A DNA stretch of 64,000 nucleotides from an uncultured Pontibacter sp. (GTDB lineage Bacteria > Bacteroidota > Bacteroidia > Cytophagales > Hymenobacteraceae). This document shows, piece by piece, positions 1 to 64,000 of the stretch (position 1 is the first letter of the stretch; every line of letters begins with the position of its first letter). Location: contig CBINIP010000014.1 of NCBI GenBank assembly GCA_966250805.1, positions 12,600 to 76,599 of the forward strand. Direction: 5' to 3'. The position numbers and the translations under genes were made by a program. The notes under the pieces are model-generated. The model was not told the DNA's origin. It was given only the letters and a program-made list of their open reading frames with translations, and ran no database searches.

Positions 1-399
1 CCATGCCTGTGTATTTACTATACGCAAGTTCAAACGATAATCCGGGTGAGCGCCGGCATACGCGTCGCGCACATACAGCTTGCGATCTTTCAGGAAATCT
101 ACCATTTTAGCATGAAGCTGATCAAATTTCTCAGGATCAAAGGCTATGTTGATGTCACCCCACCAAACGGTATTTTCCGTTTTGGTATCTTTAACTACAA
201 AACGGTCTTTTGGAGAGCGGCCGGTAAATTTTCCTGTATCGCACATCAAGGCACCGGTGTCTGTCAGTACGCCTTCACCATTTTTGATGGCTTCTTCTAC
301 CAACTCAGCTGGGCTCAGGTTCCAAAGCACTTCTTGGGCCTCTTTGATGCCTATGCTATCAAGACCTACTGCATTAGATTTATTACCAGATTGTTTCAT
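1..399 (-). CDS. pckA: Phosphoenolpyruvate carboxykinase (ATP), N-terminal part; the CDS runs off the left edge
   Basis: Absent from the ORF track because it is truncated. The reverse complement from the ATG (397-399) reads MKQSGNKSNAVGLDSIGIKEAQEVLWNLSPAELVEEAIKNGEGVLTDTGALMCDTGKFTGRSPKDRFVVKD..., the PEPCK-ATP N-terminus including FTGRSPKD. The + strand ORFs 46-420 and 146-403 are its shadows. Confidence 0.85.
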   Translation of the reverse strand, partial: MKQSGNKSNAVGLDSIGIKEAQEVLWNLSPAELVEEAIKNGEGVLTDTGALMCDTGKFTGRSPKDRFVVKDTKTENTVWWGDINIAFDPEKFDQLHAKMVDFLKDRKLYVRDAYAGAHPDYRLNLRIVNTQAW

Positions 400-622
400 T
401 TGAAGTTAACGTGTTTTTAAAATAGTAAATAGTTTGTTTCACAACTATGCTACAAAAATATAAAAAATTGCATGTTTTACTAAGATTATGACAAATTAAT
501 AAGCAGGGCCTTACTGTTGCCTCACCCATAACGTAAAATGTTTGTCAATGTGCACCTAATCTGATATATTTACCTTCTGTGTATGCTAAAACTAATCTAA
601 ACAATCAATCATTTAAACGTCT

Positions 623-2068
623 ATGTCTGTTAATCAACAATCCCTTACCGAGCAGGTAAACGATCAAAACGCTTCGGGCGAGGCTGTTGCGAAGGGAAAA
701 CAAAAACACCCTAAGGGGCTGTACTTGTTGTTTTTCACTGAGCTTTGGGAGCGTTTCAGCTACTACGGTATGCGAGGCCTTCTTACCCTTTATCTTGTTA
801 AAACAGCCCAGCAAGGTGGTTTAGGCTTCAGCGAAGCTAGTGCTACCCTTATCTACGGCTGGTTTACAGGCCTAGTATATCTTACGCCTATAGCAGGTGG
901 TTGGTTAGCCGATAAATACATTGGACATCGCCGCGCAATACTTATAGGTGGTGTTACTATGGCATTAGGTCAGTTCAGTTTGTTCTCTACGCCTTACCTG
1001 GGCGTGGAAATGACTTACCTTGGCCTCTTACTGCTTATCCTTGGTAATGGTTTCTTTAAACCGAATATTTCTTCTATTGTAGGTAACCTTTATGCTCAGG
1101 GCGACCCACGCCGCGACTCAGCGTTTACAATCTTCTACATGGGTATCAATATTGGTGCTTTCCTGGCGCCACTTGTTTGTGGTTACCTTGCCGAAGACTA
1201 TTTCGCCACAAAAGAGGTAGTAAATGGTGTTGAAACTGTTACACGCTATGGTTTTCAGTATGGCTTCTTAGCTGCCGGTATCGGTATGGTTATCGGCCAG
1301 ATCGTTTTCAATACATTAGGCCAGAAATATCTTGGCAACTTAGGTTTGAAACCTGTTAAAGGCGAAACTGACGCAGCTACAGGCGAAGAGAAAAAATCAA
1401 CTAAACTTTCTAAAGAAGAGATTGATCGTGTTTCTGTGATCTTCATTATTTCTTTGTTTGTGATCTTCTTCTGGGCTGGTTTCGAGCAGGCTGGTAGTTC
1501 CCTTACACTTTATACAGATAAGTATATAGACAGAGAGGTATTCGGCTTATTAATTCCTACTTCATGGTTTCAGTCTGTTAACCCAGCATTTATTATTCTG
1601 TTATCCATACCAACTGCACAATTATGGTTATACCTAGCTAAAAGAGGAAAAGACCTGAGCATACCAACTAAAATGGGTCTGGGTATGATTTTGTTAGGAA
1701 TCGGCTTTTTCTTTATGGTTGGTGCTGTAATGGAACGTGGTGGTGTAGAAGATGAAACTGTAAAAGCTAGCATTGCCTGGTTGCTTGCTACTTATTTCTT
1801 CCACACAATCGGTGAGCTTTGCCTTTCCCCAATCGGCTTGTCGATGGTAACACGCTTGGCTCCGGTTTCCTTGGTATCGATGCTGATGGGTGTATGGTTC
1901 CTGGCTCCGTTTGTTGCTCAGATTGCCGGTGGTTACATTGCTTCTTATGTAGAAGAACTTGGTGCACTAACTATATTCTCTACAATTGGTGCTTTCGTAA
2001 TTGTGGCTGGTTTAATATTGATCGCCCTTACCCGTAAACTGATGTATATGATGCACGGCCGCGGCTAA
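623..2068 (+). CDS. POT/PTR2 family di-/tripeptide:proton symporter
   Basis: 481 aa. It has the PTR2 signature ELWERFSYYGMRGLL near the N-terminus and many hydrophobic TM-like segments. Confidence 0.85.
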   Translation: MSVNQQSLTEQVNDQNASGEAVAKGKQKHPKGLYLLFFTELWERFSYYGMRGLLTLYLVKTAQQGGLGFSEASATLIYGWFTGLVYLTPIAGGWLADKYIGHRRAILIGGVTMALGQFSLFSTPYLGVEMTYLGLLLLILGNGFFKPNISSIVGNLYAQGDPRRDSAFTIFYMGINIGAFLAPLVCGYLAEDYFATKEVVNGVETVTRYGFQYGFLAAGIGMVIGQIVFNTLGQKYLGNLGLKPVKGETDAATGEEKKSTKLSKEEIDRVSVIFIISLFVIFFWAGFEQAGSSLTLYTDKYIDREVFGLLIPTSWFQSVNPAFIILLSIPTAQLWLYLAKRGKDLSIPTKMGLGMILLGIGFFFMVGAVMERGGVEDETVKASIAWLLATYFFHTIGELCLSPIGLSMVTRLAPVSLVSMLMGVWFLAPFVAQIAGGYIASYVEELGALTIFSTIGAFVIVAGLILIALTRKLMYMMHGRG

Positions 2069-2086
2069 GCATTATCAATAATTTGC

Positions 2087-2124
2087 AAAAAAGGCTCTGC
2101 TTAGTTTAAGCAGAGCCTTTTTTA
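2087..2124 (+). terminator. Rho-independent terminator after the POT transporter gene
   Basis: 10-bp stem GGCTCTGCTT / AAGCAGAGCC (2093-2102 / 2108-2117) with a 5-nt loop, followed by a T-run. Confidence 0.75.
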
Positions 2125-2251
2125 TTTATGTTTTATACTTTTACATTTCACAAAATAACCCAGCCTAATAACATTGCTTTCTGATAATTACATCGAAACT
2201 GAACTATATTAAAATTTTAGATGTAGTGTCAAATATTTATACTTTTAGCCC

Positions 2252-2857
2252 ATGTTATTATCATACCGGAAGTGGCTGCAGACAGCAGCTCTTGCTATTA
2301 TGTTACCTACAGTTGTAGCCTGCGACAAATCCAGCGAAGATAGTATTGCTCTGAATCCAGCACCTGAACCTGCTACAGCAACTTATACTATAAAAAAGGG
2401 CGAACACAGCTCCAGCAGTCCATTTAAAGTTGTTTCAACTGACAGAATACGCTTTGAGGTAGTATTTGATAGCTCTGCCGTTTACAATACTGCTAAGCCT
2501 GCAAACCAAGCTGATATCAATAAACTTTATGGTCTTTCTGATTGCAGTTCAGACCATCATACAAACAGTGCACGATTTGGCTGGCGCTGGTATAATAACC
2601 AATTAGAAATACATGCTTATACTTACCTCAACAAGAAGCGGCAGTCTGCTTTAGTTGGTGTTGTGCCTTTAGGAAAGCCTGCAGTGTATGAGATTAAGAT
2701 GCAGGAAGGGGAATATGTGTTTACTTTAAATGGTGTGCAGGTAAAGCTGCCAAGAGCCTGCAACGGAAAAGGAGAGGGTTACCAGTTGTACCCATACTTT
2801 GGCGGAGATGAAGTAGCCCCGCATGATATTAAGATTGCTATCAAGGAGCTACTATAG
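2252..2857 (+). CDS. Hypothetical lipoprotein
   Basis: 201 aa. It has a signal peptide ending in a lipobox-like TVVAC. I recognise no family. Confidence 0.6.
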   Translation: MLLSYRKWLQTAALAIMLPTVVACDKSSEDSIALNPAPEPATATYTIKKGEHSSSSPFKVVSTDRIRFEVVFDSSAVYNTAKPANQADINKLYGLSDCSSDHHTNSARFGWRWYNNQLEIHAYTYLNKKRQSALVGVVPLGKPAVYEIKMQEGEYVFTLNGVQVKLPRACNGKGEGYQLYPYFGGDEVAPHDIKIAIKELL

Positions 2858-2914
2858 TTTATATTATGGTTTAGGCAACAATAGTACCGATTCAGTAAAA
2901 GATAAATAATTATA

Positions 2915-2956
2915 AAAGTAAAACGCCCGGGCTTTAAGTCCGGGCGTTTTACTTTT
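2915..2956. terminator. Bidirectional terminator hairpin between the convergent lipoprotein gene and groEL
   Basis: AAAAGTAAAACGCCCGG ... CCGGGCGTTTTACTTTT forms a long GC-cored stem flanked by A- and T-runs. Confidence 0.75.
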
Positions 2957-2980
2957 AAGAGTATAAACTATGGGGTCTGA

Positions 2981-4636
<1,656 letters not shown>

Positions 4637-4653
4637 TTAACTCTTAATTCAGA

Positions 4654-4944
4654 TTAAAGAATAGCCAGAATATCAGACTCACGCATGATCAGGTAGTCGC
4701 TACCATCTACTGAAATCTCAGTACCAGCGTATTTGCCATACAAAACTTGGTCGCCTACCTGTACCTGTGGTTTCAGAGTCGCACCCTGCTCAGATACTTT
4801 ACCTTCGCCAACGGCTACTACCTCGCCACGCTGTGGTTTTTCTTTAGCAGTGTCAGGAATAATGATACCCGATTTGGTTTTTTCTTCTGCTGCAGCAGGA
4901 GCTACAATTACTCGGTCTGCTAATGGTTTAATGCTGATTGACAT
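4654..4944 (-). CDS. groES: Co-chaperonin GroES (Cpn10)
   Basis: 96 aa reading [10 protein letters not shown]...[13 protein letters not shown]. It lies 41 nt upstream of groEL on the same strand. Confidence 0.97.
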
Positions 4945-5151
4945 AGTTTGTTATGTTATGAAGTTTATATATGGTTGATATTTTAGCTTTAGAACCACAA
5001 GGCTATTATCATTTCCTGTGCCAAGCCGGTTTTAAGAGCATTTTAAGCCATTTTTTCAGAAATCAGGAGGCAGATTATGACATTTTTGTCAGGCCTGTGT
5101 CAGGTTGCTCTTGCTGATACGTCAGATACTGCCAGAAAGGGCAGAGGCTAA

Positions 5152-5181
5152 AAAGAAAAAAGCCGGCACAAAGGCCGGCTT
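5152..5181 (-). terminator. Rho-independent terminator downstream of secG
   Basis: On the minus strand the sequence is AAGCCGGC-ctttgt-GCCGGCTT followed by TTTTTCTTTTT. Confidence 0.7.
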
Positions 5182-5200
5182 CAACTTCTTTAAGTATAAA

Positions 5201-5590
5201 TTACTGCTGGTTTGCAGAGTCTACCATTGCAGGGATATCACCTGCATCCGGAATAGCTGCTGTTGTGTCGGTAGTAGCGCCTGGCAGTGCAGCAGGAGCT
5301 CCAGGCTGCTGAGCCTGACGAGCACGCTCCTCGTTAACGCTTCTGTTTGCAGAAGTATCCTGAGAAGAACCTACCAGCATTTGTGAACCAAGTGTTAGAA
5401 CAATAAGGGCAATCGCGAATCCCCATGTCAGTTTCTCTAACAAGTCACCTGTGCGCTTAACGCCCATTAACTGGCTTGTGCTACCGCCAAACTGGCCTGA
5501 AAGTCCGCCTCCCTTAGGGTTTTGGGCTAACACAACTAAAATAAGCAGTACGCAAATGAAAACAATGATACTGATGAGGGCGATGTACAT
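5201..5590 (-). CDS. secG: Preprotein translocase subunit SecG with a long low-complexity C-terminal tail
   Basis: 129 aa. An N-terminal TM segment is followed by the QNPKGGGL motif and a second TM segment. Confidence 0.85.
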   Translation of the reverse strand: MYIALISIIVFICVLLILVVLAQNPKGGGLSGQFGGSTSQLMGVKRTGDLLEKLTWGFAIALIVLTLGSQMLVGSSQDTSANRSVNEERARQAQQPGAPAALPGATTDTTAAIPDAGDIPAMVDSANQQ

Positions 5591-5591
5591 A

Positions 5592-6956
5592 TTAGGTTAC
5601 GTTTTGTAATTTTTCTATCTGTTCGACAAAGTAAGCTTTTTTTTCCGGATTTTTCAAAATCAGTTGTTCATATATTTTGATTGCCTTGTTTACTTTTCCC
5701 TGCTTCAGGAAAATATTGGCAAGGCTCTCGGAAGCCATTCCTTTCTTTATTTTAGAGCTTTTAAGCGACAGATCTTCCTGTGGCTCGGGCTTAAGCTTCA
5801 CGTTTGCCATCGTTTTCAGGCGCGGGTTCAGCTTTAAAAACTGGTCAATTATATCCAGCTGATGGCTAAGCGCATTCGTATTAGGCTGTATGGCCTTCTC
5901 CAGTTCATGTGTTTTGCTGTATTCTAATATAAGCTCCGGATGAAACCCCTGCGGTCGCGGCCTGGTGTATTCATCCTTCAACTGCAGCACTTCACCTAAC
6001 CGACTGGAGCCCATCCAGTAACCAAGTGCATCTTCTACAAACAGCCTGTCTATCTCATCAGAAGTATAATGTATTTCTGCGGCATCATAGTCAGCAGTAG
6101 CAGCAGGCTCCTCAATGGCAGCAAATGGTAGTACTTCCAGGTTAGTGGCAGCTGCTGGTTCATCCGGATTATTATCTTCAACAACCGGCTTCCCGATCTG
6201 CACAACTATAGCATTTTCAAAGTATAAATTTGCGGCATCATCCAGTCCACAATCAAGAGATAGGGTTATCTCGTCTTTTTCAAACTCTTCGATCTCCGCC
6301 AGCGCTTCGCCGGTCTCGCTGAAATGATCTGCAAAAGTAGCTTCTGGCTCAGGTGTTGCAGGTATAATAGAATATAGAGGCGCGGGCTGGGGAGCTAATA
6401 AATCAGTGGAAGAGGAGCTAAGGCTGTTAAAAGTAAGCAGCATAGCCAGCTCAGAAGACATTTTACTATCTTCATCATCAACAGGAGCAGGGTCAGCAAC
6501 ATCTTCTTCAGCTATAACTTCTTCCTCAACTAAAGTATAAGCTTCTGTCTCAGCTTCAGAGATTGTTTCAACCTCTTCTTCAACAAGTATAGCTTCAGGC
6601 TCAACCGGCATTGTCACTTCTTCTTCAGAAGTATAAACTGCTTCAACGGTCGATTCTGTAGCAATTTCTTCCTCAACTAAAACCTGCGTTGTCTCTTCCG
6701 GCTCGAAAACCGGCTCAGGTGCATAAGAAGTATAAATTACACGCTTTAATAATTGTCTGTCGGTGGCATACGAAGAGGCCCGACGCAGACGTTGAGTAGA
6801 AAGCATACTGCCTTTATCGTAAGCTGATTTAGCCAACAATAAATGCGCTGTCTGGCAATATGGGAAGGTCGCCGCCACCTTTTCCAGCTCTTCTGTTTGC
6901 TGGTCAGAGATGTTGGATACCTGTTGTATCAGTTTAAGGAAAGCCGATTTATTCAT
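5592..6956 (-). CDS. Hypothetical acidic protein with a C-terminal TPR-like motif
   Basis: 454 aa. The centre is rich in E/V/A/T. The C-terminus reads ANIFLKQGKVNKAIKIYEQLILKNPEKKAYF. Its stop lies 1 nt before the secG start. Confidence 0.6.
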   Translation of the reverse strand: MNKSAFLKLIQQVSNISDQQTEELEKVAATFPYCQTAHLLLAKSAYDKGSMLSTQRLRRASSYATDRQLLKRVIYTSYAPEPVFEPEETTQVLVEEEIATESTVEAVYTSEEEVTMPVEPEAILVEEEVETISEAETEAYTLVEEEVIAEEDVADPAPVDDEDSKMSSELAMLLTFNSLSSSSTDLLAPQPAPLYSIIPATPEPEATFADHFSETGEALAEIEEFEKDEITLSLDCGLDDAANLYFENAIVVQIGKPVVEDNNPDEPAAATNLEVLPFAAIEEPAATADYDAAEIHYTSDEIDRLFVEDALGYWMGSSRLGEVLQLKDEYTRPRPQGFHPELILEYSKTHELEKAIQPNTNALSHQLDIIDQFLKLNPRLKTMANVKLKPEPQEDLSLKSSKIKKGMASESLANIFLKQGKVNKAIKIYEQLILKNPEKKAYFVEQIEKLQNVT

Positions 6957-6989
6957 GTAGGGTTACTATCGCTTGTACAGCGCCACTCA

Positions 6990-7517
6990 TTACCAGTTGG
7001 CTACGCTTTTATTAAATACATCTGTTACAAGGCGCTCAGTCATCTGATCGATGGAAGCAGGAGGGATCTGAGTTATATCCACGTTCTGCTGAAAATCCTG
7101 AGAAATAGAAAAGAGCTGATCAAAGTTCTGCTCCGGGTTCTTTGTATTTGTAAAGCGTACCTGCACACCAAGGGTTAGTCGGTTTAGTGCAGCCTGGTCG
7201 TTATTGCCTTCGCGCTGAATGGCAGCAGGGCTAATTGTAAAGCTAACAATCTGGCCTTCTAATTGCAAATCGCCTTCGCGCTGAAGTATAGTTAAATTTG
7301 TATTTCGGCGATAAAAATTCTTGAAGTTATTGGTTACAATCTGTGTAAGGTTCGCAGGACCTTCGCCGGAACTGTTCTCAAAGTTCTGAATAGAGATCGT
7401 TTTTATATCAGGTGAAATAGATGTACCAGTAAAAGAATAAATGCCGCAGCCGCTGGTAACTATAAGCAACAGCAGCAAACTATAACTGATATATCTAAAC
7501 TTAGTCTTCAATGTCAT
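6990..7517 (-). CDS. lptE: LptE-family LPS-assembly lipoprotein (putative)
   Basis: 175 aa with lipobox VTSGC. It occupies the expected position in the conserved Bacteroidota block between the sigma54 activator and secG. It overlaps the upstream gene by 17 nt. Confidence 0.55.
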   Translation of the reverse strand: MTLKTKFRYISYSLLLLLIVTSGCGIYSFTGTSISPDIKTISIQNFENSSGEGPANLTQIVTNNFKNFYRRNTNLTILQREGDLQLEGQIVSFTISPAAIQREGNNDQAALNRLTLGVQVRFTNTKNPEQNFDQLFSISQDFQQNVDITQIPPASIDQMTERLVTDVFNKSVANW

Positions 7518-8787
7518 ACTGTTTTAATTTGCGGTAAAGGGTTCTTTCTGAAATGCCCAGATCGTTTGCGGCATGCTTACGCTTGTTATTATGCTTCTTC
7601 AGCGCCTTTAAGATCAGTTCTTTTTCTTTGTCTTCCAACGACAGGCTTTCTTCTTCGGTCTCGTGCGGAATATCTTCAACCTTTTCTTCCTCATCTTCAT
7701 CGTAATTATCTACTTTAGAAGACTTTACCGGAATATAATAAGCATCGGAAGGCTCGGCATGCTGGAAGCTACGGCTTGGAGCATAATGGTGGTCGATGTT
7801 CTCGAAAAGATGCCCGTGTTCCTTTAAAAGATCAGTATTCGGCCCCTGATGTGTTAGCAACTCAAAAACAAGCTTCTTCAGTTCCGATACATCACGGCGC
7901 ATATCGAACAGAACTTTGTATAAAAGATCCCGTTCCGAAAAACTTTGTCCAGACGACTGATCTTTGGTACCAAACAAAGTAGGCAAAGAGCTGGCTTGTT
8001 CGCGTGGCAGGTAGTCGCGTAGTTTCTGGGCGTTAACCTCACGGTCATACTCCAGCACAGACATTTGCTCTACAATATTTTTAAGCTGGCGAATGTTGCC
8101 CGGGAAACGGAAGCTAAGCAGCTCCTGAATAGCATCCGGTGTAAGTGTAATAGGCTTAACCTTATACTTTTCAGAAAAGTCGCTGGCAAACTTTCTGAAC
8201 AACAAATAAATATCCTCGCCGCGTTCACGTAATGGTGGAACCGTAATAGGCACCGTACTTAAACGATAGTATAAATCCTCCCTGAACGTTCCTTTCTCAA
8301 CAGCATTCAGGAGGTTTACGTTGGTAGCAGCTACTACGCGTACATCTGTTTTCTGAACTTTAGAAGAACCTACTTTTATAAACTCGCCATTTTCAAGCAC
8401 ACGCAACAGGCGGGCCTGCGTGCCAAGCGGCATTTCACCGATCTCATCAAGAAAAATGGTACCGCCGTCTGTTACTTCAAAATATCCTTTGCGTGCTTCC
8501 TGGGCTCCGGTAAAAGAACCTTTTTCGTGGCCGAAAAGCTCCGAATCAATGGTTCCTTCAGGTATAGCACCACAGTTGATAGCAATAAACTGCCCATGCT
8601 TACGAGGGCTGAGCTGGTGAATGATCTTCGAAAAAGATTCTTTACCACTTCCGCTTTCACCCGTAATCATCACCGTCATATCGGTTGGAGCCACCTGCAC
8701 CGCCACCTGTATGGCATGATTCAGCAAGGGTGAGTTACCGATTATGCCGAAGCGCTGCTTTATACTTTGAATATCGATATTGCGCAT
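7501..8787 (-). CDS. Sigma-54-dependent Fis-family transcriptional activator, AAA+ plus HTH, no receiver domain
   Basis: 428 aa. It has the Walker A motif GESGSGKE, the ESELFGHEKGSFTGA (GAFTGA-type) loop and a C-terminal Fis-type HTH (AANDLGISERTLYRKLK). Confidence 0.9.
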   Translation of the reverse strand: MRNIDIQSIKQRFGIIGNSPLLNHAIQVAVQVAPTDMTVMITGESGSGKESFSKIIHQLSPRKHGQFIAINCGAIPEGTIDSELFGHEKGSFTGAQEARKGYFEVTDGGTIFLDEIGEMPLGTQARLLRVLENGEFIKVGSSKVQKTDVRVVAATNVNLLNAVEKGTFREDLYYRLSTVPITVPPLRERGEDIYLLFRKFASDFSEKYKVKPITLTPDAIQELLSFRFPGNIRQLKNIVEQMSVLEYDREVNAQKLRDYLPREQASSLPTLFGTKDQSSGQSFSERDLLYKVLFDMRRDVSELKKLVFELLTHQGPNTDLLKEHGHLFENIDHHYAPSRSFQHAEPSDAYYIPVKSSKVDNYDEDEEEKVEDIPHETEEESLSLEDKEKELILKALKKHNNKRKHAANDLGISERTLYRKLKQYDIED

Positions 8788-8883
8788 GTTTTTAGATTTG
8801 AAGATGAGAAGATCCGGAAATTTGAAGATGGAGTACTGTGAAGATCGAATATTTCAAATCTTCACATTCCCAAATCTCCAGAT

Positions 8884-10323
8884 CTAATCGATGGCTTCGC
8901 CGAACAAGGTTCCTACGCTGCAGTCGGTAACGAGCACATTCACGTAATCGCCTTTTTTGTAGTGCTTCTTATCGAACACAACTACTTTGTTCTGGTCGTT
9001 GCGGCCACTCAGTTGCTGGTCTGACTTTTTAGAGAATCCTTCTACCAGAACCTTGTGCACCTTACCAATATCACGTTTGTTGCGGTTCAGCGAGGTTTCG
9101 CGCTGCTTGTTTATTACTTCATCCAGACGACGTTTCTTCACTTCAAGCGGAATATCGTCTTCCAGTTTGCGGGCTGCCAGTGTACCAGGTCGCTCAGAGT
9201 AGAAGAACATGTATGAGTAGTCGTACTGCACGTAATCCATCAGCGACAGCGTATCATGGTGTTCTTCCTCGGTTTCGGTGCAGAAGCCCGAGATCATATC
9301 AGATGATATACCACAATCTTCACCAAGTATGCGGCGGATGGCATCAACACGGTTGATATACCAAGCACGGTCGTAAGTGCGGTTCATCAGTTCAAGTATG
9401 CGAGAGTTTCCGCTCTGGGCAGGTAAATGTATGTATTTGCAGATGTTGTCATACTTCTTCATGGTGTATAACACTTCATCTGTAATGTCTTTAGGGTGAG
9501 AAGTGGAGAAACGCACACGCAGATCAGGGGTCACAAGCGCCACCATTTCCAGCAGTTGAGCAAAATTTACACTCTCAGTACCATCTTCAGAAGACCAGTG
9601 GTAAGAGTCTACGTTCTGGCCCAGCAGCGTTACTTCTTTATAGTTCTGATCTACAAGATTCTGTACTTCGCGCACAATAGAATGCGCGTCGCGGCTGCGC
9701 TCGCGGCCACGGGTAAACGGTACCACACAGAAAGAGCACATATTGTTGCAACCACGCATGATCGAAACAAAAGCACTCACGCCATTGCTGTTCAGGCGAA
9801 TAGGGTTGATGTCAGCATATGTTTCTTCGCGAGAAAGCAACACGTTCACTGCTTTCTGACCACCATCAACTTCGCTGATCAGGTTAGGAAGGTCACGATA
9901 AGCATCCGGGCCAACCACCAGATCCACTATCTTTTCTTCTTCCAACAGCGATTTCTTCAGACGCTCGGCCATACAACCAAGCACACCAACTACAAGGTTT
10001 GGCTTCTTCTTTTTGTGGTAGTTGATTTGGCCTAAGCGGTTACGAACAGTTTGTTCAGCTTTTTCGCGAATAGAGCAGGTATTCAATAATACAACATCGG
10101 CCAGTTCTATCTGAGAAGTAGTATCAAAGCCTTCTTCAAAAAGAATAGACGACACAATCTCGCTATCAGAGAAATTCATGGCACAGCCATAACTCTCGAT
10201 GTATAGTTTGCGCGATTTACCTGTGTTTACTTCTTTGGTAACCTGTGTATCGCATGAAGCAGCTTGTGCCTGCTCGGGTGTGCGATTATCTATAAACTCT
10301 AAATCCTTGATCAGTGAATCCAT
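8884..10323 (-). CDS. miaB: tRNA-i6A37 methylthiotransferase MiaB
   Basis: It has the radical-SAM CNNMCSFC motif plus UPF0004 and TRAM regions. I set the start at the internal ATG (MDSLIK...) because a TATATTTG -7 box lies inside the longer ORF-track extension (to 10353). Confidence 0.9.
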
Positions 10324-10342
10324 ACTTAAGCAATTATAAGCG

Positions 10343-10350
10343 CAAATATA
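10343..10350 (-). promoter_or_regulatory. Bacteroidota-type -7 promoter box (TATATTTG) for miaB
   Basis: It matches TAnnTTTG on the minus strand, about 20 nt upstream of the ATG at 10323. Confidence 0.45.
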
Positions 10351-10390
10351 CAAGTTTCCGCCTTAAGCGTGACAGAATGACAGGATATAA

Positions 10391-10425
10391 TTTCGAATTA
10401 AGAATCATGAATTAGAAATTACAGG
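10391..10425 (+). repeat. 7-bp-period tandem array (TTTCGAA TTAAGAA TCATGAA TTAGAAA TTACAGG)
   Basis: Read directly from the sequence, in the pabB-miaB intergenic region. 10394-10414 matches 49127-49147 at 19 of 21 positions. Confidence 0.65.
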
Positions 10426-10509
10426 AAGAAGCACGCATGCTGTTATTGCCGCTAAAACTGTCAATTTCTGTGTTTTATACTTCTATATAAACCAACTTGG
10501 AACAAAGAC

Positions 10510-11796
10510 TTAGCTAAGCACCTTTAACATTGCCTGTGCTTTCAGAAGACATTCTTCATATTCTTTATCCGGATCAGAATCGAAGGTGATGGCGCTGCCT
10601 ACCATGAAGGACAGGTAGCCGGTAGCTGCATTGTATTGTATACTTCTGATCACGACATTAAAATCGCAATCCTGATCAGGGGTAATGTAGCCAAAGGCAC
10701 CAGAGTATAAACCTCGTTTTGTAGTTTCAACTTCTTCAATTATTTCCATTGCCCTGATCTTAGGCGCTCCTGTCATACTTCCCATCGGGAAAGCCCTTGC
10801 CAATGCGTCTACCAGATCACTTTCTGGCCTTAGCTCGCCAACTATAGTTGATATCATCTGCGTAACCTGCCTGAAAGGGTAAATACCGAACATTTCCTCA
10901 ACCTTAACCGTGCCTGTAGCGCAAGACCGGCTCAGGTCATTCCGAACCAAGTCAACGATCATCATGTTTTCTGCCAGTTCCTTTTCGTCGTGACGGAGTT
11001 GGTGCTGTAGTTGTAAATCTTCTTCAGGCGTTAAGCCACGGCGTATAGTGCCTTTTATTGGCTGCGAGATCAACTTTCGTCCTTCTTTCTTTAGGAACCG
11101 TTCTGGCGAAGCGCATAGCAGAAACTTATCTTGGCATTTAAGAAAACCTGAAAAAGGAGTGGGGGAAGCCTGGTTAAGCGACAAGTATAAACTCAGAGGG
11201 TCAATTACGGCATGCTCTGCATAAAACTCCATGCAATAATTAAGCTCGTACACATCACCTTCCAGAATATAATTTTTAATCCGCTCCACCTGCTGTTTAT
11301 ACTGCTCTTTTGGCACTCTTTGCTGCACCTTTACGGGTTCTGGATTTAAGGCTACCGCTTCATCGAAAGAAAGTATAGTTGCAAGTATAGAATCGACATT
11401 ATCTATTGAACTTTTTATACTTACACTGTCGTGCTTAAAGTATAAGTATACTTCAGGCTCAAAGAAAAAAAGCAGAGGAAACCCTACTTGATCGTCATGC
11501 TCACTCCTGAGTTTCTCCAATTGATTTTTTAAGTCGTAGGTAAGGAAACCGCACAACAGATCCTGCTGCTCAGTTAATGCCTTGCGCAAGCTGCCAAAAG
11601 CATCCTGCTCATTAAGCGATAAAGGCGCACCGCTAGAAACAGCTAACAGATCAATAAAGCCATTGTAAGGATAAGGGATATCGTTGGAAGTATAATAAGC
11701 AACTGACAAGAATTGCTGCGCCCAATTGAGAGCCTTCAGCCTGCAGCTGTACAAGGAAATCGGTAGATCGGCAGCTTTTACTTCTTTGGTATACAT
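10510..11796 (-). CDS. pabB: Aminodeoxychorismate synthase component I (chorismate-binding enzyme)
   Basis: 428 aa. The FPMGSMTGAPKIRAMEIIEEVE motif resembles PabB (SITGAPK) more than TrpE or MenF. Confidence 0.75.
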   Translation of the reverse strand: MYTKEVKAADLPISLYSCRLKALNWAQQFLSVAYYTSNDIPYPYNGFIDLLAVSSGAPLSLNEQDAFGSLRKALTEQQDLLCGFLTYDLKNQLEKLRSEHDDQVGFPLLFFFEPEVYLYFKHDSVSIKSSIDNVDSILATILSFDEAVALNPEPVKVQQRVPKEQYKQQVERIKNYILEGDVYELNYCMEFYAEHAVIDPLSLYLSLNQASPTPFSGFLKCQDKFLLCASPERFLKKEGRKLISQPIKGTIRRGLTPEEDLQLQHQLRHDEKELAENMMIVDLVRNDLSRSCATGTVKVEEMFGIYPFRQVTQMISTIVGELRPESDLVDALARAFPMGSMTGAPKIRAMEIIEEVETTKRGLYSGAFGYITPDQDCDFNVVIRSIQYNAATGYLSFMVGSAITFDSDPDKEYEECLLKAQAMLKVLS

Positions 11797-11810
11797 AGTA
11801 TAATACAGTG

Positions 11811-13283
11811 CTAAAATGCTGACAAAGCTAATTTAGCCTTTTGGTCAATACTGTTCTTGTAGGCGTGTCCTTTAAAACTGAGCGCCTTTCGGAAGTATAA
11901 TTTCGCTTTAGCAGTGTTATTTTCTGCCTGGTAAATATATCCTAACTGCAGAGCGGAGTTAGGAGCAAAGTATAAACCAGAGCCCTGCCCAATACTTAGA
12001 GCCTGTTCATAATATTGTTTAGCAAGCTCAATTTCTTCGAGGCCGTGGTAGATGCGCGCTTTTCGGTAGTAGTATTCTTCTTTAAAAGCCTGAGGCGTAG
12101 CAGAAGTAATTTCAAAATGATTTAGTTCGTTTAGCGCTTCGCGGTTGTAACCACCATCAGAGCGCAGGCGTGCCAAAAGCAGGTGTCTGTTCAAAGGCTG
12201 ATTCTCGTTTATAAAACGTTGAGCGTAAGTATCTTCTTCCACTACAGACTTACCTAAAGCCTTAACCTGCGCCAGATACACATTTGCCTGCTTCAGATTA
12301 TTTTTTAACCAATAAGCTAAGTATAACTTAAAGTATGCAGATTTAAGGTAATGCTCGCCGCGGTGCTTGCTCAGGAAAATCTTATTCTCCTGTATAGAAT
12401 TATCAATATCGCCACGACACAAATAAAGCTCCGCCGCCATGTGGTGAAGGTAGGGGAAAGAGAGATAATAATTGCTTTCGGCTCTTTTCTGCAAAGTATA
12501 AAGTGCATCGTTGCTGTGCTTAAGCTTTTTACTTACAAATGCAGAGGCAAAACTATAAAGCAGATTGTCAGGCTCCTCTTCTAAGAGCTTATTAATAACA
12601 GCTTTAGTAGTAAAACCCTTCTGCTGATCGAGTTGCTGCAGCAACATGGCATGCAGCACAATAGCTTCTTTGAAGAAAGGATTTTGTTTGGATGTGGCAG
12701 CCTTAAGATTAGTCACACCGGTTGCTACACTGCCCTGCATCCCCATTATATTCAGAAACCACCTGTAACTGTCCGGTACAGAACCAATTAGCGCCTGCAT
12801 TATACCTAACGTTTTCTTATTGGGCAGAAAGCCGGGGTATTGCTTAGCGTTAGCGGCGTATTGCAGGTAAGCCAGCCTGAAATCCCAGGCTGCTGCCAGG
12901 CGGTTGCCGAAAATAAGTTTTGTGATGGCAATATGGGTGCGTACTTCGGCCAAACCATAACCCACCCAAGGCGAAGCCTCATTCAGACTAGCTAATTTTT
13001 GCAGCCGCTTTTCCTGGGCCTTGAGCAGATGCTCATATTCTGCAGGGTTTTGCTGCACACATACAGTCAGGAAGTCCGGGTAATTTGAAACAAGTATAGC
13101 TACCGCATTCTCATCATCAGCCTGAATCTCTTTCTGGATGAGAGCACGCCCTGTGGCAGTTTTAAGTTTTATACTTTCAGCGTAAGAACGCGCTATGCGT
13201 TCGTTGAAAGCGGACAGGGCATAGGTGGACAGGCTGAACAGGTATAGGCACAGCAACAAAAAAAAAGGATGGGGTTTAGCCAT
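11811..13283 (-). CDS. Hypothetical secreted TPR-repeat protein
   Basis: The start is set at MAKPHPFFLLLCLYLFSLSTYALSA (signal peptide). The C-terminal half has TPR-like repeats (AKQYYEQALSIG, AKLYFRKALSF). The ORF track extends the start to 13322. Confidence 0.6.
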   Translation of the reverse strand: MAKPHPFFLLLCLYLFSLSTYALSAFNERIARSYAESIKLKTATGRALIQKEIQADDENAVAILVSNYPDFLTVCVQQNPAEYEHLLKAQEKRLQKLASLNEASPWVGYGLAEVRTHIAITKLIFGNRLAAAWDFRLAYLQYAANAKQYPGFLPNKKTLGIMQALIGSVPDSYRWFLNIMGMQGSVATGVTNLKAATSKQNPFFKEAIVLHAMLLQQLDQQKGFTTKAVINKLLEEEPDNLLYSFASAFVSKKLKHSNDALYTLQKRAESNYYLSFPYLHHMAAELYLCRGDIDNSIQENKIFLSKHRGEHYLKSAYFKLYLAYWLKNNLKQANVYLAQVKALGKSVVEEDTYAQRFINENQPLNRHLLLARLRSDGGYNREALNELNHFEITSATPQAFKEEYYYRKARIYHGLEEIELAKQYYEQALSIGQGSGLYFAPNSALQLGYIYQAENNTAKAKLYFRKALSFKGHAYKNSIDQKAKLALSAF

Positions 13284-13329
13284 CCTTTTTGATATTTTAA
13301 GAAAGCGTAAAACGCTCCTCATATTTTGC

Positions 13330-14061
13330 TTAGAATATGCGCTGCTCTACACCTGCAAGAATTCTTCCGCAGTGCTCGCAAACGATTACTTTTTTCTGAG
13401 CTGCAATATCAGCCTGACGCTGAGGCGGAACTGTGTTAAAGCAACCACCGCATGCATCACGCTTAACAGTTACAACAGCAAGGCCATTGCGTACGTTTTT
13501 GCGGATACGGTTGTAGGCACTTAACAAACGCTCTTCGATGTGTGTAGCGGCTTCAGCACGATCATGTTCAAGCTTTTGCTCTTCTTCTTCGCTTTCAGAA
13601 ACAATCTGCTCCAGCTCATGTTTCTTATTATCAAGGTCTTTGCGACGCTCTTCCAGGCGATGCTTAGTACCTTCTACCTCGCTGTTCTTCTGCTCGATCT
13701 GGTAATATGCTTCCTTGATCTTCTTTTCAGCGATCTGGATCTCGAGTTTCTGAAGCTCTATCTCTTTTGTGATGGCATCATACTCGCGGTTGTTGCGCAC
13801 ATTTGACTGCTGATCTTCATACTTACGGATCAGACCTTCAGCATCTTTGATAGACTGTCTGCGCTGTGCGATTGCCTCATTCAGAGCGGCTACATCATCA
13901 TCAAACTTGCGTACCCTTACCTCATAGCCTTCAATCTCGTCTTCAAGATCACGAACCTCTTCAGGCAGGTCACCTCTTACGCGTCTGATTTCATCTAGCT
14001 GAGAGTCAATGCTCTGGAGCTTCAATAATGATTCCAATTTACTGGCTACCGTACTTTCCAT
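13330..14061 (-). CDS. Zinc-ribbon / coiled-coil protein (COG1579-type, the usual Nif3 partner)
   Basis: 243 aa. A long coiled coil is followed by a C-terminal CGGC...CEHCGR zinc ribbon. It lies 3 nt downstream of the nif3-like gene. Confidence 0.7.
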   Translation of the reverse strand: MESTVASKLESLLKLQSIDSQLDEIRRVRGDLPEEVRDLEDEIEGYEVRVRKFDDDVAALNEAIAQRRQSIKDAEGLIRKYEDQQSNVRNNREYDAITKEIELQKLEIQIAEKKIKEAYYQIEQKNSEVEGTKHRLEERRKDLDNKKHELEQIVSESEEEEQKLEHDRAEAATHIEERLLSAYNRIRKNVRNGLAVVTVKRDACGGCFNTVPPQRQADIAAQKKVIVCEHCGRILAGVEQRIF

Positions 14062-14064
14062 GTA

Positions 14065-15165
14065 TTAAAAAGTGTATCTGATAGGGTTTGTGTTTACGTT
14101 CGATAAATAGACTGCAAAAGTAGCAAAGTTTTTTGAAATTGTATCATAAAAAATCTCCTTCGTAAATACTTCGCTTTCATAGTGCCCGATGTCCGCTATC
14201 ATCAGCCTGCCTTCAGCATCAAAAAACTCATGGTATTTCACATCACCCGTTACCAGCGCGTCGGCACCACTTCGAATGGCATCTTTAATCAAAAAACTTC
14301 CGGCACCGCCACAAACTGCTACCCGTTTTATACTTTTATGGCTGAGCGGGGTATAGCGCAGGCCCTGCAACTGCATTTTATCTTTCAGGTAGGTCAGAAA
14401 TTGCTCTTCAGTTAAAGCCTCCTTCAGCTCACCGATCACACCAATACCTACTTCTTGGTTCGAGTTTTCTAAAGCAGTAATAGAATGTGCAACCTCTTCG
14501 TAAGGGTGCGCCTTGAGCAAAGCGTTCATTAGCGTGTGCTGCAGATAAGCCGGAAAAATAACCTCAATGCGGTTTTCCTGTACTTCCTCTGGTTTACCAA
14601 TCTGGCCTATCTTAGGATCTGCACCTTCAGTGGGTAAAAACCTGCCTGTACCCTGTACCTGGAAACTGCAGTTGCTATAGTTTCCTATTTGTCCGGCACC
14701 GGCTTTGTGCATTGCATCCAGCACCTCATCCGTATTCTCAACCGGTACAAATACAACCAGCTTCATCAGTGTTTGCGGTTTGTTTACAAGTATGCGCGTG
14801 TTAAGCAACTCCAGCTTTTCAGCTATTTTGGCATTTACACCATTATGCACATTGTCTAAGTTCGTATGGCAGGCATAGATAGCAATGTTGTGCTGTATGG
14901 CTTTAATAATGGTACGTTCTACATAACTGCGGCCTGTTAGCGACTTCAATCCTTTAAATATTACCGGATGGTGCGCTACCACCAGGTTACAACCTTTGGC
15001 AATAGCTTCATCCAATACCTGCTCGGTGCAGTCCAGCGTTACAAGAACACCTGTCACTTCATCTGAGCTGTTCCCTGTTTGTAATCCGGAGTTATCGTAA
15101 CTTTCCTGGTATCGTGGGGGTGCGTAGGCTTCCAGCACCTTGATAACTTCTTGTATCGTTGCCAT
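14065..15165 (-). CDS. Nif3-like dinuclear metal centre protein (YqfO type with a PII-like insert)
   Basis: 366 aa. It shows the VVAHHP and CHTNLD motifs and a C-terminal GHYESE. Confidence 0.85.
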   Translation of the reverse strand: MATIQEVIKVLEAYAPPRYQESYDNSGLQTGNSSDEVTGVLVTLDCTEQVLDEAIAKGCNLVVAHHPVIFKGLKSLTGRSYVERTIIKAIQHNIAIYACHTNLDNVHNGVNAKIAEKLELLNTRILVNKPQTLMKLVVFVPVENTDEVLDAMHKAGAGQIGNYSNCSFQVQGTGRFLPTEGADPKIGQIGKPEEVQENRIEVIFPAYLQHTLMNALLKAHPYEEVAHSITALENSNQEVGIGVIGELKEALTEEQFLTYLKDKMQLQGLRYTPLSHKSIKRVAVCGGAGSFLIKDAIRSGADALVTGDVKYHEFFDAEGRLMIADIGHYESEVFTKEIFYDTISKNFATFAVYLSNVNTNPIRYTF

Positions 15166-15212
15166 GTTATTCTTCTTTGTGTCTTATAGCTGTGTCGGCA
15201 CGTTAAAATTAG

Positions 15213-15220
15213 TAATTTTG
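15213..15220 (+). promoter_or_regulatory. -7 promoter box (TAATTTTG) for lpxK
   Basis: It matches TAnnTTTG, 16 nt upstream of the ATG at 15237. Confidence 0.45.
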
Positions 15221-15236
15221 CCGCAGCTACAATACC

Positions 15237-16295
15237 ATGGTAAATTATCTGAAACTACTGCTCTGGCCTTTTGCTTTCCTTTACGGGAGAATAATGGCAG
15301 TACGTAATTATCTTTATAATACGGGCCTGCTGGTGTCGCACCGCTTTGTTTTGCCAGTGATTGCAGTAGGCAACCTGACAGTAGGAGGCACGGGTAAAAC
15401 CCCTCATGTAGAGTACCTGCTGCGCTTGCTTAAAGATTATAGTGTTGCTACACTTAGCCGGGGTTACAAGCGTAGTACAAAAGGATTTATACTTGCCAAT
15501 GAACATGCATCTGCTGCTACTATCGGGGATGAGCCTTACCAGTATCTCCGCGACTTTGCAGGGGTAACGGTAGCCGTATCAGAAGACAGGGTGAAAGGCG
15601 TGCAACAGCTTTTAGAAGCCAGACCTGACACAGAAGTTATAGTGCTTGATGATGCTATGCAGCATCGCCCAATAAATCCTTCCTTTAATATCCTGATCAC
15701 AGATTTTTACCGGCCATTTTACAAAGACCTGGTTATGCCAGCCGGTTTACTGCGCGAGCCAAAAACAGGAGCGAGTCGTGCCGATGCTGTTATTGTAAGT
15801 AAATGCCCGGAAAATCTTCCTAGTGCACAAAGAGCAAGTATAGCTGCAAGTATAAATAAGTATAGCAAAGCACCTGTATACTTCTCAGCTTATACTTATG
15901 GCGTACCAGTAAGTATAGGTTCAGAAAAAACATTGAGCAAAGAGGTGATTCTGCTTACAGGTATAGCTAATCCCAACCCTTTAAAGAAACAATTACAGGA
16001 GCAGGGTTATACTATACTGGAGCATGTTAATTTTCAGGATCATCACCAGTACACTGCACAGAACCTGCTTAAACTAAAAGAACAGGCCAGTAAGTATAAA
16101 AACCAAAATATCAGCATCATAACTACCCGGAAAGATGCGGTAAAACTGGAAGCAGAGGAGTTGCGGGCATTAACACAAAGCTTACCTGTATTTTACATTC
16201 CGATTGTTGTAAAACTGCTTGAAAGAGAGGAAGAGTTTAATAACATGGTGCTGCAACATGTACAGCATCAGCTTAAAAGCGAACTGAAATCGTAA
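15237..16295 (+). CDS. lpxK: Tetraacyldisaccharide 4'-kinase
   Basis: 352 aa with the P-loop VGNLTVGGTGKTP. Confidence 0.9.
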   Translation: MVNYLKLLLWPFAFLYGRIMAVRNYLYNTGLLVSHRFVLPVIAVGNLTVGGTGKTPHVEYLLRLLKDYSVATLSRGYKRSTKGFILANEHASAATIGDEPYQYLRDFAGVTVAVSEDRVKGVQQLLEARPDTEVIVLDDAMQHRPINPSFNILITDFYRPFYKDLVMPAGLLREPKTGASRADAVIVSKCPENLPSAQRASIAASINKYSKAPVYFSAYTYGVPVSIGSEKTLSKEVILLTGIANPNPLKKQLQEQGYTILEHVNFQDHHQYTAQNLLKLKEQASKYKNQNISIITTRKDAVKLEAEELRALTQSLPVFYIPIVVKLLEREEEFNNMVLQHVQHQLKSELKS

Positions 16296-16362
16296 ACAAG
16301 AACCATAAATACTGCTTTCGTCCTTAAGCAATTTGAAAATGTGCTTGTTGAGCGAAAATCAC

Positions 16363-16370
16363 TAATTTTG
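16363..16370 (+). promoter_or_regulatory. -7 promoter box (TAATTTTG) directly in front of the porin-like gene
   Basis: It matches TAnnTTTG and ends 4 nt before the GTG start at 16375, so the mRNA may be leaderless or nearly so. Confidence 0.35.
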
Positions 16371-16374
16371 AACT

Positions 16375-18273
16375 GTGAGAAAAAATCTATTAGCTGGAGT
16401 TATACTTATACTTTGCCTTATAGCAGGCAAAAGTGCCGTTGCGCAGATCGTTGATGACACAACAAAGGTGCTGTACAGTCCTAAAACAACGCTGAACCTA
16501 TATGAAGAAGACGTTCTGCAGGGAAACTATATAGAGTCGCGCATCGACACGAGCATCCAGAACATGCAGAACGAACGTTTCTGGTTTCATGACACGGCTT
16601 ATTACCAGCACCTAGGCAATGTAGGCACTGCAGCTAAACCTTTGCTGTTCCGCATGCCAACTAAGATCGGCATTCGTTTAGGTAAAAATGTTTTCGATCG
16701 TTATGCCTACAACCCCGACAGAATAAATTACTTTAACACCCGATCGCCTTACTCACATATTTACTATGTACAGGGCTCGCGTGGCGAAACCGTGTTTGAA
16801 GGTATATATGCCCGCAACATAAGCCCCAACTGGAATGCCGGCGTGGCTTATAACATAGTTTCTGCTACCAAACAGTTTAACGTACTTACCCGCCGCGAGA
16901 ACCTCGACAACCTGATTGACCACGAAGGGCTAAAGGCTTTTACCCATTACCGTTCTAAAAAAGGACGCTACGACCTGTTTGCCAACTTCACCTTTATGAA
17001 GCACGAGCAGATTGAACAAGGTGGCGTAAGAAGAGCTGAAGGCGATACATTAACAGATCAGTTTGAGTATGAAAATGAACTGGCGTGGCTAAACCAGGCA
17101 AGTACCCAGGAGTATCGTAACCACCTGCATGCCATGCAAATCCTGAAAATTGCAGGTGAACATCTTAAGGCATTCCATACTATAGATTACCGTACGCAGC
17201 GAAACGAATACCGCGATGATGCCATACCTAGTGATACAGCTGGTAACGTGTTATTTTACCCATATACTGATACCAACTTCAACCCTTTACAGACTAATGA
17301 TCGAACAATCTATAAAGAGCTGCAAAACGTTATAGGTTTCACTGGTAACAGCAAGATATCTTTTTATAAGGCTTACCTGAAGCAGCGCAACGGGAATGTT
17401 GAGTACAGCTCAATGATGTTGAACCAGGACACTACAACTTCCAGAGTTACTACCGATATAAACCGCAATCAGATATTTCTGGGCGGGCAGTTGCGCTTTA
17501 ACTATAAAAAAGCACTTCTGCAGTTCGATGGGGAGTACCAGTTGGTAAAAGATTACCGCCTGATGGGTACAGCCAAACTAGGTTTTCTGCAGTTCACACA
17601 GTCGCGCATCAGCCGTTCGCCATCGCTGGTACAGGAGCGCTACCTAAGCAACCATTTCGACTGGAACAATAGCAACTTCGAAAACTCTGTTACCGACCGT
17701 TCCGAAGCAAGCATTACAGCTAAGCTTGGGCAAAAGCAATTTGTGCGCATCAGTGCTAACTTCAACAACATACAGCGGCACATTTACTTCAACCAGAATG
17801 CCGAAGCAGCACAATTAAGCGGCAGCCAGCGCTTTTTTGGAGGACAGATAGAGCACCATATCCGTTTTGGTCCGGTGCACTTAGAGAACTTTGCAGCCTA
17901 CACCAACACCGACGAAGCGGAGACTATTCGCATACCGGAGTGGTTCGTGAACTCAAAGCTATACTTCCAGGGCTCATTATTTAAGAAAGCATTATATGGC
18001 CAGTTTGGTGTTGAAATGCATTTGCCTACCGATTACAGACCAGATGCCTACATGCCGGTTACGCAGCAGTTTTACCTCCAGGACAACTTCCTTTTCCAGA
18101 CTTACCCTGTAGTGGATGTGTTTATTACTGCTGATATCAAAACCCTGAACGTGTTCCTGAAAATGGCACACGTGAACGAAGGCATGCTGGAGCCAGGTTA
18201 TTACACTACGCCAGGCTATCCGGGTATGCGTCGCAGCTTTGTATTCGGCATCAAGTGGATGTTCTTCGACTAA
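16375..18273 (+). CDS. Putative outer-membrane beta-barrel / porin-like protein
   Basis: 632 aa. It has a signal peptide (LIAGKSAVAQ), alternating aromatic-rich beta-strand-like segments and a C-terminus KWMFFD. Confidence 0.55.
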   Translation: MRKNLLAGVILILCLIAGKSAVAQIVDDTTKVLYSPKTTLNLYEEDVLQGNYIESRIDTSIQNMQNERFWFHDTAYYQHLGNVGTAAKPLLFRMPTKIGIRLGKNVFDRYAYNPDRINYFNTRSPYSHIYYVQGSRGETVFEGIYARNISPNWNAGVAYNIVSATKQFNVLTRRENLDNLIDHEGLKAFTHYRSKKGRYDLFANFTFMKHEQIEQGGVRRAEGDTLTDQFEYENELAWLNQASTQEYRNHLHAMQILKIAGEHLKAFHTIDYRTQRNEYRDDAIPSDTAGNVLFYPYTDTNFNPLQTNDRTIYKELQNVIGFTGNSKISFYKAYLKQRNGNVEYSSMMLNQDTTTSRVTTDINRNQIFLGGQLRFNYKKALLQFDGEYQLVKDYRLMGTAKLGFLQFTQSRISRSPSLVQERYLSNHFDWNNSNFENSVTDRSEASITAKLGQKQFVRISANFNNIQRHIYFNQNAEAAQLSGSQRFFGGQIEHHIRFGPVHLENFAAYTNTDEAETIRIPEWFVNSKLYFQGSLFKKALYGQFGVEMHLPTDYRPDAYMPVTQQFYLQDNFLFQTYPVVDVFITADIKTLNVFLKMAHVNEGMLEPGYYTTPGYPGMRRSFVFGIKWMFFD

Positions 18274-18315
18274 AACTCTTTTTGCCAGCTTTTATACTTA
18301 ATATCTATTACCAGA

Positions 18316-18924
18316 ATGTCTACTACACAGCCAACTAAAACTATACTTCGCCTGCAATTGCCAACCGACCCGCGTTGGGTAAACATTGCCGAAAAGAATA
18401 TTGAAGATATATTGGTTGACCACGCTTACTGCGAACAAAAAGCAGCCACGTCAGCTATTTCGCTTATTGTTAAGTATCCTGATAAAACCAAGCTGGTAGA
18501 AGAAATGACAGACCTGGTAGCTGAGGAGTGGAGCCACTTTGAGCGCGTACTGGCCGAACTTAAGAAGCGTGGCTGGGGACTTGGACGCAACAGGCCAGAC
18601 GAATATGTAGTTGAGCTTGCCAAACACATACGCAAAGGGAACAAACGCGAACGCCAGCTAATGGACCACCTACTGGTTAACGCCCTGATAGAAGCCCGAA
18701 GCTGCGAGCGCTTTAAGCTGCTATGGAAAAACATTCAGGATGAAGAACTGCAGAAATTCTACTATGAACTTATGGTATCAGAAGCAGGCCATTATGTAAG
18801 CTTTGTAAAACTGGCTAAAGAATACATGCCTGCCGAAGAAGTAGACGCCCGCCTGAAAGAACTACTGGAAATAGAAGCCAACATCATCCGCAACCTGGAA
18901 CCCAGACCAGACCGAATGCACTAG
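18316..18924 (+). CDS. miaE: tRNA-(ms2io6A37)-hydroxylase MiaE (di-iron)
   Basis: 202 aa. DHAYCEQKAA and IEARSCERF match the remembered MiaE ferritin-like motifs (DHxxCExKAA and EARSCERF). Confidence 0.7.
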   Translation: MSTTQPTKTILRLQLPTDPRWVNIAEKNIEDILVDHAYCEQKAATSAISLIVKYPDKTKLVEEMTDLVAEEWSHFERVLAELKKRGWGLGRNRPDEYVVELAKHIRKGNKRERQLMDHLLVNALIEARSCERFKLLWKNIQDEELQKFYYELMVSEAGHYVSFVKLAKEYMPAEEVDARLKELLEIEANIIRNLEPRPDRMH

Positions 18925-18926
18925 TA

Positions 18927-18961
18927 CAGTTAACAGTGGGCAGTAAACAGTAAACAAAAGA
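18927..18961 (+). repeat. 7-bp-period tandem array (ACAGTnn x about 5)
   Basis: CAGT recurs at 18927, 18934, 18941 and 18948. Its inverted counterpart has ACTG at 19033, 19040, 19054 and 19061. Confidence 0.7.
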
Positions 18962-18972
18962 CGTAGTACTTA

Positions 18973-19023
18973 AAGTATAACAGGAAAGGCCGGAGTTTCA
19001 ATCCGGCCTTTCCTGTTATACTT
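18973..19023. terminator. Bidirectional terminator with a perfect 22-bp stem whose tips are the AAGTATAA/TTATACTT word
   Basis: AAGTATAACAGGAAAGGCCGGA (18973-18994), loop GTTTCAA, then TCCGGCCTTTCCTGTTATACTT (19002-19023). It lies between convergent miaE and the 19068-20333 gene. Confidence 0.8.
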
Positions 19024-19030
19024 GTTCTCT

Positions 19031-19064
19031 TAACTGATTACTGATAATTATTTACTGTTAACTG
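19031..19064 (+). repeat. 7-bp-period tandem array, inverted partner of 18927-18961
   Basis: The sequence reads TAACTGA TTACTGA TAATTAT TTACTGT TAACTGC. Confidence 0.7.
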
Positions 19065-19067
19065 CAA

Positions 19068-20333
19068 TCACGTTTTCTGCTTTTTCTTTTTTGCAGCCGG
19101 GAAAAGGATGTTGTTAAGTATAAGGCGGTAACCCGGCGAATTTGGGTGCAGGGCAAGGTCTGTTGGATCTTCGCCTACCAAATGCTGGTAATCCTCAGGG
19201 TCGTGGCCGCCATAAAAAGTCCAGGTGCCTTTGGCGTATGTGCCGTGCATATAGCGTATCTCGCTTAGTTCTTTATTTTCACCCATTACCACCACTTCAG
19301 GCTTCACCAAGCTTTTACGGAATGCGGTAGTTTGTCCCATAAAACCTTTTATAGTTTTAGCGTGGTTCTGTGTTAGCATGGTAGGTATGGGGTCCCATTT
19401 GGCTGAGAAAGTAAACAGCTGGAAGAAATCGTTCTCTTCATTTACAGGTCTTTCCTGTGGCTGCATATCTATGTTAGAGTATTCATACTCCAGAGGATTA
19501 CGCACAATTTTAAAATCACGGAAGGCAAAGGTTTTGCTGTAATCAAGCTTTTCCTGCATTTGGGGGTCTGCACCATCACCGTCATACATAACATCTACCA
19601 TATCCACGCCTTCGCCTGCAAGCGCAATATCATAGGTATCGGTTGCAGAGCACATGGCAAACAGGAAACCGCCACCAGCTGTAAAGCCTTTTATCTTGTT
19701 AACCACAGCTAGCTTTAACTGCGATACTTTTGCAAAACCAAGTTTTTTAGCCGATGCTTCTGCTTCCTGCTGTTGCTCCTGGTACCAAGGGTAATGGCGG
19801 TAGCTGGCATAAAACTTACCGTACTGGCCTGTAAAGTCTTCGTGGTGCAGGTGCAGCCAGTCATACTTTGGCAGATCGCCCCGCATGATCTCTTCGTCGT
19901 AAATTATTTCGTAAGGTATCTCAGCATAAGTTAGAACCAATGTAACGGCATCGTCCCAAGGCATTTTGGTTTTAGGGGAGTATACGGCAACTTTTGGCAC
20001 CTTCTCCAGCTTCATCACATCCATGTTGGCTTCCGGATCGCTGATCTGGGTAAGAATGCTATTGTACTGCGCATCAGATATAACATTATAGCTCACGCCG
20101 CGCACAACCAGCTCATTTTCCAGCTGCGGCGCATGCTGAAAAGCGAAACTACCGCCCCGGTAATTCAGCAGCCAATCCACCGGCACATCCTTCGACAGGA
20201 CCCAATAAGCAACTCCGTAAGACTTCAGGTGGTCTTTCTGCTCCTCATCCATTGGCACCAGAACTATAGAGGCCAGGCAACTGGAAGTATAAAGCAGTAA
20301 GGCAAAAAAGGTAAATAGGAATCGGGTCAGCAT
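19068..20333 (-). CDS. Conserved secreted hypothetical protein (possible glutamine-amidotransferase-like fold)
   Basis: 421 aa with a signal peptide. The GGGFLFAMCSATD segment resembles a nucleophile elbow. The function is not established. Confidence 0.45.
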   Translation of the reverse strand: MLTRFLFTFFALLLYTSSCLASIVLVPMDEEQKDHLKSYGVAYWVLSKDVPVDWLLNYRGGSFAFQHAPQLENELVVRGVSYNVISDAQYNSILTQISDPEANMDVMKLEKVPKVAVYSPKTKMPWDDAVTLVLTYAEIPYEIIYDEEIMRGDLPKYDWLHLHHEDFTGQYGKFYASYRHYPWYQEQQQEAEASAKKLGFAKVSQLKLAVVNKIKGFTAGGGFLFAMCSATDTYDIALAGEGVDMVDVMYDGDGADPQMQEKLDYSKTFAFRDFKIVRNPLEYEYSNIDMQPQERPVNEENDFFQLFTFSAKWDPIPTMLTQNHAKTIKGFMGQTTAFRKSLVKPEVVVMGENKELSEIRYMHGTYAKGTWTFYGGHDPEDYQHLVGEDPTDLALHPNSPGYRLILNNILFPAAKKKKQKT

Positions 20334-20469
20334 TAAAATCCTTGTTTAAAGTATAAACAAATGTAAGAATTAGATACTTTTATCATAAAATGCAGCTAAC
20401 TTAGATGCTTAGCCCACTTTGCTATACTTAACGAAAAATAAGAAGAAAAGCGCATAATTTTTTTGCCTG

Positions 20470-21699
20470 ATGAACCTGATCGAAAATATACGCGAAGGCC
20501 TGCGTGCCATTCATAGCAATATGCTGCGTACAGTGCTTACCGGCCTCATCATATCTATAGGTATCATGTCGTTGGTTGGTATACTTACAGCTGTTGATGG
20601 CATGAAGAATTCCCTGAACCAAACATTTTCCAGTTTAGGTGCCAATTCCTTCGACATCCGCAGAAAAGGCTTCTCGAACAGAGGCAACCAGGGCGGACGG
20701 GCTGAGAAAGTATATCCGGTTATCACTTACGAGCAAGCGCGTACTTACAAGGAAATGATGGCTAAAGATGCTTTCGTAAGCCTTTCAGCACGTGTTTCAG
20801 GCGCTACCGTTGTTAAAAGCGAAACCGATAAAACAAACCCTAATATTAATGTGGTTGCCGGCGATGAGTATTATCTGCAGAACCAGAACCTGAACCTAGC
20901 CACCGGTCGTGCATTTTCGAGCTTCGAACTTGATTATGGCAGCAACGTTGCTATTATCGGTAATGAGATCAAAACAAAGCTTTTCCCAAAAACATCACCT
21001 TTGGGCTCTTACATCACATTTTTAGGCCGAAGATTTAAAATAATAGGTGAGTTGGAGAAGAAAGGCGGAAGTATGGGCGGAGGCGGAAGCGACCGTACTA
21101 TTATTATTCCTTTAGAAACCGGACGCCAGATACCGCAGGCTGGAAATACAGCGCTGAACTATGATATCAAAACGGCCATACCAAAGCCTGATGAACTGAA
21201 TTATGTAATGGGCGAAGCAACCGGCATTATGCGCAGCGTGCGGCAAGATCCATTGGGCCAGGAGGAGTCTTTTGAGATACGCCGCAGCGATTCGCTTCTG
21301 CAAAGCCTGAACGAAATATCCGGTTTCCTGAAAGTAGGAGGGTTCATTATTGGTTTTATCACCTTGCTCGGTGCATCTGTTGGTTTGATGAACATAATGA
21401 TGGTATCGGTAAACGAGCGTACTCGTGAAATCGGTGTTAGAAAAGCATTGGGCGCCACTGCCATTCAGATCCGTCAGCAGTTCCTGATCGAAGCCATAGT
21501 TATCTGTATACTAGGAGGCTTGGTAGGCGTGTTTCTGGGCATAATGATGGGTAATGGCATTGCAGCTTTGATTGGTGGCGGAGGTTTTATTGTACCTTGG
21601 ATCTGGGTTGCAGTCGGCCTTACCATATGCGTTGTAGTAGGTGTTATTTCCGGTTACTATCCTGCCTTGGACCCAATAGAATCGCTTCGTTACGAATAA
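20470..21699 (+). CDS. ABC transporter permease, MacB/FtsX family
   Basis: 409 aa. An N-terminal TM segment and a periplasmic MacB-like domain are followed by a C-terminal FtsX domain (ERTREIGVRKALGA ... LDPIESLRYE). Confidence 0.85.
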   Translation: MNLIENIREGLRAIHSNMLRTVLTGLIISIGIMSLVGILTAVDGMKNSLNQTFSSLGANSFDIRRKGFSNRGNQGGRAEKVYPVITYEQARTYKEMMAKDAFVSLSARVSGATVVKSETDKTNPNINVVAGDEYYLQNQNLNLATGRAFSSFELDYGSNVAIIGNEIKTKLFPKTSPLGSYITFLGRRFKIIGELEKKGGSMGGGGSDRTIIIPLETGRQIPQAGNTALNYDIKTAIPKPDELNYVMGEATGIMRSVRQDPLGQEESFEIRRSDSLLQSLNEISGFLKVGGFIIGFITLLGASVGLMNIMMVSVNERTREIGVRKALGATAIQIRQQFLIEAIVICILGGLVGVFLGIMMGNGIAALIGGGGFIVPWIWVAVGLTICVVVGVISGYYPALDPIESLRYE

Positions 21700-21716
21700 G
21701 CATCAGATTAAAGTAT

Positions 21717-21759
21717 AAAAGAGAAGCCATTGCTATACTAGCAATGGCTTCTCTTTTTG
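21717..21759 (+). terminator. Rho-independent terminator after the ABC permease gene
   Basis: 15-bp stem GAGAAGCCATTGCTA / TAGCAATGGCTTCTC (21721-21735 / 21739-21753), then TTTTTG. Confidence 0.8.
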
Positions 21760-21865
21760 TTAGCTATACTTCAGAAAGTGTAAGTTTGTTAACAAGATAA
21801 GGCAGATACAGAGGCTGGTATTTCTTCAAAGTATAAAGAAAGCTCACGGCAACTTTGAAACCGGC

Positions 21866-21902
21866 ACAAATAAAAAGCCCTTGCTATTACGGCAAGGGCT
21901 TT
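21866..21902 (-). terminator. Rho-independent terminator downstream of the ompH-like gene
   Basis: 11-bp stem AAAGCCCTTGC / GCAAGGGCTTT (21874-21884 / 21892-21902), with a T-run following on the minus strand. Confidence 0.75.
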
Positions 21903-21928
21903 AAATCAGAAGAATCAAGCAGTTTGCA

Positions 21929-22531
21929 CTACTTTTTCTTTTCTTCCTTTGGCTGCTCTTTCTCTTTCTTGTATTGTTCGTTCAGACCTTTAACTACAGA
22001 AGATGTGATATCCAGTGTAGAATCGCTGTAAAGAATGGCGCTGTTACCACGAGAGTAAGTAAGTACCATTTTATATCCTTGCTCTTTGCTCAGGTCTTTC
22101 AAGTAAGACTCAACCTGATCGTAGATCTTCTTCATTTCTTCGCCTTCTTCAGTAGCAAGTTCGTTACCTGCATTCTGGTTCTGAGCTGCTAGCTGCTGCT
22201 GTTTCTGCGATAAACGCTGCTCTGTAGCGGCACGCTGCTGCGCAGACATACCTGCAGCTGCCTGCTGGTACTGGGCAACTTCTTTCTGGAATGCACCTGC
22301 TTTAGCCTGTAGGTCCTGCTCAGCTTTTTTAGACTTACCCTGAAGGCGCGTGCGCACATCTTTAAAATAATCGTAATTAGCTAGAAGCGAATCAGAGTTT
22401 ACATACACGATCTCGGCTTTTGCAGCTTCTGTAGTTTCTGCACCGGCTGTAGTTGCAGGCTTTTGCTGGTTGTTGCAGGCAACCATAGCTGCTGCCATGG
22501 CCACTCCCAACATAATCTTTGTTACTTTCAC
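21929..22531 (-). CDS. OmpH/Skp-family periplasmic chaperone
   Basis: 200 aa. It has a lipoprotein-like signal (MVAC), a Q/A-rich coiled coil and a Lys-rich tail. Confidence 0.7.
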   Translation of the reverse strand: MKVTKIMLGVAMAAAMVACNNQQKPATTAGAETTEAAKAEIVYVNSDSLLANYDYFKDVRTRLQGKSKKAEQDLQAKAGAFQKEVAQYQQAAAGMSAQQRAATEQRLSQKQQQLAAQNQNAGNELATEEGEEMKKIYDQVESYLKDLSKEQGYKMVLTYSRGNSAILYSDSTLDITSSVVKGLNEQYKKEKEQPKEEKKK

Positions 22532-22622
22532 AGTTGGTTCTTTATACTTTAAATTGGTTTTAAATATTTCGCTGTAGAAATATAAAGCAAATTTATGAAA
22601 GCTTCATACTTCTGATGGCATT

Positions 22623-23942
22623 TTAATGCTGTAAAACCTCCTGGTAAGTCTCTTCGGCTTCCATTAAGCCGGTAGCGTTTATACCGGTTAATCGAACATG
22701 CTTCTGCTCATTAACCAGCACCGGGTCATACTTGGCCACTACGCGCACATAGTTTTCAGTAAAGCCTTCCATTAAGCCGTCTTTCACATCATCCTCGAAG
22801 AGCACATTAAACTCTTTGCCGATGTTCTGCTCATAGAAGTGGCGCTTCTTTTTCTCAGAAAGTATTCGAAGCATATCAGCACGGCGGTTGCGCTCTTTTA
22901 TACTTACTTTGCCTGGCATTTCAGGAGCCAGCGTGTTTTCGCGCTCAGAGTAAGGGAACACGTGCAGGTAGCTCACATCCAGGCCGTTAATAAAATTATA
23001 AGTCTCCAGGAAATCCTCTTCAGTCTCACCCGGAAAGCCTACGATCACATCTACACCAATGCAGCAGTGCGGCATCAGCGATTTAATTTTAGCAACACGG
23101 TCAGCATATAGTTCGCGCAAGTAACGGCGGCGCATCAGCTTTAGTATTTTGTTAGAACCAGACTGCAGCGGAATATGGAAGTGCGGCATAAACCGCTTGC
23201 TTTCAGCAACAAACTCAATAATATCGTTGCTCAAAAGGTTTGGCTCGATAGAAGAGATTCGGAAGCGGTTTATACTTTCAACTTTATCAAGCTCCTGTAC
23301 CAGCTGGTAAAAAGTTTCTACACGCTTTCCTTCCTGCAGACCAAAATCACCTGTATTTACACCTGTAAGCACAATTTCCTTTACACCTGAAGCGGCTATA
23401 TCGTGTGCAGATTTTACCACATTCTCTATACTATCGGAACGGCTGTTGCCACGAGCCAGAGGTATAGTGCAGAAAGAGCAGGAGTAATCGCAGCCATCCT
23501 GCACTTTCAGGAAAGTACGGGTACGATCGCCGAAAGAGTAGGAGTTATGGAAGGTATTAGCCTCTGAAATAGCGCTTGCCAGCACTTGCGGCTTGCCCTG
23601 CTTCACAAAACCATCCAGTATATCAACTAGCTGAAATTTCTCAGCAGCACCTAAAACGGCATCCACACCCGGAATCTCGCTGATCTCTTTTGGCTTAAGC
23701 TGAGCGTAACAACCAATTATAGTAATAAAAGCATTAGGAGAATGCTTCTGGGCTTCCTTCACAATTTTGCGGCACTTCTTGTCTGCGTTATCTGTAACAG
23801 AGCACGTGTTAATGACATAGATGTCCGGCGTATCAGTAAACTCTACTTTTTCGAAGCCACGCTCCTGGAACATACGGCCAATGGTGCTGGTCTCAGAGTA
23901 ATTTAGTTTACAACCTAAGGTATAAAAAGCTACTTTTTTCAT
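22623..23942 (-). CDS. mtaB: tRNA-t6A37 methylthiotransferase MtaB
   Basis: 439 aa. It starts MKKVAFYTLGCKLN and carries the radical-SAM motif CDYSCSFC. This is the MiaB-like architecture with no MiaB-type N-terminal extension. Confidence 0.8.
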   Translation of the reverse strand: MKKVAFYTLGCKLNYSETSTIGRMFQERGFEKVEFTDTPDIYVINTCSVTDNADKKCRKIVKEAQKHSPNAFITIIGCYAQLKPKEISEIPGVDAVLGAAEKFQLVDILDGFVKQGKPQVLASAISEANTFHNSYSFGDRTRTFLKVQDGCDYSCSFCTIPLARGNSRSDSIENVVKSAHDIAASGVKEIVLTGVNTGDFGLQEGKRVETFYQLVQELDKVESINRFRISSIEPNLLSNDIIEFVAESKRFMPHFHIPLQSGSNKILKLMRRRYLRELYADRVAKIKSLMPHCCIGVDVIVGFPGETEEDFLETYNFINGLDVSYLHVFPYSERENTLAPEMPGKVSIKERNRRADMLRILSEKKKRHFYEQNIGKEFNVLFEDDVKDGLMEGFTENYVRVVAKYDPVLVNEQKHVRLTGINATGLMEAEETYQEVLQH

Positions 23943-23952
23943 AATCGAGCTA

Positions 23953-23960
23953 CAAAGGTA
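23953..23960 (-). promoter_or_regulatory. -7 promoter box (TACCTTTG) for mtaB
   Basis: It matches TAnnTTTG on the minus strand, about 10 nt upstream of the ATG at 23942. Confidence 0.4.
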
Positions 23961-24062
23961 CGTAAAATTTAATTTTAGCTGAGGGTAAGAAGCCTGTTAA
24001 TTGCTAAAGGTTAAAGAACTGACTAGCAACAAGGTTAGGTTTATATTTATGATGTACAGGCA

Positions 24063-25901
24063 CTATTTCTTCAGGAAATCCTCGAAAGAATACTGCATGT
24101 ATGCTTTACCAAGCTCAACCTGCTCCTCTGTAACCTCAGGATCACGCGTGATGGGCTTTTTAGCTACATTATCATAGGTAAGTATACCTTGAGGCGTTAC
24201 AAACCCAAAGCCATCATTAAACACATAAAAAGCAAAAGGATAGTCAGTTGCAGCCATTAAGTTGCGGCCCCACTTAAAGTCCTGGTGAGGAAGGTTAAGC
24301 TGTGCCAGCAGGGTAGAGGCTATATCAGTCTGAGAGGCTATAGTTGTTACTTCTTTTCCTTTCTGGGTAACAACACCGCCAGTAAGTATAAATGGTATCT
24401 TAAATTTACTAGGAGCATGGTTGGCATCGTCGCCAGGCAGCGCGTGTCCGTGGTCGGCAACTATAACTACTAATGTATTTTGCCACCAGGGCTGCTTTTT
24501 AGCTTCTGTTATAAACCTGCCAAGTGCCCAGTCGGTGTAATAAACCGAGTTGCGGAATTTAGCTGTGTTGTCAGTACCCGGGAATTTAGCTGGGATCGGA
24601 ATTTCATATGGCTCGTGGCTGCTCAAAGTATAAACAGTTGAGAAGAACGGTGCCTTTTCCTGTTTCAGGTCTTTCAACACACGGTCAAACAAAACATGGT
24701 CGTGCGCACCCCACTTGGAATTATAGCTCTCTGCAGGAAAATCTGCTTTATCAATAAGTTTATTGTATCCGCCGTTAAGTAAGAAGGATTTGATGTTTGC
24801 AAACTCCAGCTCGCCGCCATAATAGTAACTTGTAGTATAGCCTTTCTGCTCGAAAACCTTGCTTAGCTGCGGCAGCTTCTCTGTTTTCTTAGGTGTTTTG
24901 ATGATAGAAGTAGTAGTCTGCACCGGATAACCACTCAGCAATGCCACCATACCTTTTTCGCTGCGGTCGCCGCTGGCATACATATTTGTAAAATTTACAC
25001 CCTCGGCTGCCAATTTATCCAAGTTTGGTGTTACACCCTGCTCGCCACCAAGGCTACCGACAAACTTTGCTGTATAACTCTCTAATATTATAAAGAGCAC
25101 GTTTGGTTTATCAGCAGAAATAAGCTTTTCGGTGGAGTCTGATGCAGCTGCATATAACGCTTCTACTTTAGCCTGCGCCTGCGGCATCTGCATGTAGTTA
25201 TAAGGGTTCTTGCTTACCTTGTTATACTTAAGCAGCGCGTGCATCAGGTTCCAGGGCATGTTCAGGCCAGCATGGTTTGCATAAGGATTATCAGAAAAAT
25301 AAGCCACGCTCTGATTTATAGGTATTTGCTGTATTCCTCCACGCAAGGGCAGTACCAGCAGAATCAGGTATACAAACGAAGCAGTAACCAATGGCCACTT
25401 GTTGTGCTGCAACTTATACTTCTCAGGATCAAAGTATAACTTAAACAGAAGTATAAATAACGAACTGATAGCCAGAACAACTATAAAAAGCAAAAACAAC
25501 GGAGCGTTGGCTGCAGAAGCGGCCATTTCGCCGGGTGTGTTCAGGTATTGCAGCGGTGAAGCATCTAACCGGAAACCCCAGAAAGTATAAAGCTCAAGGT
25601 CTGCGGCAAGAAGAGTGGTTATCAGCACTAATAAAGTATAAGTATAGTACCTGACAACTTTGGAGCCATTGAACTTAGGTAACAGCGCAGCGATCAGAAG
25701 CACCAGGAACGGCAGGAGCGAAGTATAGGCAATGAATGAAAAGTCGAGACGCGAACCAAAAAGGAAAGTATTGAATATATCAGCAATAGAAAGCTTTTCG
25801 GTACGGTCGAGGTGGTAGACAAGGAAAATTGCCCTGGCCACTATATAATAAAGTACCCAAAACAGAAAGTATAAGGGCTGGTAATATATTCTTCTTTTCA
25901 C
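24063..25901 (-). CDS. LTA-synthase-family sulfatase-domain membrane protein (phosphoglycerol/phosphoethanolamine-transferase-like)
   Basis: 612 aa. An N-terminal multi-TM region is followed by an extracytoplasmic sulfatase fold (ILESYT, VADHGH). Confidence 0.75.
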   Translation of the reverse strand: MKRRIYYQPLYFLFWVLYYIVARAIFLVYHLDRTEKLSIADIFNTFLFGSRLDFSFIAYTSLLPFLVLLIAALLPKFNGSKVVRYYTYTLLVLITTLLAADLELYTFWGFRLDASPLQYLNTPGEMAASAANAPLFLLFIVVLAISSLFILLFKLYFDPEKYKLQHNKWPLVTASFVYLILLVLPLRGGIQQIPINQSVAYFSDNPYANHAGLNMPWNLMHALLKYNKVSKNPYNYMQMPQAQAKVEALYAAASDSTEKLISADKPNVLFIILESYTAKFVGSLGGEQGVTPNLDKLAAEGVNFTNMYASGDRSEKGMVALLSGYPVQTTTSIIKTPKKTEKLPQLSKVFEQKGYTTSYYYGGELEFANIKSFLLNGGYNKLIDKADFPAESYNSKWGAHDHVLFDRVLKDLKQEKAPFFSTVYTLSSHEPYEIPIPAKFPGTDNTAKFRNSVYYTDWALGRFITEAKKQPWWQNTLVVIVADHGHALPGDDANHAPSKFKIPFILTGGVVTQKGKEVTTIASQTDIASTLLAQLNLPHQDFKWGRNLMAATDYPFAFYVFNDGFGFVTPQGILTYDNVAKKPITRDPEVTEEQVELGKAYMQYSFEDFLKK

Positions 25902-26101
25902 AAGTACAAATATACACGATTAATATCGCCTATGTAACCATCGCCCAAAGAAGAAGATTCTATCATCTACCCCTGTGTAATTCACATGTCAAAATCGTGA
26001 AAAAATGTTAACACTAACATACACCCATAGTATAACAAGGGGGTTTAGTAAATATTTAACTATTTTTTCAGACACACCCCCTAAAATTTACACCCCTAAT
26101 G

Positions 26102-26131
26102 TTTGCAACTTCAATTTTTACTTTACCTTTG
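26102..26131 (+). promoter_or_regulatory. Bacteroidota-type promoter for glnN (-33 TTTG, -7 TACCTTTG)
   Basis: TTTG at 26102-26105 and TACCTTTG at 26124-26131 are separated by an 18-nt spacer. The ATG is at 26157. Confidence 0.5.
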
Positions 26132-26156
26132 CGATGGATTTAACCCACCTTTAACC

Positions 26157-28349
26157 ATGGCTATACTTAGATTTAAGGCACTGGAGTTAGTAAGCCAGCG
26201 CAAAGCACAGGAGATCAAGCAGTCTTCTGAAAAAATATCAGATTATTATGGCGAAAACGTGTTCGGCTTCGATGAAATGCGAGCCACTATGTCGTCGGAT
26301 AACTTCAAGCGCCTGCAGCGCACCATTGAGTCTGGCGAAAAAGTTGACCGCCACTTAGCAGATGCTGTTGCTTCTGCCATGAAAACCTGGTCTATAAGCA
26401 AAGGTGCAACACACTACACGCACTGGTTCCAGCCGCTTACTGGCTCTACTGCCGAAAAACATGACTCATTCTTCGACCTTACTTCTGAAGGCGATGCTAT
26501 TGAGAATTTCAAAGGTAATGCCCTGGTACAGCAGGAACCGGATGCATCCTCTTTCCCTAGCGGTGGTATCCGTAACACATTCGAGGCCCGTGGTTATAGC
26601 GCCTGGGACCCATCTTCACCAGCTTTCCTGATCCAGAATGCCGGCACTAAGACGCTCTGTATCCCTACAATCTTCGTTTCATATACTGGCGAAGCTCTTG
26701 ACTATAAAACACCTCTATTAAAATCACTGCACCTACTAAGCGAGGCTGCTCTGCCGGTTTGCCAGTATTTCGATAAAGATGTTACCAAAGTAACCACTAC
26801 TCTAGGTATTGAGCAGGAATATTTTCTGGTTGACCGCGCTCTTTGGGAAGCCCGCCCGGACCTTGTAATGACTGGACGTACGCTATTTGGCCATGCCCCA
26901 GCAAAAGGTCAGCAGTTGGAAGACCACTATTTCGGTTCTATACCTAGCCGCGTACATGCCTACATGGTTGATTTCGAAAGAACAGCCCTGAAATTAGGTA
27001 TTCCGCTAAGAACACGCCACAACGAGGTTGCGCCTAACCAATTTGAGTGTGCCCCGACCTTTGAAGATGCTAACCTTGCCGTAGACCACAACCAGCTTCT
27101 GATGGATGTGATGGACCGCGTTGCCGAGCGCCACAACTTTAAAGTGTTACTTCATGAGAAGCCATATAAAGGGGTAAACGGCAGTGGAAAGCACAACAAC
27201 TGGGCGTTAAGCACTAACACGGGTGTTAATCTGCTTTCTCCAGGCAAGAAGCCTAAAGAAAACCTGCAGTTCCTGACATTCTTTGTGAATACCATCATGG
27301 CTGTTTACAAGCACGCCGACCTGCTGCGCGCCAGCATTGCATCTGCCAGCAACGATCACAGATTGGGAGCAAACGAAGCTCCACCTGCTATCATGTCAGT
27401 TTTTGTTGGCCAGCAACTTACAGCTGTACTGGATGAGCTGGAGCGCACAGCCAAAGTACCGATGGAAAAAGGCGATAACATGTACCTGAAACTGGGTATA
27501 GACCGCATTCCGGAAGTGCTACGCGACAACACCGACCGTAACCGTACTTCGCCTTTTGCCTTTACCGGCAATAAGTTCGAGTTCCGTGCAGTTGGTTCTT
27601 CAGCCAACAGTTCTTCTTCTATGACGGTGCTGAACACCATTGTAGCCGACCAGCTTATTGAGTTCCGCAAAACCGTGGATGAACTGATAGAGGTACAGGG
27701 CATGAAAAAAGAGCTGGCTATCATTAAAGTGCTTCGCGAATATGTAGTAGCTTCTAAAGCAATTCGCTTTGAAGGAAACGGATACTCCCAGGAGTGGGCA
27801 GATGAAGCCGCAAGACGTGGTTTATCTAACATTAAATCTACGCCGCTTGCCCTTGATGTTTATGAGCACGACCAAACAAAAGAGGTCTTCATCAAAAATG
27901 GCATCTTTACAGAACTGGAGCTTTGTGCACGCCACGAAATATTGCTGGAAGATTACATCAAGAAGATACAGATCGAGTCGCGTGTGATGGGAGACCTGGC
28001 GCTTAACCACGTTATCCCGACAGCTGTTGCTTACCAGAACAAACTGATCCAGAACATACGCGGTTTAAGAGAGCTTGGCCTGGAAGATGAGTACGTACAG
28101 ACAACCCTGGATGCTATAAAGAAAATGTCTCGTCACATTTCAACTATACAGCGTAGTGTAGACGAAATGGTTGATGCCCGTAAAGTAGCCAACAAAATAG
28201 ACGACGTCCGTGAGCGCGCTATCATGTATAACGAGAAGGTTCTAGGCTACTTCGATACCATCCGCTACAGCGTAGACAAGCTGGAACTTATGGTTGATGA
28301 TGAAGACTGGCCACTAATCAAATATCGTGAACTGATGTTCAGACGCTAG
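26157..28349 (+). CDS. glnN: Glutamine synthetase type III
   Basis: About 730 aa from MAILRFKALE. The long GSIII architecture is present (EQEYFL, NGSGKHNNW). The ORF-track TTG start at 26103 overlaps the promoter, so I chose the ATG at 26157. Confidence 0.9.
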   Translation: MAILRFKALELVSQRKAQEIKQSSEKISDYYGENVFGFDEMRATMSSDNFKRLQRTIESGEKVDRHLADAVASAMKTWSISKGATHYTHWFQPLTGSTAEKHDSFFDLTSEGDAIENFKGNALVQQEPDASSFPSGGIRNTFEARGYSAWDPSSPAFLIQNAGTKTLCIPTIFVSYTGEALDYKTPLLKSLHLLSEAALPVCQYFDKDVTKVTTTLGIEQEYFLVDRALWEARPDLVMTGRTLFGHAPAKGQQLEDHYFGSIPSRVHAYMVDFERTALKLGIPLRTRHNEVAPNQFECAPTFEDANLAVDHNQLLMDVMDRVAERHNFKVLLHEKPYKGVNGSGKHNNWALSTNTGVNLLSPGKKPKENLQFLTFFVNTIMAVYKHADLLRASIASASNDHRLGANEAPPAIMSVFVGQQLTAVLDELERTAKVPMEKGDNMYLKLGIDRIPEVLRDNTDRNRTSPFAFTGNKFEFRAVGSSANSSSSMTVLNTIVADQLIEFRKTVDELIEVQGMKKELAIIKVLREYVVASKAIRFEGNGYSQEWADEAARRGLSNIKSTPLALDVYEHDQTKEVFIKNGIFTELELCARHEILLEDYIKKIQIESRVMGDLALNHVIPTAVAYQNKLIQNIRGLRELGLEDEYVQTTLDAIKKMSRHISTIQRSVDEMVDARKVANKIDDVRERAIMYNEKVLGYFDTIRYSVDKLELMVDDEDWPLIKYRELMFRR

Positions 28350-28367
28350 AAATTTACATTTTATAAC

Positions 28368-28402
28368 AAGAAAGGCACCTGCAATGGGTGCCTTTCTTTT
28401 TT
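28368..28402 (+). terminator. Rho-independent terminator after glnN
   Basis: Stem AAGAAAGGCACC / GGTGCCTTTCTT with a 7-nt loop, then TTTT. Confidence 0.8.
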
Positions 28403-28431
28403 ATTCCTATGTAGTAGTATAACTCATTCTA

Positions 28432-28812
28432 TCAATCTGTTGTTTTCCAGTTTTTATACTTGCCCACTAGTTCGCCACCTACCTTAGCAAGTATAAGCGG
28501 GAGCAACACAATAGCTATACCTACTGCAATAAAATGGCGTAACCCCAAACGCTTTATTAAAATGCTGGCAACGTTATCGCGCAGCTGCACCATCATAAAC
28601 CGGCCGGCCTTAGTCATAGGTTTACCTTTTAGTATTTCCTGCACTTCACGCCAGTTGCCGCGCTCAATCTGCCTTTTCAGGAAATTCACGACAGAATCTT
28701 TCGTTATAAGTATGGCTGCGTTTAACTGGTCCTGGCGGAGGCGCGCCCAACGCAACAGCTGTTGCATTTTTGCGTCAGGGTGTTTAGGTAAAAAAGCTCG
28801 CATGTGTATCAT
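28432..28812 (-). CDS. Hypothetical membrane-anchored protein
   Basis: 126 aa with a plausible composition and a C-terminal TM segment (FIAVGIAIVLLPLILA). I prefer it to the fully overlapping + ORF 28460-28831. Confidence 0.5.
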   Translation of the reverse strand: MIHMRAFLPKHPDAKMQQLLRWARLRQDQLNAAILITKDSVVNFLKRQIERGNWREVQEILKGKPMTKAGRFMMVQLRDNVASILIKRLGLRHFIAVGIAIVLLPLILAKVGGELVGKYKNWKTTD

Positions 28813-28985
28813 GGCCGGAAATTTTATGTAAATGGCTTTTTGATCTTATAACTTGAAAGACTTGCAACTGATACCTTGATACATGTAACGAATAAGCATT
28901 ACCTTTACGTGTTCCGCATTTTGAACAAAGCAACTTATACTTTAGTTAATCATACGAAGCTTTCGATAGCAATAGCATACGCTTT

Positions 28986-30965
28986 ATGAATAAGAATTAT
29001 TGCCCCAGCCTTACGGAGTATGTACGCAGGAAAACAATTGTAGTAAACATCGGCGATGTACCTATGGGTGGAGATCACCCGATACGTGTACAATCCATGA
29101 CTACCGTTGACACCATGGATACCATAGGTTCAGTGGAGCAGTGCATCCGCATGATTGAGGCTGGTTGTGAGTATATCCGCATTACAGCACCAAGTATAAA
29201 AGAGGCAGAAAACCTGCGAAACATAAAAGATGAACTGCGAAAACGTGGCTATAATACACCACTGGTAGCCGATATTCATTTTACTCCAAACGCTGCAGAA
29301 GTTGCTGCCCGCATAGTAGAAAAAGTACGCATCAACCCAGGCAACTACGCCGATAAGAAGAAGTTCGAAGTTATAGAGTATAACGATGAAACCTATCAGG
29401 CTGAGCTTAATCGAATTCGCGAGCGCTTCCTGCCACTGGTTCGAATCTGTAAAGAACATGGCACTGCTATGCGCATAGGTACCAACCATGGTTCTCTTTC
29501 TGACCGTATCCTGAGCCGCTACGGCGATACACCACTGGGCATGGTAGAAAGTGCACTTGAGTTCCTGCGTATCTGCGAGGCAGAGAATTACCACAACATC
29601 GTGATCTCTATGAAAGCTTCTAACACACAGGTGATGGTGCAAGCCTACCGTTTGCTGGTTCAGAAGCTGGAAGAGGAAGGTATGCAGCCATACCCGCTGC
29701 ACCTGGGCGTAACCGAGGCAGGTGAAGCCGAAGACGGTCGCATTAAATCAGCTGTTGGTATCGGCACTTTGCTGGAAGATGGCTTAGGCGATACGGTACG
29801 TGTTTCGTTAACCGAAGCACCTGAAGCAGAGGCACCTGTAGCCAAAGCTCTGATAGACCGTTATACTCACCGCGCAGAAAAAGTCCAACCTATAAAGCCA
29901 ATCTGCAACGTACCTATTGATCCGTTTCAGTACCACCGCCGCGAAACCCTTGAGGTAGAAAACCTGGGAGGGCAGAATGTGCCGCGTGTTATCGCAGACC
30001 TTAGCCGCCTGACAGACATCAAGTATGCAGACCTGAAATGTGTAGGCCACCTGTATTCTATGTTGCTCGATAAGTTCAACATGAATGACCTCGGCGCAGA
30101 TTACATTTATACCGGCGATACACCTATCAGCTTTATGCTGCCAAACGGGCTGAAGGAAATTGTAAACTATACGCCGTGGCTGCTGAACGAGCAAAAGGAA
30201 CACACGCACCCGCTGATAACTGCTGCACAATACTTGCCGTCAAGCGCAGAAAGCCTTCACAGTAAGCTTAATTTCATACAGCTAACCATCCACGACCTGA
30301 CAGAGGAAATGCTGGAGCGTCTGCAGCAGGATAAAACTGCAGTTTTGATGCTGCACACTCATAACGAGCACGCAATGCCTGAACTGCGCAAATGCTTTTT
30401 CAGGTTAATGAACCATGGCATTCAGAACCCTTGCATCATACAGCGCGAATATGCTGATCTTACGCCAGATGAAATACAGCTTTATGCATCCACTGACGTT
30501 GGCGGCCTGCTTATAGATGGCTTAGGAGATGGCGTTATACTTAGTACAGAGCTGCTGGCTGATCGTGAAAAAGGGGAGTGGCTGCAAACTATAGAAAAGC
30601 TGAATAACCTTAGCTTTGGTATACTTCAGGCAGCACGCACGCGCATGAGCAAAACAGAGTACATCAGTTGCCCAAGCTGTGGCCGTACCTTATTCGACCT
30701 GCAGGAGACAACCGCTATGATTCGTAAACGCACCGATCACTTAAAAGGTGTTAAGATCGGTATTATGGGTTGTATTGTGAACGGTCCTGGCGAAATGGCT
30801 GATGCAGATTATGGCTACGTAGGTGTAGGTAAAGACAAAATAGCCCTTTACCGCGGCCAGACTGTAGTAAAAAAATCAGTGCCTGCCGACCGTGCCGTAG
30901 ATGAACTTATAGAGCTTATACGCGAAGACGATAAGTGGATTGAGCCTGTAAAACTGGAAGAATAA
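28986..30965 (+). CDS. ispG: 4-hydroxy-3-methylbut-2-enyl diphosphate synthase, long form with an insert domain
   Basis: 659 aa. It shows IRVQSMT, RINPGN, and C-terminal CPSCGR plus GCIVNGPGE Fe-S ligand motifs. The central insert is the type seen in Bacteroidota, Chlamydia and plants. Confidence 0.92.
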   Translation: MNKNYCPSLTEYVRRKTIVVNIGDVPMGGDHPIRVQSMTTVDTMDTIGSVEQCIRMIEAGCEYIRITAPSIKEAENLRNIKDELRKRGYNTPLVADIHFTPNAAEVAARIVEKVRINPGNYADKKKFEVIEYNDETYQAELNRIRERFLPLVRICKEHGTAMRIGTNHGSLSDRILSRYGDTPLGMVESALEFLRICEAENYHNIVISMKASNTQVMVQAYRLLVQKLEEEGMQPYPLHLGVTEAGEAEDGRIKSAVGIGTLLEDGLGDTVRVSLTEAPEAEAPVAKALIDRYTHRAEKVQPIKPICNVPIDPFQYHRRETLEVENLGGQNVPRVIADLSRLTDIKYADLKCVGHLYSMLLDKFNMNDLGADYIYTGDTPISFMLPNGLKEIVNYTPWLLNEQKEHTHPLITAAQYLPSSAESLHSKLNFIQLTIHDLTEEMLERLQQDKTAVLMLHTHNEHAMPELRKCFFRLMNHGIQNPCIIQREYADLTPDEIQLYASTDVGGLLIDGLGDGVILSTELLADREKGEWLQTIEKLNNLSFGILQAARTRMSKTEYISCPSCGRTLFDLQETTAMIRKRTDHLKGVKIGIMGCIVNGPGEMADADYGYVGVGKDKIALYRGQTVVKKSVPADRAVDELIELIREDDKWIEPVKLEE

Positions 30966-31091
30966 CACAACTTAAATTACTGTTTTTCAAATCTTTTCCG
31001 GCTAAATACTGTTTAAGATTAGGTATAACAAGAGTCTTGGCAAGTGCTTTTATTATACTTATAAATTGATTTTCTATACCATCTATATACC

Positions 31092-31256
31092 ATGAAGGGA
31101 TTATTTGATTTCACAGAAGTAGCAACATACTTCTTCCGTAAAAAGGACCCGAACCGTAAAACGAATTTTAACCTGCGCACCATGCATGCCATTAATAAGA
31201 TCTCGATCCTGATGTTTCTGGCAGGTGCTTTATACTTTATCATCACCCATATTTAA
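31092..31256 (+). CDS. Small conserved membrane protein (54 aa), below the ORF-track size cutoff
   Basis: The ATG at 31092 gives MKGLFDFTEVATYFFRKKDPNRKTNFNLRTMHAINKISILMFLAGALYFIITHI and a stop at 31254-31256. It has a C-terminal TM segment. The stop lies 3 nt before the next gene's GTG. The sequence resembles a small Bacteroidota family I recall, which I have not verified. Confidence 0.5.
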   Translation: MKGLFDFTEVATYFFRKKDPNRKTNFNLRTMHAINKISILMFLAGALYFIITHI

Positions 31257-31259
31257 ACA

Positions 31260-31616
31260 GTGAACATAGAAGAACTGCGGGACTACTGCCTTGCCAAACC
31301 CGGCACTACCGAAGAACTCCCTTTTGATGCTGATACACTGGTGTTTAAAGTAAGCGGTAAAATGTATGCTCTTTGCAGCTTATCGGCTTACGAGGAAGGT
31401 ATAGCACTTAAATGTGACCCGGAACTGGCTGTTGAGCTGCGTGAAAAATATCCGCAGGTAAAGCCAGGTTACCACATGAGCAAAATACACTGGAATACTG
31501 TGCTGCCAGAGGCCGGCTTACCTGATAACCTGCTCCGCACCTGGATTGATGATTCTTATAACTTGGTAGTTGCCAAGCTTACCAGAGCGCAAAAGCAACA
31601 ATTAGGTGTAAAGTAA
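31260..31616 (+). CDS. MmcQ/YjbR-family DNA-binding protein
   Basis: 118 aa reading LRDYCLAKPGTTEELPFD...HMSKIHWNTV. Confidence 0.7.
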   Translation: MNIEELRDYCLAKPGTTEELPFDADTLVFKVSGKMYALCSLSAYEEGIALKCDPELAVELREKYPQVKPGYHMSKIHWNTVLPEAGLPDNLLRTWIDDSYNLVVAKLTRAQKQQLGVK

Positions 31617-31638
31617 CCTTTAAATTGGGAATAATTTT

Positions 31639-31682
31639 AAGCCGCTGCTGATCTTAAAGGTCTTGCAGCGGCTTTTATTTTT
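31639..31682 (+). terminator. Rho-independent terminator after the yjbR-like gene
   Basis: Stem AAGCCGCTGC / GCAGCGGCTT (31639-31648 / 31665-31674), then TTATTTTT. Confidence 0.65.
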
Positions 31683-31942
31683 CTACATGCCTTTAATTTC
31701 TCCACTTCTTATACTTAAGAAACACTCTACTGACATCTGCATTTATACTTATATACCAGTTAGCTGTATAAAATTAATATTTTGTAAAAGAACATTTTAC
31801 ACCGCAAAAACTACTTTAAAAATTTGGCAACACAGGCTGTAAAAAGATAAAAAATTGCTGACTTTTTCGACAAAAGTTGATTTATACTCTATGAATTCTC
31901 AAATATTATCGTTAAAATTGAGAAACTCACCTTAACAAGTAT

Positions 31943-32437
31943 ATGCCTTTAGAGAATGAAATTGGATTGTCGAGCTTTCGCAACGAATGGCAGAAAGCTA
32001 GTATGAGCGTCTTGTTTACACATGGTATGCTCTTTAATGCATACGAAAGCTTCTTTAAGAAACATGAAATAACTTCGCAGCAATTTAACGTACTCAGAAT
32101 TTTGTCGGAGCAGTTTCCGAGGCCGGTTTCTACCTCGTTTCTGCGCGAGAAAATGCTGGATAAAATGTCGGATGCCTCGCGTTTGGTAAGCCGCCTGCAT
32201 GCGAAAGGACTAGTAGAAGTAACTCAGAACCTTAAAGACAAGCGCCTGGTAAACATTGTAATATCCCCAAAGGGTATAAAACTGATCAGCAGCATTGATG
32301 CCGAGATTTATAACCTGGATGGTTTATTACAGGGCTTAACAGAAGAGGAAGCTATTCAGCTTTCAGACCTATTATCAAAAGTTCGTGAATCTATAAAAAC
32401 AGTAAATGAGAGAACCTCTACTCCAGTACGAGTCTAA
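31943..32437 (+). CDS. MarR-family transcriptional regulator
   Basis: 164 aa with a winged-HTH region: ITSQQFNVLRIL...DASRLVSRLHAKGLVEV...DKRLVNIVISPKG. Confidence 0.75.
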   Translation: MPLENEIGLSSFRNEWQKASMSVLFTHGMLFNAYESFFKKHEITSQQFNVLRILSEQFPRPVSTSFLREKMLDKMSDASRLVSRLHAKGLVEVTQNLKDKRLVNIVISPKGIKLISSIDAEIYNLDGLLQGLTEEEAIQLSDLLSKVRESIKTVNERTSTPVRV

Positions 32438-32466
32438 CTAATTAACTAATCTGACCTCAAAAATTT

Positions 32467-32510
32467 AGCCTGCCTTAATGCGATCAGCTTTAGGGCAGGC
32501 TTCTTCATTT
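32467..32510 (+). terminator. Putative terminator after marR
   Basis: 8-bp stem AGCCTGCC / GGCAGGCT with a 19-nt loop and a T-rich tail. Confidence 0.45.
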
Positions 32511-32523
32511 CCGGCAGCTCCTA

Positions 32524-32565
32524 TAAAACCAAAGAGCCGCTAAACATTGGCTGTTGTAGCGGCTC
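32524..32565 (-). terminator. Putative terminator downstream of leuS
   Basis: 9-bp stem GAGCCGCTA / TAGCGGCTC (32534-32542 / 32557-32565), followed by CTTTGGTTTTAT on the minus strand. Confidence 0.5.
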
Positions 32566-32596
32566 CCGGTATAGTTAATTGGTAAGATGGAAATCT

Positions 32597-35362
32597 TTAT
32601 ACTACCACGTTAATAATTTTGTTAGGTACTATAATTATTTTTTTTGGTGATTTTCCATCAAAAAACTTATTAACCTGCTCGTCGCTTAAAACTACTTTTT
32701 CCATCTCTTCGCGAGGCGTATCTACAGCAAAGCTCAGCTTGGCACGCGTTTTACCGTTCACAGAAACAGGGTACTCATACGTATTCTCTACCAGGTACTC
32801 TTCTTTCCATTGCGGGAAAGTTGCATTGCTTATACTTTCATTGTGACCCAGTTTCTGCCAAAGCTCTTCTGTAATGTGCGGCGCATAAGGCGCAAGTATA
32901 ACAGTAAGTGGCTCCAATATAGCACGTTTGTTAGTTTTCAGCTGCGTCAGTTCGTTCACACAAATCATAAAGGTAGAAACAGACGTGTTGAACGAGAAAC
33001 GCTCTATATCTTCTTCCACCTTTCTGATAGTCTTGTGCAGCGTCTTCAGTTCTTCAGCAGTAGGCGCATCGTCAGATACAGCGAAGTTGCCGGCGTTGTC
33101 GTGGAAGAGTCTCCAGTATTTCTTCAGAAACTTGTGCACGCCGTCCATACCATTTGTATTCCATGGCTTAAACTGCTCCAGCGGCCCCAGGAACATCTCA
33201 TACATACGCAGCGTGTCGGCTCCCATGCGCTCTACCAGGTCATCCGGGTTCACAACGTTATACTTCGACTTCGACATCTTCTCGATCTCAACACCAACTA
33301 TGTACTTGCCATCTTCAAGTATAAACTCGGCATCGGCATTCTCTGGTCTCCAGTTCCTGAAGGCTTCCAGGTCAAGTATATCGTTCTCTACAATGTTCAC
33401 ATCCACGTGCAGCTGCGTAACATCATACTGATCTTTCAAGCCAAAAGAAACATACTTGTTGGTACCGTTTATGCGGTAAACAAAGTTAGAACGGCCCTGG
33501 ATCATACCTTGGTTGATAAGCTTTTTAAACGGCTCATGCTCAGGAACCAGGCCCAGGTCGAACATAAACTTGTTCCAGAAGCGGGAGTAAAGCAGGTGGC
33601 CGGTTGCGTGCTCCGATCCGCCAATGTACAGGTCTACATTGCGCCAGTAGTTTATAATGTCTTTTTCAGCGAAAACCTCGTTGTTCTGTGGGTCCATGTA
33701 GCGATACCAGTACCAGCTGCTGCCAGCCCAACCCGGCATGGTGCTCAGTTCATACTCATACTCACCTTTATATTTCCAGTCTACAGCGCGGCCAAGCGGT
33801 GGCTCACCAGTTTCGGTAGGCAGGTAAGCATCAATCTTAGGCAGCTCCAGCGGCAGCTCGCTTTCTTCCAACAGGTGCGGAATGCCATCTTTAAAGTATA
33901 CCGGCACAGGCTCGCCCCAGTAACGCTGGCGGCTGAATACGGCATCACGCATACGGTACTGCGTGCGGCCTTTACCAACACCAAGCTCTTCGGCTCTGGC
34001 AATACCAGCTTTAATGGCCTCTTTAACATCCAAACCGTTCAGGAAACCGGAGTTAATGATCTTGCCTTCTTTAGCTGCGTAGGCTTCTTCTTCAAGGTTA
34101 CCGCCTTCCACAACCTGCTTTATTGGTAAGTTAAAGTGTTTGGCAAATGCATAGTCACGTGAGTCGTGGCCAGGTACGGCCATTACAGCACCCGTGCCAT
34201 AACCAGCCAGTACATAATCTGCAATCCAGACCGGCACTCGCTCTTCAGATATCGGGTTAATGGCATAAGCACCAGTGAACACGCCGCTAACAGTTTTTAC
34301 ATCCGTCATACGCTCGCGCTCCGAACGGTTTTTGGCAACCTGCACATACTCTTCAACTGCAGCACGTTGCTCGTCTGTAGTTATCTGCTCTACCAGTTCA
34401 TGCTCCGGAGCCAGCACTACAAACGTAGCCCCGAAAATCGTATCAATTCGGGTAGTAAATACTTTGATATGGCCATCACCTTCGATAGCAAAATCCAGCT
34501 CGGCACCAACCGATTTACTTATCCAGTTGCGCTGCATTTCTTTTACAGGCTCCGGCCAGTCTATCTCTTCAAGGCCCTGCAGCAAGCGCTCGGCATAGGC
34601 GGTGATGCGCATCATCCACTGCCGCATTTTCTTACGCTCTACCGGGTAACCGCCACGCTCCGATACACCACCTACCACTTCGTCGTTGGCAAGTACAGTA
34701 CCCAGTGCAGGGCACCAATTCACAACTGCATCGGCTACATACGTTAACCTATACTTCAACAACATTTCAGCCTGCTGTTGGTCGTTCATGTATTTCCATT
34801 CGTCGGCAGAGAAAACCGGTGTATCGTCGTCGCAGGCAGCATTTACAACCGCATTCCCGTTCTTTTCGAACTCAACAATAAGCTTGTCTATACTTTCTGC
34901 TTTGTCGGTGGCGTAGTTATAGTAGCTGTTAAACAGCTGCATAAAAATCCACTGCGTCCACTTATAGTAATTTGGGTCTGATGTACGAACTTCGCGCTCC
35001 CAATCAAAAGAAAAACCGATGTTCTTAAGCTGCTCTACATAGCGCTTAATATTCTGTTCGGTTGTAATAGCCGGGTGCTGGCCGGTTTGAATGGCATATT
35101 GCTCAGCTGGCAGGCCAAAGGCATCGAAGCCCATTGGGTGCAGCACGTTAAAACCTTTCAGGCGCTTGTAGCGGCTCACAATATCAGAGGCTATATAACC
35201 CAGCGGGTGGCCTACGTGCAGACCTGCTCCCGAAGGGTACGGAAACATATCCAGGGCGTAGTATTTAGGTTTATCGCTGGTAGCAGTGGCTTTAAACGTC
35301 TGGTTCTCTTCCCAGTAACGCTGCCATTTCTTTTCAATCTGAAGGAAATTATACTCTGACAT
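32597..35362 (-). CDS. leuS: Leucine--tRNA ligase
   Basis: 921 aa. It has the HIGH-type motif ([14 protein letters not shown]), KMSKS ([10 protein letters not shown]) and a CP1 editing domain. Confidence 0.97.
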
Positions 35363-35572
35363 CTGTTCTGTTTGTATCGCGAATGATATTCTTAAACCGT
35401 AAAAATAACATAGTTTCTTTAATTGTAGCGCTCAAATTGCTGATTGTTGAGCAGGAGCAGGGATTATTGCTATAGTTACTGCCGCTTAGCCGGTAAGAAT
35501 TTAACAAATTGACTCGCTATTACAGTTAGTTGCCATGGCAGCCATTCGTTCTCTTTCCTCTTCAAAAACGCG

Positions 35573-35580
35573 TACATTTG
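35573..35580 (+). promoter_or_regulatory. -7 promoter box (TACATTTG) for the dsbA-like gene
   Basis: It matches TAnnTTTG, 19 nt upstream of the ATG at 35600. Confidence 0.45.
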
Positions 35581-35599
35581 TAGTATAAACAAAATAAAA

Positions 35600-36253
35600 A
35601 TGGAACAATACGACCTGCTGGATGTGCCGCACCTGATTTATGTAATGGACCCGATGTGCTCCTGGTGTTATGGCTTTGCTCCGGTAATTAAAAAGATCAA
35701 AGAAGAGCAAACTGGCAAAATGAACTTTAAGCTGGTGCTTGGCGGCCTCAGACCGGGTACAACCGAGCCTATGAACCAGCAGATGAAGGATACTGTAAAG
35801 CTACACTGGGAGGAAGTACAGAAAACGACTAATCAGCCATTCAACTATAGTTTTTTTGAGCGCGAAGAATTTGTGTACGACACAGAACCTGGCTGCAGAG
35901 CAGTGGTTACAGTGCGTTACCTTAAAAAAGAGGCAGAACTTGCTATGGCCGAAGAAGTACAAAGCGCTTTCTATGCCAGAAACACCGATGTAACTAAACC
36001 GGAGGTATTGGCAACTATAGCAGCCCAGTATGAAATAGACGAAGAAGATTTCCTGGAGAAGTATAACTCAGATGAGATGAAGGAAAAAACACAGCAGGAT
36101 TTCCTGATCGCGCGCCACCTGCAGGCCAACGCTTTCCCAAGTTTATACTTACTTAACGGCCACAAAATCATGCTGGTAAGCCGCGGTTATCTTCCTTATG
36201 ATTCAGTTAAAAGCAGGATAGAGGAGAGCTTAGATAAAACAAAAATTAACTAA
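35600..36253 (+). CDS. DsbA-family thioredoxin-fold protein
   Basis: 217 aa. The CSWC active site sits in the YVMDPMCSWCYGF context. Confidence 0.7.
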   Translation: MEQYDLLDVPHLIYVMDPMCSWCYGFAPVIKKIKEEQTGKMNFKLVLGGLRPGTTEPMNQQMKDTVKLHWEEVQKTTNQPFNYSFFEREEFVYDTEPGCRAVVTVRYLKKEAELAMAEEVQSAFYARNTDVTKPEVLATIAAQYEIDEEDFLEKYNSDEMKEKTQQDFLIARHLQANAFPSLYLLNGHKIMLVSRGYLPYDSVKSRIEESLDKTKIN

Positions 36254-36290
36254 ATAGAATCCTTTAATATAAATATAAGTATAACCAAAC

Positions 36291-36731
36291 ATGAAAAAGC
36301 ACATGAGAAAACTAGCTTTTGCCTGTTTGGCAATACTTTCTACTGTGGCTTCTTCCTGCGATGGCGGCGATGATGAGAACACAGTGACTCCTCCGGGCTC
36401 TATTATCTTACAAGAAGGTAAATGGAGCATTACGTATTACTTTGATAAAACTAAAGAAGAAACGTATCATTTTGATGGTTATACTTTCGAGTTCGGTACC
36501 AATGGTAGTTTAACAGCTGTAAAAGGGACCGATTCTGTACTTGGTAAATGGCTGATGACCACAAGCAACAGCCCTGATGAAATAACCATTGATTTTGGTG
36601 CCAGCAACCCGTTTGACGAGCTTAACGAAGACTGGAAAGTAGAAGAGAAAACCAGTTTAAATGTCAGGTTAAGCCACGAGAGCGGCTCGGGCGGCATCGA
36701 AAAAGTTACCTTTACCAGAATCAAGAACTAG
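36291..36731 (+). CDS. Hypothetical lipoprotein
   Basis: 146 aa with a signal peptide and the lipobox ASSC. Confidence 0.55.
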   Translation: MKKHMRKLAFACLAILSTVASSCDGGDDENTVTPPGSIILQEGKWSITYYFDKTKEETYHFDGYTFEFGTNGSLTAVKGTDSVLGKWLMTTSNSPDEITIDFGASNPFDELNEDWKVEEKTSLNVRLSHESGSGGIEKVTFTRIKN

Positions 36732-36903
36732 AAAGCCTGGACCTGGTTTTAAGCCAATGATGTACCCATTACAACAGGTGTGTCATTGGTTTTTTTATTT
36801 TATGGTGAAGAGCTATCTAATTAGCGGCAAGCAAGGTATAATAGATAGTCTGCCAATCAGGTTTCACCTGATTTTCTCAGAGCCCATTGTAGCTACTGTA
36901 AGT

Positions 36904-37617
36904 ATGAGTAAGCACAACCACCGCAAAACTGCCATCAGTCACATCTCTAAAAGGGTCATACCTCTGAACGAGCTGGTGCTTGGCTCCAATATCAGGAAAA
37001 GCATTTTCGACCTCATCAGGCACGATTTTCCTGATTTTACAGAAGATTCTTACCTGTCGGAAAAAGAGCTGAACGTTTACCGCAAAAAGTACCTGGAGCT
37101 GCAGCTTACAAGCGAAATGGGGGAGCTATCGAAACTCGAGAAAGAGGTAATGGAAAGTATAAACCAGAACGAGCTGCTTTCCTCAAATATTGAGTTCGAA
37201 CTGGATGAGAATATCTCGGTTGGCGAACGTATTGCCGACCTGATTGCCAGTTTTGGCGGTAGCTGGACATTTATACTTTGTTTCTTCGGCTTTATACTTT
37301 TGTGGATGGTGCTGAACGTTTTTCTGCTGGCTACCAGGCCCTACGACCCATACCCTTTTATACTTCTTAACCTTATACTATCCTGTCTGGCAGCTATTCA
37401 GGCACCTATCATCATGATGAGCCAGAACCGCAAAGAAGCTAAAGACCGGGCGCGCTCTATGTATGACTATAAAGTGAACCTGAAAGCTGAACTGGAAATA
37501 CGGCTACTGCACGAAAAACTGGACCACCTGATCATGCACCAGAACCAGCGCCTGATAGAAATTCAGGAAATACAGGTAGACCTGATGGAAGATATCCTGA
37601 ACAGAATGAAAAAGTAA
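36904..37617 (+). CDS. DUF1003-family membrane protein
   Basis: The start is set at MSKHNHRK. The hallmark ADLIASFGGSWTFI...PYDPYPFILLNLILSCLAAIQAPIIMMSQNR is present. The ORF track extends the start to 36757. Confidence 0.7.
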   Translation: MSKHNHRKTAISHISKRVIPLNELVLGSNIRKSIFDLIRHDFPDFTEDSYLSEKELNVYRKKYLELQLTSEMGELSKLEKEVMESINQNELLSSNIEFELDENISVGERIADLIASFGGSWTFILCFFGFILLWMVLNVFLLATRPYDPYPFILLNLILSCLAAIQAPIIMMSQNRKEAKDRARSMYDYKVNLKAELEIRLLHEKLDHLIMHQNQRLIEIQEIQVDLMEDILNRMKK

Positions 37618-37619
37618 AC

Positions 37620-38342
37620 CTATACCTCAGGCCAGGCAGCCAGTACAGTTCCAAGAGGGTCGTAGCCTTGCCAGGTACCCTCGCTGCCAACAGTCTTAAA
37701 GCGGGCAAAAAGCTCTTCGCTATACCAATTCTCGGTGCGGGTGCGGCGCATTACTTCCTGGTGCATCGGGTGTTTGTAAGCATACTGTTTCATGGCCTCC
37801 GCCGATTCCCAAACGCTAAAAGTGGCCTGCCTGATGAGCGGCAACTCTCCTAAACCAATGGAGCATAACAAACCCTCTGCATTATCCAGCGCCTGACTGG
37901 CTTGCGGTACAAAACGCCAGAAAGAAGGCAGCGCCCGCAGATTTATACTTGCCCTGGTAAGTACAGCTATCGGTCCATCGGTATACTTTTCTTCCAGCAC
38001 AGGTGAAAAAGGTTCAGAACCATCCCAAAGGCCATGAGATTGGTAAGGCTGCAGGTAAACTGTCCAGATCTCGTAGGAGTGGAGGCGGTAAGTTTGCATC
38101 AGCTCGGATTGGTGCAGGAAGTTGTCGGCAGCCTCTTCACTTTCCCAGGTACACAGTAAGCCGTATCTTTTAAAATTTGGCTTTATACTGAACCCTTTGC
38201 CATGGCCGCTGCCTAAGAGTTTATAAAACAATAGCCCTGGCACTTCTTTTAAGTATGGCCTGGAAGTACCCATTTGTGCAAGCCCCCAGCGTAGGTGCCC
38301 GTTGCGGATTCCGAAAAGGGTGAGTGTAGTAAGGCGTGGCAT
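37620..38342 (-). CDS. CrtA-like (spheroidene monooxygenase / carotenoid 2-hydroxylase family) protein
   Basis: The start is set at MPRLTTLTLFGI. FYKLLGSGHGKGFSIKPN and WTVYLQP...GLWDGSEPF resemble the remembered CrtA family. The assignment is from memory only. Confidence 0.5.
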   Translation of the reverse strand: MPRLTTLTLFGIRNGHLRWGLAQMGTSRPYLKEVPGLLFYKLLGSGHGKGFSIKPNFKRYGLLCTWESEEAADNFLHQSELMQTYRLHSYEIWTVYLQPYQSHGLWDGSEPFSPVLEEKYTDGPIAVLTRASINLRALPSFWRFVPQASQALDNAEGLLCSIGLGELPLIRQATFSVWESAEAMKQYAYKHPMHQEVMRRTRTENWYSEELFARFKTVGSEGTWQGYDPLGTVLAAWPEV

Positions 38343-38471
38343 TGTTGCTAACTGGTTCTGCAAAGTATAGATTTTCTGCACGAGTATGTACGAAGATACG
38401 AAACTGCAAATAAAAACACCTGCCAGCCCAGAGGGTTTAGCAGGTGCTTATACAATTTAAACCAATCTTGG

Positions 38472-38966
38472 TTACAGGTTTATTTTTTTGTTTTCACCGG
38501 GCTTGTACTGCTCGCCTGTTATAGCGGCTTTGGCCATACCTATCAGGTGCACAACAGCGCCGTTAGGAGAGTCCCAGTATTCAGCCTTATCTATGGTTAC
38601 TTTTATCAATCCTATGTTCGGGTCGTCTTTTCCTTCCGGAAACCAGGCTTTCATAGCAGGGTTCCAGAGCTCCTCAATCTTTTGGCGGTCTTTTGTAAGC
38701 GACGCTTTACCAGAAACCGAAACATACAGGTTATCGCTTGGCTTGGAATAGCTCAGGTTCACATGCGCATCGTTCTGCAGTTCATGCGACTTGCCGGACT
38801 CATAGCCCGTAAAGAACCAGATCACACCGTCATCTTTTATAGATTGGTTGCGCATCGGGCGGCTTCTTAAACAGCCATCATCCTCAACGGTGGTCATCAT
38901 GGCTATATCAATGTCTTTGATCTTATCTATAAGCGTTTGCAGGCTTTCTTTTTGGTTTTCGTTCAT
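38472..38966 (-). CDS. Pyridoxamine 5'-phosphate oxidase family protein (general stress protein 26-like)
   Basis: 164 aa. It shows IAMMTTVEDDGCLRSRPM...IWFFT and ELWNPAMKAWFPEGKDDPN. Confidence 0.75.
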   Translation of the reverse strand: MNENQKESLQTLIDKIKDIDIAMMTTVEDDGCLRSRPMRNQSIKDDGVIWFFTGYESGKSHELQNDAHVNLSYSKPSDNLYVSVSGKASLTKDRQKIEELWNPAMKAWFPEGKDDPNIGLIKVTIDKAEYWDSPNGAVVHLIGMAKAAITGEQYKPGENKKINL

Positions 38967-39106
38967 AGCTTTCTTATGTTGTGTTTCGCGTTTTTGATTA
39001 CGGGGTGCAACAGCCTTTGGTTTATAATGCCGCTACCGCCCAACGTTTACTGTAACAAAACGCTGCACATATTGTTTAATCAGGATGTACCTAAGCACAA
39101 AAAGCT

Positions 39107-39691
39107 TTGAATTATTTAGCACATGTTTTTCTGTCAGGAGATGATGAAGAGATCTTGTTTGGCAACTTTATAGCCGATTCTGTAAAGGGCAAACAAACAG
39201 AGCTATACTCTGAAGGTGTAAAAAAAGGAATAGTGCTGCACCGCCTGATTGATGCCTATACCGACACACACCCTGTGGTGCAACAGACTAAAGAACGGCT
39301 ACGCAGCAAGTATAAAAAATATGCTCCCGTAATAGCCGACATGTATTACGACCATTTCCTGGCCAGCAGCTTTACCGATTATTCCGAAGAGCCTTTAAAG
39401 GTTTATACTTCCAGAATTTATACTTTGATAAACAGGAATTTCGAGATGCTGCCACCCCGTATACAGAGTTTCTTTCCGCACATGATGCAACACAACTGGC
39501 TGCTCAGCTACGGAGAGATAGCGGGCATTAGGCAGGCATTAAGTGGCCTCAGCCGCCGCACCAGTTTTGAGTCGGGTATGGAAACTGCCGCATCAGAATT
39601 GCAGGAAAACTATACTTTATACGCCCACGATTTTAAAGCCTTTTTTCCTGAGCTGATGGAGTATGCAGAACAGGTGAGGAGAGACCTGTAG
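39107..39691 (+). CDS. acpH: Acyl carrier protein phosphodiesterase
   Basis: 194 aa with a TTG start. MNYLAHVFLS...GNFIADSVKG...HRLIDAYTD parallels E. coli AcpH (MNFLAHLHLA...GNLLADFVRG...HRRID). Confidence 0.75.
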   Translation: MNYLAHVFLSGDDEEILFGNFIADSVKGKQTELYSEGVKKGIVLHRLIDAYTDTHPVVQQTKERLRSKYKKYAPVIADMYYDHFLASSFTDYSEEPLKVYTSRIYTLINRNFEMLPPRIQSFFPHMMQHNWLLSYGEIAGIRQALSGLSRRTSFESGMETAASELQENYTLYAHDFKAFFPELMEYAEQVRRDL

Positions 39692-39701
39692 TTATAAACA
39701 A

Positions 39702-39729
39702 AAAAGAGCAGCTTTGCGGCTGCTCTTTT
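39702..39729. terminator. Bidirectional terminator between convergent acpH and slyD
   Basis: AAAAGAGCAGC-tttgcg-GCTGCTCTTTT, with an A-run and a T-run on either side. Confidence 0.75.
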
Positions 39730-39755
39730 CAAACGAATCAATAAGTAATAATGGC

Positions 39756-40268
39756 TTAGTGGTGATGACCGCCTTCGCCGTGTACGTGACCGTGATCAAG
39801 CTCTTCAGAAGATGCTTCACGTACTTTCTCAACCTTGCCCTGGAAGTATAACTCCTTACCAGCAAGCGGGTGGTTGAAATCCATTGTTACTGTTTCTTCG
39901 GTAACGTTAACTACACGGCCCTGCAGCTGGTTTCCTTCGCTGTCAGCCATAGGTATAAAGTTGCCAACTTCCAGCATATTGTCCGGCACAGCTCCTTCGA
40001 TCTGGAACACTGTTTTAGGCAGATCTACTACAGCATTCTCGTCGAACTCGCCATAACCATCTTCAGCATCCAGCTTAAAGTTGAAAGAATCACCAACGTT
40101 CAGGCCGTCGATGTTCTCTTCAAACTGCTCCGGCAATCCGCTCATGCCATAAATAAACACCATCGGATGCTCAGCTGTAGCTGCTTCCAGAAGCGTTTGC
40201 TCGCCATTCTCGTTTTGTACACGCAGCTCGTAGGTGAGCGAAACCACTCTGTTTTTCTCGATTTTCAT
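39756..40268 (-). CDS. slyD: FKBP-type peptidyl-prolyl isomerase SlyD with a His-rich tail
   Basis: 170 aa. It contains an FKBP domain, an IF insert and a C-terminal HGHVHGEGGHHH. Confidence 0.8.
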   Translation of the reverse strand: MKIEKNRVVSLTYELRVQNENGEQTLLEAATAEHPMVFIYGMSGLPEQFEENIDGLNVGDSFNFKLDAEDGYGEFDENAVVDLPKTVFQIEGAVPDNMLEVGNFIPMADSEGNQLQGRVVNVTEETVTMDFNHPLAGKELYFQGKVEKVREASSEELDHGHVHGEGGHHH

Positions 40269-40389
40269 ATACTGGCTTTTGATAAAGAAACGGTAAGGTA
40301 CGGAATTAAGGCGCCATAATTTAGTTTTTGCTGCGCCAGGTTCTTAACCTGCTCATTTCTAATTTATAATTTTTTCCTCGATAAACCTA

Positions 40390-42330
40390 TCAGGGCATAC
40401 ATTCTGTAAGTTCCCAGGCGCTTTTATACGCGTTCACAGATTCTATGTAAGCCATAAAAGACTCGTAGAACGGATGCAGGCTAAGCGTTGCGCTATCACC
40501 TACAATTACCAGTTTCTTTTTGGCGCGCGTCATGGCCACGTTCATGCGTCGGATATCGCTCAGGAAACCGATTTCGCCTTTATCGTTGCTGCGCACCATA
40601 CTGATGTAGATAATATCGCGCTCCTGCCCCTGGAAACTATCTACGGTACCCACAGATAATTGCCTTTTTGTACGAAGCTCGTGCAGTAAAGGTGTATGCT
40701 CTACACGGTCTTCCAGGTAGTTTATCTGAGCACGGTAAGGAGCGATCACCCCGATTTTCAGTGGCGTTTCCTGCTCCTCATACTTATAGTCTTTCAGCAA
40801 CTGCACCAGGTGGTTCAGCATCAGGTTTGCCTCGTCGGGATTGGCTGAGCTCTGTGATTCTGCCATTTCCGTCTCGTTGAAACCACAGCCGGCAGTATCA
40901 ATAAACTCGATTGCCAGGCCTGGCGCAAACTGCTCGTGGTAGCCATTGAGGTCTGAGCTGTGCACGCTTTCATGGGCATTTAGCTCGCCGTTATAAAACT
41001 GCTGGTTCGAGAACTGCATGATGTGGTGGTGCATGCGGTACTGTGTCTTCAGCATAACGGCAACTTCCGGCTGTCGTTCAATACACTTCTCAAAAAGTGT
41101 TTTCCCCAAGCCTTTCTTCTCAGCATCAAAAGACTTGATGGTAGGAGGTAACTGGCAATGGTCGCCGGCCAGCACCACACGGTTAGCTCTTGAGATCGGA
41201 ATCCAGCAGGCTGGTTCCAGTGCCTGTGCTGCTTCATCAATAAATACTGTATCGTACTGGATGTGGCGGATAGCTTTATTGGCGGCACCAACCAGCGTAC
41301 ACGTAATCACCTGCACGTTCTCCAGCAGATCATCCGTGATATAATGCTCAATGTTATCAGCCTCGTCGAGCAGGCGATTGCTTTCCATCTTGTAAAGCTG
41401 GCGCTGCGCACGCTCTTCCGGACCAAACTTACGCTTGTACTGGTAAGCCATGCGCTTATACTCTTCAGCTGTTTTCCTGATCTCTTTCAGATCTTTGTAA
41501 GCACGGTGAGCCATTATCTGAGCATCCAAGGTATGCTCCAGCAACACATCTGAAACACGTGACGGATTACCAATACGAATAACGTTTACGCCTTCGTTTG
41601 CAAGCTTTTCGGTAAGCAGGTCTACAGCCGTGTTGGATGGGGCTGTTACGAGCAGGCGCTTTTGTGTTGTGAGGGTGTGAAGTATAGCCTGAACCAGTGT
41701 TGTTGTTTTACCGGTGCCAGGAGGACCATGAATGATCGCCACATCCTTAGCCCGCACAATATTGCGCACCGCCTCGTTCTGAGACTCGTTGAGCACAGGG
41801 TTATTAGTATAATCTTCGTCTGTGAATCTTGCTTTCTGGTCGCCTAACAAAATATCGCGAAGCTCGGCCAGGCGGGTTTTATGGGCATCCAGCACCTTCT
41901 TCATCGCGATCTCCATTTCGCGGTAGCTCATTTCGTCGAAGGTCAGGTCAATGCCCAGGCGGCCTTCATCTACCCAATCCGGAAGATCTTCTTTGTTTGT
42001 AGCCAGCTGTATCTTGTTGCGCTTAATGCCAACAATTACGCCCGGTAAGCTCTGGCGCTCCCCGTTGTTGCTGAAAAGTGCAGCTGTTTTACCTGTCTGG
42101 AAAAGGTGCAGCTGGTCGCGGTCTTTTGTGCGCTCCAGTTCGATAACAACCTTGTTACCAAAACCCAGCTCTTCTTTAGAAATTGTTACCGGATACCAGC
42201 AGAAGCCCATTGCTTTACGTTCGGCAATAGTGCTTTTCAGGCTTTTGATCTTGTACTGCTGACGGTCTTCTTCCTGTTCAATTTTAAGCAGTTCCTGTAC
42301 CTGCTTCAGTTCAAATAATATTTCGCTCAT
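40390..42330 (-). CDS. Superfamily-1 helicase, Upf1/DNA2/IGHMBP2-like
   Basis: 646 aa. It has the Walker A motif GPPGTGKTT, FIDEAAQ, and C-terminal VDSFQGQERD plus NVAMTRAK motifs. Confidence 0.8.
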   Translation of the reverse strand: MSEILFELKQVQELLKIEQEEDRQQYKIKSLKSTIAERKAMGFCWYPVTISKEELGFGNKVVIELERTKDRDQLHLFQTGKTAALFSNNGERQSLPGVIVGIKRNKIQLATNKEDLPDWVDEGRLGIDLTFDEMSYREMEIAMKKVLDAHKTRLAELRDILLGDQKARFTDEDYTNNPVLNESQNEAVRNIVRAKDVAIIHGPPGTGKTTTLVQAILHTLTTQKRLLVTAPSNTAVDLLTEKLANEGVNVIRIGNPSRVSDVLLEHTLDAQIMAHRAYKDLKEIRKTAEEYKRMAYQYKRKFGPEERAQRQLYKMESNRLLDEADNIEHYITDDLLENVQVITCTLVGAANKAIRHIQYDTVFIDEAAQALEPACWIPISRANRVVLAGDHCQLPPTIKSFDAEKKGLGKTLFEKCIERQPEVAVMLKTQYRMHHHIMQFSNQQFYNGELNAHESVHSSDLNGYHEQFAPGLAIEFIDTAGCGFNETEMAESQSSANPDEANLMLNHLVQLLKDYKYEEQETPLKIGVIAPYRAQINYLEDRVEHTPLLHELRTKRQLSVGTVDSFQGQERDIIYISMVRSNDKGEIGFLSDIRRMNVAMTRAKKKLVIVGDSATLSLHPFYESFMAYIESVNAYKSAWELTECMP

Positions 42331-42513
42331 CTATATCAAAAAGAAAGGCTGGTAAACTGCTCCAGCCCTTGCTATGCTTTTGAAGCTTTTTGTCTAAATT
42401 AAACTTCTGCCTGCTTTATACGGGCATCAGGAAAGTATAACAAAAAGTATTCTTATTTCGCTCCATTTTACCGGAGTTTATGCTTATAAAAGCTACTGAA
42501 TTATACCTTAGAA

Positions 42514-43158
42514 TCAGGCGTTCTTTTTGGCCCTGGCTGTTTTCTTGTTCAGCTTTACCTGTAGCATTACAGCATAGAGCAGAAGTATAAATGCACCTAC
42601 AGAAAGTATAGCAATTACTTTATCTTTGCCATAGCGTTTCTCATCGGCTGCTTTTACCTCTACCTCCAGGTCTTTTATACTTCGTTCACGCTTTTTTAAC
42701 TGACTTTGCAATGTTTTTACCTGGCTTTGCAGGTCTTCAAAACGTCTGTCTATAGAGCGTTGGTCTTCTACTTTAATTTTGCCTTCGCGCTGAAGCTCTA
42801 CAGTACTTTCGGCTACTTTTCTTATACTAGCCTCTTTAATGGCAGCAATCAGTTCAGAGTCTTTGTTGATAATCTTTTTTAAGGTTTCGATGATGCTGAG
42901 CAGGTCCTGTTTTGACTTTTTGCCCCAGAAATTGCTGTTCTGCTGGTTGTAGAACTGGTACTCCATAATCAGCTGCTCGCGCTCGCTTAGCAGGCGTGCA
43001 GTTTTTTCGTCCTGAGCTTTGGCTTTGGCTACCTGCGCTGCAGTTGGTTTTTGTGCATCTGTTGCGGCAGCAGCGGCAGATTCAGGTTCCTGAAATTGTG
43101 CCTGAGCGCCTGCGAACCATAAACAAAGTGTAATAGTTGCCAGTAGTCTTTTCTTCAT
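42514..43158 (-). CDS. Hypothetical coiled-coil protein with a signal peptide and a C-terminal TM anchor
   Basis: The start is set at the ATG MKKRLLATITLCLWFAGAQA, whereas the ORF-track start at 43191 is a TTG. It has a long coiled coil and a C-terminal TM segment. Confidence 0.55.
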   Translation of the reverse strand: MKKRLLATITLCLWFAGAQAQFQEPESAAAAATDAQKPTAAQVAKAKAQDEKTARLLSEREQLIMEYQFYNQQNSNFWGKKSKQDLLSIIETLKKIINKDSELIAAIKEASIRKVAESTVELQREGKIKVEDQRSIDRRFEDLQSQVKTLQSQLKKRERSIKDLEVEVKAADEKRYGKDKVIAILSVGAFILLLYAVMLQVKLNKKTARAKKNA

Positions 43159-43218
43159 CTTTTCTCCCTTGTTATATTGAACAACACGCAAATATGGCTA
43201 ACCTTATTGGATTAGTGG

Positions 43219-45477
43219 CTATCTTTTTTTGCGGGGCTTGTAGAACAGGAGTAAAAGTACCGGCAACAAGTATAAGTCGGCAATAACGGCAAACAACAGC
43301 GTAAGGCTGATAAGTAGCCCGACATAAAAAGTAGCATCGAAGGTAGAAAGCAGCAGCGTCAGGAAGCCTGCAACAAGTATAACAGAGGTAATGATGATGG
43401 CTTTACCTGTTAAAATAAAGGTGTTTTTAATGGCATAAGGCAACGTTCTGCCTTTCCGTAACTCCAGTTTCAGTTTGCTCAGAAAATGGATGGTGTCATC
43501 TACGGCAATGCCAAAGGCTATGGTGAAGATAATGGAAACAGATGCCGTCATGTTCACGCCCATAAACCCGATCAGCCCGCCAATCATAAGCAGCGGAATA
43601 ATGTTAGGAATAAGCGCAATGATCATGATGCTGAACGAGCGGTAAATAAGACCAAACACAAATGCTATGATCAGAAAGGCCGTCAGCAGTCCCTTCATCA
43701 GGTTGCTTGTCAGGTAATCGTTGTTTTTATCGAGCAGCAATGCTGTACCTGTAAGGCGGGTTTTCAGGTATGCCGGGTTAATGTTCTGGCTGATGAAGTT
43801 GCGCAGCGAATCGTTCAGCACAGCGGCTCGGGCGCTGCCAATATCCGGCATTTTGCCTGTCAGGCGGCCTTCTTTCAGATCAGGCGTAACCAGAGACCGG
43901 AGTTCGCTGCGTTTGCCGAATTGCTGCAGCCTCCTGTTTACCTGGGCTTGTTCATGCTCCGAAGCCGGAAGTATAAAAGCGCTGTTATGTCCGCCATTCA
44001 ATGCCCTGTTTACTGTTTTAACCACAGAGGCAGGTGAGCTTATAAAATTCAGGCCGTAGGAAGTATAAAGGTATTGTTCCAACTTCTCGATTTCCTGCAG
44101 CACTTCAGGGTCATACATGGTATGGCCGGGAGCAGCCAGCAAGTGCATCTCAAAGGGTCGCACGCCCGAAAACTTCTTTTCGAAATAGTGAAAGTCCTGA
44201 ACTATAGGATCATCATCGCCCAAGTCTTCCAACAGAGTAGTGTCAACTTTTATCTGGCTTATACCAATCAGTGAGACTATAACTATAAAAAGGCTGCTGG
44301 AAAGTATAGCTTTGGGATGGATAAGTATAAAACGCAGCATGCGCCGTAGCAACACCGGCCACGATATATCTGCACGACGCGCCTTAACCGGGTTTGGCTT
44401 TCGCATCAGCAGAAGTATAGCCGGCAACACAGTAAATGCCAGGAAAAAGGCCAGTATTACGGCAATGGCTGTAAACAAACCAAAATTACGGATCGGCACA
44501 ATACTGTTAGTAACCAGCGTGGCAAAGCCAATGGCCGTTGTGACAGAAGTTAAAAAGGTAGCCAGCCCGACTTCTTTCAGCGTTATTTTAATAGCCTGCA
44601 CTTTACCAATGCCGTTGCCAACCTCAGTTACATAACGCGACAGGATATGTATAACATCTGACATGCCTACCACAAACATAATGGTAGGTAGCAGCACCGT
44701 CATCACATCAATAGGTTTATCGAATAACCCCATAACACCCAGCCCCCAAAGCACCGAAAGCAGCACTACTACCAAAGGTACCACCACACCCCAAACCGTG
44801 CGGAACGTGATCCAGAGCAAAAGTATAACCAACAGGATAGAAGCTGACATAAACACAGCCAGCTCCACCTTCATCTTATCGATGAAAACAGCTTGGGCCA
44901 GTGCTTTGCCTGCCACATGGTATTCGCTTAAATTTAGTTGCTGCAGTTTCTGGTTTATACTTGCGATCAGCGTATCGCTGGGGCCTTTTTTCAGATCATC
45001 GGTAGTTTGCACAAAAATAGATACAGCCCTGGCATCTTCTGAAAACAGGGTACCAACAAGCTCCCAGGTACTGTAAATGGTAGCGGAATCCTGTGGGTAA
45101 CGCTCGGGCTCGTTCAGGTGCAGGTACGGAATCTCGAAATAACCAAACTGCTCTATTACCGGGCTTTTAACGGTAGTAGGAGAGAGAACTGCTTCTACAT
45201 GTGGTTGCCGCTGCAGAAACTTTGTAAGGCTGTCTACCTTTGTCAGAAAGTCTTGCTCAAAGATGCCTTTATCGCTTTCCAGGCCGATCAGCAGGTAATC
45301 ATTATCGTTGCCAAACTTATCGCGGTAACTGAAGTAATAGGTTAGGTCCGGATCGCCCTTAGGGAAGAAATTATCGAAGTTATAGTCGAAGCGCAGGCGC
45401 GAGGCGAAGTATACGCTCACCATAGTTAATACCCCGATTAGCAGGAGCACCAGCAGACTTATTTTACGGTAGTTCAA
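43219..45477 (-). CDS. MMPL/RND-superfamily transporter with a sterol-sensing-like domain
   Basis: 752 aa with a TTG start. Two 6-TM bundles are separated by periplasmic loops, and its size fits MMPL/HpnN-like exporters. Confidence 0.7.
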   Translation of the reverse strand: MNYRKISLLVLLLIGVLTMVSVYFASRLRFDYNFDNFFPKGDPDLTYYFSYRDKFGNDNDYLLIGLESDKGIFEQDFLTKVDSLTKFLQRQPHVEAVLSPTTVKSPVIEQFGYFEIPYLHLNEPERYPQDSATIYSTWELVGTLFSEDARAVSIFVQTTDDLKKGPSDTLIASINQKLQQLNLSEYHVAGKALAQAVFIDKMKVELAVFMSASILLVILLLWITFRTVWGVVVPLVVVLLSVLWGLGVMGLFDKPIDVMTVLLPTIMFVVGMSDVIHILSRYVTEVGNGIGKVQAIKITLKEVGLATFLTSVTTAIGFATLVTNSIVPIRNFGLFTAIAVILAFFLAFTVLPAILLLMRKPNPVKARRADISWPVLLRRMLRFILIHPKAILSSSLFIVIVSLIGISQIKVDTTLLEDLGDDDPIVQDFHYFEKKFSGVRPFEMHLLAAPGHTMYDPEVLQEIEKLEQYLYTSYGLNFISSPASVVKTVNRALNGGHNSAFILPASEHEQAQVNRRLQQFGKRSELRSLVTPDLKEGRLTGKMPDIGSARAAVLNDSLRNFISQNINPAYLKTRLTGTALLLDKNNDYLTSNLMKGLLTAFLIIAFVFGLIYRSFSIMIIALIPNIIPLLMIGGLIGFMGVNMTASVSIIFTIAFGIAVDDTIHFLSKLKLELRKGRTLPYAIKNTFILTGKAIIITSVILVAGFLTLLLSTFDATFYVGLLISLTLLFAVIADLYLLPVLLLLFYKPRKKR

Positions 45478-45590
45478 GAAGTTCTTTAAAAATGAGTATT
45501 ATCATTTCGGGCTTTGCCCAAAGCTTGTATCTTTACTTTCAGAACAACTATACGAAAGCTGTTTTGTTTAAACGAAGTTAACCATAAACC

Positions 45591-45866
45591 ATGAAAAAGA
45601 TAATCCTTTCACTCGCATTGGCTGCTTTTATTGGCGCCGGAACTGTAACACCTGCTTTAGCCTGCGAAGGCGGCAAGTGCACCATGGCCCACAACGATAA
45701 AGACGCGAAATCTAAAAAAGGCAAAAAAGCTGCTGCAAAATCAGAGAGCTGCCACATGACCAAAACAGCTTCAGCAGCCGGCTCAACTCCTGCATGCTGC
45801 ATGAAAAAAGACGGTGCTAAAGCAGAAACTACCAAAACTATAAAAGAGGCGAAAGCCCAGCGATAA
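45591..45866 (+). CDS. Small secreted Cys/His/Met- and Lys-rich protein (hypothetical, possible metal binder)
   Basis: 91 aa. The signal peptide MKKIILSLALAAFIGAGTVTPALA is followed by CEGGKCTMAH, SCHM and ACCMKK motifs. I prefer it to the antisense ORF 45578-45835. Confidence 0.55.
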   Translation: MKKIILSLALAAFIGAGTVTPALACEGGKCTMAHNDKDAKSKKGKKAAAKSESCHMTKTASAAGSTPACCMKKDGAKAETTKTIKEAKAQR

Positions 45867-45891
45867 GGTTATATTACTTGTGCGTTATAAC

Positions 45892-45930
45892 AAAGGTGTC
45901 CTGATGTTTCAGAACACCTTTAATTTTTTA
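45892..45930 (+). terminator. Rho-independent terminator after the small Cys-rich gene
   Basis: Stem AAAGGTGT / ACACCTTT with an inner CTGA/TCAG extension, then AATTTTTT. Confidence 0.65.
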
Positions 45931-46097
45931 TAGCATCTTCTAAATAATGCTAATTATTTATACTTCTGCCTGTTAAGTATAAATGATTATCGAATATTAC
46001 TGTAGCACGCAGCTTTTTACTTAGATCAGGCGTACCATCGGTTCAATAAAACCACTATATTTAACCTCAGACTTAAACCACCGCACCCTACTTTACC

Positions 46098-46892
46098 ATG
46101 AAACAATATTTAGACCTGATGCAGCACATCCTCGATAACGGGGTGAAGAAAGAAGATAGAACCGGAACAGGTACACTAAGTATTTTTGGCTACCAGATGC
46201 GCTTTAACCTTGCCGATGGTTTTCCGCTTGTTACTACCAAGAAAGTGCATTTAAAGTCTATCATTCATGAACTGCTGTGGTTTCTGAAAGGCGATACCAA
46301 TATCTCTTACCTGAAAGAAAATGGCGTTTCAATCTGGGATGAATGGGCTGATGAAAACGGGAATTTAGGTCCGGTTTATGGTTCGCAGTGGCGCAGCTGG
46401 CCAACACCCGATGGCCGCCACATCGATCAGATCTCGCAGGTTGTAAACCAGCTGAAGCACAATCCGGATTCACGTAGAATTATAGTTAGCGCCTGGAATG
46501 TAGCCGAAATAGAGAATATGAAGCTGCCGCCTTGCCACGCGTTCTACCAGTTTTATGTTGCCGAAGGAAAGCTGAGCTGCCAGTTGTATCAGCGCTCTGC
46601 CGATGTGTTCCTGGGTGTACCGTTCAATATTGCATCGTATGCTTTATTAGTGCTGATGATGGCGCAGGTAACCGGTTTGGAGCCTGGAGAATTTATCTGG
46701 ACGGGCGGCGATACGCACCTTTACACCAACCACCTGGAGCAGGCACAACTGCAACTTACGCGCGAGCCACGCGAGCTGCCAACCATGAAAATAAACCCGG
46801 ATGTAAAAGATATCTTCGATTTCAAGTATGAAGACTTTGAGCTGGTAAACTATAACCCACATCCTGCTATAAAAGCACCGGTTGCTGTTTAG
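46098..46892 (+). CDS. thyA: Thymidylate synthase (ThyA type)
   Basis: 264 aa. It shows [15 protein letters not shown], the active-site LPPCH, and a C-terminal AV. Confidence 0.97.
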
Positions 46893-46908
46893 GAGCATAT
46901 TAACCGAT

Positions 46909-46941
46909 AAAAAAGCACAGGCCTAGGTCTGTGCTTTTTTG
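46909..46941 (+). terminator. Rho-independent terminator after thyA
   Basis: AAAAAGCACAG-gcctaggt-CTGTGCTTTTTT. Confidence 0.75.
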
Positions 46942-46988
46942 TTAGTGCAATCTCAAAGTATACTTCTTATTAAAGTATAAACATCAAA

Positions 46989-47021
46989 TTTGAACACTCC
47001 ACCCATAGATGCGTACCTTTG
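46989..47021 (+). promoter_or_regulatory. Bacteroidota-type promoter for the MFS gene (-33 TTTG, -7 TACCTTTG)
   Basis: TTTG at 46989-46992 and TACCTTTG at 47014-47021 are separated by a 21-nt spacer. The ATG is at 47058. Confidence 0.5.
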
Positions 47022-47057
47022 CAGCATCTGCTACATTGATTACGGCAGGCTGTACGT

Positions 47058-48272
47058 ATGCAATCTTCAACAACTGATATACCACAACCACAACTTACCC
47101 GGCTAAACCTTTGGGTGATGACCATTGCCACAGGTATGGTGGTGGCTAATTTATACTATAACCAGCCCTTACTAGGCGAGATCTCTGCCGCATTTGGCAC
47201 CACTGAAGCCAGAGCAGGCTCTATTGCCATGCTTACCCAAGTGGGTTATGCGGTAGGCATGCTTTTCATTATACCTCTAGGTGATATGTTCCGCCGAAAA
47301 AGGCTGATCATGCTAGACTTTGTTTTGATTATAGCGGCCTTAATGCTAGCAGCTTTTGCCCCAACTATAGAACTGCTGATGGTAGCCAGCTTCCTGATAG
47401 GAGCAACCTCTGTAGTGCCGCAATTGCTGGTACCAATGGCGGCACACCTGGCTAAACCCGAAGAACGCGGCCGTACTGTTGGTTTTGTGATGAGCGGCTT
47501 GCTGATCGGCATATTGCTTTCGAGAACTGTTAGTGGTTTTGTAGGAGCGCACCTAGGCTGGAGGGCCATGTTTATTATTGCAGCAGGAATGATGGTTATA
47601 CTTTGGCTGGCGCTATACTTTATGCTACCCGAGGTACATCCCAGCTATAAAGGCACTTATAAGAACCTGATGAAATCGTTGGTGCACCTGACTAAGGAGG
47701 AACCTCTACTACGATTGGCTTCTATCCGGGGAGCTTTGTGCTATGCCTGTTTCGGCGCCTTCTGGACCACGCTTGTTTTCTTGCTCGAAGAGCCCCAGTT
47801 TAACGCTGGCAGCGATGTTGCAGGAGCCTTTGGCCTGATAGGAGCATTCGGTGCATTGGCAGCTTCTTTTATGGGCCGCCTCACCGACAAAGGCGACTCT
47901 TTCCGCATCACCACCATCACTATACTACTGATCGTAATTTCTTATGGAATATTCGGTCTTTCCAGCCACAGCATTATCGGTTTGGTTATAGGCGTTATCG
48001 TAATGGACCTTGGCGTGCAGGCCACGCACATTTCTAACCAGACACTTATATTCTCGCTGAACCCTGAAGCCCGCAACCGACTGAACACCGTGTACATGGT
48101 AACATACTTTGTAGGGGGCGCAACTGGTACGTACTTAGCCAGCCACGCTTGGCAGCTCTGGAAATGGAACGGTGTAGTAGGAATTGGCTTGGTGCTTTCT
48201 GTACTGGCTCTGCTTATACATCTGCGATTTCTGAGAAAGAAGAAAATTTCAGCTTCGGCTAAGGTAGTATAA
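47058..48272 (+). CDS. MFS transporter
   Basis: 404 aa with about 12 TM segments and an MFS loop motif (GDMFRRKRL). Confidence 0.8.
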   Translation: MQSSTTDIPQPQLTRLNLWVMTIATGMVVANLYYNQPLLGEISAAFGTTEARAGSIAMLTQVGYAVGMLFIIPLGDMFRRKRLIMLDFVLIIAALMLAAFAPTIELLMVASFLIGATSVVPQLLVPMAAHLAKPEERGRTVGFVMSGLLIGILLSRTVSGFVGAHLGWRAMFIIAAGMMVILWLALYFMLPEVHPSYKGTYKNLMKSLVHLTKEEPLLRLASIRGALCYACFGAFWTTLVFLLEEPQFNAGSDVAGAFGLIGAFGALAASFMGRLTDKGDSFRITTITILLIVISYGIFGLSSHSIIGLVIGVIVMDLGVQATHISNQTLIFSLNPEARNRLNTVYMVTYFVGGATGTYLASHAWQLWKWNGVVGIGLVLSVLALLIHLRFLRKKKISASAKVV

Positions 48273-48289
48273 CCTAATTTCTTTTCTGT

Positions 48290-49108
48290 TTACAAAAACA
48301 AATCTTCCTTCAGCTTGTCTAAGATAGGATGTGAAGCGGCAAAAGATGATTTGTTAATAGAGGATATATACTTTATACCCGTAACATTAGAAGCGAAAAC
48401 GGCCTCAGCCTTAAAAAGCCTTTCCGGCTTAAAGTATACTTCCTTCAGTTTTATACTTTGTGCCTGACACCAGCGCACGATGTTGCGGCGAACTATGCCA
48501 TTTACACAACCCGTATCAAGTGCCGGAGTATAGATAATGTCATTATTTATCCAGAAAATGTTGGATGATATAAGTTCTGAAACTATACCCTGGCGGTTCA
48601 GCAGGAGCATATCATCAGCTTGCTGGTCTTTTTTTTCGATGCCTGCCAATACGTATAGCAGCGCATTTGGCCCTTTAAAATAGGAGAGTGGCGAGTAATT
48701 AGTAAAAGTACTGCTGCATATTCCGATGTGAAGAGGCTTAACGGCGGCAGGTGCCTGGGCATGCACTGTTGCAAGCCAGTCCGTACTATTTTCTTCCGGA
48801 GTATAAAGTCCGGCTCCAGAACGCCATACTTTCAGTTTTAGCCGACCATAGTTGATAGCTCCGTTTTGTTCCGCTAGTTTTAGTAGCTTATCAGCAAATT
48901 CCGACGAAGCAAATTCTGCAGGCAACTGCAACCTTAGAGTCTGAGCAGCCTCCTGCATTCGCGCTACATGATCGGGCCAGAAACGCAACTTGCACTGTTG
49001 CACCACTATAGTTTCAAAAAAACCATCGTTGTACTGAAAGGCACGGTTGTGGAGCGGCAAGCGAAGCTCTTGTTCAGATATAAGAATGCCATTGTAGAGT
49101 AGACTCAT
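48290..49108 (-). CDS. Class IV aminotransferase-fold protein, probably aminodeoxychorismate lyase
   Basis: 272 aa. Its size and N-terminal FQYNDGFFET are typical of PabC/IlvE-fold enzymes. The substrate is not determinable from the sequence. Confidence 0.55.
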   Translation of the reverse strand: MSLLYNGILISEQELRLPLHNRAFQYNDGFFETIVVQQCKLRFWPDHVARMQEAAQTLRLQLPAEFASSEFADKLLKLAEQNGAINYGRLKLKVWRSGAGLYTPEENSTDWLATVHAQAPAAVKPLHIGICSSTFTNYSPLSYFKGPNALLYVLAGIEKKDQQADDMLLLNRQGIVSELISSNIFWINNDIIYTPALDTGCVNGIVRRNIVRWCQAQSIKLKEVYFKPERLFKAEAVFASNVTGIKYISSINKSSFAASHPILDKLKEDLFL

Positions 49109-49116
49109 GAAATTAA

Positions 49117-49151
49117 TTACGAGTTACGAATTAAGAATTACGAATTAAAGC
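49117..49151 (+). repeat. 7-bp-period tandem array (TTACGAG TTACGAA TTAAGAA TTACGAA TTAAAGC)
   Basis: Read directly from the sequence. It begins 9 nt upstream of the minus-strand ATG at 49108. 19 of 21 positions match 10394-10414. Confidence 0.7.
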
Positions 49152-49237
49152 AGATAAAGTGCTCTTGCAAAATAAAGTGTTGCTATCCTTCTTAAAAAAA
49201 CCCGGAACTCAAGACTGGAACTCAAAATTATAAAGTC

Positions 49238-50350
49238 TTACCCAATCAGCATAAAGCGTTTACCGGGCAAGGCTTTTACCATTCCTTTAAATTCAAGTCC
49301 TAATAATACCGATGCCAGCATACTTACCGGAACCTGAGCTTTCCAACTCAGATTATCCATGTGTTCTTCCTGGGTTTGCTGCAACACCTGTAGTACTTTA
49401 AGCTCTTCTTCGGTATAGTCAGCAGGGTTAAAAGCAGAAGTTCTTTTAGCAGCTGCTTCGTCTTCCAGGTCCCAGTTCAGCAGTTCTACCAGGTCCTGAG
49501 GCGAAGTATAAACAGCTGCCTTGTGGGATTTGATCAGGTGATTAGTACCTTCAGAAACCGAAGAATTAATATTACCGGGCACAGCCATTACTTCTTTATC
49601 ATAACTGTGGGCTATATCTGCGGTTATCAGGGTACCGCTTTTAAATGCTGCTTCTACAACAATAGTGCAGTCAGACATGCCGGCAATGATACGGTTACGG
49701 GCCGGAAAACGTGGCGCGTCGGGCTTGGTGCCAAAAGTGTTTTCTGAAAGCAGACCACCGTTATCCATCATCTTTTCAGCATACTTACGGTGCACGGCAG
49801 GGTAAATAATATCAGGCCCACTGGCCATTACGCCTATAGTTGGCAAACCAGCCTGCAGAGCCGCACGATGTGAGATAATATCTACGCCGTAGGCAAGGCC
49901 GCTTACTATCATCACATTATAAGGTTTAAGTCCTTCTACAATGCGTTCGGTTACACTTTGCCCGTAAGTAGTGGGTTTGCGCGTACCAACTATACTGATG
50001 ATGCGTTTATGGTTCAGATTGGCATTGCCTCTGAAGTATAGAAGCACAGGGGCATCGGCTATCTGTTTCAGCCGGTTAGGGTAACGGTCCGAAGTATAAA
50101 AGAGTATCTGAACTTCCTGTTCTTCAGCCTTTTTGATAACTTCTTCAGCCTCAACCAAAGCCTGGCGAAAATTGCTGGTGATGTTGCGCACCATTTTATC
50201 TCCAAAGCCAGGAATCTTCAGTAATTTACCCGGAGGCGAAGAAAATACAGCTTTAGGTGAGCCGCAATAGCTTACCAACAGGCGCGTCAGTTGTGCGCCA
50301 ATACCAGGCAAATGGGTGAGAGCAACTTCGTAGAGGCTGTTTTCAGACAT
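49238..50350 (-). CDS. dprA: DNA-processing protein DprA (Smf)
   Basis: 370 aa. It has a Rossmann-like core (IVSGLAYGVD...) and a C-terminal winged-helix-like region. Confidence 0.85.
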   Translation of the reverse strand: MSENSLYEVALTHLPGIGAQLTRLLVSYCGSPKAVFSSPPGKLLKIPGFGDKMVRNITSNFRQALVEAEEVIKKAEEQEVQILFYTSDRYPNRLKQIADAPVLLYFRGNANLNHKRIISIVGTRKPTTYGQSVTERIVEGLKPYNVMIVSGLAYGVDIISHRAALQAGLPTIGVMASGPDIIYPAVHRKYAEKMMDNGGLLSENTFGTKPDAPRFPARNRIIAGMSDCTIVVEAAFKSGTLITADIAHSYDKEVMAVPGNINSSVSEGTNHLIKSHKAAVYTSPQDLVELLNWDLEDEAAAKRTSAFNPADYTEEELKVLQVLQQTQEEHMDNLSWKAQVPVSMLASVLLGLEFKGMVKALPGKRFMLIG

Positions 50351-50367
50351 GCCTCACAATACGCAGG

Positions 50368-50715
50368 TTACGCTTTGGTGTTCAACTGTTGCTTTATACC
50401 TACCAGAAATTCGCGTACTTTTTCCAGCGACTGAATGATCTCGATCTTGTCTTTTGTCTGCACAGATCTGTTCTTCATCACCTCTTTGGCGCCCTGAATG
50501 GTATAACCACGTTCTTTTACGAGGTGGTAAACTGTACGCAGGTTCTCGATGTCTTTCTGCGTGTACTGGCGGTTACCTTTTTTGCTTTTTTTAGGGCGAA
50601 GCTGCTCAAATTCAGTCTCCCAGAAGCGGATAAGGGAAGGGGCAACATCAAAAATAGCGGCTACTTCGCCAATGGTATAGTACTGTTTCTCTATTTCTTT
50701 TTCTTTATAAGGCAT
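50368..50715 (-). CDS. MerR-family transcriptional regulator
   Basis: 115 aa with an N-terminal HTH: YYTIGEVAAIFDVAPSLIRFWETEF. Confidence 0.75.
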   Translation of the reverse strand: MPYKEKEIEKQYYTIGEVAAIFDVAPSLIRFWETEFEQLRPKKSKKGNRQYTQKDIENLRTVYHLVKERGYTIQGAKEVMKNRSVQTKDKIEIIQSLEKVREFLVGIKQQLNTKA

Positions 50716-50789
50716 ATTGCAAAGTCTAAAGTATGGGCAGAAACAGACTAATTTTCGGGCTAATGCTACTGATTACAGGTAAAATATGC

Positions 50790-50797
50790 TACTTTTG
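50790..50797 (+). promoter_or_regulatory. -7 promoter box (TACTTTTG) for alaS
   Basis: It matches TAnnTTTG and implies a leader of about 115-120 nt before the ATG at 50919. Confidence 0.35.
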
Positions 50798-50918
50798 CCT
50801 AGTAACAGCCACAAAGGCAGCCCCAGAAATAGGGTGTTTCCGTATGGCAAAAATTCGATATTTTTTGTTCTTAAACAACAAGTATAGCACTTAGTATCTA
50901 AAGGCTTAATACTCATAC

Positions 50919-53558
50919 ATGAACTCAGCTGAGATAAGAAAACAGTTCCTCGATTTTTTTGCTTCCAAGCAGCATCAGGTTGTGCCTTCTGCGCCACTGG
51001 TAGTAAAAGATGACCCTACGTTGATGTTTATCAACTCGGGCATGGCTCCATTTAAAGATTATTTTCTGGGCAACAAGCCTGCGCCATACAAGCGTATAGC
51101 CGATACCCAGAAATGCCTTCGCGTAAGCGGCAAGCACAACGACCTGGAAGAAGTAGGTTACGATACCTATCACCATACCATGTTCGAAATGCTCGGCAAC
51201 TGGTCGTTTGGCGATTACTTTAAGAAGGAGGCACTGGCCTGGTCATGGGAATTGCTGACAGAAGTATACAAACTGCCGAAAGACAGGCTGTACGTTTCTG
51301 TTTTCCAGGGTGATGAGTCAGAGAACCTGCCAATGGATGAGGATGCCTTTAACATCTGGAAGAGCATGATCGCTGAGGACCGTATCCTAATGGGTTCTAA
51401 AAAAGACAACTTCTGGGAAATGGGTGATACCGGACCATGCGGCCCTTGCTCTGAAATCCACGTTGACTTACGTTCTGATGAGGAGAGAGCTCAGGTTGAT
51501 GGCAAAACCCTTGTAAATGATGATCATCCACAGGTAGTGGAGATCTGGAACAACGTATTCATGGAGTTTAACCGCCTGGCTGATGGCTCGCTGGTAAAAC
51601 TGCCTGCGCAGCACGTAGATACAGGTATGGGCTTCGAGCGTTTGTGCATGGCTATACAGGGCAAGCGTTCTAACTATGATACTGACGTTTTCCAGCCGCT
51701 AATCCAGTACATTGCTAAAGAAGCAGGTGTAACGTATGGCGAGAACGAGAAAACTGATATCGCTATTCGTGTAATGGCTGACCACATTCGTGCCATTGCT
51801 TTTGCCATTGCCGACGGACAGTTGCCATCGAACAACAAGGCAGGTTACGTTATCCGTCGTATACTTCGCCGTGCGGTGCGTTATGCCTTCACTTTTTTGG
51901 ATTTCAAGAAACCTTTCCTGTATAAACTGGCAGCCGTACTGGCCGATCAGATGGAAATTGTTTTCCCTGAATTGAAGCAACAGCTGAGCTTTGTGCAGCG
52001 TGTGATTGAGGAAGAAGAAAATGCTTTCTTAAGAACGCTTGAAAATGGTCTGAAGAGACTGGATGCGCTGGAGGATAAATTCAAAGAGAACAACAACACC
52101 ATCGACGGCAAAACAGCCTTCGAACTATACGATACTTTCGGTTTCCCGCTGGACCTGACAGCTCTTATTGCCCGCGACAAAGGCCTTAAAGTTGATGAAG
52201 CAGGTTTTGGCGTGGAGATGGAGCAGCAGAAAAACCGTTCACGTAACGCTTCTGCCTCCGAGCAAACCGACTGGGTTATACTTCAGCCGGACGTGGTAAA
52301 CGAGTTTATCGGCTACGATGTGGATACTACTGAGTCACACATAGTACGCTACCGCCAGGTGAAGACTAAGAACAAGAGCGAGTATCACATTGTACTTGAT
52401 AAAACCCCTTTCTATGCTGAAAGTGGTGGCCAGGTAGGTGATACAGGTTACCTGATCTCTGATAATGAGCAGATCGAGGTACTGGATACAAAAAAAGAGA
52501 ACGACCTTATACTTCATATTACAGCGAAATTACCTCAGAACCCTGAAGCTGCTTTCAAAAGCCAGATTGATGTAGAGCGTCGTAACCTGATCCGTAAAAA
52601 CCACTCGGCTACGCACTTACTGCATGCGGCTTTACGTAAAGTTCTAGGTGAGCACGTGCAGCAGAAAGGCTCTCTGGTAAGCGAAAAAGTGCTTCGCTTC
52701 GACTTCTCACACTTTGCCAAGGTTGAGGATGCGCAGCTACGCGAAATTGAGCATATTGTGAATGAGCGCGTGCGCCAGGCAATTCCGCTGGAAGAACAAC
52801 GTAACGTGCCAATTTCTGAAGCAAAAGAAATGGGAGCCATGGCCTTGTTCGGTGAGAAGTATGGCGACTTTGTACGCGTGATAGCTTTTGACCGTGAGCA
52901 CTCGGTAGAGCTTTGTGGTGGTACGCACGTTTACAATACCGGCCAGATTGGCTACTTTAAAATAGTTTCTGAAAGCTCTGTAGCAGCCGGTGTTCGCCGT
53001 ATTGAGGCGCTTACAGCCGCAGCGGCAGAAGACTATATGCAACAGCAACTGAACGAACTGAACGCAGTACGCGAAGTGCTGGGTACGCAAAGCAACATTT
53101 CAGGTGCTGTAGAAAAACTGCAGGAAGAGAACAAAGCGCTGCAAAAACAACTGGAGCAATTTGAGCTGAAGCAGCTGACCAACCTGAAGGAAAGCCTTGT
53201 ACAGAAAGCTCAGGCCTTTGATGGCGTGAATTTTGTAGCTGAGCAGGTGAACGTTAGCAACTCAGATTACCTTAAAAAACTGGCTTTCGATATGCGACAG
53301 GCTGTAGATAACCTGGTGCTTATACTTGCGGCCGAGATAGAGGGTAAACCACAGATAGCTGTTATGCTTTCCGATAACCTTGTTTCTGATAAAAAGCTGA
53401 ACGCAAGCCAGATGGTGCGCGAACTGGCAAAAGAGATCAAAGGTGGCGGCGGTGGCCAGCCGTTCTACGCTACAGCAGGTGGTAAAGACGCATCTGGTTT
53501 ACAGGCCGTACCAGCCAAAGCAGCAGAATTAGTAAAATCACTGATTAATAACGGATAA
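50919..53558 (+). CDS. alaS: Alanine--tRNA ligase
   Basis: 879 aa. It starts MNSAEIRKQFLDFFASKQH, carries the editing-domain HSATHLLH and a C-terminal DHHA1-like region. Confidence 0.97.
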   Translation: MNSAEIRKQFLDFFASKQHQVVPSAPLVVKDDPTLMFINSGMAPFKDYFLGNKPAPYKRIADTQKCLRVSGKHNDLEEVGYDTYHHTMFEMLGNWSFGDYFKKEALAWSWELLTEVYKLPKDRLYVSVFQGDESENLPMDEDAFNIWKSMIAEDRILMGSKKDNFWEMGDTGPCGPCSEIHVDLRSDEERAQVDGKTLVNDDHPQVVEIWNNVFMEFNRLADGSLVKLPAQHVDTGMGFERLCMAIQGKRSNYDTDVFQPLIQYIAKEAGVTYGENEKTDIAIRVMADHIRAIAFAIADGQLPSNNKAGYVIRRILRRAVRYAFTFLDFKKPFLYKLAAVLADQMEIVFPELKQQLSFVQRVIEEEENAFLRTLENGLKRLDALEDKFKENNNTIDGKTAFELYDTFGFPLDLTALIARDKGLKVDEAGFGVEMEQQKNRSRNASASEQTDWVILQPDVVNEFIGYDVDTTESHIVRYRQVKTKNKSEYHIVLDKTPFYAESGGQVGDTGYLISDNEQIEVLDTKKENDLILHITAKLPQNPEAAFKSQIDVERRNLIRKNHSATHLLHAALRKVLGEHVQQKGSLVSEKVLRFDFSHFAKVEDAQLREIEHIVNERVRQAIPLEEQRNVPISEAKEMGAMALFGEKYGDFVRVIAFDREHSVELCGGTHVYNTGQIGYFKIVSESSVAAGVRRIEALTAAAAEDYMQQQLNELNAVREVLGTQSNISGAVEKLQEENKALQKQLEQFELKQLTNLKESLVQKAQAFDGVNFVAEQVNVSNSDYLKKLAFDMRQAVDNLVLILAAEIEGKPQIAVMLSDNLVSDKKLNASQMVRELAKEIKGGGGGQPFYATAGGKDASGLQAVPAKAAELVKSLINNG

Positions 53559-53571
53559 TGATTTATTCATG

Positions 53572-53612
53572 ATGAAGACTGGTTCATACGCAAAGTATGA
53601 ATCAGTCTTCAT
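53572..53612 (+). terminator. Strong intercistronic hairpin between alaS and gatB, with no clear U-tract
   Basis: 17-bp stem ATGAAGACTGGTTCATA / TATGAATCAGTCTTCAT (53572-53588 / 53596-53612) with one G-U pair and a 7-nt loop. Confidence 0.4.
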
Positions 53613-53626
53613 TGATCATTAAAACA

Positions 53627-55084
53627 ATGGATAAAGAGATAAGAGACAAATATCAGGCAATTATAGGTCTGGAAGTGCACGCTCAGCTGCTCACAGAAAG
53701 CAAAGCTTATTCTTCTGACTCAACTGAGTATGGCGCAATGCCTAACACCAACCTGAGCGTGATCACTTTAGGTCATCCAGGCACGCTGCCGCGCGTAAAC
53801 AAAAAAGTGGTGGAGATGGCCGTGAAAATGGGTCTGGCTACAAACAGTGAGATCACACGCTACAACCTGTACGCACGCAAAAACTACTTCTACCCCGATC
53901 TTCCGAAAGGTTACCAGATAACGCAGGATAAAACGCCTATCTGTACGCACGGCCACCTGGTGATAAAAGATGCTGAAGGCAATGATAAGCGCGTTGGCAT
54001 CACGCGTATTCACATGGAGGAAGATGCCGGTAAATCGATGCACCTGGCTGGCGAGACAGAAACGCTGGTGGATTTTAACCGTGCCGGTGTTCCGCTTATC
54101 GAGATAGTTTCGGAGCCGGATATCCGTGATTCAGTAGAAGCCTATAATTACCTGACTGAGATCAAGCGCTTGGTAAAATACCTGGATATCTGCGATGGCA
54201 ATATGGAAGAAGGCTCGCTGCGTTGCGATGCCAACATTTCTGTGATGCTGAAGGATTCGCCGCTTTGGGGTACTAAAGTGGAAGTGAAAAACATGAACTC
54301 TTTCCGCAACGTGCAGCGCGCCATTGAGCACGAGATCGAGCGCCAGATCGAGATCCTGGAAAACGGAGGCAAGGTAGATTCCGAAACCCGTAACTTTGAT
54401 GCCAACACAGGTAGCACCACTGCCATGCGCTCAAAAGAAACGCTCAACGACTACCGATACTTCCCTGAACCGGACCTTCCGCCACTGGTAATTGAGCAGG
54501 AATGGCTTGAAAGTATACATGCCAACATGCCAAGCCTGCCACAGGAACTTTACAAGCGCTTTACGCAGGAGTATGGCCTGCCAGAATACGATGCCGCTGT
54601 ACTTACCGATGCGAAAGAGATTGCTTTATACTTTGCTGAGCTTTGCACGCATACTACTAACTATAAAGCGGCCTCTAACTGGGTAATGGGCCCTGTAAAA
54701 TCATACCTGAACGAACTGCAACTGCACATAAAAGACTTCCCGCTTCAGCCGGAAAGTATAGCAGGCATTATAGCGCTGGTTGATGACAACAAAGTAAGCC
54801 ATTCAGTAGCTTCTAAAAAGATCTTCCCTTACCTGATAGAGAACCCGGGCAAAACGGCACAGGAGGTGGCAGAAGAGCAGAACCTGTTGCAGGAGTCAAA
54901 CTCTGATGAGCTGTCGCAAATTGTAGCAGCTGTACTTGCCGAAAACCCTGCTAAAGTAGCAGAGTATAAGGCTGGTAAGCAGTCGCTGGTAGGCATGTTC
55001 ATGGGCGAGATCATGAAGAAAACTAAAGGTAAAGCCGACCCTAAAGTAGCAAACCAATTGCTGCGCGAAGGCTTGAACGCTTAA
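53627..55084 (+). CDS. gatB: Asp-tRNA(Asn)/Glu-tRNA(Gln) amidotransferase subunit B
   Basis: The start is set at MDKEIRDKYQAIIGLEVHAQL, the canonical GatB N-terminus. The ORF-track start at 53597 lies inside the hairpin. Confidence 0.93.
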   Translation: MDKEIRDKYQAIIGLEVHAQLLTESKAYSSDSTEYGAMPNTNLSVITLGHPGTLPRVNKKVVEMAVKMGLATNSEITRYNLYARKNYFYPDLPKGYQITQDKTPICTHGHLVIKDAEGNDKRVGITRIHMEEDAGKSMHLAGETETLVDFNRAGVPLIEIVSEPDIRDSVEAYNYLTEIKRLVKYLDICDGNMEEGSLRCDANISVMLKDSPLWGTKVEVKNMNSFRNVQRAIEHEIERQIEILENGGKVDSETRNFDANTGSTTAMRSKETLNDYRYFPEPDLPPLVIEQEWLESIHANMPSLPQELYKRFTQEYGLPEYDAAVLTDAKEIALYFAELCTHTTNYKAASNWVMGPVKSYLNELQLHIKDFPLQPESIAGIIALVDDNKVSHSVASKKIFPYLIENPGKTAQEVAEEQNLLQESNSDELSQIVAAVLAENPAKVAEYKAGKQSLVGMFMGEIMKKTKGKADPKVANQLLREGLNA

Positions 55085-55094
55085 TCTCTATATC

Positions 55095-56207
55095 ATGAAG
55101 TATACAAAGTATATAATAATGGCTTCGGCGGTAGTTATGCTGGCTGGTTGCAAAGGCAACAAATCGGCATCTAACGGCGAAGACTCATTTGTTGTAAAAG
55201 GCAAGCTGCAGAATGCTACTCCCGGCAATATTTACCTGTATGAACTAGGCGATCAGCAGTTTGTTGCCCGCGATACAGCAGAAATAGCAAAGGATGGTAC
55301 CTTCAAGTTTGAAGGAACTGTAAAAGAGCCTACTTTCTACCGCATCAGCTTAGATCAGCAGAACGGCATGATGCTGGTGCTGGACAACAATGAGATAAAA
55401 GTGGAGGCCGACGCCAAAGACCTGAACAATACGGTTAAAGTAGAAGGCTCTGAAGATTCTCAGCTGTTCCAGCAACTGAACAAACTGGTTACAGAATCGC
55501 GCCAGAAGGAAGTAGAGTTGGGCGAGAAGTTTAATAAGGCGATGGCCGAGGGTAAAACCCAAGAGGCCGAAGACTTGAGAAGTGAGTACCTGGGCATGCA
55601 GAAAAAGATAAAGGACTTTATCGCTGCACATCCGAATTCAGTAGTTTCAGCTTTTGGTACTTTGAGCCTTATTGACCCTAACAGCGATTTTGCTTTTGCA
55701 GATAGCATGGCCAACCTGTTTAGCGAGAAAATTCCTAACTCAAAGTATACAGCCATCCTGAACGAGCGCCTGAAAGGCTTAAGAACAACAGCAATTGGCT
55801 CTGTAGCACCGGATATCAGCTTACCTGCGCCAGATGGCAGCACGGTGGCTTTATCATCGTTGCGCGGGAAGTATGTACTCATAGATTTCTGGGCAAGCTG
55901 GTGCGGACCATGCCGCAAAGAAAACCCTAACGTAGTACGTATGTACAACGAGTACAAAGGCAAAGGCTTCGAGATCTTCGGGGTATCGTTAGACCAGTCG
56001 AGAGAAAAATGGCTGAAGGCAATTGCGGATGATAAACTGACATGGCCTCATGTATCTGACCTGAAAGGGTGGGAAAGTGCTGCCGCTCAGCTTTATGGCA
56101 TCGAAGCAATTCCGCAGACTATACTTCTGGATAAAGAAGGCCGCATCATAGCTAAAAACCTTCGTGGCGCAGAGCTTGAGGCTAAATTAGCCAGCATACT
56201 TAAGTAA
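55095..56207 (+). CDS. TlpA-family thiol:disulfide oxidoreductase lipoprotein
   Basis: 370 aa. It has the lipobox LAGC, an N-terminal beta-rich domain, and a C-terminal thioredoxin fold with FWASWCGPC. Confidence 0.8.
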   Translation: MKYTKYIIMASAVVMLAGCKGNKSASNGEDSFVVKGKLQNATPGNIYLYELGDQQFVARDTAEIAKDGTFKFEGTVKEPTFYRISLDQQNGMMLVLDNNEIKVEADAKDLNNTVKVEGSEDSQLFQQLNKLVTESRQKEVELGEKFNKAMAEGKTQEAEDLRSEYLGMQKKIKDFIAAHPNSVVSAFGTLSLIDPNSDFAFADSMANLFSEKIPNSKYTAILNERLKGLRTTAIGSVAPDISLPAPDGSTVALSSLRGKYVLIDFWASWCGPCRKENPNVVRMYNEYKGKGFEIFGVSLDQSREKWLKAIADDKLTWPHVSDLKGWESAAAQLYGIEAIPQTILLDKEGRIIAKNLRGAELEAKLASILK

Positions 56208-56227
56208 GGCAAAAGTATAAATCCATC

Positions 56228-56270
56228 AAACAAAAGCCCGTTCCTCTGCAGGAACGGGCTTTTGTTTTAG
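56228..56270. terminator. Bidirectional terminator between convergent genes
   Basis: 14-bp stem CAAAAGCCCGTTCC / GGAACGGGCTTTTG (56231-56244 / 56251-56264). Confidence 0.8.
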
Positions 56271-56282
56271 CTTGCATCAGGC

Positions 56283-56930
56283 TTAAAGAAACACCTGTTT
56301 CAGTGCTCCCCACAAGTGCTTTTTATGTTCCTGGTCCTTATCCAGCACCTCCAGCGATTGCGAGAATACAACCGGCACCTCGCCAACAACTACAGGTTTA
56401 TATAAGGTGAACTTATCGTGCGGCAGGGCAGTATCCAGGCGGCTGGCAAAGCTGATGATATAGTTAACCTCATAAGCAGCCACAAGCTCTTCAAACACAA
56501 CAACTTTTCCTGAAATGTTATTCACGAAAAGCACGTCTTCAATGCGGAAGCCTATGGCATGCAATATCTTCTGCAAAAAATCAGATTGCGGCAAAGCTCT
56601 GAAAGTAGCATCTGGCAAAGTAACCAGCACAACCAGGCCTTTGGCATTGCTGCCTATACTGTCGTAAATTGATGGCTTGGCAACTGGTGCTTCTAATTTT
56701 GGCAGTTTAGGTATAGCCGGCGTGGCAGCAGGTTTTACAACTGGTGCAGGTGCAGGTGCAGGTTCTTGTTCGCGAACTACAGGCTGATTTTCTACTACCG
56801 GGGCACCAACAGGAGCGGGATCTTCGGGAGAAGTAAACAAAGCTTCCTCGACGGGTACCAGGTAAATGGTCTCGGGTAAGAAATTTTTAAAAAACTCGCT
56901 GTTCAGTTTATCTGCCTCCAAAGCTGCCAT
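56283..56930 (-). CDS. Hypothetical protein with a Pro/Ala-rich linker
   Basis: 215 aa. The central stretch reads EPAPAPAPVVKPAATPAIPKLPKLEAPVAKP. It starts 4 nt after the thioesterase stop. Confidence 0.5.
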   Translation of the reverse strand: MAALEADKLNSEFFKNFLPETIYLVPVEEALFTSPEDPAPVGAPVVENQPVVREQEPAPAPAPVVKPAATPAIPKLPKLEAPVAKPSIYDSIGSNAKGLVVLVTLPDATFRALPQSDFLQKILHAIGFRIEDVLFVNNISGKVVVFEELVAAYEVNYIISFASRLDTALPHDKFTLYKPVVVGEVPVVFSQSLEVLDKDQEHKKHLWGALKQVFL

Positions 56931-56934
56931 ACTT

Positions 56935-57465
56935 TTATTGTGCTTCTTCTTTAATATCGAAGATAGACTTCAGTTCATTTGCTTCGCTTGGCTTCATACG
57001 TCCGGCAAGTACCAGGCGCAACTGACGGCGGCGCAAAGCTCCTTCGTAATGGCTGATCTCTTCTTCGGTTTCAGGTATCGCCTCCGGCACATCAATCGGG
57101 TTGCCCAATTGGTCAACGGCCACAAACGTAAAGTATGCCTGGTTAGATTTTACTTTTTTACCACTTGGTATATCTTCGGCCCAAACATTAATATGCACCT
57201 CCATAGATGAGCTGAAAGCACGCGTTACTTTGGCCTCTAAGGTAACAACGTTACCCAGTTTTATACTTTCCTTAAAAGAAACGTTATCTACAGAGGCTGT
57301 AACCACAATACGGTTTGAGTGCTTCTGGGCAGCAATAGCCGATACAATGTCCATCCAGTGCATCATTTTACCACCCATCAGGTTGTGCAGCGTGTTGGTA
57401 TCGTTAGGCAATACCAATTCCGTCATGATAACGTAAGAGTCTTTAACTTTTTTCTGTTTACGCAT
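56935..57465 (-). CDS. Acyl-CoA thioesterase (hotdog fold, YciA-like)
   Basis: 176 aa reading LPNDTNTLHNLMGGKMMHWMD...VTASVD. Confidence 0.8.
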   Translation of the reverse strand: MRKQKKVKDSYVIMTELVLPNDTNTLHNLMGGKMMHWMDIVSAIAAQKHSNRIVVTASVDNVSFKESIKLGNVVTLEAKVTRAFSSSMEVHINVWAEDIPSGKKVKSNQAYFTFVAVDQLGNPIDVPEAIPETEEEISHYEGALRRRQLRLVLAGRMKPSEANELKSIFDIKEEAQ

Positions 57466-57488
57466 TTTTAGTTTTTATAAACCTAAGG

Positions 57489-57496
57489 CAAAGATA
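57489..57496 (-). promoter_or_regulatory. -7 promoter box (TATCTTTG) for the thioesterase operon
   Basis: It matches TAnnTTTG on the minus strand, about 23 nt upstream of the ATG at 57465. Confidence 0.45.
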
Positions 57497-57581
57497 CGTC
57501 GCTGTTGCCGAATCCTAAAATGTAGAACAAGTATAGCCTGAGATTTAAACTGGCAGCTCCGGCTTATACTTCCTACCACTC

Positions 57582-57611
57582 ATAAAAAAACCACAGGCAT
57601 TAAGCTGTGGT
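57582..57611 (-). terminator. Rho-independent terminator downstream of the small lipoprotein gene
   Basis: The minus strand reads AACCACAG-cttaatgc-CTGTGGTT followed by TTTTTTT. Confidence 0.75.
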
Positions 57612-57635
57612 TCTCTGTTTTATACTTTCATTCTG

Positions 57636-57845
57636 CTACTGATTTCCTTGGCCGTTGCCCTCATTGGTGGCATTTTCGCCTGAGTCTTCATCTTCTTCAT
57701 CCGACCCCTCCATATGGTCTTGTTTACCTGATTCCTGCTCAGGGGTATTTTCAGACTTAACATCTCTGTCGTGTTCTCTGTTCTCGCAACCAGCCATTGT
57801 CATCAAAAACAAGCCCAGCGCCAGTATTCCTATTCCTTTCTTCAT
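57636..57845 (-). CDS. Small acidic lipoprotein (hypothetical)
   Basis: 69 aa with lipobox MAGC and a D/E/G/N-rich mature part. Confidence 0.5.
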   Translation of the reverse strand: MKKGIGILALGLFLMTMAGCENREHDRDVKSENTPEQESGKQDHMEGSDEEDEDSGENATNEGNGQGNQ

Positions 57846-57946
57846 AATTATAATTCATCCGTTAGTGTCTGTTTTTATACTTCATATTTGATCGAAAGTA
57901 TACACTACAGCAGAATTTATAGTTGGAAGAAGGCTATTTACGATCA

Positions 57947-58603
57947 CTATTCTGCTTCCCAGCCAGATTTGCCCAGCAGCGGCACAAACTTAAAGTCAGA
58001 GAATTCTTCTTTTGTAAACTCATTCTCGTTTACGCGGGTGATGCGGACCATTTTCTGGCTTTGCTCGTTACCCACCGGAATAACTAAAATACCACCAACA
58101 GCTAACTGGCGCACCAGACTTTTAGGAACAGCAGGAGCACCGGCAGTAACTATGATTTTGTTGAAAGGGGCATGCTGCGGCAAACCTTCAGAGCCATCGC
58201 CACAAAAGGTTTTAGGCTTTAAGCCATATGTTTTAAAGAACTTTACAGCTTTTTCGTAGAGCGGGCGGTTGTATTCAATAGTATAAACATTTGGCGTTAT
58301 CTGCAGCAGCACGCAGCATTGGTAGCCCGAGCCGGTGCCAATCTCCAACACTTTATCAGTGCTTTTCAGCTCCAGCAATTCGGTCTGGAAGGCAACAGTA
58401 TAGGGCTGAGAGATGGTTTGCCCTTCGCCAATAGGAAAGGCTTTGTCCTGGTAAGCCTGCTCCAGAAAAGCTTTCTCGAAAAAGAAATGTCTTGGTACAG
58501 TTTCAATTGCAGCCAGCACACGTTCATCATAAATTCCTTTCTCACGAAGCTGCTTTACTAACGTGCGGCGCATGCCTTTATGCCTGTACGAATCTGTCTG
58601 CAT
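57947..58603 (-). CDS. pcm: Protein-L-isoaspartate O-methyltransferase
   Basis: 218 aa. It shows GEGQTISQPYTVA, the SAM motif VLEIGTGSGY, and IIVTAGAP. Confidence 0.92.
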   Translation of the reverse strand: MQTDSYRHKGMRRTLVKQLREKGIYDERVLAAIETVPRHFFFEKAFLEQAYQDKAFPIGEGQTISQPYTVAFQTELLELKSTDKVLEIGTGSGYQCCVLLQITPNVYTIEYNRPLYEKAVKFFKTYGLKPKTFCGDGSEGLPQHAPFNKIIVTAGAPAVPKSLVRQLAVGGILVIPVGNEQSQKMVRITRVNENEFTKEEFSDFKFVPLLGKSGWEAE

Positions 58604-58724
58604 CTCTTTTGTAATGTTTAATCCTGTAATAGCGGTACCTGTTTAAATTTACTTATAACGCAGCTACCAGTTTTAGATATTTGCGAAAATAACGAACCTA
58701 AGCCAATTTTTCAGTATAGTATCT

Positions 58725-58732
58725 TACATTTG
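58725..58732 (+). promoter_or_regulatory. -7 promoter box (TACATTTG) for ribE
   Basis: It matches TAnnTTTG, 56 nt upstream of the ATG at 58789. Confidence 0.4.
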
Positions 58733-58788
58733 CATAGATCCTGAACCAACTTTCAGGTATTATTTTACAGAAAATAACGCATAGCAGC

Positions 58789-59385
58789 ATGTTTACAGGT
58801 ATAATTGAAGCACTGGGAAAAGTGGTGTCGGTACGCGAAGAAGGTACCAACAAGCATCTTACAATATGGTCGCCATTCACGAATGAACTGCAAATAGACC
58901 AGAGCGTAGCGCACAATGGTGTTTGCCTTACTGTAGTTGATATTGCAGGTGAAAACTATACCGTAACCGCCATTGATGAAACACTGAAGAAAACAAACCT
59001 GCATACGCTGAAAGCGGGGAATGTTGTAAACCTGGAGCGCTGCATGCAGGCTAACGGCCGCTTCGACGGGCACATTGTGCAAGGCCACGTAGACCAGACC
59101 GCTGTTTGCAAATCGGTAGTAGACGAAAACGGTAGCTGGATTTTCACCTTTAAGTATGATGCCTCATTGGGGAATGTTACCGTTGAGAAAGGCTCCATTA
59201 CTATCAACGGCATCAGCCTGACAGTGGTGAATTCAAAAGAGGATGAGTTCTCAGTTGCCATTATACCTTACACTTACGAACACACCAACCTGTATGAAGT
59301 TAAACCCGGTGATACTGTAAACCTTGAGTTTGACATTGTAGGAAAGTATGTGGCGAGGATGCTAGCTAGCAGAGGGCTGATTTAA
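58789..59385 (+). CDS. ribE: Riboflavin synthase (alpha chain)
   Basis: 198 aa. It starts MFTGIIE and has duplicated lumazine-binding repeats (SVAHNGVCLTV and SITINGISLTV). Confidence 0.93.
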   Translation: MFTGIIEALGKVVSVREEGTNKHLTIWSPFTNELQIDQSVAHNGVCLTVVDIAGENYTVTAIDETLKKTNLHTLKAGNVVNLERCMQANGRFDGHIVQGHVDQTAVCKSVVDENGSWIFTFKYDASLGNVTVEKGSITINGISLTVVNSKEDEFSVAIIPYTYEHTNLYEVKPGDTVNLEFDIVGKYVARMLASRGLI

Positions 59386-59974
59386 TTTTTGATTACTGGC
59401 TCATAATTTCATAGTAACCTTTGTATCCTCAGTCTTACCTGCCTATACTTTTATAGATGCTTTGGCTCGCTCCAAGCCCGCGGGGGCTCGTCCTTTGGCA
59501 TCGCGCTGTGGTGAGTCCTGCCTTCGGCTCCGCCTGCAGGCTGCCCTTAACGGGCACCGGACACACCAAGGCGCTCAACCCAAGGACTGGAAACAGGTTC
59601 GATTGCTGGCTGCTACGGAACTAGAACCAATCTGTATGGACAGGTCGCGATCTGTTCGTGCTATACTTGCAGCTATGTGACTCAAAATTGCAAAGGCAAA
59701 GGCCAAGTCCCCTCTCCTTGAGGAGAGGGCTAGGGTGAGGTGAATTGGCAACTACACAGCAACGACCTCAACCAAGTGCACCAAATGACGTGTCACTGTT
59801 CGAGCGTTCAGCGAGTTTGACGCGTCTTGATTCTTTTGCATACTTTTCTCATCAAGGAGAAAAGTATGGCCCAGCCGGCGAGGCGAAAGCTGACTAAAAG
59901 CGAAGAAGGTTCAAGTATAGAACTGACTTATCTGAAACTATAAAGCCGTATCATCTTTCGCAGGAGAATCTTCT
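59386..59974. other. 589-bp gene-free, locally GC-rich, hairpin-dense island between convergent genes (candidate ncRNA, decayed element or repeat)
   Basis: I see no credible ORF. 59461-59580 is about two-thirds G+C by my count. Stems include 59710-59717/59722-59729 (8 bp) and 59839-59850/59857-59868 (12 bp). Palindromes include CCCGCGGG (59477-59484) and GCCTGCAGGC (59532-59541). Confidence 0.5.
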
Positions 59975-60901
59975 CTACTTTACTATTAACCTATGGTAAC
60001 TCACACCATAACCACCCCAGATACCTAAACCGCCATTTATATTGGAACGGGTAGTATTAGGCGAGCCAATTGGGCTTCCGTTGCCGTTTTGTTCGCTTTC
60101 TATGGTAAACCAGAAGCGGTAATGTTCAAAATCAATGGAGCACCATTTTACAGTAATTGTATCGCCCTTCCCGAAGTAGCTATACTTGTCCATGTCTATA
60201 TCTTTCTGACCTCTTGGTTCGCCACGGTCCAGCGGATAATCAATGTAATCTGTGCCGTTAATGAATTCATCGGTAAAAACAGAAGCGAGCAGGCCCGGGT
60301 AAAATGGTTCGCTGTTGCGTTTGGTAAAGTAACGGGTATTGTTGCCTAAGGTATCAGGATCCCTGAAGCGGTAGTATAATGTAACAAGGCTATCTTCGTC
60401 GGCATCAGGGTGCGGTACTGTCCAGAGCGAATCGAGTGGCGAGAGGTTTGGGATGGTGGTGGCAGAAGTTAACACCTTTCCTTCGTGGCTGATGCGCAGT
60501 TTATACTTGCCGCCAAGCCTTCCTCTCAAGGCATCAGAAGTATAAATATAGAAATTCCGCTCTTTCAGTATACTTTTACTTAACCCCAACTGCTCCGAAA
60601 CCAAACGCTTTTGCTCTTCCGTGAAACTGGCAGATGCTATTTCCTGCAATACATAATCCTGACCCTCAGAAGTGACAACCACCTGCGCACCATGCACAAA
60701 GGCATCCTCAAAATCAGCATCTGAGAAACTACGGAAAACAGGTACTGAATGCGTTAGCACCACAATAGGCGGGGCATCCTGTTCAATATGTCCTTCAACC
60801 ACCAGTTGCGCATCGCCCTCTGGCAAATCCAGCGTCAGGTTTTCTTCGCAGCTTGTCAGCAACAGAACGAAAAACAGTAGCAAAAACAGCTTATTTCTCA
60901 T
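59975..60901 (-). CDS. DUF4249-family lipoprotein, the usual partner of the upstream TonB-dependent receptor
   Basis: 308 aa with lipobox LTSC. It starts 2 nt after the receptor stop. The pairing with a CarboxypepD_reg-type receptor is typical. Confidence 0.6.
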   Translation of the reverse strand: MRNKLFLLLFFVLLLTSCEENLTLDLPEGDAQLVVEGHIEQDAPPIVVLTHSVPVFRSFSDADFEDAFVHGAQVVVTSEGQDYVLQEIASASFTEEQKRLVSEQLGLSKSILKERNFYIYTSDALRGRLGGKYKLRISHEGKVLTSATTIPNLSPLDSLWTVPHPDADEDSLVTLYYRFRDPDTLGNNTRYFTKRNSEPFYPGLLASVFTDEFINGTDYIDYPLDRGEPRGQKDIDMDKYSYFGKGDTITVKWCSIDFEHYRFWFTIESEQNGNGSPIGSPNTTRSNINGGLGIWGGYGVSYHRLIVK

Positions 60902-60903
60902 GG

Positions 60904-63270
60904 TTAAAAACTAAAATTCCAGGTTACTGATGGCAACGGAAAAGGTATGATGGATACTTTTTTTGCCTGCACTTTCATATCAGAATTATAAGCTTCGCCT
61001 TCATTATCAATGTAGTACAGGAACGGATTCCGGCGACCATACACGTTATAGACTGAAAAGGTCCAGCTGGATTTAGCTTTCCAGATTGGTTTCCCTTCTA
61101 AGGTGGCAGAGAGATCAAGGCGGTGGAAAGGCTGCATCCGGAAGCTGTTGCGTTCGCCATACTGATAATTTAGATTTCCTTCTATGTAATAACGCCGAAC
61201 AGGCATGGTGGTAGCCTGTCCTGTACCATACACAAAGCTACTGCCAAAGGTCCAGCGGTCGTTATACTTGTAGGTAACCACCAAAGAGCCATCGTGCCGT
61301 CGATCGAAACGTGCCGGAAATTCTTTACCCTGGTTCAGCTCCGGAAACTGCCGGTTGGTGTACGACAAAGTATAGCCAAGCCAGCCCTGCAATGGCCCGT
61401 AGTTCTTCCGCAGGAAAAGCTCAATCCCGTACGATTCTCCGGTGCCACTTACAAATTCATACTCCAGGTCGCGGTTTGTAGGGCCGGGCGCGTAGCCCTC
61501 TCGGTACTCCAGCTGGTTCTGCATGGTTTTATAGTATACTTCCACAGAGCTTTCGTACTCATTCTTCCGGAAGTTCCTGAAATACCCTAAAGCATACTGC
61601 GTGGCACGTTGTGGCTCAACCAAAGCTGAGCTAGGCACCCAAATATCCAACGGTAACGTGGTGTAGGCATTTGATACCAGGTGCAGGTATTGCACCGATT
61701 GCGTATAGCCAGCTTTAACCGAAGCATTATCAGTTATTTTATACCGAACCGCAAGCCGTGGCTCCAGCGACTGAAACTCCTTTACACGCTGTCCTTTACT
61801 ATAGCTGACCGAATCAGAAACCTGTTCTTTCTCATTGTAAGTATACAAACTGAACGGGCCAACCTGCCTGAAATAGCTGCCACGCAAACCCATACTTAGC
61901 AGCAACTTGTCGGTCAGTGCCCAGTCATCAGAGAAATAAGCTGCTGCTTCGTGTGCATACTTTTGCCGCACCCGGTTAGTGCCAAATGTTATACCTTCTG
62001 TGTTTTCAGCAGAGCCGGTTCGTGGCCTGAGTTTGTGGTGCGTATACTGAAAACCATACTTTAACTGATGCCGGACATTCGGAATAAGGTCAAAATCAGC
62101 CTTGAGCGAGTAATCCTGCACGCCGGTTATCAGCACTGTTCTGAAGCCACCAAAATCCCAGTCGAAGTTGAAGTTATAGTTGCTGGTAATGGCAGAGAGG
62201 TTAACAAAATGCTTGTCATTGAAAAGGTGGTTCCAGCGGAGGGTGCCCGTGCCATTGCCCCAGTAAAATTTCGAGGTAAAGCGCCCTGAAGAAAGCTTCA
62301 GCCTGCCCACATCCCGGCCATAGTAGCCACTCAGGTAGAGCCTGTCTTTAGGTGTTACAGTATAGCTTATCTTGCCGTTAAGGTCATAGAAGTAGTAAGG
62401 AATGCCGCCTTGCTCTGTATTTTTCAGAAAAGGATTCAGCAAAGCATCTACATAAGTGCGGCGGGCTGATACTATAAACGATGCCTTTTCTTTAGCTATG
62501 GGCCCCTGCACCGACAAACGCGATGAAATTATACCGATACCTCCGTCCACTTTATACTTGCTCATGTCGCCATCTTTCATGGTTACATCCAGCACCGAGG
62601 AAAGCCTACCACCATATTGCGCCGGTATATTACCTTTTATAAGCGTAGAGTTACCAATGGCATCGCTGTTGAACACCGACAGGAAATTGAGCAGGTGCCC
62701 GGAATTGTATACCACGGCTTCATCCATCTGCACAAGGTTCTGGTCTGCGCCGCCGCCTCGCACATAAAAACCGGTATTGCCCTCGCCACCCGATTTTACA
62801 CCAGGCAGCAGCTGCACAGTTTTCAGAATATCGGTTTCTCCAAGCAGGGCCGGCAACACTTTTACGGTTTCGATGGGCAGATCAATTTGCCCCATGGCTG
62901 GTGTTTCGGTAACAGGAGGCTGTTTTGTTCCGATGATCTCTACTTCCTGCACGCCATAAGCGGAGGCCATCATACGAACGGTAAGTTGCTGGTTCCGGAA
63001 TAGCTGCACGGGCAATTCCAGCGGATTATAGCCGATGTACTTCGCTACCAAAGTATAGTTGCCGGCGGGTGCCTGAAGTATAAAATTACCGTCAGGTCCG
63101 GATACGGTGCCTGCTGCAGGTTTCTCTTTTAACAGTAGGGTAGCACCTGCCAGATATTCACCGGACACGACATCTACCACACGCCCACGCAAAGTATAAG
63201 ACTGTTGCGCCAGCGCCGGAAAAACCAGCAGAAGTGTAAAGTATAGGAAAGTATAAATTCTCGCTTGCAA
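60904..63270 (-). CDS. TonB-dependent receptor with an N-terminal carboxypeptidase-regulatory-like domain
   Basis: 788 aa with a TTG start. A signal peptide is followed by YTLRGRVVD...GATLLL (CarboxypepD_reg-like), a plug region, a beta-barrel and a terminal aromatic F. Confidence 0.8.
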   Translation of the reverse strand: MQARIYTFLYFTLLLVFPALAQQSYTLRGRVVDVVSGEYLAGATLLLKEKPAAGTVSGPDGNFILQAPAGNYTLVAKYIGYNPLELPVQLFRNQQLTVRMMASAYGVQEVEIIGTKQPPVTETPAMGQIDLPIETVKVLPALLGETDILKTVQLLPGVKSGGEGNTGFYVRGGGADQNLVQMDEAVVYNSGHLLNFLSVFNSDAIGNSTLIKGNIPAQYGGRLSSVLDVTMKDGDMSKYKVDGGIGIISSRLSVQGPIAKEKASFIVSARRTYVDALLNPFLKNTEQGGIPYYFYDLNGKISYTVTPKDRLYLSGYYGRDVGRLKLSSGRFTSKFYWGNGTGTLRWNHLFNDKHFVNLSAITSNYNFNFDWDFGGFRTVLITGVQDYSLKADFDLIPNVRHQLKYGFQYTHHKLRPRTGSAENTEGITFGTNRVRQKYAHEAAAYFSDDWALTDKLLLSMGLRGSYFRQVGPFSLYTYNEKEQVSDSVSYSKGQRVKEFQSLEPRLAVRYKITDNASVKAGYTQSVQYLHLVSNAYTTLPLDIWVPSSALVEPQRATQYALGYFRNFRKNEYESSVEVYYKTMQNQLEYREGYAPGPTNRDLEYEFVSGTGESYGIELFLRKNYGPLQGWLGYTLSYTNRQFPELNQGKEFPARFDRRHDGSLVVTYKYNDRWTFGSSFVYGTGQATTMPVRRYYIEGNLNYQYGERNSFRMQPFHRLDLSATLEGKPIWKAKSSWTFSVYNVYGRRNPFLYYIDNEGEAYNSDMKVQAKKVSIIPFPLPSVTWNFSF

Positions 63271-63324
63271 AACCTTTGATAGCTGTTCAAGATCAGGTAA
63301 AGAACAACAGATTACTGTAAAGGT

Positions 63325-63900
63325 TTAACGAACAAAGGAGGGGTATTTGTTCAGCCAGATAGTATAAGCAAGCGAACTTAAATAGGCAGTGAAAGCACCT
63401 ACCAATGCCCCGCCAATTATATCGCCCGGAAAGTGTACGCCCAGGTATATGCGGCTATAGGAAACCACAACGGCCCAGGTAACCAGAACTATCTTAAAAA
63501 TAAAGTATCGGTCCGAGAGTATCAGGTTGAAGAAAACGGCCAGCGCAAAACTGGTAGACGCATGCGAAGACAAAAAACCGAACTTGCCGCCACAGCCCTG
63601 CACAATATTAATCATTTCAGAAAGCTCAGGGTCGTGGCAGGGGCGAAGGCGCTCGAAAGCGGGCTTGAAAATGCCGGAGGCAACAAAATCTGCCAGGCCA
63701 ATGGCAACTATAGCCATCAGCAGCATAGGTATACTCTGGCGCTTGTAGCGGTAAATAATGTAGATGATCAGCAGCAGGTAAAAAGGAATCCAGACATACT
63801 TGTTGGAAGTATAGATCATCATGGTATCCCAGAACGTACTGTGCTGATCGTTCAGGAAAAGAAAAAGCTCTTTATCCAGCTTCTCTACCGCCTCAATCAT
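63325..63900 (-). CDS. PAP2-family phosphatase (membrane)
   Basis: 191 aa carrying the acid-phosphatase motifs KPAFERLRP, SSHAS and SRIYLGVHFPGD. Confidence 0.85.
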   Translation of the reverse strand: MIEAVEKLDKELFLFLNDQHSTFWDTMMIYTSNKYVWIPFYLLLIIYIIYRYKRQSIPMLLMAIVAIGLADFVASGIFKPAFERLRPCHDPELSEMINIVQGCGGKFGFLSSHASTSFALAVFFNLILSDRYFIFKIVLVTWAVVVSYSRIYLGVHFPGDIIGGALVGAFTAYLSSLAYTIWLNKYPSFVR

Positions 63901-63902
63901 AA

Positions 63903-64000
63903 TTAAATAACGTTTATCCAGTCAATGTCCTTTTTCAGGTAGTTCAGCGTCTGCTCTTCGGCACTGCCAGGTTCAGGTTTATGATTGTATACCCACGAAG
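63903..64000 (-). CDS. C-terminal end of an unidentified CDS that runs off the right edge
   Basis: The open minus-strand frame reads ...SWVYNHKPEPGSAEEQTLNYLKKDIDWINVI with a stop at 63903-63905, 2 nt before the PAP2 start. The product is unknown. Confidence 0.4.
   Translation of the reverse strand, partial: SWVYNHKPEPGSAEEQTLNYLKKDIDWINVI

Follow-up and report, generated by a model that had tools for sequence, protein, structure and literature searches.

The first-pass annotation of this locus reported a dispersed octamer, AAGTATAA/TTATACTT, in far more copies than chance would give. The locus raises the question of whether this excess is real and, if so, which process produced and maintained it. 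The window (the whole 64,000-nucleotide stretch analysed) consisted of ordinary housekeeping DNA of Pontibacter (Hymenobacteraceae), in line with the Bacteroidota affiliation implied in the first-pass annotation, and Pfam analysis of its 54 ORFs agreed with the earlier observation that no transposase, integrase or CRISPR is present.

Abundance and consensus of the word

An exact count over the 64 kb window gave 107 octamers, 54 on the forward and 53 on the reverse strand, and 173 copies of the core AAGTATA (95 and 78, respectively). These results indicated that the over-representation was real; the earlier tallies, about 100 octamers and about 150 cores, fell a little short, and the octamer count was not under 20, the figure named as a check. 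AAGTATAAA was counted 65 times in the window, and the word with its sub-words provided the commonest 6-, 7-, 8-, 9- and 10-mers. The GC content of the window was 45.0%. In 100 dinucleotide-preserving shuffles of the window, the octamer occurred 3.29 ± 1.81 times (maximum 8) versus the 107 observed, and Markov models of orders 0, 1, 2 and 3 predicted 3.4, 3.3, 5.3 and 11.2 octamers, respectively. For AAGTATA, the same orders predicted 12–35 copies versus 173 counted. The excess over chance was 14- to 30-fold.

Under the maximal-order Markov model (M6), 103 octamers were expected (observed/expected 1.04). Taken literally, this high-order check proposed earlier would refute the excess, but it was uninformative because the conditioning 6- and 7-mers are abundant merely as parts of the word; the model is circular, since the word generates its own sub-words. 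Our preferred null was the within-gene shuffling of synonymous codons, which supported the excess: after shuffling, the genes contained the 7-mer 18.7 ± 4.1 times, versus 137 observed.

The sequence logo agreed with the previously proposed extended consensus RAAGTATAAA. It read R (66%), AAGTATA, A (62%) or G (21%), and A (47%), and the flanks beyond carried approximately zero information. Seven positions were near-invariant and positions -1, +8 and +9 were weaker, giving about 9–10 nt overall; the core can be written AAGTAT[A>G] and the extended form R-AAGTATA-A-A. A repeat search of the window revealed no larger repeat unit around the word and nothing longer than 48 nt, and the longest repeat families were seeded by the word itself. 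No Rfam match was found in the window. Because the flanks showed no conservation beyond R-AAGTATA-A-A, the element is a bare word and not a repeat element, in line with the earlier view that it is not mobile. The conserved unit longer than the word that would mark a REP or MITE family was absent from the flanks and repeats of the window. In the literature searched, no mention of AAGTATA(A) was found.

Distribution across the window

The word occurred at 2.7 copies/kb, and the 7-mer occupied 1.9% of the bases in the window. The mean spacing was one 7-mer per ~362–370 bp and one octamer per ~600 bp, and the word was present in every 2-kb interval and in 56 of the 64 1-kb intervals. As described earlier, copies lay on both strands, in spacers and in most genes (38 of 54). 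Genes held 137 copies (79%; 2.4/kb) and intergenic regions held 36 (5.4/kb), with an intergenic density of 6/kb downstream of genes versus 2.7/kb in divergent promoter spacers. The spacing was uneven and clustered (coefficient of variation 1.2), no regular spacing or periodicity was seen in the window, and the position of copies along genes was uniform.

Dense clusters of copies are listed in Table 1. The sulfatase-family gene at 24063-25901 contained 12 copies altogether (6.5/kb), and the palindromic composite found in some clusters occurred three times in the window. The more conserved a gene, the fewer copies it tended to contain (rho -0.41, p = 0.05), and the absence of the word from the highly constrained groEL, groES and thyA genes, already reported, was confirmed. 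Terminator hairpins held only 1–3 of the 173 copies. The inverted pairs within terminators mentioned in the first-pass annotation were overstated: one clean pair was found, with 22-nt arms that are 100% complementary and form a terminator-like hairpin stem between convergent genes, together with one or two looser cases.

The orientation of the word was independent of the strand of the gene, with sense:antisense ratios of 17:28 and 30:62 in forward- and reverse-strand genes, respectively (p = 0.57). Intergenic copies were divided 16:20 between the strands in the window and 138:132 over 16 A-dialect sequences (the window and 15 loci). The 95:78 imbalance in the window was fully accounted for by gene orientation, and strand skew was absent in all 28 loci tested.

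Table 1. Word copies, clusters and genes of the window referred to in the text.
Feature	Position	Strand	Remarks
groEL-groES	2981..4944	-	groEL 2981-4612, groES 4654-4944; zero copies
Cluster, 6 copies in 83 bp	11371..11453	.	within chorismate-binding enzyme gene
Overlapping palindromic composite AAGTATACTT	11444-11453		part of the 11371..11453 cluster
Cluster, 6 copies in 82 bp	15836..15917	.	within lpxK (gene overall 7.6 copies/kb)
Inverted pair AAGTATAACAGGAAAGGCCGGA / TCCGGCCTTTCCTGTTATACTT	18973..19023	.	sole clean case
Cluster, 6 copies	25415..25646	.	within sulfatase-family gene 24063-25901
thyA	46098-46892		zero copies
Three copies in 24 bp	46956..46979	.	thyA-MFS spacer; AAGTATACTT among them
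Copy in class IV aminotransferase gene	48452..48458	-	peptide Q-S-I
dprA	49238..50350	-	DNA_processg_A and DprA winged helix; 3 word copies
Copy in dprA	50092..50098	+	coding strand TAT ACT T, peptide Y-T-S
Copy in alaS	51262..51268	+	GAA GTA TA, peptide E-V-Y
Copy in alaS	52508..52514	-	xxT ATA CTT, peptide L-I-L
Copy in gatB	54627..54633	-	xTA TAC TTx, peptide L-Y-F

Imprint of the word on coding sequence

Genes used the word in all three frames and in both orientations, with a frame bias and a proteome adapted to the word. Among the peptides compatible with the word, the realised contexts amounted to 29 of 32 for Y-T-x, 20 of 27 for K-Y-x and 5 of 6 for frame-1, while 30–55% were realised in the remaining frames (full range 30–91%); codon usage predicts just 1–4 realised contexts per class. 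About half of the coding positions that are able to hold the word do hold it. The force on the word acts at the DNA level and not at the protein level.

Conservation and dialects among related species

We compared the window with 36 related loci. The results revealed that 72% of word copies were intact in P. vulgaris versus 28% of control 7-mers, and 46% were intact in P. ruber versus 21% for controls. Third-codon-position identity was 91% within words versus 62% elsewhere. The enrichment of the word in relatives, which the first-pass annotation had proposed to check, was borne out: 16 Pontibacter species share the AAGTATA(A) dialect (A clade), and a monophyletic sister clade of 12 carries the one-letter variant AGGTATA(G) as its top word (G clade). 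AAGTATA was the top 7-mer in 14 of the 30 loci retrieved with dprA; P. liquoris also showed enrichment, and P. actiniarum did so weakly. In the G dialect, position 2 is shifted from A to G and the flanks from A-A to G-C, giving AGGTATAG; the dialects differ at weak positions too. AAGTATG and AACTATA were secondary variants. Among the loci compared, neither word was enriched in two nested species, Botryobacter, two basal Pontibacter, Adhaeribacter and Hymenobacter; the species without the word include P. saemangeumensis, P. ummariensis, Botryobacter ruber, P. silvestris and strain SGAir0037. Sister species without the word have similar GC content and proteins. The dialects track phylogeny, and the word was lost in nested species.

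At orthologous sites with conserved peptides, the synonymous codons of each clade spelled its own word, and 15 alignment columns contained both words versus ~0.14 expected by chance. The peptides YTS, EVY and YTY can be spelled in either dialect, LIL yields the word in the A clade only, and AIP, TGI and KGI yield it in the G clade only. At the dprA site (50092), the word was found in 12 of 15 A-clade sequences and the synonymous TATACCT in 9 of 11 G-clade sequences. Similarly, the first alaS site (51262) read AAGTATA in 12 of 15 A-clade and AGGTATA (GAG GTA TA, synonymous) in 12 of 12 G-clade sequences. The second alaS site (52508) held the word in 12 of 15 A-clade sequences, and the G clade encoded L-I-L via GATTCTG or GATCCTG; the gatB site (54627) held it in 15 of 15 A-clade sequences, and the G clade had L-Y-Y without the word. 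Amino-acid changes tracked the dialect at some sites (QSI/QGI, RSI/RGI and KYT/RYT). In the aminotransferase gene (48452), 8 of 12 G-clade sequences had AGGTATA together with Q-G-I, so that the dialect altered the amino acid.

Comparison with uptake sequences and proposed mechanism

The first-pass annotation had likened the word to DNA uptake sequences, an analogy that gained much from the dialects, the synonymous saturation, the conservation, the lack of polarity and the loss in nested species, and was weakened by the poor association with terminators. The DUS of Neisseriaceae (receptor ComP) are, like the word, short asymmetric sequences dispersed in thousands of copies over ~1–2% of the genome, equal on both strands, located in genes and spacers with a frame bias, divided into one- or two-base dialects along the family phylogeny, and occasionally arranged as inverted-pair terminators. 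The DUS GCCGTCTGAA is, however, unrelated to AAGTATAA: it is GC-rich, comprises 10–12 positions and occurs at ~1/kb, whereas the Pontibacter word is AT-rich, with 7–8 strong positions and 2.7 copies/kb. Moreover, natural competence is not documented for Pontibacter, a Bacteroidota genus, and the genus is not known to carry a ComP-type pilin. The USS of Pasteurellaceae likewise fall into two family-internal types split by phylogeny (Hin-type AAGTGCGGT and Apl-type ACAAGCGGT), are numerous in genes with preferred frames and a shifted proteome, are rarer in the most conserved genes, and have been explained by molecular drive (biased uptake and recombination). Compared with the USS, the Pontibacter word has a shorter core and no detected AT-rich flanking segments.

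The word showed the dispersed excess, strand symmetry, within-genus dialects and imprint on coding DNA of an uptake sequence, and the frequent location in terminators as inverted pairs was not seen, with one clean pair in the window. It appears shorter than known DUES (7–8 strong positions, or about 9–10 nt with the weaker ones, versus 9–12) and is two to three times denser. A host of such sequences is expected to be naturally competent, with an import machine and a cognate receptor (ComP, or the predicted ComN). DUES have been reported to make up as much as ~2% of the DNA, compared with ~1.9% here, and about half of them have been reported in terminators. In Riemerella columbina, of the same phylum, own DNA is taken up in preference to foreign DNA. 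No paper on competence in Pontibacter was found in the literature searched. The dprA gene reported earlier was confirmed as the only transformation-related gene of the window; to our knowledge, dprA is nearly universal among bacteria, and its presence is therefore no evidence of competence.

On balance, we lean towards the interpretation that AAGTATA(A) marks self DNA throughout the genome, as a word of the DUS/USS (DUES) type spread by biased uptake and recombination, with uptake as the inferred driving step. The Pontibacter transformation machinery would include a putative DNA receptor, at the surface or in the periplasm, that prefers word-bearing double-stranded DNA; such fragments would enter the cell more frequently and, after processing by DprA/RecA, recombine with the chromosome. 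Over evolutionary time, biased uptake and homologous replacement would act as a molecular drive that fixes word-creating mutations where coding constraints allow and restores decayed copies. One lineage may have changed the specificity of its receptor and thereby retuned the whole genome to AGGTATAG, and copies would decay once the system is lost, which P. saemangeumensis, P. ummariensis and Botryobacter may illustrate. That core Pontibacter species take up DNA by a sequence-specific system, which exists in at least two dialects of co-evolving word and receptor (AAGTATAA and AGGTATAG) and was lost several times, seems to us evenly balanced between true and false. The pattern was previously known only from Neisseria and Haemophilus relatives, which suggests undescribed self-DNA recognition in a new phylum.

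Alternative explanations

Any other DNA-level process that favoured the word would give every sequence feature found here. A HIP1-like intracellular sequence-specific process, such as a mismatch or very-short-patch repair nuclease acting together with an orphan methyltransferase, or some other form of biased gene conversion, might make and keep the word in any replicating DNA without uptake. The cyanobacterial HIP1 GCGATCGC, whose function is still debated, is likewise a highly over-represented octamer at up to ~one copy per gene; it is described as an 8-mer in 15- to 300-fold excess, conserved beyond neutral expectation and present or absent by lineage. An altered enzyme specificity would yield dialects too, and the synonymous-site saturation and conservation would not by themselves single out the driving step. 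HIP1, however, is a palindrome with quasi-periodic spacing and is tied to orphan methyltransferases, whereas AAGTATA(A) is asymmetric and not its own reverse complement, in contrast also to typical orphan type II methyltransferase sites, and showed neither periodicity nor a methyltransferase link. Pfam analysis of the 54 ORFs found no orphan-type methyltransferase or Vsr-like gene in the window, 64 kb being a small sample. A repair bias acting on particular neighbours of the word should deplete them, but its 21 one-mismatch neighbours totalled 339 versus ~280 expected and no individual one was drained; no repair bias is known to enrich a 7-8-mer 14- to 30-fold. We consider this process unlikely. 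Less probable still is that a very abundant sequence-specific protein (nucleoid-associated or chromosome-organising) binds the word, with binding selected copy by copy and dialects arising by co-evolution. Such a role would suit the dispersal, strand symmetry and conservation of the word, its presence in every 2-kb interval and its twofold greater density in spacers, but population-genetic reasoning makes selection alone on ~ten thousand sites of negligible effect (a per-genome number extrapolated from 2.7 copies/kb) implausible, and the retuning of all copies after a specificity change still less plausible. In addition, related species live without the word, its spacing is irregular and its position along genes uniform, and the filling of about half of the compatible coding positions looks like drive and not site-by-site need.

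The remaining explanations fared worse. Polar signals such as Chi, read by the RecBCD/AddAB nuclease, or KOPS, read by the FtsK translocase, are also short, asymmetric, taxon-specific and over-represented in the core genome. They are strongly skewed to the leading strand, with a known enrichment of 2- to 5-fold, whereas the Pontibacter word was balanced on both strands, including its intergenic copies, and its excess and density far exceed theirs. The Chi-like alternative raised in the first-pass annotation was rejected because the word lacks polarity, and we regard a Chi- or KOPS-like signal as very improbable. Finally, the word could have no special role and be a by-product of codon usage, dipeptide or base composition, or of a degraded MITE/REP family, to which the maximal-order Markov ratio of ~1 (107 versus 103) would correspond; that model is circular here. 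The shuffle nulls (3.3 octamers and 18.7 coding copies), an intergenic density above the coding density, the lack of conserved flanks or longer repeats, and word-free sister species of similar GC content and proteins refuted the MITE and codon-usage explanations, leaving this possibility with a negligible chance.

Significance

For decades, all known uptake sequences have come from two proteobacterial families. If the uptake-sequence interpretation is true, the Pontibacter word would represent the first DUES-type system outside Proteobacteria and a third, independent case; a survey of October 2025 still treats uptake sequences as confined to those two families. Should the driver be a process other than uptake, the word would be a non-palindromic counterpart of HIP1, and a DNA-level force would still fix about half of the compatible synonymous sites and alter amino acids. 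The words also mark Pontibacter DNA sharply, which is of use in binning and in the recognition of foreign DNA within Pontibacter genomes.

An uptake function would predict natural competence in Pontibacter, a soil and desert genus currently without easy genetics, in which words added to constructs may raise transformation efficiency. We know of no route for DNA across the outer membrane in Bacteroidota, and the receptor would therefore be of a new kind. The several losses of such a system within the genus would provide natural knock-outs for finding the receptor: candidates are genes common to word-bearing species and missing or broken in the five word-free taxa named above, and position 2 of the word should be read by those receptor residues in which the A clade departs from the G clade. 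With its different word, higher density and clear dialects, such a system would show that evolution has turned to uptake bias as a general means of recognising self DNA.

Word counts, consensus and variants

The octamer AAGTATAA and its reverse complement TTATACTT were counted exactly in the 64,000-bp window, together with the core AAGTATA/TATACTT. The octamer occurred 107 times (54 on the plus strand and 53 on the minus strand), and the core occurred 173 times (95 and 78, respectively). In 100 dinucleotide-preserving shuffles of the window, which has a GC content of 45.0%, only 3.29 ± 1.81 octamers were obtained, with a maximum of 8; the excess that the first-pass annotation had tallied by eye was thus borne out. 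Markov models of orders 0–3 gave expectations of 3.4–11.2 octamers and 12.5–34.7 heptamers, and the most frequent 6-, 7-, 8-, 9- and 10-mers of the window were all the word and its own sub-words. Within coding sequence, 137 copies were observed, compared with 18.7 ± 4.1 after synonymous codons were shuffled within genes. The maximal-order Markov check suggested by the same annotation was also run and yielded an observed/expected ratio of 1.04. This near-unity value was not accepted as a refutation, because the conditioning 6- and 7-mers are abundant only as parts of the word and the ratio is therefore uninformative; the low-order Markov models, dinucleotide shuffles and synonymous-codon shuffles served as the nulls instead.

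A sequence logo of the 173 copies carried information solely at R(−1), the seven core bases, position +8 (A>G) and position +9 (A>C). The extended consensus was R-AAGTATA-A-A/C in the Pontibacter species that use this A dialect (A clade) and C-AGGTATA-G-C in those that use a G dialect (G clade). A repeat search of the window revealed no longer repeat unit, the longest repeat families being seeded by the word itself, and neither tRNAs nor Rfam families were found in the window. Since the flanks carry no information and no such unit or family was present, the element is a bare word, and a MITE or REP element was excluded. AAGTATG was enriched throughout the A-dialect clade (0.4–1.4/kb vs. 0.05–0.3/kb elsewhere; related loci L001–L012, L019, L023, L027 and L036), and the loci of P. 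anaerobius (L003) and of an uncultured Pontibacter (L007) had AAGTATGG almost as often as AAGTATAA. Position 7 can thus be written A>G, with a weight that varies by species. A second enriched word of the window was AACTATA/TATAGTT, with 47 copies after masking of the main word (approximately five times the order-2 expectation) and 17 copies of the octamer AACTATAG. It was clearly common to P. vulgaris alone (0.52/kb) and weakly to P. ruber, and may reflect tolerance of C for G at position 3 (G>C) or the beginnings of a further dialect in the window's lineage.

Placement in the window

Pfam annotation of the 54 ORFs indicated ordinary housekeeping DNA, including groEL/groES, secG, lptE, lpxK, glutamine synthetase III, ispG, leuS, an SF1 helicase, thyA, dprA, alaS, gatB, ribE and a TonB-dependent receptor. 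Transposase, integrase and CRISPR were absent from the window, and groEL, groES and thyA contained 0 copies each, both as read earlier from the sequence. The word was present in 38 of the 54 genes. Genes held 79% of the copies, at 2.4/kb, a lower density than the 5.4/kb of spacers. Copies were evenly placed along gene length (KS p = 0.71) and clustered along the window (coefficient of variation of spacing 1.2), and their density dropped as protein conservation rose (rho −0.41, p = 0.05). Spacers containing a gene 3′ end reached approximately 6/kb, and divergent promoter spacers were the poorest (2.7/kb). Inverted pairs within terminators had also been described: one clean pair was confirmed, and no further clean pair was found in the window. 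The strong terminator-like hairpin downstream of groEL is free of the word, and terminators here do not rely on it. Because the copies far exceeded those in the shuffles, were denser between genes than within them and lacked conserved flanks, an origin in composition, codon usage or repeat elements was ruled out.

Features of the window and the word copies associated with them (window positions)
Feature	Position	Size	Description
Terminator-like hairpin downstream of groEL	2906-2964		29-nt arms, 86% complementary, without the word
Inverted word pair	18973-19023		clean pair forming a terminator stem
dprA peptide Y-T-S	50092-50098		own word in each clade
alaS peptide E-V-Y	51262-51268		own word in each clade
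Long spacer	57466-57946	481 bp	5 copies; no ORF >=90 aa, no Rfam family, no tRNA
ribE peptide Y-T-Y	59269-59275		own word in each clade; TACACTT in the window itself
Long spacer	59386-59974	589 bp	3 copies; no ORF >=90 aa, no Rfam family, no tRNA

Coding level and strand symmetry

Within genes, all three frames and both orientations were occupied by the word. The word was encoded by 29 of 32 compatible Y-T-x peptides (TATACTT), 20 of 27 K-Y-x peptides (AAGTATA), 5 of 6 frame-1 sense peptides and 30–55% of the compatible peptides in the remaining frames; codon usage expects merely 1–4 word-encoding peptides per class. What favours the word operates at the level of DNA and not of protein. The sense:antisense ratio of coding copies was 47:90 in the window, mostly because compatible peptides number 106 in the sense and 168 in the antisense orientation, and the imbalance was gone in the other loci (263:283). 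The ratio was 17:28 in plus-strand genes and 30:62 in minus-strand genes (Fisher p = 0.57). Intergenic copies were distributed 16:20 between the strands in the window, and the intergenic totals were 138:132 across 16 A-dialect sequences and 36:50 across 12 G-dialect sequences, with every locus balanced.

Several other candidates were set aside. An RNA-level motif was excluded by the abundance of both orientations in genes and spacers. Read directly, TTATACTTTG does not match TAnnTTTG, the −7 promoter element of Bacteroidota, and such an interpretation was also opposed by the genic location of 79% of the copies and by the poverty of divergent promoter spacers. For the sigma-70 −10-like TATACT, a promoter scan gave 35 hits vs. 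34.4 in shuffles, with no excess.

Dialects and losses among relatives

Using the window DprA as the query, we retrieved 30 loci from the genome collection and counted the word by unbiased k-mers in approximately 21 kb per locus. Pontibacter accounted for 28 of the 30 loci (71–89% identity, with P. vulgaris the best), and the rest were Botryobacter ruber and a distant MAG. AAGTATA was the top 7-mer in 14 species (1.3–3.0/kb), and AGGTATA was the top 7-mer in 12 species (1.1–2.5/kb), with AGGTATAG as the top 8-mer in 11 of these 12; P. saemangeumensis, P. ummariensis, Botryobacter and the distant MAG had neither word. The first-pass annotation had asked whether relatives enrich the same word, and the A-dialect species did so, while the G-dialect species enriched their own. 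The A dialect was also found in P. liquoris (40 copies) and weakly in P. actiniarum (17 copies), which, together with the 14 species and the window's species, gave 17 A-dialect sequences. The word was absent from Pontibacter sp. SGAir0037, P. silvestris, Adhaeribacter radiodurans and Hymenobacter weizhouensis. In the A. radiodurans locus (CP055153, 2956677–2977792; GC 40.6%), 14 copies of TAGTAAAA and 13 of TTAGTAAA were counted over 21 kb, with a base-composition expectation of approximately 1.8, and these may constitute a weaker, different iterated word of a neighbouring genus.

When DprA was placed in a tree by neighbour joining, species of the G dialect grouped into one clade and those of the A dialect into another, which enclosed the two word-free Pontibacter. 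P. saemangeumensis, P. ummariensis and Botryobacter ruber, which showed no enriched word, were placed within or beside word-bearing clades, and dprA was intact in all three. Word-free species carried one- or two-base decayed forms (AAGTACA, AGGTGTA) at columns where relatives have the word. Judged from these sequences, the three species look like natural losses of the word.

Across 12 syntenic genes (window 46098–60901) aligned by codon, the A word occupied 67 columns and the G word 52; 15 columns had both, compared with approximately 0.14 by chance. Where a conserved peptide could be spelled both ways, each clade used its own word. Only the A word can be spelled in L-I-L and L-Y-F, and only the A clade had word-forming codons there; for A-I-P, T-G-I and K-G-I, the same held for the G word and the G clade. 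Residue changes also tracked the dialect (Q-S-I/Q-G-I, R-S-I/R-G-I and K-Y-T/R-Y-T). The window's coding copies were intact more often than control 7-mers in P. vulgaris (72% vs. 28%) and in P. ruber (46% vs. 21%), and third-position identity was 91% within words and 62% outside. The shared columns were dropped as proof of a single origin, because saturation lets dual-compatible conserved peptides fill independently; one origin with a later shift of dialect and three losses would nevertheless be the more parsimonious history.

Mechanism and rival explanations

From the observed sequence-level signature, we infer that uptake may be the driver of the word, and on balance we lean towards a system of the type of the DNA uptake enhancing sequences (DUES), which cover DUS in Neisseriaceae and USS in Pasteurellaceae. 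A receptor of the transformation machinery would favour DNA bearing the word, and biased uptake together with DprA/RecA-mediated replacement would drive the word through the genome. This mechanism was chosen because DUS and USS share the whole feature set with the Pontibacter word: all three are dispersed, strand-symmetric, asymmetric words that make up approximately 2% of the genome, constrain the choice of synonymous codons and even the protein sequence, are conserved between species, decay where the system is lost, and differ by a one- or two-base switch between sister clades. A 2025 survey lists DUES for these two families only, one with 11 dialects and the other with 2; they reach up to approximately 2% of the chromosome, show a frame bias and lie in terminators in about half of the cases. 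In Riemerella columbina, of another Bacteroidota genus, self-preferential uptake has been shown with no motif defined. Several differences count against the DUES reading: the Pontibacter core of 7–8 nt is shorter than known DUES, the word is 2–3 times denser, its copies are clustered and, unlike DUES, few of them lie in terminators. In addition, dprA is a near-universal gene, and its being the sole competence-type gene in evidence was counted against uptake.

A HIP1-like intracellular bias, linked to a methyltransferase or to repair as in the iterated octamer of cyanobacteria, predicts the same sequence signature; however, the word is asymmetric and its one-mismatch neighbours are undepleted (339 observed vs. 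approximately 280 expected), which argues against a repair bias turning one particular neighbour into the word, and we regard this explanation as unlikely. A nucleoid-protein site maintained by selection appears more doubtful still, being hard to reconcile with so many sites, with a dialect that switched wholesale and with relatives that live without the word. Chi- and KOPS-type signals were rejected, since the strands are balanced and polarity is absent. We also scanned IMG/VR for three close word copies, asking whether Pontibacter viruses carry the word, and the matches were solely AT-rich contigs (GC 23–36%), many of them giant-virus MAGs, compositionally unrelated to Pontibacter. Three of the viral contigs (L148, L073 and L154; GC 28–36%) carried AAGTATA at 2.7–4.5/kb, several-fold above the base-composition expectation, where it may be a viral promoter-like motif.

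A literature search, with most subscription-journal papers outside its scope, found no relevant published context for AAGTATAA, TTATACTT or the 7-mers and no paper linking Pontibacter to competence or iterated words. As a DUES-like system, the word is new in phylum, in sequence and in its higher density, and its receptor is presumably of a new kind. If uptake is not the driver, the word would be a new counterpart of HIP1 that is not palindromic. The genus itself, with its two dialects and its several losses, provides natural contrasts that make the question directly testable.
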